A DNA stretch of 54,047 bases from Girardia tigrina (taxonomy: Eukaryota), in the NCBI GenBank assembly GCA_001938485.1, contig MQRK01176777.1, positions 6,165 to 60,211 of the forward strand. Direction: 5' to 3'. The translations under genes and the position numbers were made by a program. The notes beneath the pieces were generated by a model. It did not search any database and was not told the DNA's origin. It was given only the letters and a program-made list of their open reading frames with translations. Positions 1 to 54,047 of the stretch are shown here, piece after piece. Each line of letters starts with the position of its first letter. Position 1 is the first letter of the stretch.

Positions 1-150
1 TACCTCGGTGTGCAAAAGCAATTGGTTGAAAGTTTCATCGTTTTCCTCACATAAATTTGCAAACAGTCGTGAATTGAGAGGAGAAGTTTTGATTTTATTA
101 ATTGATCTAATACACACTTATTTTTTTAAGCTATTTTCCATCTACTTCAA

Positions 151-213
151 TCGACCCCCAAGGAACTCTAATCGACCCCTGGGGGTCTATATCGACCCCG
201 TTGGAGACCCTTG
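151..213. mobile_element. Terminus of a hAT-type DNA transposon
   Basis: Ends in TTGGAGACCCTTG (reverse complement CAAGGGTCTCCAA, resembling hAT CAGGGGTCTCCAA ends), followed by CTCTAGCA (hAT-like nTCTAGnn target). Three subterminal TCGACCCC repeats at about 151, 172 and 192. Confidence 0.55.
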
Positions 214-325
214 CTCTAGCATGTCCAGAAAATCATGAGTTACTTTATCTCTCTGTACTGTAGCAGTGAGTTGCTGTTCAATAAGTCGTCACCGTACATT
301 GCCTTTTAGTTTGTCACCCGGGGAA

Positions 326-503
326 GCTTATTTCTGACATTTCAAAGTAGCTTCTTCATCCTTGGCGCTGTTGAGTTGATCTGTTATTTTTTGGCATTGC
401 ACATGATCAACAGCCTTGTTACAAAATAAACAGAATAGAATATGTCCATCTATTTGAAATTTTTCTTTTCCGAACTCTGCTAATCGGTCTTTTACTGATA
501 TCT
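326..503 (-). pseudogene. CGGBP1-like zinc-finger N-terminus of a hAT-derived transposase, decayed
   Basis: Minus strand reads KISVKDRLAEFGKEKFQIDGHILFCLFCNKAVDHVQCQKITDQLNSAKD, matching the CGGBP1 pattern DRV.EF....DG.KLFC..C....H......DHL.S..H. The terminal His ligands are lost and a stop follows. Confidence 0.6.
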
Positions 504-2058
504 TAGTTCACGTCTTAGATATACTAGGTTTAATACACCTGTTTACAAATTATAATGACATTATTAAATTAATTAATTGAATATATATATTAATTTAATT
601 AAAAAACACATCTCATATATAATTTATTTTACATTGATCAAGGGCATTTTTTACTATGGTTATTTTTAAAATTAAAATAAATTAATGCTAAAAAATATAA
701 ATAAAAAATATCTTCCTCATCATGGCCATTTCTACAAGTGGATAAGTACACATTAAGGTCAGTAGTGTGAATCGAGATAAATATAAATAATTTCTTTCTG
801 AACTCATCCACCACCTTCCTCTTCCAAATATTATAACAAATTGCAAAAAAAACATACATCTTCATGTATAAGACTAGCAGAGGTATAAGTTGTACATTTA
901 TAAAATCTGAGATTACGTATTTAATTTATTTTTGATGATCTTAAAGTATATCTAATGTACTAATGATAGTTGATGAGCTCTAAAGTGGCCTTCAGCCGCA
1001 TCACTAACGACAATTTTTTTATAATTTGATATACTGCATTCATATTGACCAGTTTCAAAGGCCAGGTTGATTTTTTGAAGAGTCGACGCCAACCTTCCCA
1101 TTGATTAGTGAAAATTTTTTGAAAGTTTGGTCGCATTTATTCTTACCGTCTCAAAATGCTTAGCGAACAAATAAATTTATATATAAAGTTCACTTTATAT
1201 ATAAAATTTATTGAAATATTTTAAAACAATTTTCAATATTGTAAAAATAATTTCAAAAATTATAAAAATTATTACATTTCAAATGATTTTGAATTAATTT
1301 AAAATATTTTTTAACTTTCTCAAATATTTTCTTAAAAATAAATTTTTAAATTATAAAAATTCATTTTAATATTTATTTTTTATAATTTTAATATTTTTTT
1401 CATATTTTTAATCAACTTTTAACTAAATAATTTTCTTTAATTTCGATTATTTTTCAAAAATTATCTAAAAAATAAATTTTAAAATTGTAAAAAGTGTTTT
1501 TAAATTATTTGATTAATTAAACAATTTTCTGTTGAAATAACTGAAAAAAATACAATTACATATAATTTTTTATCCGATTATTATTATTTATTTTTCTGTT
1601 GATACATTATTTTTTTAACAAGTTTGATATCAATCTACCCCTGTGTATGAAGAAGGTTTTTAGAAAGTTTGAAGATGGAAAAACTAAATGCAACCAAATA
1701 CATAGTGCACAGACAAAGGGGTAACCGAAAAGAGAACGTAGAGCTTTCTCGGCTGTAACATTATTTTTTTCTAAAAGAAGTTGACTTTTACCTGTCTCGG
1801 TGTATAAAGAAAGTTTCTGGAAAGTTTACTTACTTTTGGTATAACCATTTTCAGTTGATGCGCGAACTAGCAATCATCTTTTAATATGATATTTATTTTA
1901 TCACGCAGATAAGGAGAGACTTATCTGAGAAAAAAATGTAAGTTAAAAAGAAACAAAATTAGTTGCGACATATACGACATATATTATAAAATTCTTATTG
2001 ATTGACAGTTTATCACAAAAAATAATATTAAATTAACACTAAGAAAATTTGAATACTT

Positions 2059-2561
2059 TCATTCAAATCCATCAAAATCATCATCCATTTCATAACTTGT
2101 ATCTTCAGATACATGTTCATATATAATATTATCATCAAATTTAAAATCCTGCTTATCACTTGAAGTTAAAATTTTAGAACGATAAAAGCCACCTTGAAAA
2201 CACGACACAGTAACTTCATTCCATGAATCTACAATCCACTGGCATATTTCACCATTCGAAACACGGTTCATAATCCCGCCTTTGGTAAATGAACGTGAAT
2301 CGCCAGACATCCATTGATTCCATCTTTCTCAGAGTTTAGATTTAAACGATCTATTTACTGAAATATCTAGTGATTGAAGAATGCTTCTAAGATCACCGGG
2401 TATCACTGCCATTTTTGAATATTTCAGGATCTTTAATTTTATAGATCTTTAAGTTATATCACGCAAATATGCCTGTGCTTATCTGTCAAAAAGTGCATTT
2501 TTTTTAAAAAAACTCATGTGCGATTTATGCGTGATTGCGACTAATCTACGCGATAATAAGG
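2059..2561 (-). mobile_element. pogo/Tigger-family transposon remnant (DDE_1 C-terminus plus one terminus)
   Basis: Minus-strand AVIPGDLRSILQSLDISVNRSFKSKL, then ORF 2059-2310 SFTKGGIMNRVSNGEICQWIVDSWNEV, typical of pogo DDE_1. A terminus-like ...GCGATAATAAGG followed by TA lies at 2562-2563. Confidence 0.75.
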
Positions 2562-2785
2562 TACATTGCAATAATATACGTGATTTAATAAATTATTTAA
2601 TATTTAATAAATTAGAAATACTTAAAATTTTCGAATCTTTAAAAAACTTTTTAAAATTTAACACCAATAAGTTATAAAATTGCTGTTATCGTTCAATTCT
2701 GAGAATATGTTGATTAAACAAATCTTATTTCTATTTGAAATTTGTTTCATTTAGATCTCTTCCAAAGCAAAATGAATGTAAGAAT

Positions 2786-4510
2786 ATGACTCAATCAGAG
2801 GCCAGTGTATATTTATCCCAAGTTATAAGTTTATTGGAAGCCAATAAACAGTCAACAGATAGTAGTTTATTTTATGAACTGATATTGAGAATCTCTAAGT
2901 CTTATTACGATTATTTCCACAAATTTATCTCTGAAATATGTCATGTGTTAATTAAGAGAAACATTTGTCAATTATTGTGCTATTATTTGAAAAATGTGAC
3001 TATTTCAAATTTTGAAAAAGATAAAATTGTGACCATTATTCAGAATATCTTAATTAATTTTTCCGATCACTCGGACGATTTNGCGAAATCTGTTTTATCG
3101 TCGGAGATCTTGCATTCTCTGATCGATGCCTTCTTCCTTGTTGATTCATCGGGAGACATCAGTGATCCCGAAACTAAGAAATTCCTCTACCGATCAGTTG
3201 TTATCATCAACAATATTGCTCGTAATCTCTGTCATAATATCAATTACAGAGTCCCGGGAATCATAAACGCTTTGGAGAGATATATTAAATTAAATTGTGA
3301 TGATGAATTAGGATTGATTTCTGTTCTGACGTTATCGTATCTGGTGGAAGAGTCACAGATCGGTACACTCGACGAAGGTTTAGGAATTATCAAGAATTTG
3401 ATAAAACATATTCGATATATAAATGATACGAATGAAAGATCAAATGGATTCACTCTAAAGGAATTGGTTCATGGATTGCGGTGCATCTCGTGCAATGACA
3501 ATATGAAGATTAGAATCGATGAAGAAGGAGGAATACCGATACTGATTGATATGATACGAAATAAGGAAGACGATGTTGTTGAATCGGCATTAGGGACGAT
3601 TGAGAATTTATGTTTTAATGAAAAAATTAAACAGAAATTAAAAAACGAATATTCGATTGAAGAAGTAATTAAACCTTTTGCAAATATTCATTGTGAAAAG
3701 ATTAGAAGAAACTGCAATGGTATTTTATGGAAAGTTCAAAATCGAGCTGAATCTTTTCACAAAACAGAGACTGAAAAGAAATGTTCGAACAAGAAATACT
3801 CTTTCGATGTTTTTCTGAGTTACGCTTGGGCGAATAAATCAAACATTCGCCAAATATATCAGAAGCTAAAGTCATATAAATTTCGAGTTTGGATCGATGA
3901 AGAACAAATGAAAGACTGTTCAATTGAATCCATGGCAAACGGAATTGAGAACTCGAGATTATTCATCTTGGCAAGCTCAAGTTCATACAGAAAAAGCGAG
4001 AATTGTCGACACGAGGCCGAATACGCATTTCAAATTAAGAAACCGATAATCCCGATCGTTGTGGAGCTGAAATATAAACCGAGCAGTTGGCTAGGGTTCA
4101 TTATGGGCACCAAGGTTTATTATGAATTCAGTGAACGAAGAGACACTGAAATAGAAATTATTAAATTACGAAAATCAATTCAGTTAAATTTAGAGAATGA
4201 TATATCGGAGGAAAAAGATGAGGTTAAAAGAGAAGCGAATATGAAAACTTATGAATATCATTATTCTGGTGAAAAATTGATTGAAAATTGGAGTACTAAG
4301 GACGTTTCCAAATGGCTTGAAGATTGCCAAATGGGATATTTAAAGACGCATTTAGCCGGTGTTGATGGCCGCTTATTGCAAATTATGATTGATATGAGAT
4401 TAAAATCCGCAGATTATTTCAATAAAAGTTTGAGAAACGAATTTGGAATGAAATTTCTGGATGTGATTAAGTTCCATAAAGCTCTTAATGATTTGAGTTT
4501 GCTCAACTAA
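2786..4510 (+). CDS. ARM-repeat / TIR (TIR_2-type) / C-terminal SAM-like protein, copy A
   Basis: Open frame 2735-4510. First in-frame ATG is 2786; a splice acceptor TTTCATTTAG near 2754 suggests an upstream exon, so the start is uncertain. ARM repeats (EEGGIPILIDMIRN...ESALGTIENLCFNE, NCNGILWKV); TIR from ~3800 (FDVFLSYAW, VWID, SENCRHEAEYA, KPIIPI); SAM-like end (WSTKDVSKWLEDCQM...VDGRLL...FGMK). One ambiguous N at 3082. Confidence 0.9.
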   Translation: MTQSEASVYLSQVISLLEANKQSTDSSLFYELILRISKSYYDYFHKFISEICHVLIKRNICQLLCYYLKNVTISNFEKDKIVTIIQNILINFSDHSDDXAKSVLSSEILHSLIDAFFLVDSSGDISDPETKKFLYRSVVIINNIARNLCHNINYRVPGIINALERYIKLNCDDELGLISVLTLSYLVEESQIGTLDEGLGIIKNLIKHIRYINDTNERSNGFTLKELVHGLRCISCNDNMKIRIDEEGGIPILIDMIRNKEDDVVESALGTIENLCFNEKIKQKLKNEYSIEEVIKPFANIHCEKIRRNCNGILWKVQNRAESFHKTETEKKCSNKKYSFDVFLSYAWANKSNIRQIYQKLKSYKFRVWIDEEQMKDCSIESMANGIENSRLFILASSSSYRKSENCRHEAEYAFQIKKPIIPIVVELKYKPSSWLGFIMGTKVYYEFSERRDTEIEIIKLRKSIQLNLENDISEEKDEVKREANMKTYEYHYSGEKLIENWSTKDVSKWLEDCQMGYLKTHLAGVDGRLLQIMIDMRLKSADYFNKSLRNEFGMKFLDVIKFHKALNDLSLLN

Positions 4511-4997
4511 TAATTTTTATTATGTAAAAAATATATTACCATATTTATTTTTTATACGACTTTTTTGTGTATTGTCGAAATATTTATAAATAACGTCTTA
4601 TTATTATCAGAACTTTAAATTAATTTCGCTATATAATATTCCGATTTAATTTATTCTATTTGGAAAGAGAGAAACGTTCACTAATTATATTTTTTTATTT
4701 TTATATAATATAAAAAATTAATGTGCACTATCAGGATCATTTGCCTTTCAGTTTTTGCTTATTTTTTATATGATAGCTTGTCATAAAAATATTGTCCTAC
4801 AAATTTTTAAGTGAAGATAATAAATAATCTGATATTCTTCAATTTATGTCATATTTTCAGTTTGATTTTCTTTTAATTTTTTTCTTTTGATTAAGAAGCT
4901 TGCTATGTTCATCGCTCATCTGAAGACTATAACCTCATAAATTTCAAATGATGATTTTTCTGTTTAACAAAAAGTTTCAATTTCGATATATATATAT

Positions 4998-6163
4998 TAG
5001 GGCCGTTAACGATTAAAAATTTTTTAATAGTTAACTTTCCATAAATTAACGATTAAATAAAAAGTTTTTCCAATACAGTTTATTAAGAAATTTCTTCTAC
5101 ACTTATTTCAATTGATATACAGAGAAAAGTCCGAAATGGAATAGGTGATTTTTCTTTACAAATTGTCAGACAGCCAGCTACGTAAACAAACAAGCATATT
5201 AACGGTGTTTGGTTCAAGTGATGAATGCATCTTGTTGACAATGTAACCAGCAGAACTAAATAATTGTTCACATGGAACTGAGGTTACTGGTATGCAAAGT
5301 ATAGTTTTTGCCAATAATGCCAATTTCGGATATCGATATTCATTAAGTTTCCACAATTCTAATACGTCAACTGATTCGGCGACTTCTTTCTCCATTTTAT
5401 ATCGCTGTATTTCATTCGAAGGACTTTCTATACACTCACCTGAGTTGGAATCATCCTCTATCAGCTTAAACAGTTTTTCATTCGGTTCGCATGTAGTTTC
5501 ATTAGCAAAATTTGGCCAGCATGAACATTATTCTTAACCCAACCATTACTTGTCCTTTTCTGTTCATTAAGCAACCAAGTTGCTTCTTTAGCATCATCTG
5601 ATAAACACTTCGAATGTTTATACCGTGGATCGAGTAATGTTGCAATCTTTAAAACTGCAATTTTTTTCATATTAAATACACGTTCGTTGAGATCATTAAC
5701 AGCCACTTCCTTGAATCTAGCTATATAATCTGGATCGTCATCAGTCACAATCATATGTTTTGTTAAAGATGATTAAAGCGGCAATACGCGACTACACACT
5801 ACATTTTTATCTCCACCAAGAAGTAGCGTAGCATGATGGAATATATCTAAAACTTTGAAGCATTTTGACATCTTTTCCCAATCAGAATCAGACAATCTTG
5901 GACATTTATAGTTTAAAAATGGACCTACAGTTTGAAAATAGACCATTAATGCATGTCTAGCCCGCCACAAACTCTGCAACATCTCAAAAAGACTATTCCG
6001 TCTTGTTGGAAGATCTTGCTGTAATCTAAATAATGGGGAATCAATACAGTTTTGCAATTCAATTGTGTTAATAGGACTATGCTTAAAATATCCTATTATT
6101 TTGCGACATTTTACGCATAATTCTTCGGTATCTGTAACTTGAAATCTATGCAATATACTCGAC
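4998..6163 (-). mobile_element. hAT transposon (ZBED1-like), frameshifted 3' half with one terminus
   Basis: Terminus TAGGGCCGTTAACG at 4998. ORFs 5156-5395 (hATC dimerisation: LWKLNEYRYPKLALLAKTILCIPVTSVPCEQLFSSAG), 5461-5754 (ATLLDPRYK) and 5773-6153 (LQQDLPTRRNS). Confidence 0.9.
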
Positions 6164-6165
6164 TA

Positions 6166-6535
6166 TTAGGTGTATAACTTAGTTTTGTGGAATTTCTAAG
6201 AGATGGTGTAACCTGTGTAATAAGCATTATTTTACAGTCGTACGTACAGATTTTTAAAGTGCTGAAATCGAGGCATTAAAATTAAGGAGGTCATTGACCT
6301 TAAATGCGTCATAAACATATTTTAATCACGTTTTAGCATGACAACTTTCATACCAACAAAACAGCATTTGCGGGAAGCACTACTGTTTTGCTTTAATCAA
6401 AAGAAAAAAGCTGCAGACAATTTTCGGCTTCTTGAAGAAACTTATGGTCAACATGCACCAACTCAACAGACTTGCGAGAACTGGTATAAACGTTTCAAAA
6501 GTGGAGATTTCGACGTAAGTGACAAAGAGCGTATG
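6166..6535 (+). mobile_element. mariner (Mos1-like) 5' fragment
   Basis: TA + TTAGGTGTATAAC terminus. ORF from 6338 has the mariner N-terminal HTH (HLREALLFCF...LLEETYGQHAPTQQTCENWYKRFKSGDFDVSDKER); homology stops at ~6532. Confidence 0.85.
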
Positions 6536-6555
6536 ACAAAAATATATTTTTTCGT

Positions 6556-6594
6556 GATAATATATTTTGAAGATTTTATCGGCATCTTCAGATC
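6556..6594 (-). ncRNA. Degenerate minimal hammerhead ribozyme of the Penelope 3' region
   Basis: Minus strand GAT-CTGAAGA-T-GCCGAT-AAA-ATCTTC-AAAA-TATAT-TATC. The CUGANGA box is intact; stem II and the GAAA box are mutated. It lies ~70 nt after the GIY-YIG stop, where PLE hammerheads are expected. Confidence 0.45.
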
Positions 6595-6661
6595 CCTGAT
6601 TTTTATCTTTATTATTGCTTATATATATGAAATTGGTGATTATGTAATCTATTGTGTAAAA

Positions 6662-6961
6662 TTAATTGAAAACTTTTAAAATATTGGTGGAGAGTGCAGT
6701 TTGAAAATTAATTTTAGGATCACGAGATTTTATTAACAAAGTTTCACACGACACTCCCTCCCAATAATTTTTAAAATGCTTGCACAGAATTTTGAAATTA
6801 TTTGTACTCAAATCACTCTTACAAGTTTTCCTATGTTCAGCAATATGACTTTTACTTCCTCTATAATAGTGTTCCTGGACTCCTTTGCTGAGATGGCGGA
6901 CAATCTCTCCAATGTATGTAACATAGTACCCATTTCACATATACTTGTAAATCACTTCCGA
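6662..6961 (-). mobile_element. Penelope-like element 3' fragment (GIY-YIG endonuclease), decayed
   Basis: Not in the ORF track. Minus strand reads SEVIYKYM*NGYYVTYIGEIVRHLSKGVQEH...SHIAEHRKTC...NNFKILCK...ETLLIKSRDPKINFQ...FN*, the PLE GIY-YIG signature (VIY..YIG..R...EH, AEH, FKIL, E.L.I...P.IN). Confidence 0.85.
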
Positions 6962-7239
6962 ATTTATTGCAAAACATATTTTTAACTTTAAATGCCAACA
7001 TGATTCTGTAGGGATTGATGAGGTGCGGTTTCGATGCAGCTAAATCCTCGAGTCGATACTACCGGACTTGTTAATGGAGTCCGTGTTTTTGATGCATTCG
7101 TCATCGTAAACATAGCAAAGTTTGGAATCTGAATTGCATTCCGAACAGCAGAGCAGTTAACATTTAAGCATTATAAAGAAAGAATAATTAAGTACGCTTT
7201 TGGTTCATTCTATTTGCATGTTTTCCATTTATAAAATCA

Positions 7240-7620
7240 CAGGCTCTCAGTGAGTTGCTGTTCAGGAGGAGAGTCAGCCTGTTCAAGCAAGTGGTGGATG
7301 AGGAAAGGATGAACGTGTCGGTCACACTCTTTCGCTCGGGGGAAAATAAAGCGGACGTATTGACTCAATTGACGAATTGGTGGTCCATGGCAAAAAGAAT
7401 AGCCACAGCAGCAACAGAGTTGCAGGAGCCGGTTGATGGTCTTAAAAAGTTCAATGAGATAAATCACTTCGGGGTTCGACGAACCCCTTTTTTAGCAATG
7501 AAGATTTTGGAAGCAAGAAGGTCTCGGAACAGCAAATCGAGGCGGTAAAAAAGGATTGCGAGCCATGTGCTTCAATCGACCCGTCGCCAGTGCGTTGGAG
7601 CGAGGGAGTGTTGCGATCCT
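7240..7620 (+). mobile_element. Ty3/gypsy pol fragment (RNase H end and integrase zinc finger)
   Basis: RSGENKADVLT (RNase H C-terminal motif), HFGVRRT, then frameshifted CEPCASIDPSPVRWSEGVL (HHCC integrase N-terminus). GC-richer than its flanks. Confidence 0.75.
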
Positions 7621-8039
7621 ATAAATGAGAAAATAAAGAGTGTATGGAATGTTGTCCTGAATGAAAAGTTAAAAAGAAAAATAAATAAATCAAATAAAAC
7701 AGACGTATAATCCCATTTTAACCTTCCCTTTGTTTGAGTAGGTTGCTCAGGGACGCGAGGCGGTTAATTAATCAATATGATTTCTTAAATATGTTTAAAG
7801 TTACTTACAAGTTCAATGAAAAACATTTAAATTTTTAAATAATTTTAATTTAATAACTCGTGAAATTTCAACGGATTCGTTTGCACCACATGTTGGTGGG
7901 TTTCATTCTTTGGGTAATAATTAAAGCTTTAAAAATAATAATTAGCAATTCCTTTTCACCACATGTTCGTGAATTTCATTTTTAAATAATAATAAATATA
8001 AATTGAAATTTTTAATTAAATAATATTTTTATTTTAATA

Positions 8040-8716
8040 CAGTGTAAGCTGCTTAATAGGACCACATTTGTCCCAAGCCCAACTGGTCCTATTAACCGAC
8101 TGGTCCCATTAATCGAAGTGGTGTTATTTTTTGACAAAGTGCACTTTTCGAGTTTCTACAAGACAGAAGTTGGTGGTGACGATTTCATAAGAGGGTGTGA
8201 GCTTGCTGCAGCTCTCGTCAGCAGCCAGTCTGCAACCCTCCCCATTGCGCTCTAGCAAGATTGATGTCGAGTTAGGCGACACACACACATGCGTACCTGG
8301 GATGGTAAGTGTATGGGGCTACCGCCACTAACACTTAATTTGCTTGCAGGACACTTTTCCTCTTGCTGTGCCCTGTGTGTGTGCTACAAATGTAGCAGGT
8401 GCTCTCTGCAGCTAAAGAGATAAGAACAAATACAGTAAATACAAATTCAGTCAAGACCTGCTTCTTTGTTACGCGTGTATGTGTATGTTGATTGGGGTGG
8501 GTGTATGACCTACGCTAAAAACACGTTTTTCATGACTTTCATATTGTTTGAAGGGTCAAACAGTTTCATGAGTGGTCCCATTAACCGACTTTTACTGGTC
8601 CTATTAAGCGGCTGCTTTAATATTCGAAACATAGGAAATGATTCGGTACCACAAAATTTGGTCCTATTAAGCGGCTGGTCCTATTAACCTGTGGTCCTAT
8701 TAAGCGGCTTTCACTG
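8040..8716. mobile_element. Non-autonomous pogo/Tigger-like MITE
   Basis: TIRs CAGTGTAAGCTGCTTAATAGGACCACA / TGTGGTCCTATTAAGCGGCTTTCACTG. TA on the left (right side reads TG). Multiple subterminal GGTCC(T/C)ATTAA repeats. Confidence 0.85.
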
Positions 8717-9124
8717 TGTATATATTTATATTATATACGAGATAAAATTGGGTATAAATACCCTTCAAAAATTTAAAAAGTTCTAGAAGCACAAACAGAA
8801 ATCTAATACAAGAAAAATAATAAAAATTCAAAATAATTTACAATTTTTATTCGGCTTCAATTGTTGTTTAAAAGGATTCCTGTACAATATTTTGAAGAGT
8901 ATATTTTGTGATTATCAAATATAAATTTCTATGATATTTGTTGTTGATCTCAATTGCAATAAATTTAACAGTATCAATTATTGAGCTGGGTTCGAACTAC
9001 GAACAAGCAACACAGCCTTCGATTAAAGTTGATTAAATTCAGAATTATATATTTTCTTTGAACAGAATTATTCAAACGACAATTCAATTAATTATACCCA
9101 GTATTAAACGTACTAAACCTCCAA

Positions 9125-10075
9125 CAGGAGTACTGGGAGTGAAGAGAACATGGCAGCGTCTGGCGATAGACGTTGCTCATGTCGGACAAAAAAATCCTCA
9201 CAATGGTCGATTGTGGACCAGTGTGGTTTGCAATATGACGCCAAATTGCATCAGAGAGCAAACCGGACATATGTGCCGCCATAAGCAGCGTATGGAACGA
9301 GTTTGGGCCACCAGAAGAAGTTCTGTTGGATAATTATAACACCTTCAGGGGATCGGGGGTTGCGGGACTCCTTGCTGAGGTCGGAATTGAGGCCCTATTT
9401 CGATGAGTAAACCGGTCAAGTGGCAATTTCATTGTGGAAGGCAACCACTGAACGATCAAGAGAATGGTCGCTCGGAGAGGCAGGGACGCCCAAGAAATAG
9501 TTGCTTGGTACAACGCGACCCCAAATGCAAATAGAGTAATTCCGGCGTCGACGGTGTTTGCACAAAAGAGAACATTACCATTGCCAAAAACTTTCAATCA
9601 AGCACAACCGGGATCGCAGCATAATCCATCACCAACAGAGCAGGCGGTTAGTGACGTGGTGTTCATAAAAGTGGCGCCAAAATTCAGTTGCATGTCGCAG
9701 TGGATGCGAGGATCAGTCACGGAGACGTAATAAGTACATCAAGTGGAGGTGGACGGGAGGCCGTATCACGTCATCCACGTGCGGTATGCACCGTCGGGAT
9801 CAGCTCGGTTTCGTTCAGATCACGAAGTGAGGGAAAACGTTGAAATGCAATCGGCGCATCGCGATGGCCTTCGGGTTGATGAATCAGAATCTGTACATGA
9901 ATCTGGACCAACCGGGGAGCCCGGTGAGGAGCGGCCTAGCAGAGTAATTCGCAGACCGGCCCGATTTGAAGACTTCGTGTGTGTGGGCGCAACAGTATGC
10001 GGCGGTGACAAAATTCCCCTTTGTTCAAGTGGAGTATGCTTATGTGCCTTGAGGGTACGGGGGAATGTGATATGA
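9125..10075 (+). mobile_element. Ty3/gypsy integrase core and C-terminus, polypurine tract and start of 3' LTR; frameshifted
   Basis: WQRLAIDVAHVG (D), PEEVLLDN (D), GNFIVEGNH*TIKRMVAR (E), WYNATP, RPSRVIRRPARFEDFV. PPT-like GGGGGAA directly precedes TG at 10066. Confidence 0.8.
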
Positions 10076-12187
10076 TTTTATATGGATTTATTAAATTATT
10101 AATAAATCCGTTTGTTCTAATTAATAGTTGCTGTAATGTTAGATTATTTTAAAATATATTTCTATTTAGGTATTCTTCATTGTTAGGAGCGTTGTTGAGT
10201 TCTTAAAATTTTTGAATTTACAATCTTATCAAATTAATAATTAAACAATTACATTCCGTAAAATATTGTTATAGATATGTTAAAATAAGATTTTCAGAAA
10301 TTTAATGTAAAAATTAATTAATGTAAGAAATAAAATAAATTTTACGGTAGGTTTATTAAAAGATTTATGCCAAGATTTATTATAAAGTAAAAAAAGTTAA
10401 TTCCAAATTTGATGAAAATATTTAATTGAAATAAAATCAAAAGAAATATATAGTTTAATATTTTATTTGTGAAATGAAAATAAACTAAACTATTTTTTGT
10501 AACTTTTATTTTACACGATTAAATCGAAGTAAATTAAAAATGTAATTATAATTTTCTTTTTTGGAAATTGTAATTGGAATCAAAATATAATTGTAAAACA
10601 ATTAAATCGACTTAAATGAAAATGTGATTTTAATTTTATTTTGGAAAACGTAATTATTAATGGAAATATAATTTTATTTTTTATGTAAAAAAGGGGTAAT
10701 TTAAAAGTTGTTAAATTAAACGAAATTTTGATTTTAAATTCTATTTTCAAAATATTATTTTATTAAATCCAAAGTAATTTTTTAAAACTATTATGAAAAC
10801 GAAATGAAAAATGCTATTGTATAAAATTGGGAAATTTAATCGAGAAACAGGTAAATTTAAATGTACAATAAAATTGAAATTTAATAAATCTTTGTGACAA
10901 AATTTTAATAAATTCACTTTATAATTTTTTATTAAAAAAAGTATATAATTTTAATTCGTAAGAAATACTATAACTATATTTATATTTATATCAATTCTTA
11001 TTTATAATGGTTTGTGTAAAAAGAAAGTGCAAAAGTACCTCGAAAATATTTGTTTAAAAAAAATCAAATTATGGGAGAAATAAAGTTTTGTGTTAATGAC
11101 AACGTCTTTTAATCAAGAACCCAATATTCAAAATGAAAGATCGATTACAATAATAAGTTGTTTATAATAACTTCTGTATTTCCGGATTTGATCAAAATTT
11201 GAAAATTAAATTATTAAGATCTTTTTGACACTACCTGATTCGATTTTTATTCATAAATGCCGAATATTAGTATGATTTTTGTATAACACATTTTTGAATA
11301 TAATTTTTATTATCCTGTATTTAGCTTCTACAAAAATTGACAGAAACGGGAATACTGTGATCCAGTAATTTATAATCTTATTCATGCTTACATTTTTTTA
11401 AATTCCTATTTTTTTCTTTATTTATTAAGTTGTTAAGAGACAGTTTGTTCAATTCTTAAGACACTTTTCTAAATTTAATATGATTACATAACTTTACTCC
11501 AAATAATCACGTTTGTCGAATTTGATTTTTTTGACATCAAACATAATGATCTTTGTATTAACTTTTATTTTTTTATTTATCTATTGTATGAGGCGATATT
11601 TTTTGGTCCACTACTATTCTAAAGATCATTAAAATACGGCTTAGTATCGACGCAGTCATGACAAGACTCACTCGTCATCCGATTTCTGGATTATAATTTT
11701 ATGAGTAGAAATACTTGTTATGTACAGGAAAAGTAAAATAGAAATAACTAATAAGAGATTGACCCTTGTCTGTTCAAAGTAGTTTTTTTAACAATTATCT
11801 TTATCTAATACATTTCATGGGCTATTATCCTTCTATCATACATGATAATCTCTCGTACATTGAGTAGTATGGAGTTTTACTGTGAAAAATTTTATCTTAT
11901 GACAATAAGAAAGATGTACCGTAATTAATTATCGCAACAATCTTGCGTTGAAGGTAAATTGTCTAGGAAATTATTTGAAAGAATAATTTTTCTCTTTTTT
12001 ATGACTTATTATTTGTTTAATAAATATAAATTTGAAAACTGAACTTCGATTATGAAAAATCTTAATATTATTTATATTTATTTAATAGAATGTCTCTAAA
12101 TTGGTCTAAATATACAAAAGAAATGTGTTACGTTTAACATTTCAAAATTATAATATGAAATAAAATCTATGTATGTTATATTTTCAG

Positions 12188-12864
12188 AGAAGTAAATCAA
12201 CTGGCTCCTCCTTCTAAAGGGATTGCTGAGAGTTGTGTATCTAAGTAATAACATTATTTTTTAATAACAATTATTATTAAAAATTAGTTAAAATTTAGTT
12301 TTTATTGTAATTTTATTTCCAAATAATCGAAAAAATGATAAATATAATCTGCATAGTCATTATGTATGTTATATTTTCAGAGGAGTGATACAACAGGATT
12401 CTTCTCAAAATCCAGTTGGTGGAACTGGTGAACCTAAGTAATTAAATTATTTTTTTAATAAGAATTATTATTAAAAAGTGGTTAAAATTCAATTTTTATT
12501 GTAATTTTATTTTCAAATAATCGAAAAAAAATGATAAATATAATTTCCATAGTAATTCGATAAAGGTTCTTCAACATTGTCAACAAAGGAGATTGTACAT
12601 AGACTAGATAACAATAATTTACTTCTCATAAAGAATAATTAAATTAATTATTAATCAGTTTTTCGGCTTATTTATTTAATTATCTTTATTAGTTTAATCA
12701 ATTATAAAAATATTTAAGTTTATTTGTAATAATTTTGTCAAAGTATCAAATTATAATAATTTGGAAATGATTCAATATTATTAATAAACTATTTTTTAAG
12801 CGAAAACAATTCAACCGAACCGAGTTTGCCATCAGAAGGCAGTCTTCAAGGGCCAACCAATTAA
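12188..12864 (+). CDS. 3' exons of an unidentified gene: 12188-12244, 12381-12437, 12801-12864
   Basis: Two 57-nt phase-2 exons, each bounded by TATTTTCAG and GTAAT, plus a terminal exon after TTTTTTAAG. They splice in one frame: EVNQLAPPSKGIAESCVSK-GVIQQDSSQNPVGGTGEPN-ENNSTEPSLPSEGSLQGPTN*. Upstream exons (11000-12130) were not resolved and the gene may be a pseudogene. Confidence 0.55.
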
Positions 12865-13212
12865 TGATTCCATCGTTGATTAGGAAGACAAATAATATAA
12901 TTTGATTGAATTAGTTGACAAATTAAAGTGTTATCTAAAAGTTATCCCAATGATTTTTCAAATAATACAATCAGCCTTTTATAATTTCCTACATTCTGTA
13001 CCTAAAAATGATAAAATAATAATTATGAAAAATAAGAAAATTAGAAAATATTAAAATTATCATTTTCTTATAAATTTTGTTATCAAAACCGAAACGAATT
13101 TCTTCTGAAAATTTCTAATAATTATATCTCTTAATGAATGAAGCTTGTGCTTCATATAATTATCATTCAAATTTTCTGAAAGAATTAATATATTTTCAAT
13201 ATATTCAATACA

Positions 13213-13810
13213 CAGTAGAACCTCTCTATCTCGAATCCTTTCCGTTACAAAACGTGTTCGAGAGAAGGAGTCGATGCTAAAATAATTGAAGAGTACACCC
13301 TAAAGAGAACGTTGTTGATATAATCGACCAAAATTATTAACTCAGTTCAGACAAAACATGTTATTTTATTAAAGTTGTTGTTGATAAGTAAAAAGTTATT
13401 ACGATTCATTGAAATATTATTTAAAAAATAAATAAAACAAAATACAATAATACAAAATACAATAATACAATTAAATATAATTAATGTTCTATTAAAAATA
13501 TTACTATGAACGAAACTCAAGATATTATTGTATGCAATCGGTAATTTTCGGCCGCTTCTGTTTGGTAATTACTTGCTGATAGCCAAGTTTTGTAATTTCG
13601 TTTGAATGTCAAACATCTGATCCACCAGAGCTGGAGCAATATTTAGAACAAAACAGCGAAAATCCTAAGCTCCGATAAGAGCTTCACTTAATGTAAGGGA
13701 AGGAGATACACATACTGGTTCATCATCGCCATCATTTTCTTCATATGTGTTTCCTTCAAATAGATCAGTAGCAATGATGCTGTTAAGTAAATGGTTCGTC
13801 GTTTGGCTGA
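13213..13810 (-). mobile_element. Tigger/pogo-like transposon 3' end remnant
   Basis: Terminus CAGTAGAACCTCTCTATCTCGAA at 13213. The minus-strand acidic tail EENDGDDEPVCVSPSLTLSEAL resembles Tigger C-termini. Confidence 0.55.
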
Positions 13811-13917
13811 TAGCGGTATACAGTACGATTTCTCTGTCAAAATCTATAAAATTACTATAGTAAATTAAATAGAAGGTACAGAAATAAAGTCGTTGTTTAA
13901 ATAGATAAATTGCAATT

Positions 13918-13987
13918 AATAAATAAAGATTCAAATTTATCGCTGAGTTAATTTTTTGTCTAACAATTGGGAGTCCCGATCAGGTTT
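13918..13987 (+). repeat. Probable LTR 3' end followed by a PBS-like sequence; related copy at ~23180-23227
   Basis: AATAAATAAAGATTCAAATTTATCG(C/T)TGAGTTAATTTTTT..TAACA occurs here and at 23180-23227. Here it is followed by AT-TGGGAGTCCCGATCAGG (TGG-starting, PBS-like; tRNA not identified). Confidence 0.45.
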
Positions 13988-14914
13988 CCGGTAAACAAAT
14001 GGAGGCGAAAGAGAACTTAGAGAAAATATATATATATATATATTAGATTCCAATAGCCAGAGCCGACGCAGGGTTTTATATTCACACACTGATCGGAGAG
14101 CGGCAGTTTGAGCATGGTAGCTACTATCAGAATCAATCACCCTGAATCTCAATCTGGGTATTTTATTTAAATTTTTATCAACTGATGAAGTTAATTTACA
14201 ACCATAAAATCTGATTCTACTGAGGACCGAATTACATTTACTCGATAGCCAATATGAAATTTGTTTTAGACAGAGTCATTAAAATTATCACAGAATCTGG
14301 TCATAACGAGGACTGAGTTACATTCAATTGCTAACCAAGATGAAACTTGGTTTAAACGAGATAATTCATCGAATTTATCACAAATTCTGATCCTGAGGAT
14401 GACCTACTTACATTCGATTGTTTTTAATTTTAATTCACGTTCGATTCGCATCGGTTCACAGCCGATAAATTTTTCCACATTTCTCACCATATCTTTCAAT
14501 GTAGCTATCATTGGAATATTATGATTTGATTAATTTACTTATTCTTTTAAGAAATAACACAAACGCTACAAAATTTAATTATTTTCTCAATTTCTTTATT
14601 TTCGCGGTTTCTAACAAATTTTTTAATTAATGTTCAATCAATTTCAATTTTTGATTTATTTTAACTATTTTAAACAAGTCTCTTTTTACATATGCATATA
14701 AATTTACATATAAAAAACATAATTAAACTTTCAATTATAAACGCTTTTTTTACCTCGTTAGAATCAGAGTTTTGTAAGACTAAATCAAATTTCTAATAAA
14801 ATTTTTTCAATTAATTTTCAAACACATACAAATTAGAAACAAACAAATAGAATTTATTAATTTCGTTCACGACAATCACAAAAATTTATTTTGCACAACT
14901 TATTTTAAATGTTT

Positions 14915-15250
14915 TTTCTTGCTTTCTTTGGAATGAAGTCTTCAATTACTTTGTCGTAATCGACGGAATTTGCCACCTCCCTTTCTATTGATAAAATTGT
15001 CAGTGATTCAAAGCGCTCCTGGCTGATATTTAAACGAAGGTAATTTTTATTAATTTAAGCCTTTCAGTCGAAGCCACAGTGACTGGGGTTGTCAGCAATA
15101 ATTGAAAAAAACAATTAATAAGTTTGGATAGTCTTCGGATAGATTGTTTTTTATGATATAAGAAACATTGATATAAGATAGCCTCTAAATATTGGCGTAC
15201 CGCGAATATCTGGCGCCCGGAGCAGAAAGGCCTGTCTGCGCCCTCGCCAA
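14915..15250 (-). mobile_element. hAT (ZMYM1/Tip100-like) hATC fragment
   Basis: Minus strand DYPNL, LLLTTPVTVASTER, IKNYLRLNISQERFESLTILSIEKEVANSVDYDKVIEDFIPKKARK. A GC-rich subterminal-like GGCGCCCGGAGCA lies at ~15212. Confidence 0.8.
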
Positions 15251-15289
15251 TAATGCATTTAATTCATAGTTGCCGTTTTTTTCGAAAAG

Positions 15290-16295
15290 AAGACCAGGTC
15301 TTACATTCGAAGAAACACTGTTTTTTACAAGTAATTTGTATTCCAAAAATAGGACACTCATCAGGGTCTTATTTTTGAGTGATCTTATTTATGGGGAAAC
15401 CCAGCACATATGAACACTCATCTGAATCAGAATTTGCCATAAATTCGATGAATTATGTCGTTTTAACCAAAAATTTTTTGAATCAATATTCGTTGATTTT
15501 AGTTTTAAAACTTCAAAATAGTTTTTAATAACAGATCTTGTCATCAACTGGGCCGTTATCTTCCTGTCCTACACTCAGAATTTTTCTAACAGAGAATCTG
15601 TTTCGTTTCATAAAATTTCAATCCACCTGTTGCTTACATTAAAATTTACAATTGAAAGAGAAAGTGCTATTTTATTTCCTTGCTTACTCAATATACTGTA
15701 TGACAAGTCTTTTATTTTCTTTTCGTTCCGCGCATAACCACTTTGCAAGATCTTCTTCAAGTTTAGAAAAAAATGGTGTTCTGTCAGATCCTAATTTAAA
15801 TGTTGAAGATTTGTTTTCATATTTGCATATCTTTTCTTCTTGTTTTTTTCCAATCACGCACTTTTTATTCGTTATGTTAAAATCTCTTGCTGTTTTGAAT
15901 ATATTGTTATTATTTTGTCTCAAAATATCAAGAGTCTTGATCTTTATTTCAGTACATTATGACTTCCTATGTATAGGATAAGAAATGAAAAAGCTATAAA
16001 TAATGAATATTCAAACATAAAAAAATTGAAAAATGAAGAAGTAAAAAATATTAAATTTACGTAGGTCGATATAAAAATAATAAACATACTCATTGTTTAA
16101 TAATTTAAAATCACCTTTTTTATAAATTGAATCATTTAAAAGAAAAGTTTAGTTGCACTAGTTGTATTTTATTTGATTATTTTTTTTATAAAAATCGCTA
16201 TTTTTGCAAAACAAATTTTAAGTGCATGAAAATAAGACCAAGGTCTTATTTTTGAGTGGTCTTATGAGGAAACCCAGCACATAAAAACACTCATC
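15290..16295 (-). mobile_element. pogo-like transposon 5' fragment (HTH / CENP-B-type DNA-binding domain)
   Basis: ORF 15684-15923 (KTARDFNI...FSKLEEDLAKWLCAERKENK). Terminus-like GGTCTTATTTTTGAGTG..CTTAT..GGAAACCCAGCACAT is repeated directly at ~15365 and ~16242. Confidence 0.7.
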
Positions 16296-16370
16296 AGTAT
16301 GCAGAACAAAATTTACTTGTAATGTTAACGAAGTTATCAAAAGAAATCTGTAGCGAATATCACATTTTAA

Positions 16371-16950
16371 CCCTCAAAATAGGGCAATAAAAATAATGTT
16401 ATATACAGCTGGGGTTATATGTGACCCCAATAGGAAACTGGTGATCTACAGTTGTTTTAGTGCAAAATAGTCCCGTCTCTGATTTGAGAACAATTTAGTT
16501 GCACATTGAATAACCCTTGCCATGGTCTATACAAAAGATCAACAACATTTCAAAAGAAGACAAATGCTTTTATTAATTGCAGTTCAAACACTTCACTATA
16601 CAATGGGACTTCTACGCACCTCTTTGACAAGATATGTACCGATCCGGCCACTTTCCGTCTTGTCCCGAGAGCAGAAAAACAGTGGCTTCTTTTGGTTCCT
16701 CTCACCACTTCTGCCGCGACATGACTCAAAAAGGCAGATAACATTGATTTTGACAGCTTTCTCAAGAAGAGTCGTCGTCGATGGGGTACATTCTTCTGAT
16801 ACTGCCGATGAACATGCACAAACAGCACTATAATATTATACGCCATGATGTCCATCAGGTTGCAGGCGAATGCAAGTGGCAACCTCAATGCTTTCCTTTT
16901 GCAACTATAATGGCACTCTAGTTGGTCCATAGTGTCCATGCCCCCTTATA
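16371..16950 (-). mobile_element. piggyBac 3' fragment with terminus
   Basis: TTAA|CCCT terminus at 16367-16374. ORF 16550-16939 MDTMDQLECHYSCKRK...PLAFACNLMDIMAYN...RRRLFLRKL, with a decayed Cys-rich C-terminal domain. Confidence 0.85.
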
Positions 16951-17089
16951 ATGGTTGTAGTCCAGAAGGACTTGAGGCTTTCGATGAGTCTCAGGTGAAA
17001 GATCGCTGATGTTGACATGAAGAGTGGACATCACACTTTTAAAAAATATACGGTTGACTTAAAATGAAATATTGAATTAAAAAACATTT

Positions 17090-17626
17090 TTGAAACATCA
17101 GAATCAAAAATAGATTTTTATAATACATCACAAATGAGAAAGTTTCGAATTTGAGAAATCTGTCACAAAACGTTTTTAGCGCTTTTGGTTCAACTTACAT
17201 CTGCAAATCGTTCGAAAATGAAAATGACTAAACACAAAACAAGGTCAAACATAACGGACGCTAACATCCGAACCCAATTACGATGTGCAAATCCCATAAA
17301 TAGAAATCAATTTGCAAGAGCTAAGTGGAAGGATGAACAAATATCGTACTAGTAAAATAAATGTTTTAACACTTCATTTTTTTATTTTATTTATATTTAT
17401 ATATTTCTTTACAATGTGCATTTATTATTATTATATAATCTATGTTAATGTGTAGGGATATTAGTAAACACAAATATAATAACTCATTATGTTTCATTTT
17501 CTCACTTAAAAAATATATGTAGTGGGTGAAAATATTATATGTAGATATATACTTTTAAATGCAGCCCGCGGAGTTATTATGGTTTTCCAAAGCGGCCCGT
17601 AAGATCATTTTGGTTGGTCCCCACTG
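17090..17626 (+). mobile_element. hAT (GTF2IRD2/SPIN/Buster-like) 3' fragment with terminus
   Basis: Frameshifted (F)GSTYICKS..MKMTKHKTRSNITDANIRTQLRCA; subterminal GCAGCCCG/GCGGCCCG; ends ...TTGGTCCCCACTG followed by CCTTAGCC. Confidence 0.8.
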
Positions 17627-17876
17627 CCTTAGCCATTTAATGAGCTGTATAATGACTTCATAAATATATATTTTGGAAGAAATTTTTGATAACACCAGAT
17701 CACAAAGCTTAAGAATATATATTCAATCCAAACCAATCATTGTCAAAAACTACATCCTGCATGATTCAAACATGGGCTTTAGACTTAAGTTCATTCAACT
17801 ATGAGATTGAAAGCTGTGCAGGAAGAAAAATTGATCAAGCGAAATATAAGTAGGGAAAAATGTATGTTCTGCACCA

Positions 17877-18330
17877 CCTCCCCCCGGGGGGAGGGTAGGG
17901 GGGGTAGCGCGTTGCCATCGCAACAGTTACTACGGCAACTAGTCAGGTTACCATAGAAACGGTCGCGATCACCCTAGTAACGGTTCCGGTTACCATGGGA
18001 ACGGTCACGATCACCCCTAGCAATGGTTGCGGTTACCATAGCAACGGTTCCGGCTCACTTGGAAACGCTTCTCATTGGTTCCCGGTACCATAGCGACGTT
18101 CGCGATCACCATAGGAACGGTTCCGTTAACCTTAGTAACCGTCGCGATCACCATAGCCTAGGCAGCAACGGTTCCGATCACCCTAACAGTGGTAACCAAG
18201 GTCTTAGTTATCATAGTAACGGTAACCAAGGGAATTTTTTTATTAGCAATGGATATGTGATTCAAGGTGGTTGTAACCATGGTAACGGTTACCGTATCCA
18301 TAGTAACCGTGACCATTTCCCTAGCAACCG
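17877..18330. repeat. Palindrome-capped degenerate tandem array (~21-bp period) of RFX X-box-like 14-mers
   Basis: Perfect 18-bp palindrome CCTCCCCCCGGGGGGAGG at 17877-17894, then roughly 18 GTTRCCATRGYAAC-like units (e.g. 17911, 17926, 17947, 17989, 18032), often separated by GGTTCCG or GGTCGCG. Confidence 0.85.
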
Positions 18331-18483
18331 AAGAATAAAGTTTTAATCGATCACTGCACAGTGCCCAGATGTGATAATCAATATTTTTAAAATGCACATT
18401 CTAATGTGCTAGCACAGTGCTTTTTAAGTTGCACATGTGCAAAAGTGTAAAAATTAATACATAAATTTTTTTAAAAGTACTAG

Positions 18484-18636
18484 TGTCAAAATCAATGTTA
18501 TCTGCCTTTTTGAATCATGTCGCGGCAGAAGTGGTGAGAGAAACTAAAAGAAGCCACTGTTTTTCTGCTCTCGGGACAAGACGGAAAGTGGCCGGATCGG
18601 TACATATCTTGTCAAAGAGGTGCGTGGAAGTCCCAT
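18484..18636 (+). repeat. Inverted 153-bp copy of piggyBac segment 16603-16755
   Basis: Reverse complement of 16603-16755 with only a few substitutions; both ends are abrupt. Confidence 0.95.
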
Positions 18637-18922
18637 GCACATTTTGATTCTCTATCTGAATGTGCAATTAGAAATTTTATATATTGATTACTTTTCTCTA
18701 TAATTGGCATAATGTGCAAATTTACACAAAATGCACATCGATTTTAGATGCACAAGGAAGCAGAATATCAAAAAAAGTGCTGATGTACTTGAATAGTAAT
18801 CCATATATAGATTCCACATCAACTATTTCAAAAAGGTGTTGAAATATCGATATTTTCGAACATTTCTTAAATTCTCAAAAATCGTGCCTAGAGCTGTTTT
18901 TTCGTATATATATGAAACCCCT

Positions 18923-20071
18923 GTGATATATATGTATGTTGTTTACCATCAAACAATACCTCATGAATCGTTTAATGTATTTAGTGATCAATCACAAGTT
19001 CCATGGTTACCGTAAGTAAGATACATAGCACACTGATCACCTCTCCTTGCGATCGTGCTTCCTCGTTTCCTTGATCATTTTCATACCTTTGTCTCTTATC
19101 TGGGAAGACCATTTTAGTTAACTTTCCTTGGTTTAATCTAGTCTCTTCGTATTCGCTGTCTTCATTGCATTTATCAATTTCCGCAACTGGGTATTGACGA
19201 TTTTGGGGTCTATTATGGTATCCTGCATTATTTTTTTCTTCCAATCGCTGTTTCTACTGTACTGTTCTCTTTCCTTAAATCTATTCTTGTTGAGATAACA
19301 TTGAGTTCTATAATTGCCATTTCTGTTGCAATGAGTACACTTCACATTTGGGCAATCTCATCTTATGTGGCCTTCTTCTTGACATGCATAACATTTTACA
19401 GTTCTGTAATAATTGTTTTTCGGTTTGAATCCATTATTTTTTTGGTTCCTATTGTTGTGTTCGTAATATCTATGTGTGGTTCTTTCGTTGTGTACAGCTT
19501 TGCGTCTAGTTACGGCTTTCCAATTATCTTGTTTATTTACCCTCGTCTATGCTGCCACTGTTTCCTCACATTCCATTTTACGTAGTTCGTACATATTGAT
19601 AACTACTCTTTTTATATCTTTGGTTTCAGTTGTTCCTCTCAGTTTTAATTCTTTTTTGATTTCATAACTGTCAACCATATTTAAACAGGCAAGGTTGAGT
19701 AGTTCTTTTTTAGACAATTTTTCTTTTGTTAGTATATTCACAAGTTCTTCTGCTTTTTTGTATGTTTCTTCTGGGTTGGAGGATCCTCACCGTAAGTTTA
19801 CCAACTCCTTTACTGTATCCAGAATGGATTTTTCTTTAGTAAATGCAGCTTTCAATTTTTCTTTGTAATTTTTACAGCCCATCTCTGAATATTTTTTTAT
19901 TGCCGATGGTGTCATAAACACAGTCACCATCACTATTTTCCTCTCTTCTGCTATACCCATAATGTCGGAATAGCGTTCGAAATTATCAATGAAATCTTCC
20001 AAATCCGATTCTGATCCATTTAATTTTTCACAGTTCATAATGTTCGTTGTCACATGAGCCGTAGTCGCCAT
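18923..20071 (-). mobile_element. Ty3/gypsy-like gag pseudogene with PBS-like and PPT/LTR-like signals, no pol
   Basis: Broken frames 19787-20134 (EKLNGSESDLEDFIDNFERY...MVTVFMTPSA), 19547-19741 and 19133-19345 (decayed knuckle CTHCNRNGNYRTQC). TGGCGACTACGG (PBS-like) starts at 20070 on minus; AAGGAGAGG|TG...CA spans ~19046-18923. Confidence 0.7.
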
Positions 20072-20454
20072 TATATGTAAAAACGACATGCAAAAACTCC
20101 TATTATACTTAAAACATGCATAGACATTATACATACCACTTACACAATCACCAAAAGTACCTGAGCCTAGACATCACCTATCAAAGTACCTCGATACCGT
20201 AACCATGAGGCATAGCCTTTTAAGATTATATATAAAAACAATCTAAAACACCTTAGCAACCATCACTATTACCTTTAAAACTATGAAAAACACCTTAAAA
20301 AACACCTTAAAAATCATTGAAAACATGTAAAAACCACCAAAATTACAGAAAAAAAGTGCAAAAAAACAATACTACACTCATCTGAGACAATTACAGTGTT
20401 GAGGAGTTTAAAAGAGACATTCAGCTGGAGAACCTGTCAACAACGGATGCGAAG

Positions 20455-21230
20455 ATGGAGAAGATCTACAGACTCAAGAAGATCAGCAGGAGCGGAAACG
20501 AGAAGACACTAAGACTAGTGTTGCCCCGTTTAAAAGAGCACAGTTGCCCGATGGATGCCTGTTAGAAGCAGTATGCAGAGGTGAAGGAGCTAAACAGGCA
20601 TCTCAGAAGAGACCATGAAGGAGCAGATCCCATCCCGAGGAAACAGAGAGAAAAGAAAGCCCAGCCGCGACAGAAAAAAAGGAGTCTACAAATGCCTGCA
20701 GTGCCCCAAAGAATACAAAACTGCAGGTTTCCTGAAAATCCATATCCAGAAGAATCACAGAGAAGAGTCAGTACAACCAAACGCCCAGCAAGAAGATAAT
20801 TTGGTCATCGTGAGAGAGGAAGAGCCGACAACAATTCAATCCAACCCCCAGTTACCGGAAGCAACTATGGGCACGCCGAGGATCCAGACAGAAGACAACA
20901 CTACATACACTCGTGAAGAATCGCCGCACCGACAATACCGATTGCCAGCCAATTATACAAAAGCAAAAGGACATTTCCAGTGCCCATTCAGAGGATGTTA
21001 CGCGTCCACCGTAACCGCCAAAGGTATGTATGGCCATGGCACCAAATTCCATGGCTGGTCTTTTGCAACTGGAAAACCGATCGCTCGCTGGCAGAAGGAC
21101 ACTGACCCCGTAGGAGGCCTATCGGGGGGCCCTTAAGGACTTTAGTTTGGGTGGACCCTCTAAAGAGCCTTAGGCTCAATACCATTGAAAGAGATGGGAG
21201 GCCCACTACACTCATCTGCCTAGACTGCAC
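20455..21230 (+). pseudogene. Multi-C2H2 zinc-finger ORF, probably the N-terminus of a restriction-like-endonuclease non-LTR retrotransposon (R2/NeSL/CRE type), disrupted
   Basis: CPMDAC*KQYAEVKELNRHLRRDH; frameshift; CLQCPKEYKTAGFLKIHIQKNH; CPFRGCYASTVTAKGMYGHGTKFH; a possible fourth finger starting ICLDC is truncated at ~21230. No RT seen, so the family is inferred. Confidence 0.55.
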
Positions 21231-21320
21231 ATGTGCTAATCAATACTGCACATGTGCTAATCAATATTGAACATGTTCTAATCAATAATGCACATGTGTT
21301 AATCAATACTTCACATGTGT
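21226..21320. repeat. 21-bp tandem repeat x4.5 containing the palindrome GCACATGTGC
   Basis: TGCACATGTGCTAATCAATAC units start at 21226, 21247, 21268, 21289 and 21310. Confidence 0.95.
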
Positions 21321-22599
21321 AAGTGTGCAAAATCAATAAGTTCACAATTGTGCAAAGTGTACAATATTTATGTTTTTATATAATAAAGCTAAGCATAGGT
21401 CGAAGGTAGTAAGATATCGAAAATCTGTTTAAACAAATATATAGTAACTTATATATGAATAGTCACATTCAATATCAACATTTTTGAAAAAATCGATACG
21501 AAGTGCTTTTTCGAATATATGCACATTATGTGTGCAAATATTATATTATAGATATGTATTATATTATGATATTATACTATGTTATCAACCAATATCGTAT
21601 CAACCATTCAAAACATGACCATATCAAGGCGATATCGTCATGCATTCATCGTGTCAATGTATTGTATCCATCATGTCAACGTATTGCATCCATCATGTCA
21701 ACGTATTGAACTCATCGTATCAATACACAGCTGAACATGTAAAAAATACAGAAAATGCTTATTAATATATAAAGTACTAAAAGAACTACCTTATCAAACA
21801 TTACCATCATGCTATCATTCTTCAAATTTACCATATGAAACATCAAAAATACCTTATCAACCATATCATCAACCATCACATTTACCTTAACAATCATAAA
21901 AATCCCCATATCAACTATCCAATATACCTTATCAAACATACCATCAACCATCAAAATTTACCACGGGTTTATTTGAAAAACCTGCCGTCACTGCAATTTC
22001 GGAGAGTCATCTGTTTACACAGGTATCTACTGGGCGGTTTCGTTTTCTCTAATGTATCTCGTTTCATTTCAGACAAGTCATACGGTCTGTGAATCATTGC
22101 ATCGGGACTTCTACGTGGACTTATAAGTAATTAATTTTGGTAATGAATTATAATTCTATCTTTCCTTTATTAGTTGATTTAAGGGTCATACGGCTTCTAG
22201 CGGTGGTAACTTGGGACGGAGTGTAGTCTAATTACGACGTACTCCACTACTATGCCTTGTTCGGCTTCTCAGAATTTCGGGTGAGCTCTTGTGGCTTTTC
22301 AGAGCTCTGGCTTATTACTTTTTCATTATGCAGCTCACAACCATCTTCGGAGGGTCTCTTCATTCTCAGGTACAGGAACTCATGCTTATTGGCTCTTTCC
22401 CGCTGTTCGCCGTTCTACATGTACATGGAATTCACTTAAACGTAACGGTAATAGTCGAGTTAGATCATTTCCCACTTCACTATAACGGTTTCATGCATGT
22501 GGGATGGTGTCGATATCAGGAAGGGTTAATGTCATTTGTATCGTAACACGCGTCTCTAAATATTGGAGGAAAGTAGATACGGGTAATTATTAACTTGAC

Positions 22600-22900
22600 C
22601 TGTAACGGTGGCACGCCACCGAGAGCTGGGTTTTTATAGAGGGGGCCACTACTTCTGTCGACCGGGATTGAAGATACTCGATGGTCCGCCGATGCTACCA
22701 AAATGATGGTTCATTTGGGCGCCGATTGTTGGGATTTAATCAAGTGATTAATTAATCTAGCGCGGCCGTCGAGCGTAGACGCGCGGCCTCCGTATTCGGC
22801 CAATCGGAACTGTGCGAACGCCACAATTTGATATCGATCAATCGAGTGGCAGAAATCGACCGACAATAAATCGACAACGGTCGGCGGTGGCTTGTTGTTG
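22600..22900 (-). promoter_or_regulatory. CpG-rich putative Pol II promoter (TATA plus CCAAT-like boxes)
   Basis: Minus-strand TATAAAAA at 22638-22631 in a GC-rich context; GGCCAATCGG at 22798; GCGCGGCC twice. Only a decayed reading frame follows. Confidence 0.35.
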
Positions 22901-24708
22901 ACGATTTGTGTTAAATAATGACGATAGCGCTTCACCTTTTTTCTGGTTAGAAGGTCAAATAAAGGACATACAAAAAAAATCAACTTATTCGAAATATCAC
23001 AAAAATTTATTGATTAGTAAAACAATTGCTATTTCAGTGATATTTATTATTTACATTTATTTTTTATATAGATAAGTAAGATATGTGATTTTTGATGTAA
23101 ATAATATTAGTATTTTTATGATAATAAAGATTCTTTTAGTTATTAGATTTGTTATTTAATTAAAAGTGGTTACTACATAAATAAATAAAGATTCAAATTT
23201 ATCGTTGAGTTAATTTTTTATGTAACAGAAATTTTCCAAGGAACAAGAAAGAAGTTACGTTCTTCTAAAAGGTGGCATAGAATACAATCACATGGAGGAA
23301 ATGTCACTACTGTTGGTACACAACTGTGACAAACACGAGATGCTAACGAAAAAAAATCAAAAAAATGTTTAAGATTATGAGTTAGGATTACATCAATGAG
23401 CTATATTATATTTGGTGCGATAAATTGTGCGTTATCGACGAAGAAAAGAATCTTACAGTTGATGAAGCGCATCTTCGCATTCAGCTATGTGAGCTATTTA
23501 GAGAACAGTGTTTGTCATTCACGTTTTCTTATTAGATCGCCAGAATTAATAATAGTAGTTATTCTTAGGTAAAGGGTTTAGCTTAGGGTAAATATTTGTT
23601 TTAATATTATTTGATAAAAAATTTCATTAATAAATTTCCACATGTTTTATTTGATTTTACGATACTATTATGACAGAGTTACATGTCTCTGTTTGATAGC
23701 ATTCTCAATGAATGTAATATTTTATGTAGATAAGGGATTTTCTATTGTGTGTTCTCGAGAAAACGGTCCGAGATGCAGGATGAAGAGGTTTTCGAGATAG
23801 GGAAGTGTAAATCATAGTTCGTATCTGCATTTTTGTCTCTTTGTCCGTGATTTATTCGTATTTTGCAATCGATTTTTCTTCAACTTCCCATGATTTGATT
23901 GAGCTGAAATTTTACTCAAATGTGAAATTCATCTGACAATAAATGTATAAATGAAAAAATTACTATATTAATGATAAATGAATAATGTCTCAATTTGATC
24001 GTTTTATTTTTTCTGCTCCGTCTCTGTATGTTAGGTATTGCTAAAACCGAAATCGAGATATTTATATTATTTTATTATATGTATGTGTAAGTCTGCAATA
24101 ACACGTTTTTGTCTGCAGTTGCAGCAATGTTGCAATTAATCAATTCCCGATCGCTAAATTGTTGAAATGGATTTTTTTATTTTCCTTTATTTAATATTTT
24201 ATTCTTAAAGGAATAAGTGAATAAATGTCTATATACAACTTGTTTTCAAAAATCTAATAAATATTATTGACTTTCAGTCGCCAGACACTATTACTTAATC
24301 AATATTTTGTCAAAACTGTAAGAATAATATTTTTGCATCAGAAAATCAATTATAAATTTGGATATCCTAGAAAATATCACAACAGTATATTAAAAAATAA
24401 TTTTTATTTTATTAATTCATTAATATTTTTGAGCTCTCTTACTACTTTCTAAAAGTATGAATACGAATGAATGGAATAGATTGAAATCATACGCCAATAA
24501 AGTGTTAGAATATATAAGGTTACGCCTCGTATTTAAAAATTTTTGTTTGAGAGTAGCGACATCAATTAATTTGAACTTATTTATTGTTTCGGTTGTGTTC
24601 GTTTTTCATTATCCTTGTCATTTTACAGTTTTATTTAGAGTCGCAAATTTCTGACGACTTAAATTGTTCAAATTATTGCTTTCTGAGATTTTATCAAAAT
24701 TTAATATA

Positions 24709-25985
24709 CAAGGTGAGTCAGAAGTCACCGGCAGTCAAAACGACACAGGTTTTAAAAATTCAATTTATTATTACATTAAAATTGTGTACAGAATAGCAAG
24801 CACTTCATCATAAATCCATCACTAATTTCTCTGCAAGAATTCATTATCATTGCCACAAATTGATCTATTGCTCCCGGCTTTTTGGCATACACTAATTCTT
24901 TAACACACCCCAAAGAAAGAAATCAGGAGGAGGAAGTTCTGGAGAGCGAGGAGGATACTCGATGGAACCGCGGCGACCAATCCATCTTTTTGGAAAGTTG
25001 TCGTTGAGCCAGTTTCGCGCTATAATGCTGTAATGGTGAGGTGCACCATCTTGTTGAAACCACATCTCCCAAAGCGGCCAGTTCTTCACAGAGGATATAA
25101 AATTATTGTTAAGCATTGACACGTAACTATCACCTGTCATAGAACCTTCAAAGAAAAATGGCCATACCAGACCGGAAGCAGTGATTCCAATCCAAACTGC
25201 GAGACCAACTGCGTTGACTTCTTTTTGTAGGATTTCATGCGGATTTTCATGGATCCAGTAAACAGAATTGTGACGATTGACCTGTCCGTTAGGCTTGAAG
25301 GTTGCCTCATCACTCCAAATAATCTTCTCCGGAAATGTAGCATCTTCATGACAAAGTTGTTGAAAAATCTGAGAGAATTCAACTCGACGGTCATAATCAT
25401 TTTCATTCCAGGAGTGGAGTAAATGTGGAGAGTAAGGTTTTAAATGAGCATCGTACAGGAGCCTGAAAATGGAAGTTTGAGAAATGCTAAGCTCTTGTAA
25501 TGCTCGTCTGGTGGATTTTCGAGGACTATTCGTAAAACTATATGTAATAATTTGTCTGTTTTTCAGAGTTGCAAACAGATTTAGATCTACCACATCTAGG
25601 AAGATCTTCACAGGAACCAGTTATTTCAAAGCGGTAAATTAGATTCGCTATTGTGTCTCTTTTAACCGCCCTACTAATTTTTTCTTGGAATCGTTTACAT
25701 GTTTCACTTTTATTGTCCGTTTTATAAAATGTTTTTATGAGAAGTACGCGTTCTTCAGTTATTAGTTTGGCATTATTTGACTCTGCCATTTTTAAGGTTT
25801 GTTAAATGATGAAATTATCGACTATAAATATGAAATTATCGACTTAAATAGACTATTTGTAAGATGTGTTCACATGATCTTCTTAGTGAGTTTACAAGAA
25901 ATCAATCGACTGATCGATGTATACTCATTTTTATACACTTGGATCACTAATATTATGACTGCCCGGTGACTTCTGACTCACCCTG
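24709..25985 (-). mobile_element. Tc1/mariner DD41D (rosa/Visitor-type) transposon, both TIRs present, frameshifted
   Basis: TA-CAAGGTGAGTCAGAAGTCACCGG...CCGGTGACTTCTGACTCACCCTG-TA. N-terminal HTH (25538-25789), WSDEATF, and QQDGAPHH with 41 residues to the D of PPRSPELPPPDFFLWG. Confidence 0.93.
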
Positions 25986-27234
25986 TATTACGTCCAAAAC
26001 ATGTTTATTTAGTCAATTTTCTTATGTTTTCATATTATACCACATGATTGATACTTAATGGTAAATATTATGAATGATAAACGCAACAGATGTTTACATA
26101 CTCGTTTTTTCCTCCAAAACAGTAAATTTTATGAATCATAATTTGCATCATTAACTTGTTTAGAGTAAATTAGAAACAGGACGTAATTTTTAAAACAGAT
26201 AATACAGGCTTATACTTAAAAAGTAAGTATTACTAGTAAGTTACTGAGATCATAATGAAATGGATATCAATTTATTAGAAAGATTAAAATCTCAAAACCA
26301 ACACAAAGGACTATGCTTATTAATTATACAATATGCTTCTTAAATCTCAAATAAGTAGATTCAAACATTTAGACATGCTCAAATATTAATCAATATTAGA
26401 CGAGAAATGCTCTTATGAATCTGCAATCCTCATTTTTATTGATTTCTGCCAACGTATTACTAATACGATATTAGACATTTACTTATTCAGAATTTTTTAG
26501 AGAAGTACAGCTAAATACTAGTAGTTCCATTCTTGCATTGAGTTATTGGTTACTTATTTCATTATTATTTTTATTTTACTAGCATTAAAATCAATAATTA
26601 TTTTTTTTTAATATTACCATTAATGATTGGTGGAAATAATATCTTCGTTATTTTGTTTATTTTTTAAACGCAGAAGTAAAGCTTAGTATAAACCCTTCTT
26701 TACAAACATTTCTGTCTTTTGATTAAAACTAGGGTTCATAGCTTTTCCATTGATTCCTTTAAATGCATAACATTTGTATTTTTAATTTTCTTGTCTCCAG
26801 AATTTCGACCATCGATACATAATTATTACGCATACATCATTCACCAAAAGTTCTTCTTAATAAGTCGAAAAAAAATGAAGGTACACATATCCCTCGTTTT
26901 ACACGGCACATTTTAAAACTTTTTTACATGTAAAGAATAATATTGAAAATCAACGAAAATAATTTTACGTTTAATGTCTAAAATATTTCTTACAAGAAAA
27001 TAGATGTTTAGATATATTATTTCGTACAAATCGAGGCTCATGTGCATAATCTATCTAAAAATTAAAAACTGTCCTTAAGATATTTTAACAGAATATTTTC
27101 ATCCCACAAACCAAACCATGGCTATTATCCTTTAATGATAAATTTAACCGCTTTCAGACAATAATTATTCGGAATAATTTATTGAACTCTGTAAATAACA
27201 TTTGTGAGATCATTATCGAACATTGATATCTAAA

Positions 27235-29023
27235 TTAATTTAACAAAGCCAGATTGTTTAGAGCATCATGAAATTTAACAACATCCAGAAATTTCATTCC
27301 AAATTCGTTTCTCAAACTTTTATTGAAATAATCTGTGGATTTTAATCTCATATCAATCATAATTTGCAGTAAGCGGCCATCAACACCGGCTAAATGCGTC
27401 TTTAAATATCCCATTTGGCAATCTTCAAGCCATTTGGAAACGTCTATAGCACTCCATTTATTAATAGTATTCATATCACTCTCTTTATTCTCTTCTTTTT
27501 GAATCTCATCTTCTTCCGATATATCATTTTCTAAATGTAACTGAATTGATTTTCGTAATTTAATAATTTCTATTTCAGTGTCTCTTCGTTCACTGAATTC
27601 ATAGTAAACCTTGGTGCCCATAATGAACCCTAGCCAACTGCTCGGTTTATATTTCAGCTCTACAACGATCGGGATTATCGGTTTCTTGATCTTTAGTGCG
27701 TATTCGGCCTCGAGTCGACAATTCTCGCTTTTTCTGTATGAACTTGAGCTTGCCAAGATGAATAATCTCGAGTTCTCGATTCCGTTTGCCATTGCTTCGA
27801 TTGATGAATCTTTCATTTGTTCTTCATCGATCCAAACTCGAAATTTATACGACTTTAACTTCTGATATATTTGACGAATGTTTGATTTATTCGCCCAAGC
27901 GTAACTCAGAAAAACATCGAAAGAGTATTTCTTGTTCGAACATTTCTTTTCAGTCTCTGTTTTGTGAAATGATTCAGCTCGATTTTGAACTTTCCATAAA
28001 ATACCATTGCAGTTTCTTCTAATCTTTTCACAATGAATATTTGCAAAAGGTTTAATTACTTCTTCAATCGAATATTCGTCTTTTAATTTCTGTTTAATTT
28101 TTTCATTAAAACATAAATTCTCAATCGTCCCTAAGGCCGATTCAACAACATCGTCTTCCTTATTTCGTATCATATCAATCAGTATCGGTATTCCTCCTTC
28201 TTCATCGATTCTAATCTTCATATTGTCATTACACGAGATGCACCGCAATCCATGAACCAATTCCTTTAGAGTGAATCCATTTGATCTTTCATTCATATCA
28301 TTTATATATCGAATATGTTTTATCAAATTCTTGATAATTCCTAAACCTTCGTCGAGTGTACCGATCTGTGACTCTTCCACCAGATACGATAACGTCAGAA
28401 CAGAAATCAATCCTAATTCATCATCACAATTTAATTTAATATATCTCTCCAAAGCGTTTATGATTCCCGGGACTCTGTAATTGATATTATGACAGAGATT
28501 ACGAGCAATATTATTGATGATAACTACTGATCGGTAGAGGAATTTCTTAGTTTCGGGATCACTGATGTCTCCCGATGAATCAACAAGGAAGAAGGCATCG
28601 ATCAGAGAATGCAAGATCTCCGACGATAAAACAGATTTCGCGAAATCGTCCGAGTGATCGGACAAATTAATCACGATCGTTTGAATCAATCTGACCGTTT
28701 CATCCGTAACTAACTCTTTCCTATTGACATTCATTAGATAAATAGTATTCAGTCTCGAGCACAATTCTCTCTCGATACAAGTCTCGCAAATTGCGTCGAT
28801 GAATGTATCATAGAAATCGTAATACCAATCTTTAATCGTCGTCAAAATTCTCTGTGATTTGTCGGTATTTCTGTGAGCAAGAGAGTCGTCTAAGGCATTT
28901 AGTAATCGATTGATATAATCAACGAACTCGTGTCGTTCGTAGTGACACAATTCGTATTGATTAAAGATCGATCTGAAAGAAAATGAAAATACGATTGAAA
29001 TAAAGTTGTTATTCTTACTCCAT
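27235..29023 (-). CDS. ARM-repeat / TIR / SAM-like protein, copy B (exons 29023-29019, 28972-27235)
   Basis: Same domains as copy A (SENCRLEAEYA in TIR). Probable true start is ATGGA|gtaaga...tttcag|ATCG with a 46-nt intron (29018-28973), giving MESIFNQYEL... Confidence 0.9.
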
Positions 29024-29999
29024 CGAGAAAAATATTTAGAGAGAAAATGTTCGTAAATTATCTTTTTTACATATTTCACTTTTATATTGATAAATATTGA
29101 TTCAATATTATTAAATCGATTAGTTCTATTAAAAAAACAATATTTATAATTAGTGAATGTTTATTTTGTACGGCTATCAAATATTATTGATATATTAAAA
29201 CAATTGGTTTTATTAAAATGGGTATAAGTAAGAAATGTTTCTTTTGTGTAACCAATTATTTTCATTTTCTCATTTATAATGGCATTAAATTACAGTTTTT
29301 GGAACTAACATTTGAAATCATACAAAAATGTTCTTAACAAAAGAGATTGCTAGATTTGATTTACTAAGCTCAGAAAATCTATAGGTTAGGCAGAAAATCG
29401 CTAAATGAGATGTACCGATGATATTAACTCATTCAAAATTAGAACAATTGAGTAATTGTCTAATGATTACAATGTACTAAGGCTTTTATAAACTACTAAG
29501 CAAAGTATATATAATATAATAAGAATTAGTGAACGGTTGAAGTTTATAAATCATAAGCATTTTATCGAAAAATTATGAAATGATAAAAATAAAATAACGA
29601 ACTTTTATTAGAAAAAAATATATTAAAAGCATAACCAGAAATGATAACAGAACAGGTACAGCACTGGCATGGTTGCGACACTCCGGCATTTGATGGCGGA
29701 CTTCGGGTCTTGGGAAACAAACTATTGATACCTCACTGAAAGTCACAATCATTAACTGGTCAATTGTGTAGCCTTTGTCGGCTCTCTCGGCACTCTTGGA
29801 CATGCGCGGCCAGTTTCCCGTAGTCCAACTTCCAACATCTGACTCAGAACAACAACAATTCAAAAATAAACAAACATACAGGAAACAATCCAATAAACAA
29901 TCCAATCAAAAAATAATTTTAAAAATTAATCAATCGTATAACAATCAAACAATTTTAATTTTAACATCATTCTCGTACTTCACAGATTGAAACATGTTC

Positions 30000-30632
30000 T
30001 TCCCTCCAGTCTTTACGAAAACTTCTCTCATTCTACCTACTTAACCCGGAAACAATTACATCACTACCAATATTCCATTTTCCGCATTCTGCTCCTTCAT
30101 CTAATTGCCAAACGTTTTTTCTTACTAGGATTTCTGGACCTTTTTTCATCTATTTATTTCTATTTCTTAAAGTCAGAATAATTTTATTTTTCCATCGTAT
30201 CCATCAATGATTCAAAAGTTCGTGGATACGTTTCGATTGACTTCTTAAACTAGAAACATTTGATTTAAATTCTTCAAATTCATGCACTTCTCTATAACCC
30301 GGTCTAATAAAATAGTTAGATGTAAGTATTTCTTCTTCTTCATTTCTTTTATACAAGACAGCTAACGGTCTTCCATTCAAAAATCCATCAACTTCAATAA
30401 ATATCAGCAATAATTCTGTGTTTGTTTCTTCTGCGTCTCCTAAGATTAATTGCATCGCTTTCTTGGATTTTCGAATCATAACTTTAAAAATTTCACAGAA
30501 ATGCCGAGGGCAGGGTTAAAATTCATCTTATTTCTCCCAAATTTAATTTCTTTTTGATTGGAGAGTTATTAATTTGACTATTTACGATTTCCTTCGAAGC
30601 TGCAATGAAATTCGTTCCGTTATCAGATACAA
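30000..30632 (-). mobile_element. BEL/Pao LTR retrotransposon integrase remnant
   Basis: IVSDNGTNFIAASKE at ~30590-30632; ORF 30204-30479 ELLLIFIEVDGFLNGRPL...ILTSNYFI...LLNH*WIRW. 29580-29950 may be its LTR, but this was not established. Confidence 0.8.
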
Positions 30633-30634
30633 TA

Positions 30635-31586
30635 TTAAGTTATTACAAGAAGAATGCAGGTTTTAGTTTTTTTGTATTTACAGCAATGTTATACGACTAA
30701 AGCATGTATGATGTTATGTAATGTATGATGTTATGAGTCATTTAAAAGCTTAATTTATACTCTTTCAGATATATTTGTCTAAAACTTATTATGGTGTTTC
30801 TTTTGTTAATAATTTCGATTCTAATTGCAGATGTCAAAACGTGATTTTCGCAACATTTGCTTCTACGAGTTCAAACTAGGGCGTTCAATGCAGCTCAAAT
30901 CGCTCGAAACATCAACAAAGTTTCGTGCAAGTCAAGGGTCAATGAATGCACGGTGCAGCGCTGGTATTAAAAATTTTGTTCTGGTAATACCAGCCTGGAA
31001 GATGAGCCTCGTGGAAGTCACCTATCGACGATTGACAACAATGAATTGAAGGAGCTGGTAGAAGCTGGTCTACACACAAGTGTTCGAGCACTTGCAGAAA
31101 AGCTTAATGTTGATTCTTCAACCGTCGCTCGGCACTTGAAACAAATTGGAAAGTTGAAAAAGCTCGATCAATGAATGCCTCACGAATTGAATGAAAGTCA
31201 AAAAAATTTTAGTTTTGAGGTGTCTTCCGCGCAACAACCCGTTTCTCGATCGGATTGTGAAGTGTGATGAAAAGTGAATTCTCTACAACAATCGGCAACG
31301 TTCGGCACAATTCTTGGATCTCGATGAGGCTCCTCACCACTTTCCGAAACTGAAACTCCAACAAAAGAAGGTTATGGTGAATTTTTAGTGGTCTGCAGCC
31401 GGTCGCACCTATCACAGCTTTCTGAATACGTGTGAAACGATCACTGCAAAGAAGTATTGCCAACAAATTGACAAAATGAATCATGAGCTCCGACATATGT
31501 GCCCGAGATTGGTCAATATGAAGAGGTCGATTCTCCTCCACAACAACGCCCGGTCACACATAACAAAACCGACCCTACAAAAGCTA
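30635..31586 (+). mobile_element. mariner (SETMAR/Hsmar1-like) transposon, 3'-truncated, inserted into the BEL/Pao element
   Basis: TA + TTAAGTTATTACAAG terminus; FYEFKLG, TVQRWY, SLEDEPRG, KKLDQ*MPHEL, FLDRIVKCDEK*I, LLHNNARSH; multiple stops. Confidence 0.9.
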
Positions 31587-31648
31587 ATACGAGGTGAAAG
31601 TGTAAAAAGTTATGGATAGCAATACTTCTTATTATATATATATATTTG

Positions 31649-32383
31649 ATTTTTGAAAAAAAACATTAGTTCTTTAAAATATGTTAAATTCAAAAAGTTA
31701 AAATCGTTTACTAAAAATATTATTAAAATTTATAATTATAAAACTTTCAATTGATTAATGTTTAAAAAGTAATCCCATTAAATTAATTTCATTAGATTTA
31801 AATAATTAATCAATAACATATCAATCCCATCTGAGTAGGAGAGTCACCATTTTAAACAGCATAAAAACAGCATTCCGAATTTTCCCTCACACAAATTTTT
31901 AATTTTTTAAATTATGTTTTAAAAATATACTTTTTAAAGTTTTTAAATAATTTAAATTTCGATCAACAAAATCAAAATTAACTAACTCCTCATAGTAGGG
32001 AATCTACGAAAAAATTACGAAAGAAAATTATTATTTATTTAATTTATAAACTCATTTATGAAAAAGCGCAAAACATTTTTCGGTAAAAGACTAATTATTC
32101 AATTGATTCATGTATTGTCATCGAAATCACACAGCTGTATAAAATTTCTGCTCAATCAATTTTTCATCATGAAAAGTAGATAGAATATCGTTTACAAAAT
32201 TTGTAGCGGACAAGTAAACAAACAAACTAAAAGAAATAAATTAATAGATGGGTGGTAAAAAGAGACATTCCTGGTCGATAGCAGGAAATCTCGATGTAAC
32301 CATTTTATTACGATTTCAAAAAATTTAATTTTATTGGGTGATAATTCTAATATTTTTATTTGTTCAAAAATTCATGGGAAATA
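31649..32383 (+). repeat. Dispersed direct duplication; second copy 42766-43826
   Basis: Highly similar AT-rich sequence in both places (e.g. CAATCCCATCTGAGTAGGAGAGTCACCAT; CTGGTCGATAGCAGGAAATCTCGATGTAACC). The second copy has ~330 extra bp at ~42980-43310. Confidence 0.92.
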
Positions 32384-32597
32384 CAGTACGACCTCGTTTT
32401 GGGGAAACCCAAACTGCGGGAAAACCTTTTATTGGAAGAAAACCTCGGTTCTGGGGAAAAGTTTATCATTAAAAAAAAAGTTTTTTTTTCAATATCGAAT
32501 TTTCTAGATCAATACAATATCATTGTATTTTTAGTAAACACGATTTAGTTTATTTTTTCGCCATAATCTATTTTTTGATCAGAACTAATAATGATCA

Positions 32598-32629
<32 letters not shown>

Positions 32630-32694
32630 AACTCTTACTTCTTCTAAATGATCAAGTTTGAGTGTCTTTTTTGCCCCAAAACGGGGTCGTACTG
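32384..32694. mobile_element. 311-bp Tc1/mariner/pogo-type MITE with TA target duplication
   Basis: TA-CAGTACGACCTCGTTTTGGGG ... CCCCAAAACGGGGTCGTACTG-TA (21-bp TIR, 1 mismatch); subterminal GGGGAAA repeats. Confidence 0.9.
32589..32660 (-). rRNA. 72-nt 18S rRNA 3'-terminal fragment (pseudogene) inside the MITE
   Basis: Plus strand TAATGATCATTCCGTAGGTTCACCTACGGAAACCTTGTTACAACTCTTACTTCTTCTAAATGATCAAGTTTG is the reverse complement of the conserved eukaryotic SSU 3' end (helix 44 end and helix 45), about 5 mismatches to the consensus as I recall it. Confidence 0.92.
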
Positions 32695-32779
32695 TAATAA
32701 AATTTAAAATTAAATTCATTTTTTTACTATTTGATAATATATTTTTTATTAAACTACGATTAACTGACAGTGACCTCAT

Positions 32780-35700
32780 AAAATCGATATTATATGAAAA
32801 AAATACGTTATTACAGTAAGAATACGTTTTGTTTTATACATTTTAGTTAGTTATTTGATTTTATATTCTAATTTTTAATATGGAATTTTCAATTGAATGT
32901 TGAAAATTATTTTTATTAACTGAAAGCGACTGTATATATTGAGATAATCGAACTGATTTAATCGATAATATTAACAAAAATTCAATCAATCAATTTTAAA
33001 ATTTGGTTAATCAAAAAATTCAATTTATTTTACCAAACATCGGCTTGAAATTACATAGAATAAATCATTTATCATAATTTAATTCATGTAATATTCTGTG
33101 TAGTGCCGTACTTATTTTGTTGTTCTTTTGGTGACGTGTGTATGTGTGATGGAATAATGAATGAATCTAATATTTTTAACTGTATAGTTACCTGATTTTT
33201 ATCTTTACGTTTGGGTGACCAGCTGATATCAGGGTTTTGTAAGATTTATTTTTATTTATTTACTTTTATTTAAGAAAATACAATTGATTGTTTGATGCGA
33301 TATATTTTTTGTGATTTTTTTTTATTTATTTTATTTTGTGTGACCGCGTTTTTTTTGTGTTGTTAAACATATTTTGTTTGGGAAAGGATAGATTTTTATT
33401 TTTTTGGATAATAATTATCCGATATTCATTTATTGAAATGCTTTCCAATATCAATTTTCAGCATTTGAAAGACTTGGTAATTTTGCCCCCGAATATTATT
33501 ATAAATTGTATTAAAGTCATTTTTTTCCATGTATTGTTGCCGGTATTTTATTAAGTATTGCCGAATGCATTTTGGATTGATAAATAAAAAATTAAAAATG
33601 AATAATAAAATCAATTGAAATATTGAACGAAAAATTAAAATTCAAAAGACTACTAACTTAGAAACGAAGAAATATATTAATTAGTTGCCAAACAAAAGAT
33701 ACTGTCCAAGTCAAAATTTCCAATTCACTATTACCCAAAAGAATCATAAAACACCTCATTTCAGGAAAATTATATACTACGACCTTGCGAAACAATTACT
33801 ATCCAAGCCAAAATTTTTTAGTTCACCTTTGCCAAGAGAATCAGAAAACTCTATTATTCACGAAAATCATATTTTTGCGACGTTGTGAAACGACTTGAAA
33901 GAAAATCTATCCGAACTGAAGAACAACTGACGAAAAATACTATTAGAACCAAAGTAACGTTGTATATAGATTTTTCCATTTGACCTTTATTTCCTGTTAC
34001 TGTGATCGACTAAAATACCTTTTTTTGGAATCCTTCTGTTAGTTGAATAATTATTTTTGTTCATTGTTTTAGTCTTTTTATTTATTTTATCACAATTATT
34101 TGTATCATTGTACATGTTGAATTTGTTTTGTGGTTTTGGTGTTTCTTGATAATTTGATTTGTATGGGCTTGATTTTGTGTTTGTTGTATTTGTTTTTTTG
34201 TATTTTCTTGACCTGAGCATTGTTAATTAATTTATATAATAAATATTTTCCATTCATTTTTATAAACTAGGATAATCTACAAAAAAATATTAATTTAGAC
34301 AGATGTCTAATAGTGAAAGTGATTTGAAAAATTGTTGTAATGACAATTCTATTTGTGATAGCAATAAATTTTCCAAAATTATATTGTTCTTAACAATTAG
34401 GATTAAAATAGTATCACAAAAATGCTATTGAAAAAGTGAATAGTGATTCTATCAGAAGTTATCCGTTATTAAATGACACAAAATTATGATAAAAAAAACT
34501 AAAAGCGACTTTATTAGATCGATATTATATGAAAGCACATGTTATTAAAGTATGAACTCGTTTTATTTTCTACATTTTAATTGGTTATTTAATGTTAGAT
34601 TCTGACTTCTAATATAGAATGTTCAATTAAATGTCTATTTTTTTATTAACTGGAAAGCGAATGTATATAGATAGATATTCGAACTGATTCAATCGATAAT
34701 ATTAACAAATAATCAATCAATCTATTTTACAATTTAATTAAAATAAAATTCAAATAATTATGTCAAACAATGGCAAAATAAAAGTTTTTTAACTAACATT
34801 TAATAAGAATAAATTAAAATGTGAACTATCCGAAACAATTAATATTTTGAAAATTTAAAAAAATTCCCCCCAAAAAATTTTAATTATGATCTTAATTTCC
34901 AATAAGTTTTGCAGAACATAGAAATTTTTCTTCCTCGAGACATAAAACATGCTGCAGATAACGAAATCCTCCTTTCTTTAGAAGCCAGCAATGAACAATG
35001 ACCAAGTGATATTAGTTTCATTAGTGGTATTTCGATGGTATTATAAATTTCATTATTTTAATAATAATTAATTTAATTTTTTTAATAGTAAAAATAAAAA
35101 CTGGAATAAGAAAATCAGTATTATGCAATAGTATATCCCCCCGAAATATTTTTCTGCGCACGCGCCTGATAACACTATTCGGAATAAAGTAGTATTAATA
35201 AAATGTTTTTGAAAAAAATGAATATTGATGCTATTGGAAGTTATCCATTATTAAATGACGCCAAATTAAGATTAACAGAAAGCGATTTTAGATCGATATT
35301 ATATGAAAGAACACGTTTGGGAGGAGCCCTGACTGGAAACAACTGCAGATGATTTCGATCCGGCAGTCCTCGATGAGTCATTTAAGTCACACAGATTTGA
35401 GAAACTTGAAATTGAGGACAAGTACCCGTCCTCTGATGAAGAACCATAGGAAGATGAGGAATAAGGCTACAAGGTATATAGGGAGGCGGAAACGATCACC
35501 CAATCCAGTGGTGCCTGGGGTAGTCGCACGAAAAGAACCAGGATAAAGCCATGGCACGGCTCACCGACAGTGGAACTTATATAGGACTGAATGGGTTCTT
35601 TTGCCCACTGATAAAAAAGTTTGAATTAATTTTGTTTCATACATTTTAATTGGCTAATTGATTTAATATTGTAATTTTTAATATGGAATTTTCAATTGAG

Positions 35701-35830
35701 TGCCTAAAATTATTTTTATTAACTGAAAGCGACTGCATATAAAGAGATATTCGGACGGATTCAATCGATAATATTAATAATAATTCAATCAATCGATCAC
35801 ACAATTTGGTAAAACAACAAAGTCAATCAA
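32780..35830 (+). repeat. Three diverged copies of a ~250-350 bp AT-rich unit (~32780-33040, ~34420-34770, ~35200-35830)
   Basis: Shared blocks ATCGATATTATATGAAA, TACATTTTA, AATAT(G/A)GAAT.TTCAATT, TTTATTAACTG(G)AAAGCGA and GATT(T/C)AATCGATAATATTAA occur in the same order in all three. Confidence 0.85.
35318..35607 (-). mobile_element. Solo-LTR-like insertion interrupting the third repeat copy
   Basis: GC-richer 290 bp absent from the other two copies. TG...CA ends with imperfect inverted termini TGGGAGGAGCCC / GGGTTCTTTTGCCCA; minus-strand TATATAAG. Confidence 0.5.
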
Positions 35831-35865
35831 TTCTTTATTCCCCACATTAGCGATAATTAATCGAA

Positions 35866-36195
35866 TCACGATTGATTCGTGACCGATCTAATCCAGTCCA
35901 GGTAGTCATCGCTACCGTTGTCAATAGCGACACAAATGACCTCCGGTGTCGTGTACGAATGATTCTGTTTGACGCACCGCTCGAGTTCGCTATAGAGCGC
36001 CTTTCGTGTTTTAATCATCAACAACTCTTCTGAGTCGATAGTGACTTTGTTCTGCCACCAGTACACCGAGGAGACACTCGGCACGATGTTCACACACGCC
36101 GCCAATCGCTTTTCGATCAATTCCGTCGCGATTTTCGTTCCGATTTCTTTATTGGGCACGGTGACATAGACGATACAACAACTGTCAGTGGACAT
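35866..36195 (-). CDS. CUTA: CutA (divalent cation tolerance family) protein, 109 aa
   Basis: IVYVTVPN...LIEKRLAACVNIVP.VSSVYWW...DSEELLMIKT...HSYTTPEVI...YLDWI is the full CutA1 signature. ATG at 36195; probable 46-nt 5'UTR intron 36260-36215 (gtaag...ttcag). Confidence 0.95.
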   Translation of the reverse strand: MSTDSCCIVYVTVPNKEIGTKIATELIEKRLAACVNIVPSVSSVYWWQNKVTIDSEELLMIKTRKALYSELERCVKQNHSYTTPEVICVAIDNGSDDYLDWIRSVTNQS

Positions 36196-36571
36196 TACTC
36201 GTATCAATCGCGTCCTGAATCCGGATGAATGTCAAACGACGACAAAAGTTTCGTTCTTACAAGGTCAAATTTAAATTTTGAGTTAATTTAAACATTTGAA
36301 ATTATTTTGTCAATATGCGATTATATTAAATTATTATTTTTATTAATATTGAAATTTCTTTATTTTTGTTTTTTGCGTTTTTTATTAAAATTTATTTGTG
36401 AGAATTTGTTTTAAAGTTTTTGTTTTGAAAAATATTTAAATTTTTAATTTACGTTTGAAAAGATTTTTGTGAAATTTTCCGTTTGTATCAACTTGACAAT
36501 GAGAAATAAATTAGATAATTTATTGACGTGCTATAAGGATTTATTTGTAAATATCTATTTGTTATATTATA

Positions 36572-37284
36572 TAGTGGTGGCAAATTTTTTTCATAGATTT
36601 TATTTTTCAAAATATTTTTTTATAAATCGTTTATATTTATTTATTGGTATATTAAAATGATACATTTTAAGTCTTATAAATTTTCTAATAATATCACTTT
36701 AATAAAATAATTTAATAAAATAATTAGATTTATATATTTTAGTACAATTTCAAGTGGCAAAATTTTTTCATAAATGTTAGTTTATTTATTATTTCCGAAG
36801 TAATTATAATCAAAATGGTAGGTATTCAAAGGAATTTAGAGAATTAATCAAGAAGCATAAAAAAGATGGTAGAAGTTATCAAGAAATAAGTGATGAATTT
36901 CACATTTCAATATCAACTGCTTGTGACTACGAAATGAAAGTCAATAAACGCAAAACCGGCCCTAAAAATAAAATTACAGAGGTTATCTTTGATTATGAAG
37001 AGATATATAAGGAGAGAGAACTATATTGGAAATAAAGTAACTTCAACGAAAATATTGAAAGACATATCTATTGATGTATCAAGAAGAACAGTGATTAACT
37101 GGTTAAATAAGACAAATTATAAATATTGCAATGGCGTACAGAAAGTAATTCTAAGTAAGAAACATAAATCTGAAAGGTTGCTTAAAATTTCAGACTGGAT
37201 TCATGAAAGTATACCTGGGAATCCATTGTATTTTCAGATGAAATGAGTTTAATCTGGATGTCCCAGATAACTGGAAAAATTTGT

Positions 37285-37339
<55 letters not shown>

Positions 37340-38045
37340 AGGTATACATATACAAAAGAACGGATGACCATTGACAGACATTCACAGCAATGCGGTGGTG
37401 GAGGGTTCATGATATTGGGTATGTTGATGCCAAATGGCCTTATATCAGTGAAAGTACTCCGAGAGAAGGTAAACTCAAGCAGCTATATAAAATTGTTGGA
37501 GACCTACGCTGTGCCAATAATGAATTTAAATTTAAAACATAATTACTATTTTGTTCAAGACAATTGTAGTATTCACGTATCAAGAATTTCTAAAGAATTT
37601 TTAGAAAAACAGTCATTTCAAGTAGTAAATTGGTCTTCAAGATCTCCAGATTTGAACCTGATGGAGAATGTATGGCGGATGTTGTCTTTTATAGTGTATG
37701 ATTCTGGTCAAGCTAGAAATATCAAAGATCTGGAGAAGAAGATTGTCAAGGCAGTCCTAACGATATATTCTGAAAAAATCGATATTACTAAAGGTCTATA
37801 TTGCTCTTTTCACAAGAGACTAACTTCTGCAATGATGCACAAGGGAAATATATATAAGTCAAATGAATAAATGTATTATTTGTATCTTTTATGAAAAAAA
37901 TTTGCCACTTGAAATTGTACTAAAATATATAAATCTAATTATTTTATTAAAACAAGCATGTGTATTAAGTGATATTATTAGAAAATTTATAAGGCTTAAA
38001 ATGTATCATTTTAAAATACCAATGAATAAATATAAACGATTTATA
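36572..38045 (+). mobile_element. Tc1-like DD34E transposon with long IR/DR-type TIRs, disrupted
   Basis: Inverted repeats 36621-36773 / 37888-38045 with GTGGCAAA..TTTTTTCATA direct repeats at ~36577 and ~36754. FSDE, GGGGFMILG, and FVQDNCSIH with 34 residues to the E of SPDLNLMENVW. Confidence 0.92.
37289..37334. repeat. (TA)n microsatellite inside the Tc1 transposase
   Basis: About 23 uninterrupted AT units. Confidence 0.95.
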
Positions 38046-38258
38046 GTCCGGTTTGAAGACTACATCTTACGATTCTAATGGAGATGTGGTTTAGGATTGT
38101 TGAAAATCGAATAATTTATTTTGTTTGAATATTCAGCAGTTTTCGGGAAACACGCGTGTATTTTAAATTGGAAGTCCAATAAATATTATTTTTGATTTCT
38201 AAGTTTTTTTATTATTTTCGAATTCAGAAAGAATAAAAATGTAACTAAAAAATAAATA

Positions 38259-39446
38259 CAGGTCTGTCCAGAAAGTCTTGACCAATTTATAGACAAGTAA
38301 AAGATAAGCATTTATTGTTATTTTCATCATCATCTCTAATGTGTTCAAAATATTGTCCATTGTGAGCCACGCACTACTCCCATCGTTCTGGGAGTTTTCT
38401 AATTCTTTTGGTGAAGAAACTGTGTGGTTTTTCTTCAATCCAACACTCCAACAACACTTGAACTTCTTCCGAGGAGTTGTAATTTCGTCCTCTGAGGGCT
38501 TTTTTCATTGGAGATAATAAATAAAAATCGGAGGGACCGAGGTCAGGAGAGTATGGTGGATGGAGCAATACACTGAACCCTATTTCCTGCACCTTATTTA
38601 CTGTTTTGTTGGCTGTGTGGGGTCTGGCGTTATCGTGAAGGTAAGTAATTTGTTGAGTTCCTCCTCGCATAAGCCGCCTCCGCTTTTTTTGTATTGCAGC
38701 AACAAGACGATCCAGCTGTTGACAGTAGGTATCTGCTGTAATTGTCTGTCCATGAGGGATAACTTCCATTAGCAATACACCTTTTCTCTTCCAAAAATCT
38801 GGAATCATATGCTTTCTGGGTGTAAGCACACGACGTACTTCAACTGGAGGATTATATCCTTCTCCTCGCCGAGAATGATGATTTTGTGAGCCTCGATTAT
38901 CCCAACATATCCAGAATCCATCCATGGTTACCAATTGTCCAGGAAAATCAAAAGCCGATCGATTATACAGGTACCTTTTCTCCATCTGAAATAGATGATT
39001 TCGAGCTGTCTCCGGGAAAATTACCAACTCAAGTGCTATGGAGCGACATGTGCTATATTTGTCCAAATCCAGCTGCTGCAATATAGCGTCATTAATGTTC
39101 AATGACGGGCTTCGAGGGCACTGTTGATCTTCCACATTAAAATCGCTGTTGTTCAACTGTGTTATCCATCGACAAAAAGTGCTTTCACTAACAGCACCAC
39201 TTCCAAGGGCTGCATTCATCTCTTACATATAGCGGGGGATTCAAATTACGTTTCCAGCAGTAATATATCATCATTCGAATATCACGTTGACTCAAATTAA
39301 TTTTAACGGAATGAAAATGCAACAATAGGAAAAATTGATTATTTCCGAATTATATTTTACAAAATCATTCACATTTGTATATGTTATCTATACTGTAAAT
39401 ATCATAGACATTTATCAATGTGTTCAAAACTTTCTGGACAGACCTG
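38259..39446 (-). mobile_element. mariner DD34D transposon, both TIRs present, internally deleted
   Basis: TA-CAGGTCTGTCCAGAAAGT...ACTTTCTGGACAGACCTG-TA. ORF 38374-39219 has VTMDGFWI and LHDNARPH with 34 residues to the D of HPPYSPDLGPSDFYL. Confidence 0.93.
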
Positions 39447-39716
39447 TATTAACAAAAAGATTAATCTTTTTCCCACGTAAAAGAGTTTATGATCGGTATT
39501 TCAGGCATTAACATCAACATTAATGTTAATTTTGTTTAATTTAAATTTACCCAAAGGGGATTTTAGTATCCAAATGCATCGTTACAAATCAAAACAATTA
39601 AAGCTCTTTATTTGATGAAAATCAGAGATAATTCTCGGACGATATCACAAGCTCATAATATGAATCTCATTCTGTCACTGTTCTATTCTTCAGCTGTTCT
39701 TCTTCTTTCCAGTCAA

Positions 39717-42700
39717 TTACAACAGAATGCAATTTTCTGCTATTCTTAAACTTGTCATCACCAATCCAATACTGGAGTCGTTATCATCATCACTCTCTGT
39801 ACTGTCTGACGATCGATGACTTTTGCTTTTTGTAGAAATTGGAGATATTTGTGATTTGTATGAACTATAATAAACCTCCTTTTCTGTCAAGTGATTGTGA
39901 ATCTCGCTGCCATCTACAATAACTGGTTGATGATTGAAGTCGTCGTCGATATTTCCTGGTTCAAAGACGTGATCTGAGAGAGAGGTTCTTTCTGATTCTG
40001 GTTTTTCGATTGTTATTTCTTTACTGGTGTTGTTTGATGATTCGAGTCGATTCTGAGAGTCGATGTTTTCATCTGTTACTTTTCTATTGTGCTGAAACTC
40101 CATTGTTTTAATACTGTTAAGATCAAGTGCAAGAGGCTGATCACCGCTAGAATAACAGAGGGAATCACCTGTAACTTCCTCATTATCGTGATTCTTATCA
40201 AGATTTATTTCACCAGATTGATCGTAAATTGAATATTGACTCTCACGTAGATAATCAAGAAATTCATTCTTCCTTATATATTTTACTACATTATCTTTCG
40301 GACTGTTTAATTGGTCTGGATTACCATCACATAGATATGGTACTTCATAGGGACAATCATTTTGAAAATCTGGACATTCTTTTGTGATTTCTTCGACTCT
40401 GTTATTCTCAAATTCCAAATCGATTAATCGGTCATTATTTAATAAATTATCTGGTATATCCTTGGGACTGATGTCTTCAGTCGACTGTGTAAAGGTATCT
40501 TCTAATGGATCTTGTACTATATTGTTATCACAACTGTCATAGTACTCTTCTGTACCTTCTGGTAAATTATTACCGTTTTCCATATCAATTTTAGATAGAG
40601 ATTCCTTGGATGCATCTGAGGTCTCAAATTGATTATTATCGTATTCTTTTTGAATTTCTTTTTCTCCAACTGGCGAATGTAAATCGATTAATCCATTTCC
40701 GATTAATACCTGATCTGGCGAGGTGTCTCTATTAATTCGACCATAATTTGACTGCATCTCTATCAAGTTTTCATTTATTTCTTTTTTGTTTTTCTGATCT
40801 AACTGAGAGTCGATATAATCGTGATCATGGTCACCGTCTTGTGAATTATGCATCGAATTGTCTTTAGATTTTAACTCATCGATATCCTCGTCAACGTGAG
40901 ACAATTTATGAAGAGAGAGATAACTCGGATTAATGATTTTATTTATATTCAATAATTCTGGATCAAACGGATCATCATGATTGCAGTTCTCAATAAAAAT
41001 GTTCTCGCATGAAGTTGAATTACTTTGTAGAGTATTCATTGAGTGGAAATTCATATTTAATATAGAAGAAGGAAATACGTCCATAGACATGCAACGCTGT
41101 GAATGAGTCAAAATAGGGGGAATATATTTATTTGAATTATCCTGTTCACGATAGAAAGTTTCTGAATCCTGAATGACCTCTAAAGGATAATCAATATCCA
41201 TATTAGGTATATCTTGAAACCATTTATGAAGCTGAGCGGTAGTGGACGACAATCTCGAACTAAAAGTTGATCATCATCATTTTATTGCTTATTTTCGATT
41301 TATCACTCACCTGGGATTTTTTATACAGAGAGAAGAAATCAAGTGTTTGGCATTAGAATATTCAGGTTGGTCGAAAATTGAGGCAAACGAAATGTTGGCT
41401 TTGGACACATTAAATAACGTTTCATCTTTCGATTTTCCCATAAATGGAGATATTTTTGTTAAAAGATGATACACAAGAACTCCGACACTCCTTCAAAATT
41501 TAAATCATATTAAATAGATTTTCTTAGAAAGCAAAGATAAATTTTAACCACATGTCTGTATACAGAGTAATTTTTTCATAATTGATTACTTCAGGTGCTG
41601 AAAAAATATATTCGATGTTTATTTTTTTTACTATTAAAAATGAACAAGTAAAATAATCAGTAAAATCACATTTAAAATATTGTTGTCCCCCGTAGTTAGA
41701 TTGAAATAATGAAATAATATTTTATGAACCTAAGTTGATATTTTTAAAAATTATAAATACATAATTTTTGCCGTCCTTAAACAGCGATATACTTTTGTAT
41801 TCCAAAGACTCAGGGTTATAACCAGTTAATGGGACATTTCAGTATGTGTTTCTACATCTGAAACCGAAAAAATATTTTCTTCACATCGAAAAAATCATGG
41901 AAAAATGGGGTACGCCTAGTTCAATAAATCTATAATTTTTTGAAAGTTCTGAAACCGAAAAAATATTTTCTTCCCATCGAAAAAATCATGGAAAAATGGG
42001 GTACGCCTAGTTCAGAATATCTATAATTTTTTGAAAGTTCTTCATGATAAAGATTTAACAATATAAACTATTATAAATGTAGTTAAATCAATATTTGAAG
42101 TCATAATTAGTACATTTCGTAATTTTTATTATAAAAATTCTACTTCCTTTATTAATTTAATAATCAATTCGTTGATCTTTTTCTTTATTTTTTAAATTCC
42201 AATTAAATTTAAAACTTAAAAATGATTAAATTTTTTAAAATTCAAAAGTCTAAATAATATTTAATTTAATTTCAGCTACATGTCATTGATTTAAATCATT
42301 TACTTAATCGTATTTATTCTAAAATAATATTTAATTTTAAACTTTTTTAAACATTGAATTTCAAAATCATTAACACATTTAATTCTACGTCATTAAAAAA
42401 TTTTAATATCAAATCATTCAAAATATTAATAATTATGTTGAAATTCAAAAAGTATTATTTTTTAAAATTATAATTTAGAAATTTATTTTAATTATATTAC
42501 AAAAATTATATTTCAAAATTCAATTTAAAAATTCTTATACATTTATAATTTAAAAATGACAAAACCCAAATTATTAAACATCAAAATTTGAGTGTAAACA
42601 TTTAATAACAACAAACATTTTCACTAACAATTTCTGCGGGAATCGTCATTATTGAGTAATATGTTTTTTGTATATCTTTTCAAATTTTAAAATTAATTAA

Positions 42701-45700
42701 TGGGGCAAGATTAATATTAACTTTTAATTTCTCAAAATTTTATTGGATAAAAAATCATTAAGTAATTTTTGAAAATAAACATTAGTTTTTTAAAATATTT
42801 TAAATTCAAAAAGTTAAAATCGTTTACTAAAAATATTATTAAAATTTATAATTATAAAACTTTTAATTAATTAATGTTTAAAAATTAATCCCATTAAATT
42901 AATTTCAATAGATTTAAATAATTAACCAATAACATATCAATCCCATCTGAGTAGGAGAGTCACCATTCTAAACAGCATACAAACTGGTTTGTGAATGAAA
43001 ACTAGCACACAAAATTTTATGAATAATGCCTGATCTTCTTTGAGACAATCACAAGTACAGAAAAAATACTATCTACAAATATAACAAAACAGCAACCTCA
43101 ACCGTATTCCACCACCTTCACCTACAGTAAACAATACTTATCGCAACCATACATAAACGTCTTCAATTGAGTAAATTCAGTTAGCTACACTATTACAACA
43201 TAATCAATAGACTGAAATCTACATAAAAGCACAAAAGAATCAATATTTTTTTAATAAATGGAATGGTTGTTTTGGGTTCGTGATCAAAATTCGAAGTCAT
43301 AATTTGTTACTACATTCCGAATTTTCCATCACACAAATTTTTAATTTTTTAAATTATGTTTTAAAAATATACTTTTTAAAGTTTTTAAATAATTTAAATT
43401 TCGATCAACAAAATCAAAATTAACTAACTCCTCATAGTTGGGAATCTACGAAAAAAATTACGAAAGAAAATTATTATTTATTTAATTTATAAACTCATTT
43501 ATGAAAAAGCGCAAAACATTTTTTGGAAAAAGACTAATTATTCAATTGATTCATGTATTGTCGTCGAAATCACACAGCTGTACGAAATTTCTGCTCAATC
43601 AATTTTTCATCATGGAAAGTAGATAGAAAATCGTTTACAAAATTTGTAGCGGACAAGCAAACAAACAAACTAGAAGAAATAAGTTAATAGATGGGTGGTA
43701 AAAAGAGACGTACCTGGTCGATAGCAGGAAATCTCGATGTAACCATTTTATTACGATTTCAAAAAATTTAATTTTATTGAGTGATAATTCTAATTTTTTT
43801 ATTTGTTCAAAAATTCATTGGAAATATTTAATATTGAGGCTGTTTTACTTATCCCACTTTGGATATTAATAAATAGGTTAAAGTGTCTAAATATCAATGA
43901 TTTACAATACAACTTCTCATGATATAAATCAAAAGTTGTCTGAAGTATAGAAAAATCGTCTTTTGAAATTGATAATGTTCTATCTTTTTCAACATTTGCA
44001 GTGATATGATAACCTTATTCGATCTACTCGATTGTGAGTGTTCACTAATCTGTGTTTTGAGATGATTATTTTTCTATCCAAGTGGGAGTATTGACACTCA
44101 TGAAATTAAAATTTTTCACGAGATATAATTGTTTTCGATGTAATTGTAAGGGCAAGTCTCTCCCTTTAGTTGTCAGACACTATTTTAACATTCCCGATAT
44201 TCTTGTAAATGATATTCTTAAATATTCTAAATTCTTTTGAAAATAGAATTTCTATAATCCTAATGCGCTTCCCCTCGTTCTTCTTTATATGAGTGGAGAT
44301 TCTGTTGCGAAAACTATAATAACAATCTCTAGACTTATTAAAATAAAATCAAATTAATCAGATAATCATATTTCAAATGTATTTAATTTATACCACTTGA
44401 ATTTTTTTAAGGAACTAGCCATTTTTTAACCGAAGAAACACTTATTATTTACAATTTAGAAATACTCATAATAAATCTAAAAATTTAAATTAAACAATCT
44501 TTGTATGCGTTTGCTGTGTTTATTCATAGACGTAGGGCAACTTTGCTCCTACAAAACAGTTTCCTCATAACAAATTGACTTTTTTTGCATTGATGATTTA
44601 AATTGATTATAAGTTTTTTTTGAGTAAATTATATTATTTGTGAACAAAAGAAATTATAAGAATACTAGAGAATAAAAGATCATCTAATATTTATAATGCA
44701 GTGTTACTCTATTGTTACATTCTTTATAGCTGAAAACACTGTTTAAGGAGTAAACTTTATGAAAATTTGATCTTGCACATATATTACTATAAGTGGCCCA
44801 TGAAAAAATTAATTAAATAATAATTGCTCCTTATTTGTATTACGGTAGTTTAAAAAATAAATATTTTCTCACGAAATCCCGTATAAAATAGACTATTTAT
44901 TAATTTGCTTTATTAATTATTCTATAACATATTTATTTTATTTAAGTACATTTTTGTCTGGCCAGTTTTTAAAAACAAGATGCCACATTGATAAGACCAT
45001 TTAGAAAATTATTATTAGAACATTTATTAATATGTATATATGTATATATATATATATATATGTGTATATTAATTAAAATCTAAAGTCAAAATAAAAATCT
45101 AGTTATTAAAAATGTCTAGTTACAATGAAAATATCTCATTTCATTTATGTGTCGAATTAAAAAAAATATGTCAAATAAAAAAATGTTTCGAATTAAAAAA
45201 TATGTGTCGAATAGTCTTGTGTCATATTGCCTGGTCACCAAATGAGCACAGCGAGTATAAAATTGTATCTAGTATATAAAGCGCATCTAGTCTATTCTCA
45301 ATCAGGTTTATTCCAACCCAGATATGTTTATACATAACTTTTTGATCAATAAAAATGTGGCTTGTATGCATAGAAATTATCAATAGAGACAAAGGCAATA
45401 GGGAGAAATATGAAAATTTGTATTACAACTTAAACCGAATGATGTAGGATTCGAGATGCTTGAATACAAAGAGATAGTTTTGAGTGCCATATACAATCAC
45501 GACTGAAAAGGTTACATTAATATCCTTTGAAATGCACATTTTCTGGTAATCAAAGTAGAGTTGCGTTTAAGTTTATAAAGGTAACTTTTAAAAATGTACA
45601 CAAAACATTTAATTTACAGCTGGTGTAAATTTTCCTAATTCTATTTATTGCTTACTTCTGAATAAATCGTTTGATTGGTTTTATACCAGCTTCTTTGACA

Positions 45701-48700
45701 TATAAACCGGTTTAACATATGTATCTAGTGGACTCAAGTAACATGGGTCCGATGAGGACTCTCGTCCAGCACTATATACATCAGTAACTTAGAACAAACG
45801 TAATAATGACATTCAATAAGCTAGAATAACAAAAAGAGCCTACAAAAAATGACAAAACTCTCTAAAAACCATTTTTCAGTTAAATTGCTACAATATGGTT
45901 TTTCTAAAATGACTAAAAATTGGGGATTTTTGTAACAAGGCAATTCAGGATGTCAACGCTCACACTAACAACTTCACAATTATGAAAAAGAGAATGAACA
46001 GAAAAGTTCACATCTATGATCTACATGACCGAATAACATCTTTGAATGTAACAGTACTTCTTTCATTGTCATAATATCGTTATCATTCAATAAAAAAGAA
46101 AAAATACAATAAGAAAAAAATTGAGAAAAATAAAAAAGCTGGTCAAAAGCCTTGTTTAAAAAGAGAAGGAAATCTTAATCATATTAAATAAAAGTTCAAA
46201 GTATCCCGGTATGAAGTGACCAAATATGAATAGACTAGATGTGAACAGACCCGGAATCATTAAACGTATAGATCCTATGATTATTTACTGTAAATAAACG
46301 AATCTCATATTAATGATCCTCACATTACAAATGTAGGAAAAATGAATCGAAATAAAAATAAGAATAAGTAATAACATTAAATATAAATTACTTATATAAT
46401 AAAATAAATTATGACTAAATATTTTTATTTATCTTCATTTCAAATTCATAATTATACAGACTCTTGATTTAAAAGAAGAATTATCAACGTATATAAATAT
46501 ATTTTCTATGATTATACAGTAATTGTATTTTGACAATAGAAATACAATTTGCACTGTCCTAAGATCAATGTTGATATAGAACTGAACACAAACAATGACT
46601 TTAGTAATCAATTGATAATTTTTTATCAATTTTTAAATAGCTTAAAAGATTTAATTTTCAAACATTCTTCATAATATTTTAACTTAAGATTAAATTTGGA
46701 TAAAAAGTAAAAATATTCGATCTGAAAAATAGTTATTAATTTTGATTTATTTTCTTTGGTAAAGAAAAACGAACTTTCTAAAAATATATTCAATATACGC
46801 TGATGCTACTAATTGGTCATATTTATTTATGAATATGACGAGTTAGTTAATTTTCTTTCTGCTGACAAATTTTAATAATTTAGAAATGATTAAAATTTAA
46901 AAACAATAAAAATTTTTTTTAATATTTTAAATTAAATTTTAAATAAAGTTTAGTAATAACTAGTAAAGCAACAAATACATTTTTTATATCCATTCTTTAT
47001 ACGTTGCCAACAAAGTTTTTAAAATTTAAAAAAATTTTAATTAGAAAAACAATAAAAAATTAATATTAATTAATTTTGATAATATTAAAAATTTCGTGCA
47101 AAATAATTCTTTATTTGTCAGCAATTCAGGACTAATAGAATTATAATTGAATAATAATCCATGACGAATTGATTGTAATACACACCAGCACACGCATACA
47201 CAGATCGACATCTGCACTCATTAACACACATCATACGCACACACTCGAGATGGAGACTCAGTCTGCCAATTTATAAGCATAAAAAATTAATATAAACTAC
47301 TTATAATTCATAAGTAGAACTTTTTTAATTAATATTGTTCGGGAATTCCGACTTTTCCGTTTTTTCCCACTTTGGGACTTTAAAAAGTTTTTTTTCGATC
47401 AAATTTTTACATAATCATTTATTGTCATAGAGAATGAGTAAGTATGCAAAGTTTGAAGAAAATCGATTGAGTAAAAGGCCTTCAAAAACCGGTTTCTAAA
47501 TTCAGAGGATACACACACACACACACATATATATATACCTATATAGAAAGTAAGTTAATAAAAAGAATGGAAAAATAGAAATAAATTATATTTTAAAGTA
47601 TATAATTTTTGAAAATAATAAATTTGAGCTATAAGTAAGATGACCACCTGTTTTTCGAAAAATTCCAGGACATTTTCTAGTACACCGGGACATGTAACTG
47701 TAACTCACTCCAATCAGGTAGCTTATGAAGTCGTAACCACTAAAAAGAATCAATGTCATCTAATACGCTCTCCCACTTGCTAATATAATCTATTAAATTC
47801 TTGTAGAATGTCTTTACATCTTTCATAATTTTACTTTGATCACATGCTTTCAAGATATAAAATTGTTTTCGAGCTTCAGATGGTAAAAAAGAGTGAATAA
47901 GGCGGTAATTCAGTTTAATTTTAAAAATTTTAATCTCAGACGATATTTCAAATGCAGCGATGCCCTCGCGTTCAAAATTAAATACAGCTTCGTTGATCAA
48001 TTTCATTTGATTGCTGAGAAAGCTGATCCAGAACTTGCTAGTTGAGTTTGAGAAGAATTCTTTAAGTACTGGTCGACATTTTTTAAGACCAATAAAATAT
48101 TCTCTGAGAGGTTCCAAAATTTCAAAAAGTTAATAGAAAATTTTAATTTTGATCAATAAAAATTAAATAAACAGTCAATTTTACTAAAAATATTTAATTT
48201 TTAATATTGTACAATAAAATGTTTTCTTAAAGTTTCAAAATGAATATTATTTAGGAAGAACTTAGATTAAATTAAAATCGAATTAAATATTATTTTAAGT
48301 TTAAGTTTATAACCAATTATTCAGAATTTGACAATAATGATGTGTCGCCGAATCGATCATTAAAAGGAAGAGAAAAATTGTTTGAATTTATTTGCAATAA
48401 AAATTCTTAATTTGGTCTAGTAAAAATTTTGATGAATTCTAAATCGAGTATCGAAAACAATATAATTGCAACTAACAATGACTTCGTGAAATTTATTTAT
48501 TTGAAATTTATTCAGTACCATACTTTTAAGAAACTGCAGAAAAAATAATCTCGATGAAGATAACTCATGAAAAACTTTGTATTTTATGAAAGACTTAATT
48601 CCGGATCAACTTTGTTAGGTTTCGGTGGGCACACCAGCTGGTTGTGAGAATAAGTCCATTGATATACCAACAATAAATTTGAGATCACAATACACGAGTA

Positions 48701-50922
48701 GAATTAATATTCACAGCTAAATACAGTCACTCGTAAATAATTACGAGACAAACAAATTTTAACAGTTAAATGTCAAATCTGCCTGCTTTTGCGGATTTTT
48801 TTAAAAATTTAACATTATTTAACATATTTACATTTATTTTGAGAAACTTATTTTTTAGTTCTATTGATATCAAACAAGAACCGAAAATTTATTTACTTTA
48901 ATAATTTTATTTCTTTAATTTCTATTCATTTTGATGAATAATCACTTTAATTTCTAACGACCTTCTCAATCAAATTTTTTCCAATGCGTTTTAATCTAAC
49001 ATTCTACCCTTTTTTTAAATTTTCAAACTTTTCCACGTTTCTCACAATTTGCTTCTAATTACGGTCGTACAGCTTGTAACTTTCATGAATTCTCTCTATA
49101 ATTAAATATTATACCTCATACCTGACATAATCTTTATTCCTTTCCTTTTTTACCTACACCGTATCTCCAATGTTCAATTTTCGTCGAATTGTCGCTTCGG
49201 CATACTTTCTTTTCTATTCTGTCGGTTGTATTCTGTAATTATACTAGTTTTGTCTGTCTAGTTTTCTTCTGTAATCATCTCGGCAGGGTTGATGTCTATT
49301 ATCTTCTGTCTTGTTGTGTTCACGATTAATTCAACTTCTGGGAGTATTTTCGCCAAATTCATCTCGCATTTTTCTTTTAAACTGTCCTGAATAAATTCAC
49401 ATATTGTGCAGAAATGTCTCTCTACCATACTATTTGTATTATAGTGGTACGTGTTTGAGAATACCAACTGGGTAGCTTGTTTTGACATCAGTTCTTGTAT
49501 CCTATGTAATTCGAAACTCTTTCACTCAGTCGATATATATTTATTTAGTTTACACCGAACTTAATATCCACTACAACATTCAAATTAAGAACTTCTGTAA
49601 AGTCGCACAATTATGTTAATTATAGTATTCCTAATACTCATCTTATTACCGAAATTCTTAATAACAAAATACTTTTGTATGGCTAGCGTGAGTAAATCTT
49701 GTATTCTTAGAATATAGTCTTTGGACAGTAATTTGAAATTGTAGAAGTATTGATACTGAATGAAGCACCTCCTCCTTTTGGTCGTGTTAAAGATCATCGA
49801 ACCTTACCACATGCAATTACTCAATGTGGAATATACTAAAAGAACTTGTATATGCTAACAATAATCAAGATACATTAAGTTTGGATTAGGTTACTTCTGA
49901 AGAACCCTGTATATAACATTATTTGAACCTGATCAGCAGCAAACGTGTTAATATATCAAATGAATTCTTAAATTCTAGTTTCAAATTGATTACCTTTGTT
50001 CCACTTTCGTTTTTATTATTCCAACAGTGTTTTCCTTTGAAGCTTTTAAACAATGATTTCAACTTACAATTATAATTGTCATTGATACTGAATTGTGATA
50101 GTAATGCGTGCTCCCGAAGTTTGAGCCAAATGTTGTCATTGGTATTGCCGTATCTGCCACTCATAATATCATTATAACGGAACTCGCAATAGAAACATCA
50201 TACTTCACTCATATTTGTCGTAGTGCACATTTAATACTTAAAGGCTCACAAGTATTTGATTTTGCACACAAAATAATTAAATAAATAAATAATCACGTTT
50301 TGACATCTGAAAAATGACATTTATAACAAAATGCTCAACAAGCTGAAAATTTGTTTTGACATATTCGAAAAGTTCGTAAATTCATTTTAATATGATAAAT
50401 TGAGTTTATTTTTTGTTCTAGCAAAATTATAATAATTTGAAATTATTTTTTATTTTTATTAATTATTTTAAAATTATTTTTTGACAGATCTTATACAAAA
50501 TAATAAATCGTTTTATTATTAATAATATTCAAATTATTATTGAAACCAACCCATATAATCAGGGGTTCCAACTAATTCTTTATGATGAATTCCTTTCTTT
50601 AATTCTGTTGCCAAACCAAAATCGCAAATCGCAATGTCGGTTGACGGATAAGGTTCACGTAAAAGAAGGTTGTCGGCCTAGAAATTATTTTTAGAATTTG
50701 GTTTATTTGGAAAACATCTCATAGTTCGATTTTATTTAAGCATCATAAATAAATATCATTAAATTTCTAATGACCTTTACCTTAATATCTAAATGAACAA
50801 TATTTTCTAAGTGCATTGACTCTAGTGCCAACAGAAACTTGTATATGATGCACATAACATAAGTCTGGTTGAGTCCTGCGTCGGAATCTTGCAGAAGATT
50901 GAATAGGCTTCCTCCACTGGCA
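39717..50922 (-). CDS. DAPK/DRAK(STK17)/MLCK-group CAMK Ser/Thr kinase, partial; exons 50922-50781, 50677-50551, 41597-41549, 41490-41311, 41259-39717
   Basis: Splicing at GT-AG sites with consistent phases gives ASGGSLFNLL...IVHLDIK|ADNLLLREPYPSTDIAICDFGLA...ELVGTPDYM|APEVINYEKITLYTDMW|SVGVLVYHLLTKISPFMGKSKDETLFNV...LCIKNP|SSRLSSTTAQLHKWF, continuing into the 511-aa acidic ORF. N-lobe exons were not found and may lie beyond the window. Confidence 0.88.
41857..42041. repeat. 91-bp tandem duplication in the kinase intron
   Basis: TCTGAAACCGAAAAAATATTTTCTT...GGGGTACGCCTAGTTCA...TTGAAAGT occurs twice, at 41857 and 41948. Confidence 0.95.
47337..47570 (+). mobile_element. DINE-1/HINE-like (Helentron-associated) short repeat
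   Basis: GTATGCAAAGTTTGAAGAAAATCGATTGAG followed by (CA)n/(TA)n microsatellite and an A-rich end. Similar motifs occur at ~1640-1730 and, inverted, at ~23820-23920. Confidence 0.4.
47636..48125 (-). mobile_element. hAT (Blackjack-like) transposase fragment with terminus
   Basis: TAAGATGACCA (compare TAGGGTGACCA) and CC(A/G)GGACA subterminal repeats; ORF 47740-48117 EPLREYFIGLKKC..VLKEFF....KFWISFL. Confidence 0.65.
49050..49520 (-). mobile_element. Ty3/gypsy integrase remnant
   Basis: ORF 49258-49488 FSNTYHYNTNSMVERHFCTI...ILPEVELIVNTTRQK...PAEMI; downstream RRKLNIGDTV. Confidence 0.7.
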
Positions 50923-53132
50923 CTTTAAGAAAAATAATCTTCTTAGAGGAGTATAAAGTATAAATATATAAATACGTAAATTGAAAATGGGAACAGAATT
51001 TAAAAAAAATAATGAAATTCAAAATTTGAAAATCCTTAGTGTTCTCATCAAATTAAATGTTAAGAAACATCACAGAAAATAAAACAATAACACTTTTAAG
51101 ACTCCATTAACATTAATATTGAATCAAAATAAACTTCAGGCTCATAAAATGCGTAATATGTTTACATCATGTTTTTAAAGGTTATCCTTTTAATTAATTT
51201 AAAATAATAATTTTGTTTACCATAATTTAGTTTATTAATTATTAATTATTGATTTTACTTTATTCATTTAATAATGTTGATCTTTTTGTTACTTCTTTTA
51301 TTGTAAAACAATAACGATTAGAATACAAATTATTTGAGATTATTTAAGAACAGCTTTAATTTCTTTCACTATTCATTAATTGAGTTTTAAGATTGACTGT
51401 TTTAAGAATCTGTTATGAGACATCTGATTCTGGTCATCATATGCCAGATCAGACCGGTCAAACAATGCCAAACGCACTATAATGGATTTCTCTACAGTTC
51501 TGGACCAGTCAGTCTCATTACCACTTGATGGGTACTTGAAACATTGTTAAAGATTATTATGGATCACTGTAATGCAAGAAATGATTGAGATTCCGTAAAA
51601 TAATATTGGAATTTCAAACAAGTCTCTAAAAATGATTTTTAATACTGAATTGAGCTGTTCTTTTTAGTGGTATAAGTAGAAATGATATATATATATATAT
51701 CTGAAATACATTTTTAACAATGGCAAACGTTGATTAATTCGACTATAAATTATACTTATGCATAAATGCATGATTCTTTAATATAGAAAGGGATCTATGC
51801 CTTACTGAAGTTATATTTAACTCTTTTTTCGACAAAAATTGGACTTATTCAACTTTAAACTCAGTTGGTGGCGAGACCAAAATAACATGTGGGGGTTTAA
51901 ACCTGTTAGGGTTAAGTAATACGATGAAAAATCGACTGATTCTTTGAACCTTCTAAACAGAGTATCTTATTATACTTTTAAATAAGTCTTAATTAAAATA
52001 AAAAACACATTTCTTTAATTGTGTCATTAAATTTTGAATCACAATAATGAATCCCCCCGCTGGGTTACAAACTAGTGAGTTCTTTCCCACAAGCCCAGTG
52101 GCTATTAATATTGTTTTGTTTATTTGTCATTAAAATTTAACTTTGTAAGATTTTAAAATAATATAGTGATTGTTGTCAGTGACCCAATTCGATGTTAGTG
52201 TCATGGTCATCTTTTGAGCATAAAAGAAAAGCGATAAGAACTATTTTATTATACAATCGGTTGTATACATCACAAACTTATTAACTTTTCAGAAAACATC
52301 GTTTACTTATGATTTAAATTTATAATAAATTCTTTCTAGTAAATACTAAAAATAGCTTAAATTCTATTTTTTATTCGAAGAACAAATTAGTTTATCAAAC
52401 TTGTAGAATATATAAAATTACTCTCGAAAAAAATTGTATGTCCCAAGAAAATTAAAAATTTCAAAAACTAATAAGGTCTAAAGATTGCAATTAGTTTATG
52501 ATGATGCTACTTTTTCAGTTCTGTCTCATGCGTTTTACTCGATACGGATTAGTTCACAGAAGACTCTTCCTTTAGACTCGATGTTTTAATGCCTGCTAAC
52601 ATTCCTATAATACCCTGGAAGAGGACAGTTCAGAAATGACCTTTTTTGTTATTTCGTAAATTTCTACATCAATTGTTGTAATATTTACTTTGAAGAAAGT
52701 TTTAATAATATAAATTTTAGGTAATTATATAAAACAATCAAAACTTTCAAATTTATAAGTATAAGATTAAAGCATGGACACATGTATTGAACACAAAATT
52801 ATTAACTACATTTAAATAAAGGGCATCTGTTAATACTAACACTCCAATAATCATATTAACGTTTATATTAAATTTACGCTTTTTTAAAATTTTACCGATA
52901 TCCAAGAATTTTTTTCATAGAGGAAACGTTGATTATTTTTTTAATGACACTAATGATAAAAGTGATCTTTTGAATAACGAAACAGTTAAAAAGAATTGAT
53001 GTAATATAGCATTACATAGACTCTATGTCACAATTCAATACTGAAAACATTCATTAAATTCACCTCATTTCAACTTCTATATGGCCCGTAATTTACAATA
53101 ATGAAGAACGGAGAGTTCAAAATGTTCAAAAA

Positions 53133-53753
53133 CGGAGTGTGCATAGAAATCATATTTATCGAAAGTATTTTCATCGAAAACATATTCATAGAAAAACTAA
53201 TTTCACCGAAAGACAAATTCCTCGAAAAACTAATTTATCGAAAATTCGTAATGTCGTGATGGATTATACGAATAAAAAACATTATGGAGTATCTTCGAAG
53301 TATTGCGAACAACCTCGTATTTAAATAATATTATTAAAGAAATTGTTAAATTTATTTGGTATTTTACTTATCGTTGTTTTATTTGAATACGTTTTTAGAA
53401 ATATTAAAATACCTTATATTTCGATGTAAAAGACGACCTTTTCACCAAAAATTGAGAGTCGTCTTATCTAACAGTAAAAAATATATCTACTTATTGAGAA
53501 TTTCATAAGTCAGTTTTATTAATTAAACGAATATTTATCAAGATATATTTAATTTTTCTATTTAAAAAGGCTTTGGAGTTAATTATATTTTTAGAATTAC
53601 ATTTTAAAACTTTCGCTATAGTTGGAAAAACTTGTCTTTCAGTAAATTTTATTATCGATGAATTTGTCTTTCGATGAATTAGTTTTTCGACAAATGTATT
53701 TTCGATGAAAATGCTTTCGATGAATATGTCTTCGATGAATTTTCCTAAACCCG
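53133..53753. mobile_element. MITE with inverted arrays of ~15-16 bp subterminal repeats (Mutator-like)
   Basis: Left arm (TT)CATCGAAA repeats, right arm TTTCGATGAA repeats; CGG...CCG ends; flanked by TTCAAAA(A/T) on both sides. Confidence 0.7.
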
Positions 53754-53935
53754 TTCAAAATACATACCCATGACTTCAAGCCTTAAATTATAATTTTGAG
53801 TCAGAAATACTTTTCTTTGTAGAAAACATGATCTCATAAATAAATACTGAAATAATAAATTTTACAACCGAGTACAATAAAAGCTTTTGTAAATTATTTT
53901 TCGTTTAATAGTTCTGATTTTGATATTCAAGTATA

Positions 53936-54047
53936 CAGCTGTGGACAAAAGTCTGTTGACTCTCACATTTTAGCACAATATATTTGATAAATTTATGACA
54001 TTTACAGCAGAATAGTTATAACATTTAAATAATGTAACGGGTGTATA
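53936..54047 (+). mobile_element. Left end of a Tc1-like element running off the window
   Basis: TA-CAGCTGTGGACAAAAGT, a typical Tc1-family terminus. Confidence 0.5.

What the first reader, a model, noticed from the sequence alone, without database searches (positions are those of the whole stretch)
2786..29023. Inverted pair of ARM-TIR-SAM genes with homogenised cores and divergent N-terminal caps
Seen: 3053-4209 aligns without indels to 28671-27515, and 4301-4464 to 27444-27281, at roughly 97% nucleotide identity by eye. The first ~90-100 aa are only distantly homologous (YYDYFHKFISEIC vs YYDFYDTFIDAIC), and the TIR-SAM linker and last residues also diverge. Boundaries are sharp. The copy B cap is CpG-rich like the shared core while the copy A cap is AT-rich. 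Inference: an old duplication whose signalling core is homogenised by gene conversion (possibly B to A) while caps stay distinct, i.e. a modular innate-immune or damage-sensing receptor family with variable sensor ends.
Basis: partly seen in the sequence, partly recalled or inferred. Interest (0 to 1): 0.8.

Follow-up and report, generated by a model that had tools for sequence, protein, structure and literature searches.

The report
Gene-converted ARM-TIR-SAM paralogue pair
Two old copies of an uncharacterised invertebrate immune-type gene, facing each other 23 kb apart, keep their signalling parts almost identical by copying DNA from each other while their front ends have drifted far apart, as vertebrate TLR1 and TLR6 do, and a rotifer cluster of the same family shows the same pattern.

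Summary
Observation confirmed. Tract 1 is 97.6% identical (28 differences, the N left out) and tract 2 98.8%, both without indels. Caps are 27% identical as protein. Synonymous divergence is 0.03 in the ARM core but near saturation in cap and tail, and the flanks are unrelated. Purifying selection or one recent duplication cannot give this; repeated interlocus gene conversion between old paralogues can. Core differences are mostly synonymous (p about 1e-8), and an assembler could not have created the shared tracts. ARM, TIR and SAM are all supported. The family is widespread (molluscs, an annelid, rotifers, a jellyfish), uncharacterised, and not SARM1. New here: two unconverted islands sit in the TIR BB-loop/alphaB and beside the putative catalytic Glu. 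A tandem cluster of this family in Rotaria magnacalcarata has the same identical core with different ends in three assemblies, plus one chimeric copy. The process is known; the family is new ground for it.

The parts
2709..2754 (+). Putative 46-nt intron before the main exon of copy A (GT...AG; probably in the 5' UTR, since no in-frame ATG lies just upstream)
   Evidence: Same length and phase as in copy B; the same acceptor position and phase in relatives L001 and L002. Inferred, no transcript.
2755..4510 (+). Copy A main coding exon (first in-frame ATG at 2786, stop 4508-4510): ARM-TIR-SAM
2756..3052 (+). Copy A unconverted N-terminal ARM repeats ('cap'); conservative, CpG-poor
3053..4209 (+). 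Shared tract 1 in A (ARM core plus TIR), 97.6% identical to B 27515-28671; starts at the conserved N-x-S-D motif
3082..3082 (.). The only N in the window; left unfilled and left out of all counts
3809..4144 (+). TIR domain of A (Pfam TIR_2); putative catalytic Glu codon at 4013-4015; BB-loop Gly replaced by Asp at 3914-3916
3916..3946 (+). Divergence island 1 (BB loop/alphaB; B 27778-27808): 7 differences, 2 amino-acid changes
4011..4036 (+). Divergence island 2 (alphaC around the Glu; B 27688-27713): 3 amino-acid changes
4210..4300 (+). A TIR-SAM linker, partly diverged (about 69% nt) with indels
4301..4464 (+). Shared tract 2 in A (SAM core), 98.8% identical to B 27281-27444
4465..4510 (+). 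A diverged tail (last SAM helix), pS 0.82 against B
4511..27234 (.). 22.7-kb spacer between the convergent genes, mostly transposon remnants (hAT, mariner and others); no third paralogue
27235..28972 (-). Copy B main coding exon (578 full codons plus stop): ARM-TIR-SAM
27281..27444 (-). Shared tract 2 in B (SAM core)
27515..28671 (-). Shared tract 1 in B (ARM core plus TIR; putative catalytic Glu codon at 27709-27711)
28672..28972 (-). Copy B unconverted N-terminal ARM repeats; fast-evolving, CpG-rich
28973..29018 (-). Putative 46-nt intron of copy B (GTAAG...TTTCAG)
   Evidence: inferred
29019..29023 (-). Putative first coding exon of B (ATG plus two bases); the ATG frame is closed by a stop unless the intron is spliced
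   Evidence: inferred

Best explanation
Two old paralogues of the invertebrate ARM-TIR-SAM family lie tail to tail 23 kb apart and have repeatedly exchanged sequence by interlocus gene conversion. Tracts start where homology is high enough (the left edge is the first conserved family motif) and have different ages, giving layers: ARM core pS 0.03, SAM 0.07, TIR 0.18 with two old islands, linker 0.33, cap and tail near saturation. The direction cannot be fixed and is probably both ways. Shown: the layered divergence, the domain content, the kept Glu, B's faster cap. Inferred, by analogy with SARM1 and plant TIRs: the proteins are cytosolic, ARM-regulated TIR signalling proteins; SAM clustering lets the TIRs assemble and cleave NAD+ or scaffold a signal; near-identical cores let A and B share partners or co-assemble; B's first ARM repeats took on a new binding specificity; the TIR islands persist because converting them is selected against. 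My odds: conversion about 0.88; NADase-type immune or stress signalling about 0.5; selection keeping the islands about 0.4; cap as ligand sensor about 0.3.
For: Synonymous sites are homogenised as well (four-fold sites identical at 72/75 in the ARM core; pS 0.033 against 0.71 and 0.82). The flanks are unrelated. 21 of 31 differences in the ARM, TIR and SAM cores are synonymous, p about 1e-8. Islands are clustered (p about 0.001) with synonymous divergence far above the rest of the core (Fisher p 4e-7), the 'peak of divergence' signature reviewed in PMC3924837. The islands map to the BB loop/alphaB and alphaC, surfaces used for TIR assembly and catalysis (PMC8635717). The Glu aligns with the matching Glu of Cat1 and RPS4 TIRs. 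Independent repeat in R. magnacalcarata: tandem paralogues are 99-100% identical over about 1 kb of ARM-end plus TIR and about 60-90% outside it, in three assemblies, and tract ends differ between isolates. Precedent: TLR1/TLR6 (PMC2077338).
Against: No orthologues from a sister species, no population data and no reads, so the formal test (paralogues closer than orthologues in the core only) was not run for this pair. The only N in 54 kb falls inside the repeat, so some variants may be assigned to the wrong copy. No function is known for any family member. The residue four before the Glu is Asn across the family, not the Trp of SARM1 and plant TIRs, and both copies have lost the family's BB-loop Gly; enzyme activity is therefore uncertain. 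The islands rest on 20 codons. The Rotaria contigs are short and their identical cores could be partly assembly consensus.
Confidence: 0.8

Rival explanations
1. Neutral homogenisation. Conversion runs wherever homology allows; the cap, linker, tail and islands simply fell below the homology threshold or were missed by chance, with no functional split between A and B. This differs from the best explanation only in its functional part.
For: The left boundary coincides with the first conserved family motif. A's cap is hardly more variable than the ARM core in unconverted comparisons (34% vs 40%, L001/L002). The linker is indel-rich and disordered (pLDDT below 50).
Against: Thirty-nt islands with near-saturated synonymous sites survive inside a 1.1-kb tract at pS about 0.03-0.09, at functional TIR surfaces. 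B's cap is accelerated (Tajima p 0.014 with L002, 0.052 with L001).
Confidence: 0.4
2. Mosaic origin through other paralogues. A single recent replacement of one gene's core by the other's, or a recent duplication followed by import of the cap, islands and tail from family members elsewhere in the genome.
For: B's cap differs in composition from everything else that is unique to B. The cap tree does not reject A grouping with L001 and L002 instead of B (AU p 0.165). A related sample holds at least three paralogues.
Against: Five different divergence levels along the gene need several events. The best cap tree joins A and B (85/87). There is no third copy in the window and no duplicated flank.
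Confidence: 0.15
3. Assembly artefact: a collapsed repeat or mis-joined haplotypes.
For: The only N of the window lies 29 nt inside tract 1. Allelic SNPs would also be mostly synonymous.
Against: Joining a cap to a foreign core in frame at four homologous junctions needs long shared k-mers, which exist only if the tracts were already near-identical. There are 30 substitutions, no indels, and the longest identical run is 217 nt. Cap, tail and flanks are far too diverged for alleles. An artefact could misplace variants but could not create the pattern.
Confidence: 0.05
4. No recombination: purifying selection on the core and positive selection on the cap after one duplication.
For: dN/dS is about 0.15 in the ARM core, and B's cap is fast.
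Against: Selection on protein cannot hold synonymous sites at 3% divergence next to a saturated cap and tail. Between other paralogues the ARM core is only 26-42% conserved.
Confidence: 0.01

Closest known systems
TLR1/TLR6 partial gene conversion (PMC2077338; PMC3125219)
   Same: Neighbouring TIR-domain paralogues whose C-terminal repeats and most of the TIR are homogenised by conversion while the N-terminal repeats diverge; recurs in separate lineages.
   Different: Here the proteins are cytosolic ARM-repeat proteins with a SAM, with no LRR or membrane span; the genes are inverted; no ligand or partner is known; the orthologue test was not possible.
Invertebrate ARM-TIR class (counted in oyster, PMC4346834, and Aplysia, PMC9334734)
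   Same: Armadillo fold plus TIR, multi-copy, function unknown. Full-length homologues in Mytilus, Lottia, Solemya, Nucella, Brachionus and Rhopilema, partial ones in Owenia and bdelloids.
   Different: The passages read do not mention a C-terminal SAM or concerted evolution. The window pair belongs to a fast-evolving, lineage-specific clade with three proteins from run SRR33002330.
SARM1 / TIR-1
   Same: Same three domain types. SARM1 is the top Foldseek hit for the whole model (E 4e-7, but TM only 0.27) and for the SAM (TM 0.68, E 0.03). A Glu sits at the catalytic position.
   Different: The order is ARM-TIR-SAM with one SAM, not ARM-SAM-SAM-TIR. The TIR profile is closer to Cat1 and RPS4 than to SARM1. 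Asn replaces the Trp four residues before the Glu. Multi-copy and fast-evolving.
Peaks of divergence under conversion (opsins, PMC3924837; copepod GOT1, PMC3728101)
   Same: Short islands of old divergence inside homogenised paralogues.
   Different: In the opsins the selected sites are known; here selection is only inferred.

Membership tests
Invertebrate ARM-TIR class | Armadillo-type fold N-terminal to the TIR | tested here: met
   Pfam Arm above cut-off; helical solenoid model with armadillo fold matches
Invertebrate ARM-TIR class | TIR domain | tested here: met
   TIR_2 E 3e-20 and 5e-21
Invertebrate ARM-TIR class | Homology over most of its length to spiralian or cnidarian ARM-TIR proteins | tested here: met
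   Lottia 95% cover E 2e-38, Mytilus E 3e-42; shared motifs
SARM1 orthologues | Domain order ARM-SAM-SAM-TIR with two tandem SAMs | tested here: not met
   One SAM, after the TIR
SARM1 orthologues | SARM1-type TIR sequence | tested here: not met
   Profile scores SARM1 TIR at E about 7e-4, like MyD88 and below Cat1 and RPS4; Asn in place of Trp
SARM1 orthologues | NMN/NAD+ allosteric pocket in the ARM domain; octameric ring | not testable with these tools
   Monomer model only, no ligand work
Enzymatic (NADase) TIRs | Glu in alphaC at the catalytic position | tested here: met
   A residue 420 / B residue 421 aligns with the Glu of Cat1 and RPS4; present throughout the animal members
Enzymatic (NADase) TIRs | Canonical pocket and BB-loop residues | tested here: inconclusive
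   Trp replaced by Asn across the family; BB-loop Gly replaced by Asp in both window copies only
Enzymatic (NADase) TIRs | Oligomerisation-dependent NAD+ cleavage | not testable with these tools
   Needs biochemistry
SAM domain | SAM fold | tested here: met
   pLDDT 88.9, TM about 0.68 to SAM domains; profile hits. Single-sequence Pfam is negative.
Partial concerted evolution by interlocus gene conversion | Sharp regional drop in synonymous divergence between paralogues | tested here: met
   pS 0.033 against 0.71 and 0.82
Partial concerted evolution by interlocus gene conversion | Paralogues closer than orthologues in the tract only | tested here: inconclusive
   No orthologues for the window pair. 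In Rotaria the two R. magnacalcarata paralogues group together to the exclusion of the R. socialis protein on ARM-end plus TIR.
Partial concerted evolution by interlocus gene conversion | Polymorphism shared between copies | not testable with these tools
   One sequence only. Seen in Rotaria assemblies, with an assembly caveat.

The most novel reading that the evidence does not exclude
The ARM-TIR-SAM proteins of invertebrates form an unrecognised family of SARM1-like NAD+-cleaving receptors, built from the same domains in a different order. Their homogenised core acts as a recombination platform: crossovers in it (an inversion of the 23-kb spacer here, unequal crossover in rotifer clusters) recombine different N-terminal sensor repeats with different TIR variants and SAM tails, giving combinatorial receptor diversity.
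Probability: 0.2. Interest if true: 0.8.

Novelty: new variant of a known kind. Interest (0 to 1): 0.48.

Why it matters
TIR domains of non-model animals include whole clades with no characterised member (PMC13142454). Conversion has done a natural domain-swap experiment in this pair: two proteins about 97% identical over roughly 440 residues differ mainly in the first ARM repeats and in five residues around the TIR BB loop and the putative catalytic Glu. That points to the likely specificity and activity determinants and makes the family easy to test. The same pattern in bdelloid rotifers suggests a family-level habit rather than a one-off. It also warns that trees and assemblies of these genes will be unreliable.

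Tried and rejected
Organism: not identified. A CutA search gave one unnamed hit, exact look-ups were negative, and the run accession of the closest relatives is in no paper searched. The window is an AT-rich animal genome with short introns and is not human. Direction of conversion from CpG: rejected as unreliable. Single-sequence Pfam found no SAM; this was settled by profile and fold. The word searches found no relative above 45% identity, but they scored only 8000 candidates of similar length, so this is not evidence of absence. No third copy in the window. Rfam found nothing. Literature searches found no report of gene conversion in ARM-TIR genes or in bdelloid TIR genes; the library is limited to open papers. 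The spliced models were searched by main exon only; the joined model was left out.
Full report
Observation. The window (30% GC, short introns, many transposon remnants; an unidentified invertebrate, not human) holds two convergent, nearly single-exon genes: A on the + strand (main exon 2755-4510) and B on the - strand (28972-27235), 22.7 kb apart. A 3053-4209 matches B 28671-27515 without indels, with 28 differences in 1156 bases. The one N, at 3082, was left unfilled and left out. A 4301-4464 matches B 27444-27281 with 2 differences in 164. Similarity stops at the coding region: blastn finds nothing else between the loci, and the flanks score like shuffles. Both genes have a 46-nt GT-AG stretch ending at the same place and phase just before the main exon; relatives L001 and L002 have the same acceptor. 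B needs this intron to use the ATG at 29023. I searched the main exons by reference and left the joined model out.

Domains. Pfam finds TIR_2 and Arm. The AlphaFold model of B (pLDDT 78) is one continuous helical solenoid from about residue 5 to 330, then a TIR, a disordered linker and a small helical domain. The 'cap' is therefore the first ARM-like repeats, and the conversion boundary falls inside a helix at the conserved N-x-S-D motif. The last domain is a SAM by profile search and by fold (TM about 0.68 to SARM1, Shank and Scm SAMs). The TIR keeps a Glu at the catalytic position. It has Asn for the Trp four residues upstream, as the whole family does, and both copies have Asp for a BB-loop Gly that every other member keeps. 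Homologues of the same kind occur in molluscs, an annelid, rotifers and a jellyfish; the closest (36-45%) are three unnamed proteins from one sequencing run.

Divergence is layered. Synonymous differences per site are 0.033 in the ARM core, 0.065 in the SAM core, 0.18 in the TIR, 0.33 in the linker, 0.71 in the cap and 0.82 in the tail. Selection on protein cannot do this, and the ARM core is only 26-42% conserved among other paralogues. One recent duplication would have left matching flanks and caps. Repeated conversion between old paralogues explains all of it. Of 31 codon differences in the cores 21 are synonymous (p about 1e-8), and the longest identical run is 217 nt. An assembler needs long shared words to join a cap to a foreign core in frame, and these exist only inside the tracts. 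An artefact could therefore misplace variants but could not create the pattern. The N inside tract 1 remains a reason to check reads.

Twelve of the 28 differences in tract 1 sit in two stretches of about 30 nt (3916-3946 and 4011-4036; p about 0.001). Their synonymous divergence is like that of the cap (0.71 and 0.55), and they carry five amino-acid changes. They map to the BB loop/alphaB and to alphaC beside the Glu, surfaces used for TIR assembly and catalysis (PMC8635717). Such peaks are the expected sign of selection against conversion (PMC3924837), but chance gaps or a third donor are not excluded.

Direction and caps. The CpG contrast is real: cap A has 1 CpG in 297 nt (p 3e-5 against the core rate) and cap B has 21 in 300. 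But B's unshared linker and tail are CpG-poor too, and L001 shows a steep GC gradient within one gene, so direction cannot be read from composition. A's cap is ordinary for the clade (31-34% to L001 and L002, which are 34% to each other); B's is 19%. The cap tree joins A and B (85/87; alternatives not rejected), with B's branch three times longer (Tajima p 0.014 and 0.052). The derived, fast part is B's cap, through either new function or relaxed constraint.

A second case. Among the homologues, Rotaria magnacalcarata has three tandem family genes. Two of them are 99-100% identical over about 1 kb (last ARM repeats plus TIR) and mostly 60-90% before it and 65-83% after it, in three assemblies. 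The third shares a 281-383 nt identical tract whose end differs between isolates. One assembly has a single chimeric gene with the 5' end of one copy and the 3' end of the other. These short contigs could include collapse artefacts. Unlike in the window pair, the SAM there is not homogenised. The rotifer genes are distant from the window clade, so the pattern arose twice.

How it most likely works. Shown: conversion-type layering, domain content, the kept Glu, the faster B cap. Inferred by analogy with SARM1 (PMC8635717): the ARM solenoid restrains the TIR or binds a ligand, the SAM clusters the protein, and clustered TIRs cleave NAD+ or scaffold a signal. Matching cores would let A and B share partners or co-assemble, as proposed for TLR1 and TLR6 (PMC2077338). 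Because the genes are inverted, a crossover in the core would flip the spacer and swap the 3' ends; this is a prediction, not an observation.

Comparison and verdict. The proteins belong to the catalogued but uncharacterised invertebrate ARM-TIR class (PMC4346834, PMC9334734) and fail membership of SARM1 on domain order and TIR type. The evolutionary process is well known from TLR1/TLR6 and opsins. I found no report of it in this family, nor of the C-terminal SAM, in the open papers searched. The finding is real, well supported as gene conversion, and useful as a handle on an unstudied TIR family, but it is not a new kind of system. Interest 0.48.

Noticed in passing
L005, L006, L007 (L007 3319-6118, 10001-12814, 14767-17561), L008, L009: Rotaria magnacalcarata tandem ARM-TIR-SAM cluster with about 1 kb of identical core between paralogues, isolate-specific tract ends, and a chimeric gene in L009 16680-19472.
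   Followed up: yes
Proteins P0027/P0028 and P0019/P0021: Other Rotaria pairs are about 100% identical up to the TIR and about 45% in the C-terminal part: swapped SAM tails or assembly chimeras.
   Followed up: no
window 3914-3916 and 27808-27810: The family-wide BB-loop Gly is Asp in both copies, with different codons; this could change TIR assembly.
   Followed up: partly
L001 87-1793: Steep GC3 gradient along one family gene (0.29 cap, 0.45 ARM, 0.84 TIR, 0.91 SAM); possibly GC-biased conversion of its 3' half.
   Followed up: no
window 35869-36195 (-): Intact CutA1 reading frame without introns (Pfam E 3e-37), GC-rich (48%) for this genome, next to AT-rich dispersed repeats.
   Followed up: partly
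window 39717 to about 50930 (-): Multi-exon protein kinase, resembling STK17/DRAK or DAPK by eye, with a 511-codon acidic last exon; introns of about 60 nt and one of about 9 kb.
   Followed up: partly
window 36621-38045: Tc1-like element with terminal inverted repeats of about 159 nt (91% identical) and a DDE frame interrupted by a (TA)n run; a mariner remnant lies next to it at 38374-39219.
   Followed up: no
window 31649-32383 and 42765-43826: Direct repeat of about 770 nt in two blocks, 91-96% identical; unclassified.
   Followed up: no
window 16603-16755 and 18484-18636; 17940-18324: Inverted 153-nt pair (97% identical) of a transposase-like fragment, enclosing a degenerate 21-nt repeat array.
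   Followed up: no
window 5159-6162 (-), 6326-6676 (+), 20594-21133 (+), 24892-25801 (-): hAT, Mos1-type, C2H2 zinc-finger and Tc1-like remnants in the spacer between the two genes.
   Followed up: no

Follow-up and report, generated by a model that had tools for sequence, protein, structure and literature searches.

Organization of the element in the window

The window analysed here is a 54,047-nt stretch of Girardia tigrina DNA (contig MQRK01176777.1, positions 6,165–60,211, forward strand), and coordinates refer to it unless a contig or locus is named. The initial annotation had inferred the terminus or origin-enhancer of a mobile element or endogenous DNA virus from 17877 onward, where a perfect 18-bp palindrome is followed by a phased array of short repeats. 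The terminus is real, but the true left end lies 28 bp to the left of the palindrome, at 17849 (AGTAG...), and the array region (17877–18330) is only the inner part of a terminus whose element runs on to ~21963. The outermost sequence (17849–17863, plus strand) consists of AGTAG, a G-run, an A-run and TG, and the six host bases before it (17843–17848) would be the left copy of a target-site duplication, the partner end being absent from the window copy. No right-type terminus was found in the window, which extends to the contig end.

Inward from the terminus lie a sub-terminal ATG-N4-TTC motif (17860–17869, plus strand), the C-run/G-run palindrome (17877–17894), a G6-A-G3-TA-G7 run (17886–17904, plus strand) and about 17 X-box-like 14-mers in 21-bp units (17911–18328, plus strand). 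Seven MYB-type YAACKG sites overlap this array, and one CCAAT is present within it in reverse orientation (18074). The remainder is an inverted arm on the plus strand, of which segments a1 (18346–18491), a2 (18635–19027) and a3 (20071–20384) are common to other copies, while segment b (21205–21722) is the inner arm part and continues to 21963 as the start of an internal tandem array (21723–21963) that marks a gene-less subfamily. Three later insertions break the arm: part of an inverted copy of nearby DNA (18492–18634, minus strand), another dispersed repeat (19028–20070) whose 128-aa frame has no Pfam match, and a segment between 14-bp direct repeats (20385–21204; repeats at 20371–20384 and 21205–21218). 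An unrelated repeat cuts off the tandem array at ~21963. The window copy is thus a truncated member of the gene-less subfamily. No Rfam matches were obtained for positions 16500–22500.

Several other features of the window were recorded. The inverted copy inside the arm spans 153 bp at 97% identity (16603–16755 and 18484–18636) and arose either by a local template switch or as a small insertion. The insertion at 20385–21218, counted with its direct repeat, contains a 180-aa frame whose spacing looks C2H2-like by eye and for which Pfam gives no match. Two intronless frames with ARM and TIR_2 domains (2714–4510, plus strand; 27235–29160, minus strand) form a 95% inverted duplicate 23 kb apart, and we take them to resemble SARM1/TIR-1-type proteins. 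DDE_3/Transposase_1 frames lie at 37289–39222, with inverted repeats at 36621–36779 and 37883–38045, and direct duplicates of 94–99% identity occur ~11 kb apart at 31649–32308 and 42765–43751.

The terminal array matches the RFX X-box

The consensus of the X-box, the site of the cilia and sperm regulator RFX, is given in the excerpt of the source cited as GTNRCC-N0-3-RGYAAC (PMC10530576). Positions 17877–18330 contain 3 exact sites, 10 with at most one mismatch and 17 with at most two, compared with means of 0.025, 0.31 and 2.55 (maxima 1, 2 and 8) in 200 dinucleotide shuffles of the same region, so that the likeness to RFX sites proposed in the initial annotation is far above chance. The whole window holds only 16 sites with at most one mismatch, 11 of them between 17911 and 18294. 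The five imperfect 14-bp palindromes quoted at the outset are all present, and the ~21-bp spacing is borne out, with most sites 21 bp apart and TRF periods of 21 and 43. The alternating spacers described with them occur in the first few units but are not kept in the rest of the array.

Across 105 termini we recovered 959 units with a profile seeded on the window units, which biases the conservation figures that follow towards higher values. Of these units, 73% have an exact right half-site (RGYAAC) and 36% an exact left half-site, and just 28% carry a full exact X-box; at least one exact X-box is nonetheless kept in 77 of the 80 longer termini. Where the consensus is degenerate, the units mostly stay with the permitted bases (98% for R, 91% for Y), but transitions are in any case the most frequent type of change. 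The first near-exact site lies at a median of 56 nt from the element end. Exactly 21 bp separates the units in 462 of 854 spacings; unit number and order vary widely among copies, and other spacings of 30, 31, 37 and 51 bp occur. The most constant stretch of the unit also forms YAACKG, the MYB consensus in the portion of PMC2797782 cited, in 61% of units, and CCAAT is present in 64 of the 80 longer termini. The host genome contains RFX DNA-binding domains (6 PF02257 matches on 5 contigs, three identical in score). No match to the terminus or unit patterns was found in the viral and metagenome contigs searched.

The palindrome and the G-run are both present as first described. Their interpretation as a conserved hairpin or G-quadruplex cap is not supported. 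A C-run followed by a G-run (C4..G4) recurs in 65 of the 105 termini, but its outer pairs show no covariation (1.295 observed, 1.285 shuffled). A G-quadruplex as a family feature was rejected, the four-G-tract pattern occurring in 1 of 105 termini per strand and the run being private to the window copy. When the 497-nt end was folded as single-stranded DNA, it did no better than shuffles (z −1.16). The ATG-N4-TTC motif between the end and the array is found in 82 of the 105 termini; other copies have an inverted version of it ~1.4 kb further in, immediately ahead of a TATA-like box (at least 32 distinct internal sites), and this internal version is missing from the window copy. We infer that ATG-N4-TTC is a candidate site for a protein of the element itself.

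The terminus belongs to a high-copy family with 6-bp target-site duplications

The host genome assembly (G000) is fragmented, with 1.43 Gb in 255,254 contigs. A copy search returned 6,894 first-look candidates, 40 of which were scored, and revealed a sharp left border at AGTAG, equivalent to window position 17849, that is common to copies. One exact 15-nt form of the terminus occurs 3,510 times genome-wide (control 5), and two exact 15-nt forms together occur 14,394 times (control 6), counts that duplicated contigs may inflate and that miss variant forms. X-box ends have a genome-wide density of 10 per Mb. AGTAGG is found in 76 of the 105 termini and AGTAGT in 3, the termini having been picked with an AGTAGG-type pattern; the Polinton end motif is (AGT)2 or (AG)3.

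Eight distinct copies retain both ends and show inverted termini, AGTAG...CTACT. The 6-bp target-site duplication is perfect in five of them (L031, L037, L212, C184433 and C225650), matches at 5 of 6 positions in C248235, where CG has changed to CA, and at 4 of 6 in L060 and L217. The terminal inverted repeats (TIRs) range from ~210 bp (L037) to arms of 1.5–2 kb, in keeping with Polinton TIRs of ~100–1500 bp. Complete copies without a polymerase gene measure 1.5–3.2 kb. In one pPolB copy whose duplication is perfect, the right end is reduced to only ~14 nt, a deletion that could postdate insertion; another copy has a right end with a short array. The youngest copies break contigs inside the array. 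With a conserved end, TIRs and a 6-bp duplication, the genome-wide search upholds the proposal that the locus is a mobile-element terminus.

Longer copies carry a single protein-primed DNA polymerase

In longer copies, inverted arms of 1.5–2 kb surround a single gene for a protein-primed DNA polymerase (pPolB), which substantiates the suggested relation to endogenous DNA viruses. Two complete copies of this kind measure 7.7 and 8.3 kb. The host genome yielded at least 93 pPolB matches from 2,257 candidates; the family associated with the X-box ends, with 3,139 candidates, sits directly inside arm sequence of the window type and carries the Pfam domains PF03175 and PF02945, with an endonuclease VII/HNH insertion. 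The arm, a 0.9-kb leader, pPolB, a 0.6-kb trailer and the opposite, inverted arm form one unbroken stretch of homology. By the cut-offs used, an inward-pointing arm was present on at least one side at 23 of 29 pPolB loci, on both sides at 12 and on neither at 6; the checked flanks of these six end in other insertions or contig ends, mostly with the same leader or trailer. Conversely, when the inner end of the arm served as query, 26 of the 30 loci retrieved lead into the pPolB cassette, 2 into the gene-less tandem array and 2 are too short, in a search whose query held ~30 bp of trailer and so favoured the pPolB side. A terminus-like site inside pPolB turned out to be a real, shortened right end that a single copy among 20 aligned possesses. 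A 437-aa ubiquitin C-terminal hydrolase frame (L141:7-1317) immediately precedes one pPolB copy, and nine sequencing runs contained small shares (0.07–0.18) of one pPolB copy.

Genes for virion formation and integration were sought around these cassettes. With probes from resident Polintons, tblastn gave no match to a DJR capsid, ATPase or putative protease in 53 stretches (385 kb), a search in which a very divergent capsid could be missed. No Polinton-type integrase was found at the 29 pPolB loci or the 30 inner-arm loci, and the capsid, ATPase and protease probes were likewise negative at both sets; integrase probes gave only distant matches (24–32%) in the 53 stretches, and the one that was checked is part of a retroelement with RNase H plus integrase.

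All examined pPolB copies have stops or breaks somewhere. Pairwise dN/dS among 21 copies (210 pairs) has a median of 0.26 (range 0.16–0.72) at a median dS of 0.29, compared with 0.69 ± 0.13 in a neutral simulation, which indicates that the polymerase was needed while the pPolB lineages diverged. Twelve pPolBs of the family form one clade (100/100) among insect Polinton/adintovirus pPolBs, to which they are 41–52% identical, as against 32–42% identity to five pPolBs of full Polintons resident in the same genome; these five are included in the tree, while eight further full-Polinton stretches had no alignable match and were left out.

Full Polintons reside in the same genome

Polinton/Maverick hallmarks include long TIRs, AGT-type ends and 6-bp duplications, as described in the excerpt of PMC8097293. 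Full Polintons are abundant in the G. tigrina genome (127 capsid matches), where they encode capsid, A32-type ATPase, integrase and pPolB and end in AGTAGT; of three checked for 6-bp duplications, two were perfect and one matched at 5 of 6 positions. They share with the X-box family the first five bases of the end and the duplication length.

No inward-pointing X-box TIR was present on any of the 24 inspected contigs that bear capsid or full-Polinton genes; 21 of these contigs belong to the set of 127 capsid matches. Six X-box ends near full Polintons point outward, and four interrupt the Polinton body; the idea that the outward ends are inner borders of full-Polinton TIRs was rejected, these four being insertions into the body. 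The four insertions lie at different places (L124:2139, L126:2722, L173:8869 and L166:8820), and X-box ends are not clearly denser beside full Polintons than across the genome.

Two further observations concern the resident Polintons themselves. Several of their ends resemble double-ended cassettes of ~100–330 bp, with AGTAGT...ACTACT at both borders of the same TIR (L152:3222-3434, L182:4040-4259, L157:6615-6805, L159:8107-8272, L164:3484-3582, L188:6791-6969, G000:C188483:20607-20934, and C254979:6768-7100 and 23159-23491), and similar units occur at C108177 and C233250. Their integrase (L152:715-2019 and siblings) has an N-terminal phospholipase A2-like domain (PF08398).

Probable origin of the family and possible role of the array

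The array in the window is probably the inner part of the left TIR of a Polinton-derived family whose longer members are polymerase-only and likely borrow the integrase of resident Polintons. The family is best read as an integrase-less, capsid-less Polinton satellite together with its gene-less derivatives. We infer, with reasonable confidence, a life cycle of protein-primed replication by its own pPolB, integration in trans and passive spread of gene-less copies. Under such a scheme, a linear form of the satellite, excised or extrachromosomal, would be copied by the satellite's pPolB with protein priming at both ends, and the integrase of a resident full Polinton would insert this form in trans. 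The helper integrase may read only the outermost bases (compare the copy with a ~14-nt right end and a perfect duplication), and its recognition of the satellite would rest on the five bases shared between AGTAGG in the satellite and (AGT)2 in the resident elements. Gene-less copies, such as the window copy, would likewise be mobilised in trans. The array, with its first site ~56 nt from the end, could serve as a promoter-enhancer or an auxiliary origin to which RFX-type, MYB or NF-Y factors of the host bind, a role that we put forward tentatively and by analogy.

A different history would be that a full Polinton with X-box TIRs exists or once existed, the pPolB-only and gene-less copies being internal deletions of it, or that the family represents a single segment of a segmented virus, with the same TIR on the other segments. 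The interior of young copies is unassembled, an adintovirus PolB is among the closest pPolB relatives, and segmented PolB-bearing viruses with common terminal repeats are described in the portion of PMC8363768 cited (Vesanto virus). This history nevertheless appears improbable, as copies that differ by dS up to ~0.39, with a dN/dS of 0.26, agree in where the arms meet pPolB at either side, and as an inward-pointing X-box TIR occurs at 0 of 24 full-Polinton contigs, where six X-box ends point outward and four lie within the body. Because the assembly is fragmented and the youngest copies are broken inside the array, a master copy with its own integrase may still exist. We consider it very improbable that the family is a cut-and-paste foldback or MITE family with an unrelated transposase that captured pPolB as cargo: foldback elements typically have long TIRs with internal repeats and several subfamilies are gene-less, yet cargo would decay neutrally while pPolB is under purifying selection, and the end motif and duplication length match those of resident Polintons. 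The chance that the locus is the 3' end of a Helitron or Helentron is slighter still. C/G hairpin-like runs near one end and an internal minisatellite do resemble non-autonomous Helentrons, but to our knowledge Helitrons have neither TIRs nor target-site duplications, and here the same inverted terminus stands at both ends, with 6-bp duplications and a pPolB interior in place of Rep/helicase. Helitron/Helentron identity was rejected on these grounds, as was Ginger1/2 identity, given the AGTAG-type ends and 6-bp duplications of the family; Ginger elements have TGT ends and 4-bp duplications in the excerpt of PMC2836005.

The last alternative competes with the proposed role of the array only, not with the Polinton origin. 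The array may have no host-factor function. It would then be a minisatellite that grew by slippage or recombination as the ends were replicated, or a group of binding sites for a protein of the element, and its X-box likeness would have arisen by chance. This is entirely plausible, if just short of probable: unit number, order and spacing vary widely, one right end works with ~14 nt and another with a short array, and the resident full Polintons manage without an array. The retention of an exact X-box in nearly all longer termini speaks against it, as do the co-occurrence of CCAAT, the prevalence of the exact 21-bp spacing and the confinement of changes to allowed bases, with the reservation about transitions made above.

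Polintons are defined by polymerase plus integrase, and their replication, integration and choice of cell are almost untested. A high-copy family with a selected polymerase and no integrase or virion genes would be a natural case of replication uncoupled from integration, would point to trans-acting helpers and would narrow down which end sequence the integrase reads. If RFX, MYB or NF-Y bind the array, it would offer a first host-factor handle on Polinton origins, analogous to adenovirus NF-I, and would supply mobile regulatory sites for cilia and germ line in large numbers. A bolder picture, which we regard as doubtful in its entirety, is that of a linear-plasmid-like Polinton satellite that has only its own polymerase, takes helper integrase (and perhaps capsids) by way of an end motif of five bases, is more numerous than its helper by orders of magnitude, uses a phased RFX/MYB/NF-Y array at its origin to fire in ciliated or germ-line cells, and so scatters thousands of X-box clusters through the host genome.

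Comparison with known systems

Repbase has non-autonomous Polinton entries, and the novelty of the satellite may be lower if the family is among them. In the literature searched by title and start of abstract, which took in neither Repbase nor subscription papers and supplements, no high-copy polymerase-only Polinton family was found, nor was an RFX array in a Polinton TIR. What is new here is the link of pPolB to an X-box-ended repeat, partial Polintons and HNH-bearing pPolBs being already known.

Published systems are compared as far as the excerpts of the cited sources describe them. With Polintons/Mavericks, including adintoviruses (PMC8097293, 10.1101/2023.08.22.554363), the satellite shares pPolB, long TIRs, the 6-bp duplication and AGT-type ends, and its HNH/endonuclease VII insertion in pPolB has counterparts in some nematode and oomycete Polintons. 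Unlike Polintons, it lacks integrase, capsids, ATPase and protease, measures ~8 kb as opposed to 13–25 kb, ends in AGTAGG and not in (AGT)2, is present in thousands of copies and carries a phased X-box array in its TIR. It falls outside Polinton membership on integrase, virion genes and size, but is Polinton-like at its ends and probably in replication. In a planarian, Polintons are repressed by piRNAs and desilenced on differentiation (PMC8532177).

Partial Polintons have been reported from C. elegans (pPolB beside a TIR without integrase, 10 loci; 10.1101/2024.01.15.575659) and from butterflies (mobile polB-less Polintons; 10.1101/2025.02.07.637071), and integrase-less PLVs have been found integrated (PMC11296320). 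Like the satellite, these lack core genes, some are mobile or integrated, and trans-acting helpers have been proposed. They differ in being remnants or in having kept virion genes and lost polB, whereas the satellite has the reverse set, a fixed layout and purifying selection. Linear pPolB plasmids, transpovirons and capsid-less pMVREs, including fungal pPolB elements (PMC13215967), and the PolB segments of Vesanto virus (PMC8363768) are, like the satellite, small TIR-bounded replicons with a polymerase and no virion genes; in the sources cited they are organellar, fungal, giant-virus-associated or free viral segments, whereas the satellite is inserted in animal chromosomes with Polinton-type duplications. 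In the adenovirus inverted terminal repeat, NF-I and NF-III/Oct-1 sites follow a core origin (PMC6410123). As at the satellite end, motifs for host transcription factors stand behind a conserved core at the terminus of a protein-primed replicon. The factors differ, and the satellite has a long 21-bp-phased array in place of single sites; the likeness is only a works-like analogy.
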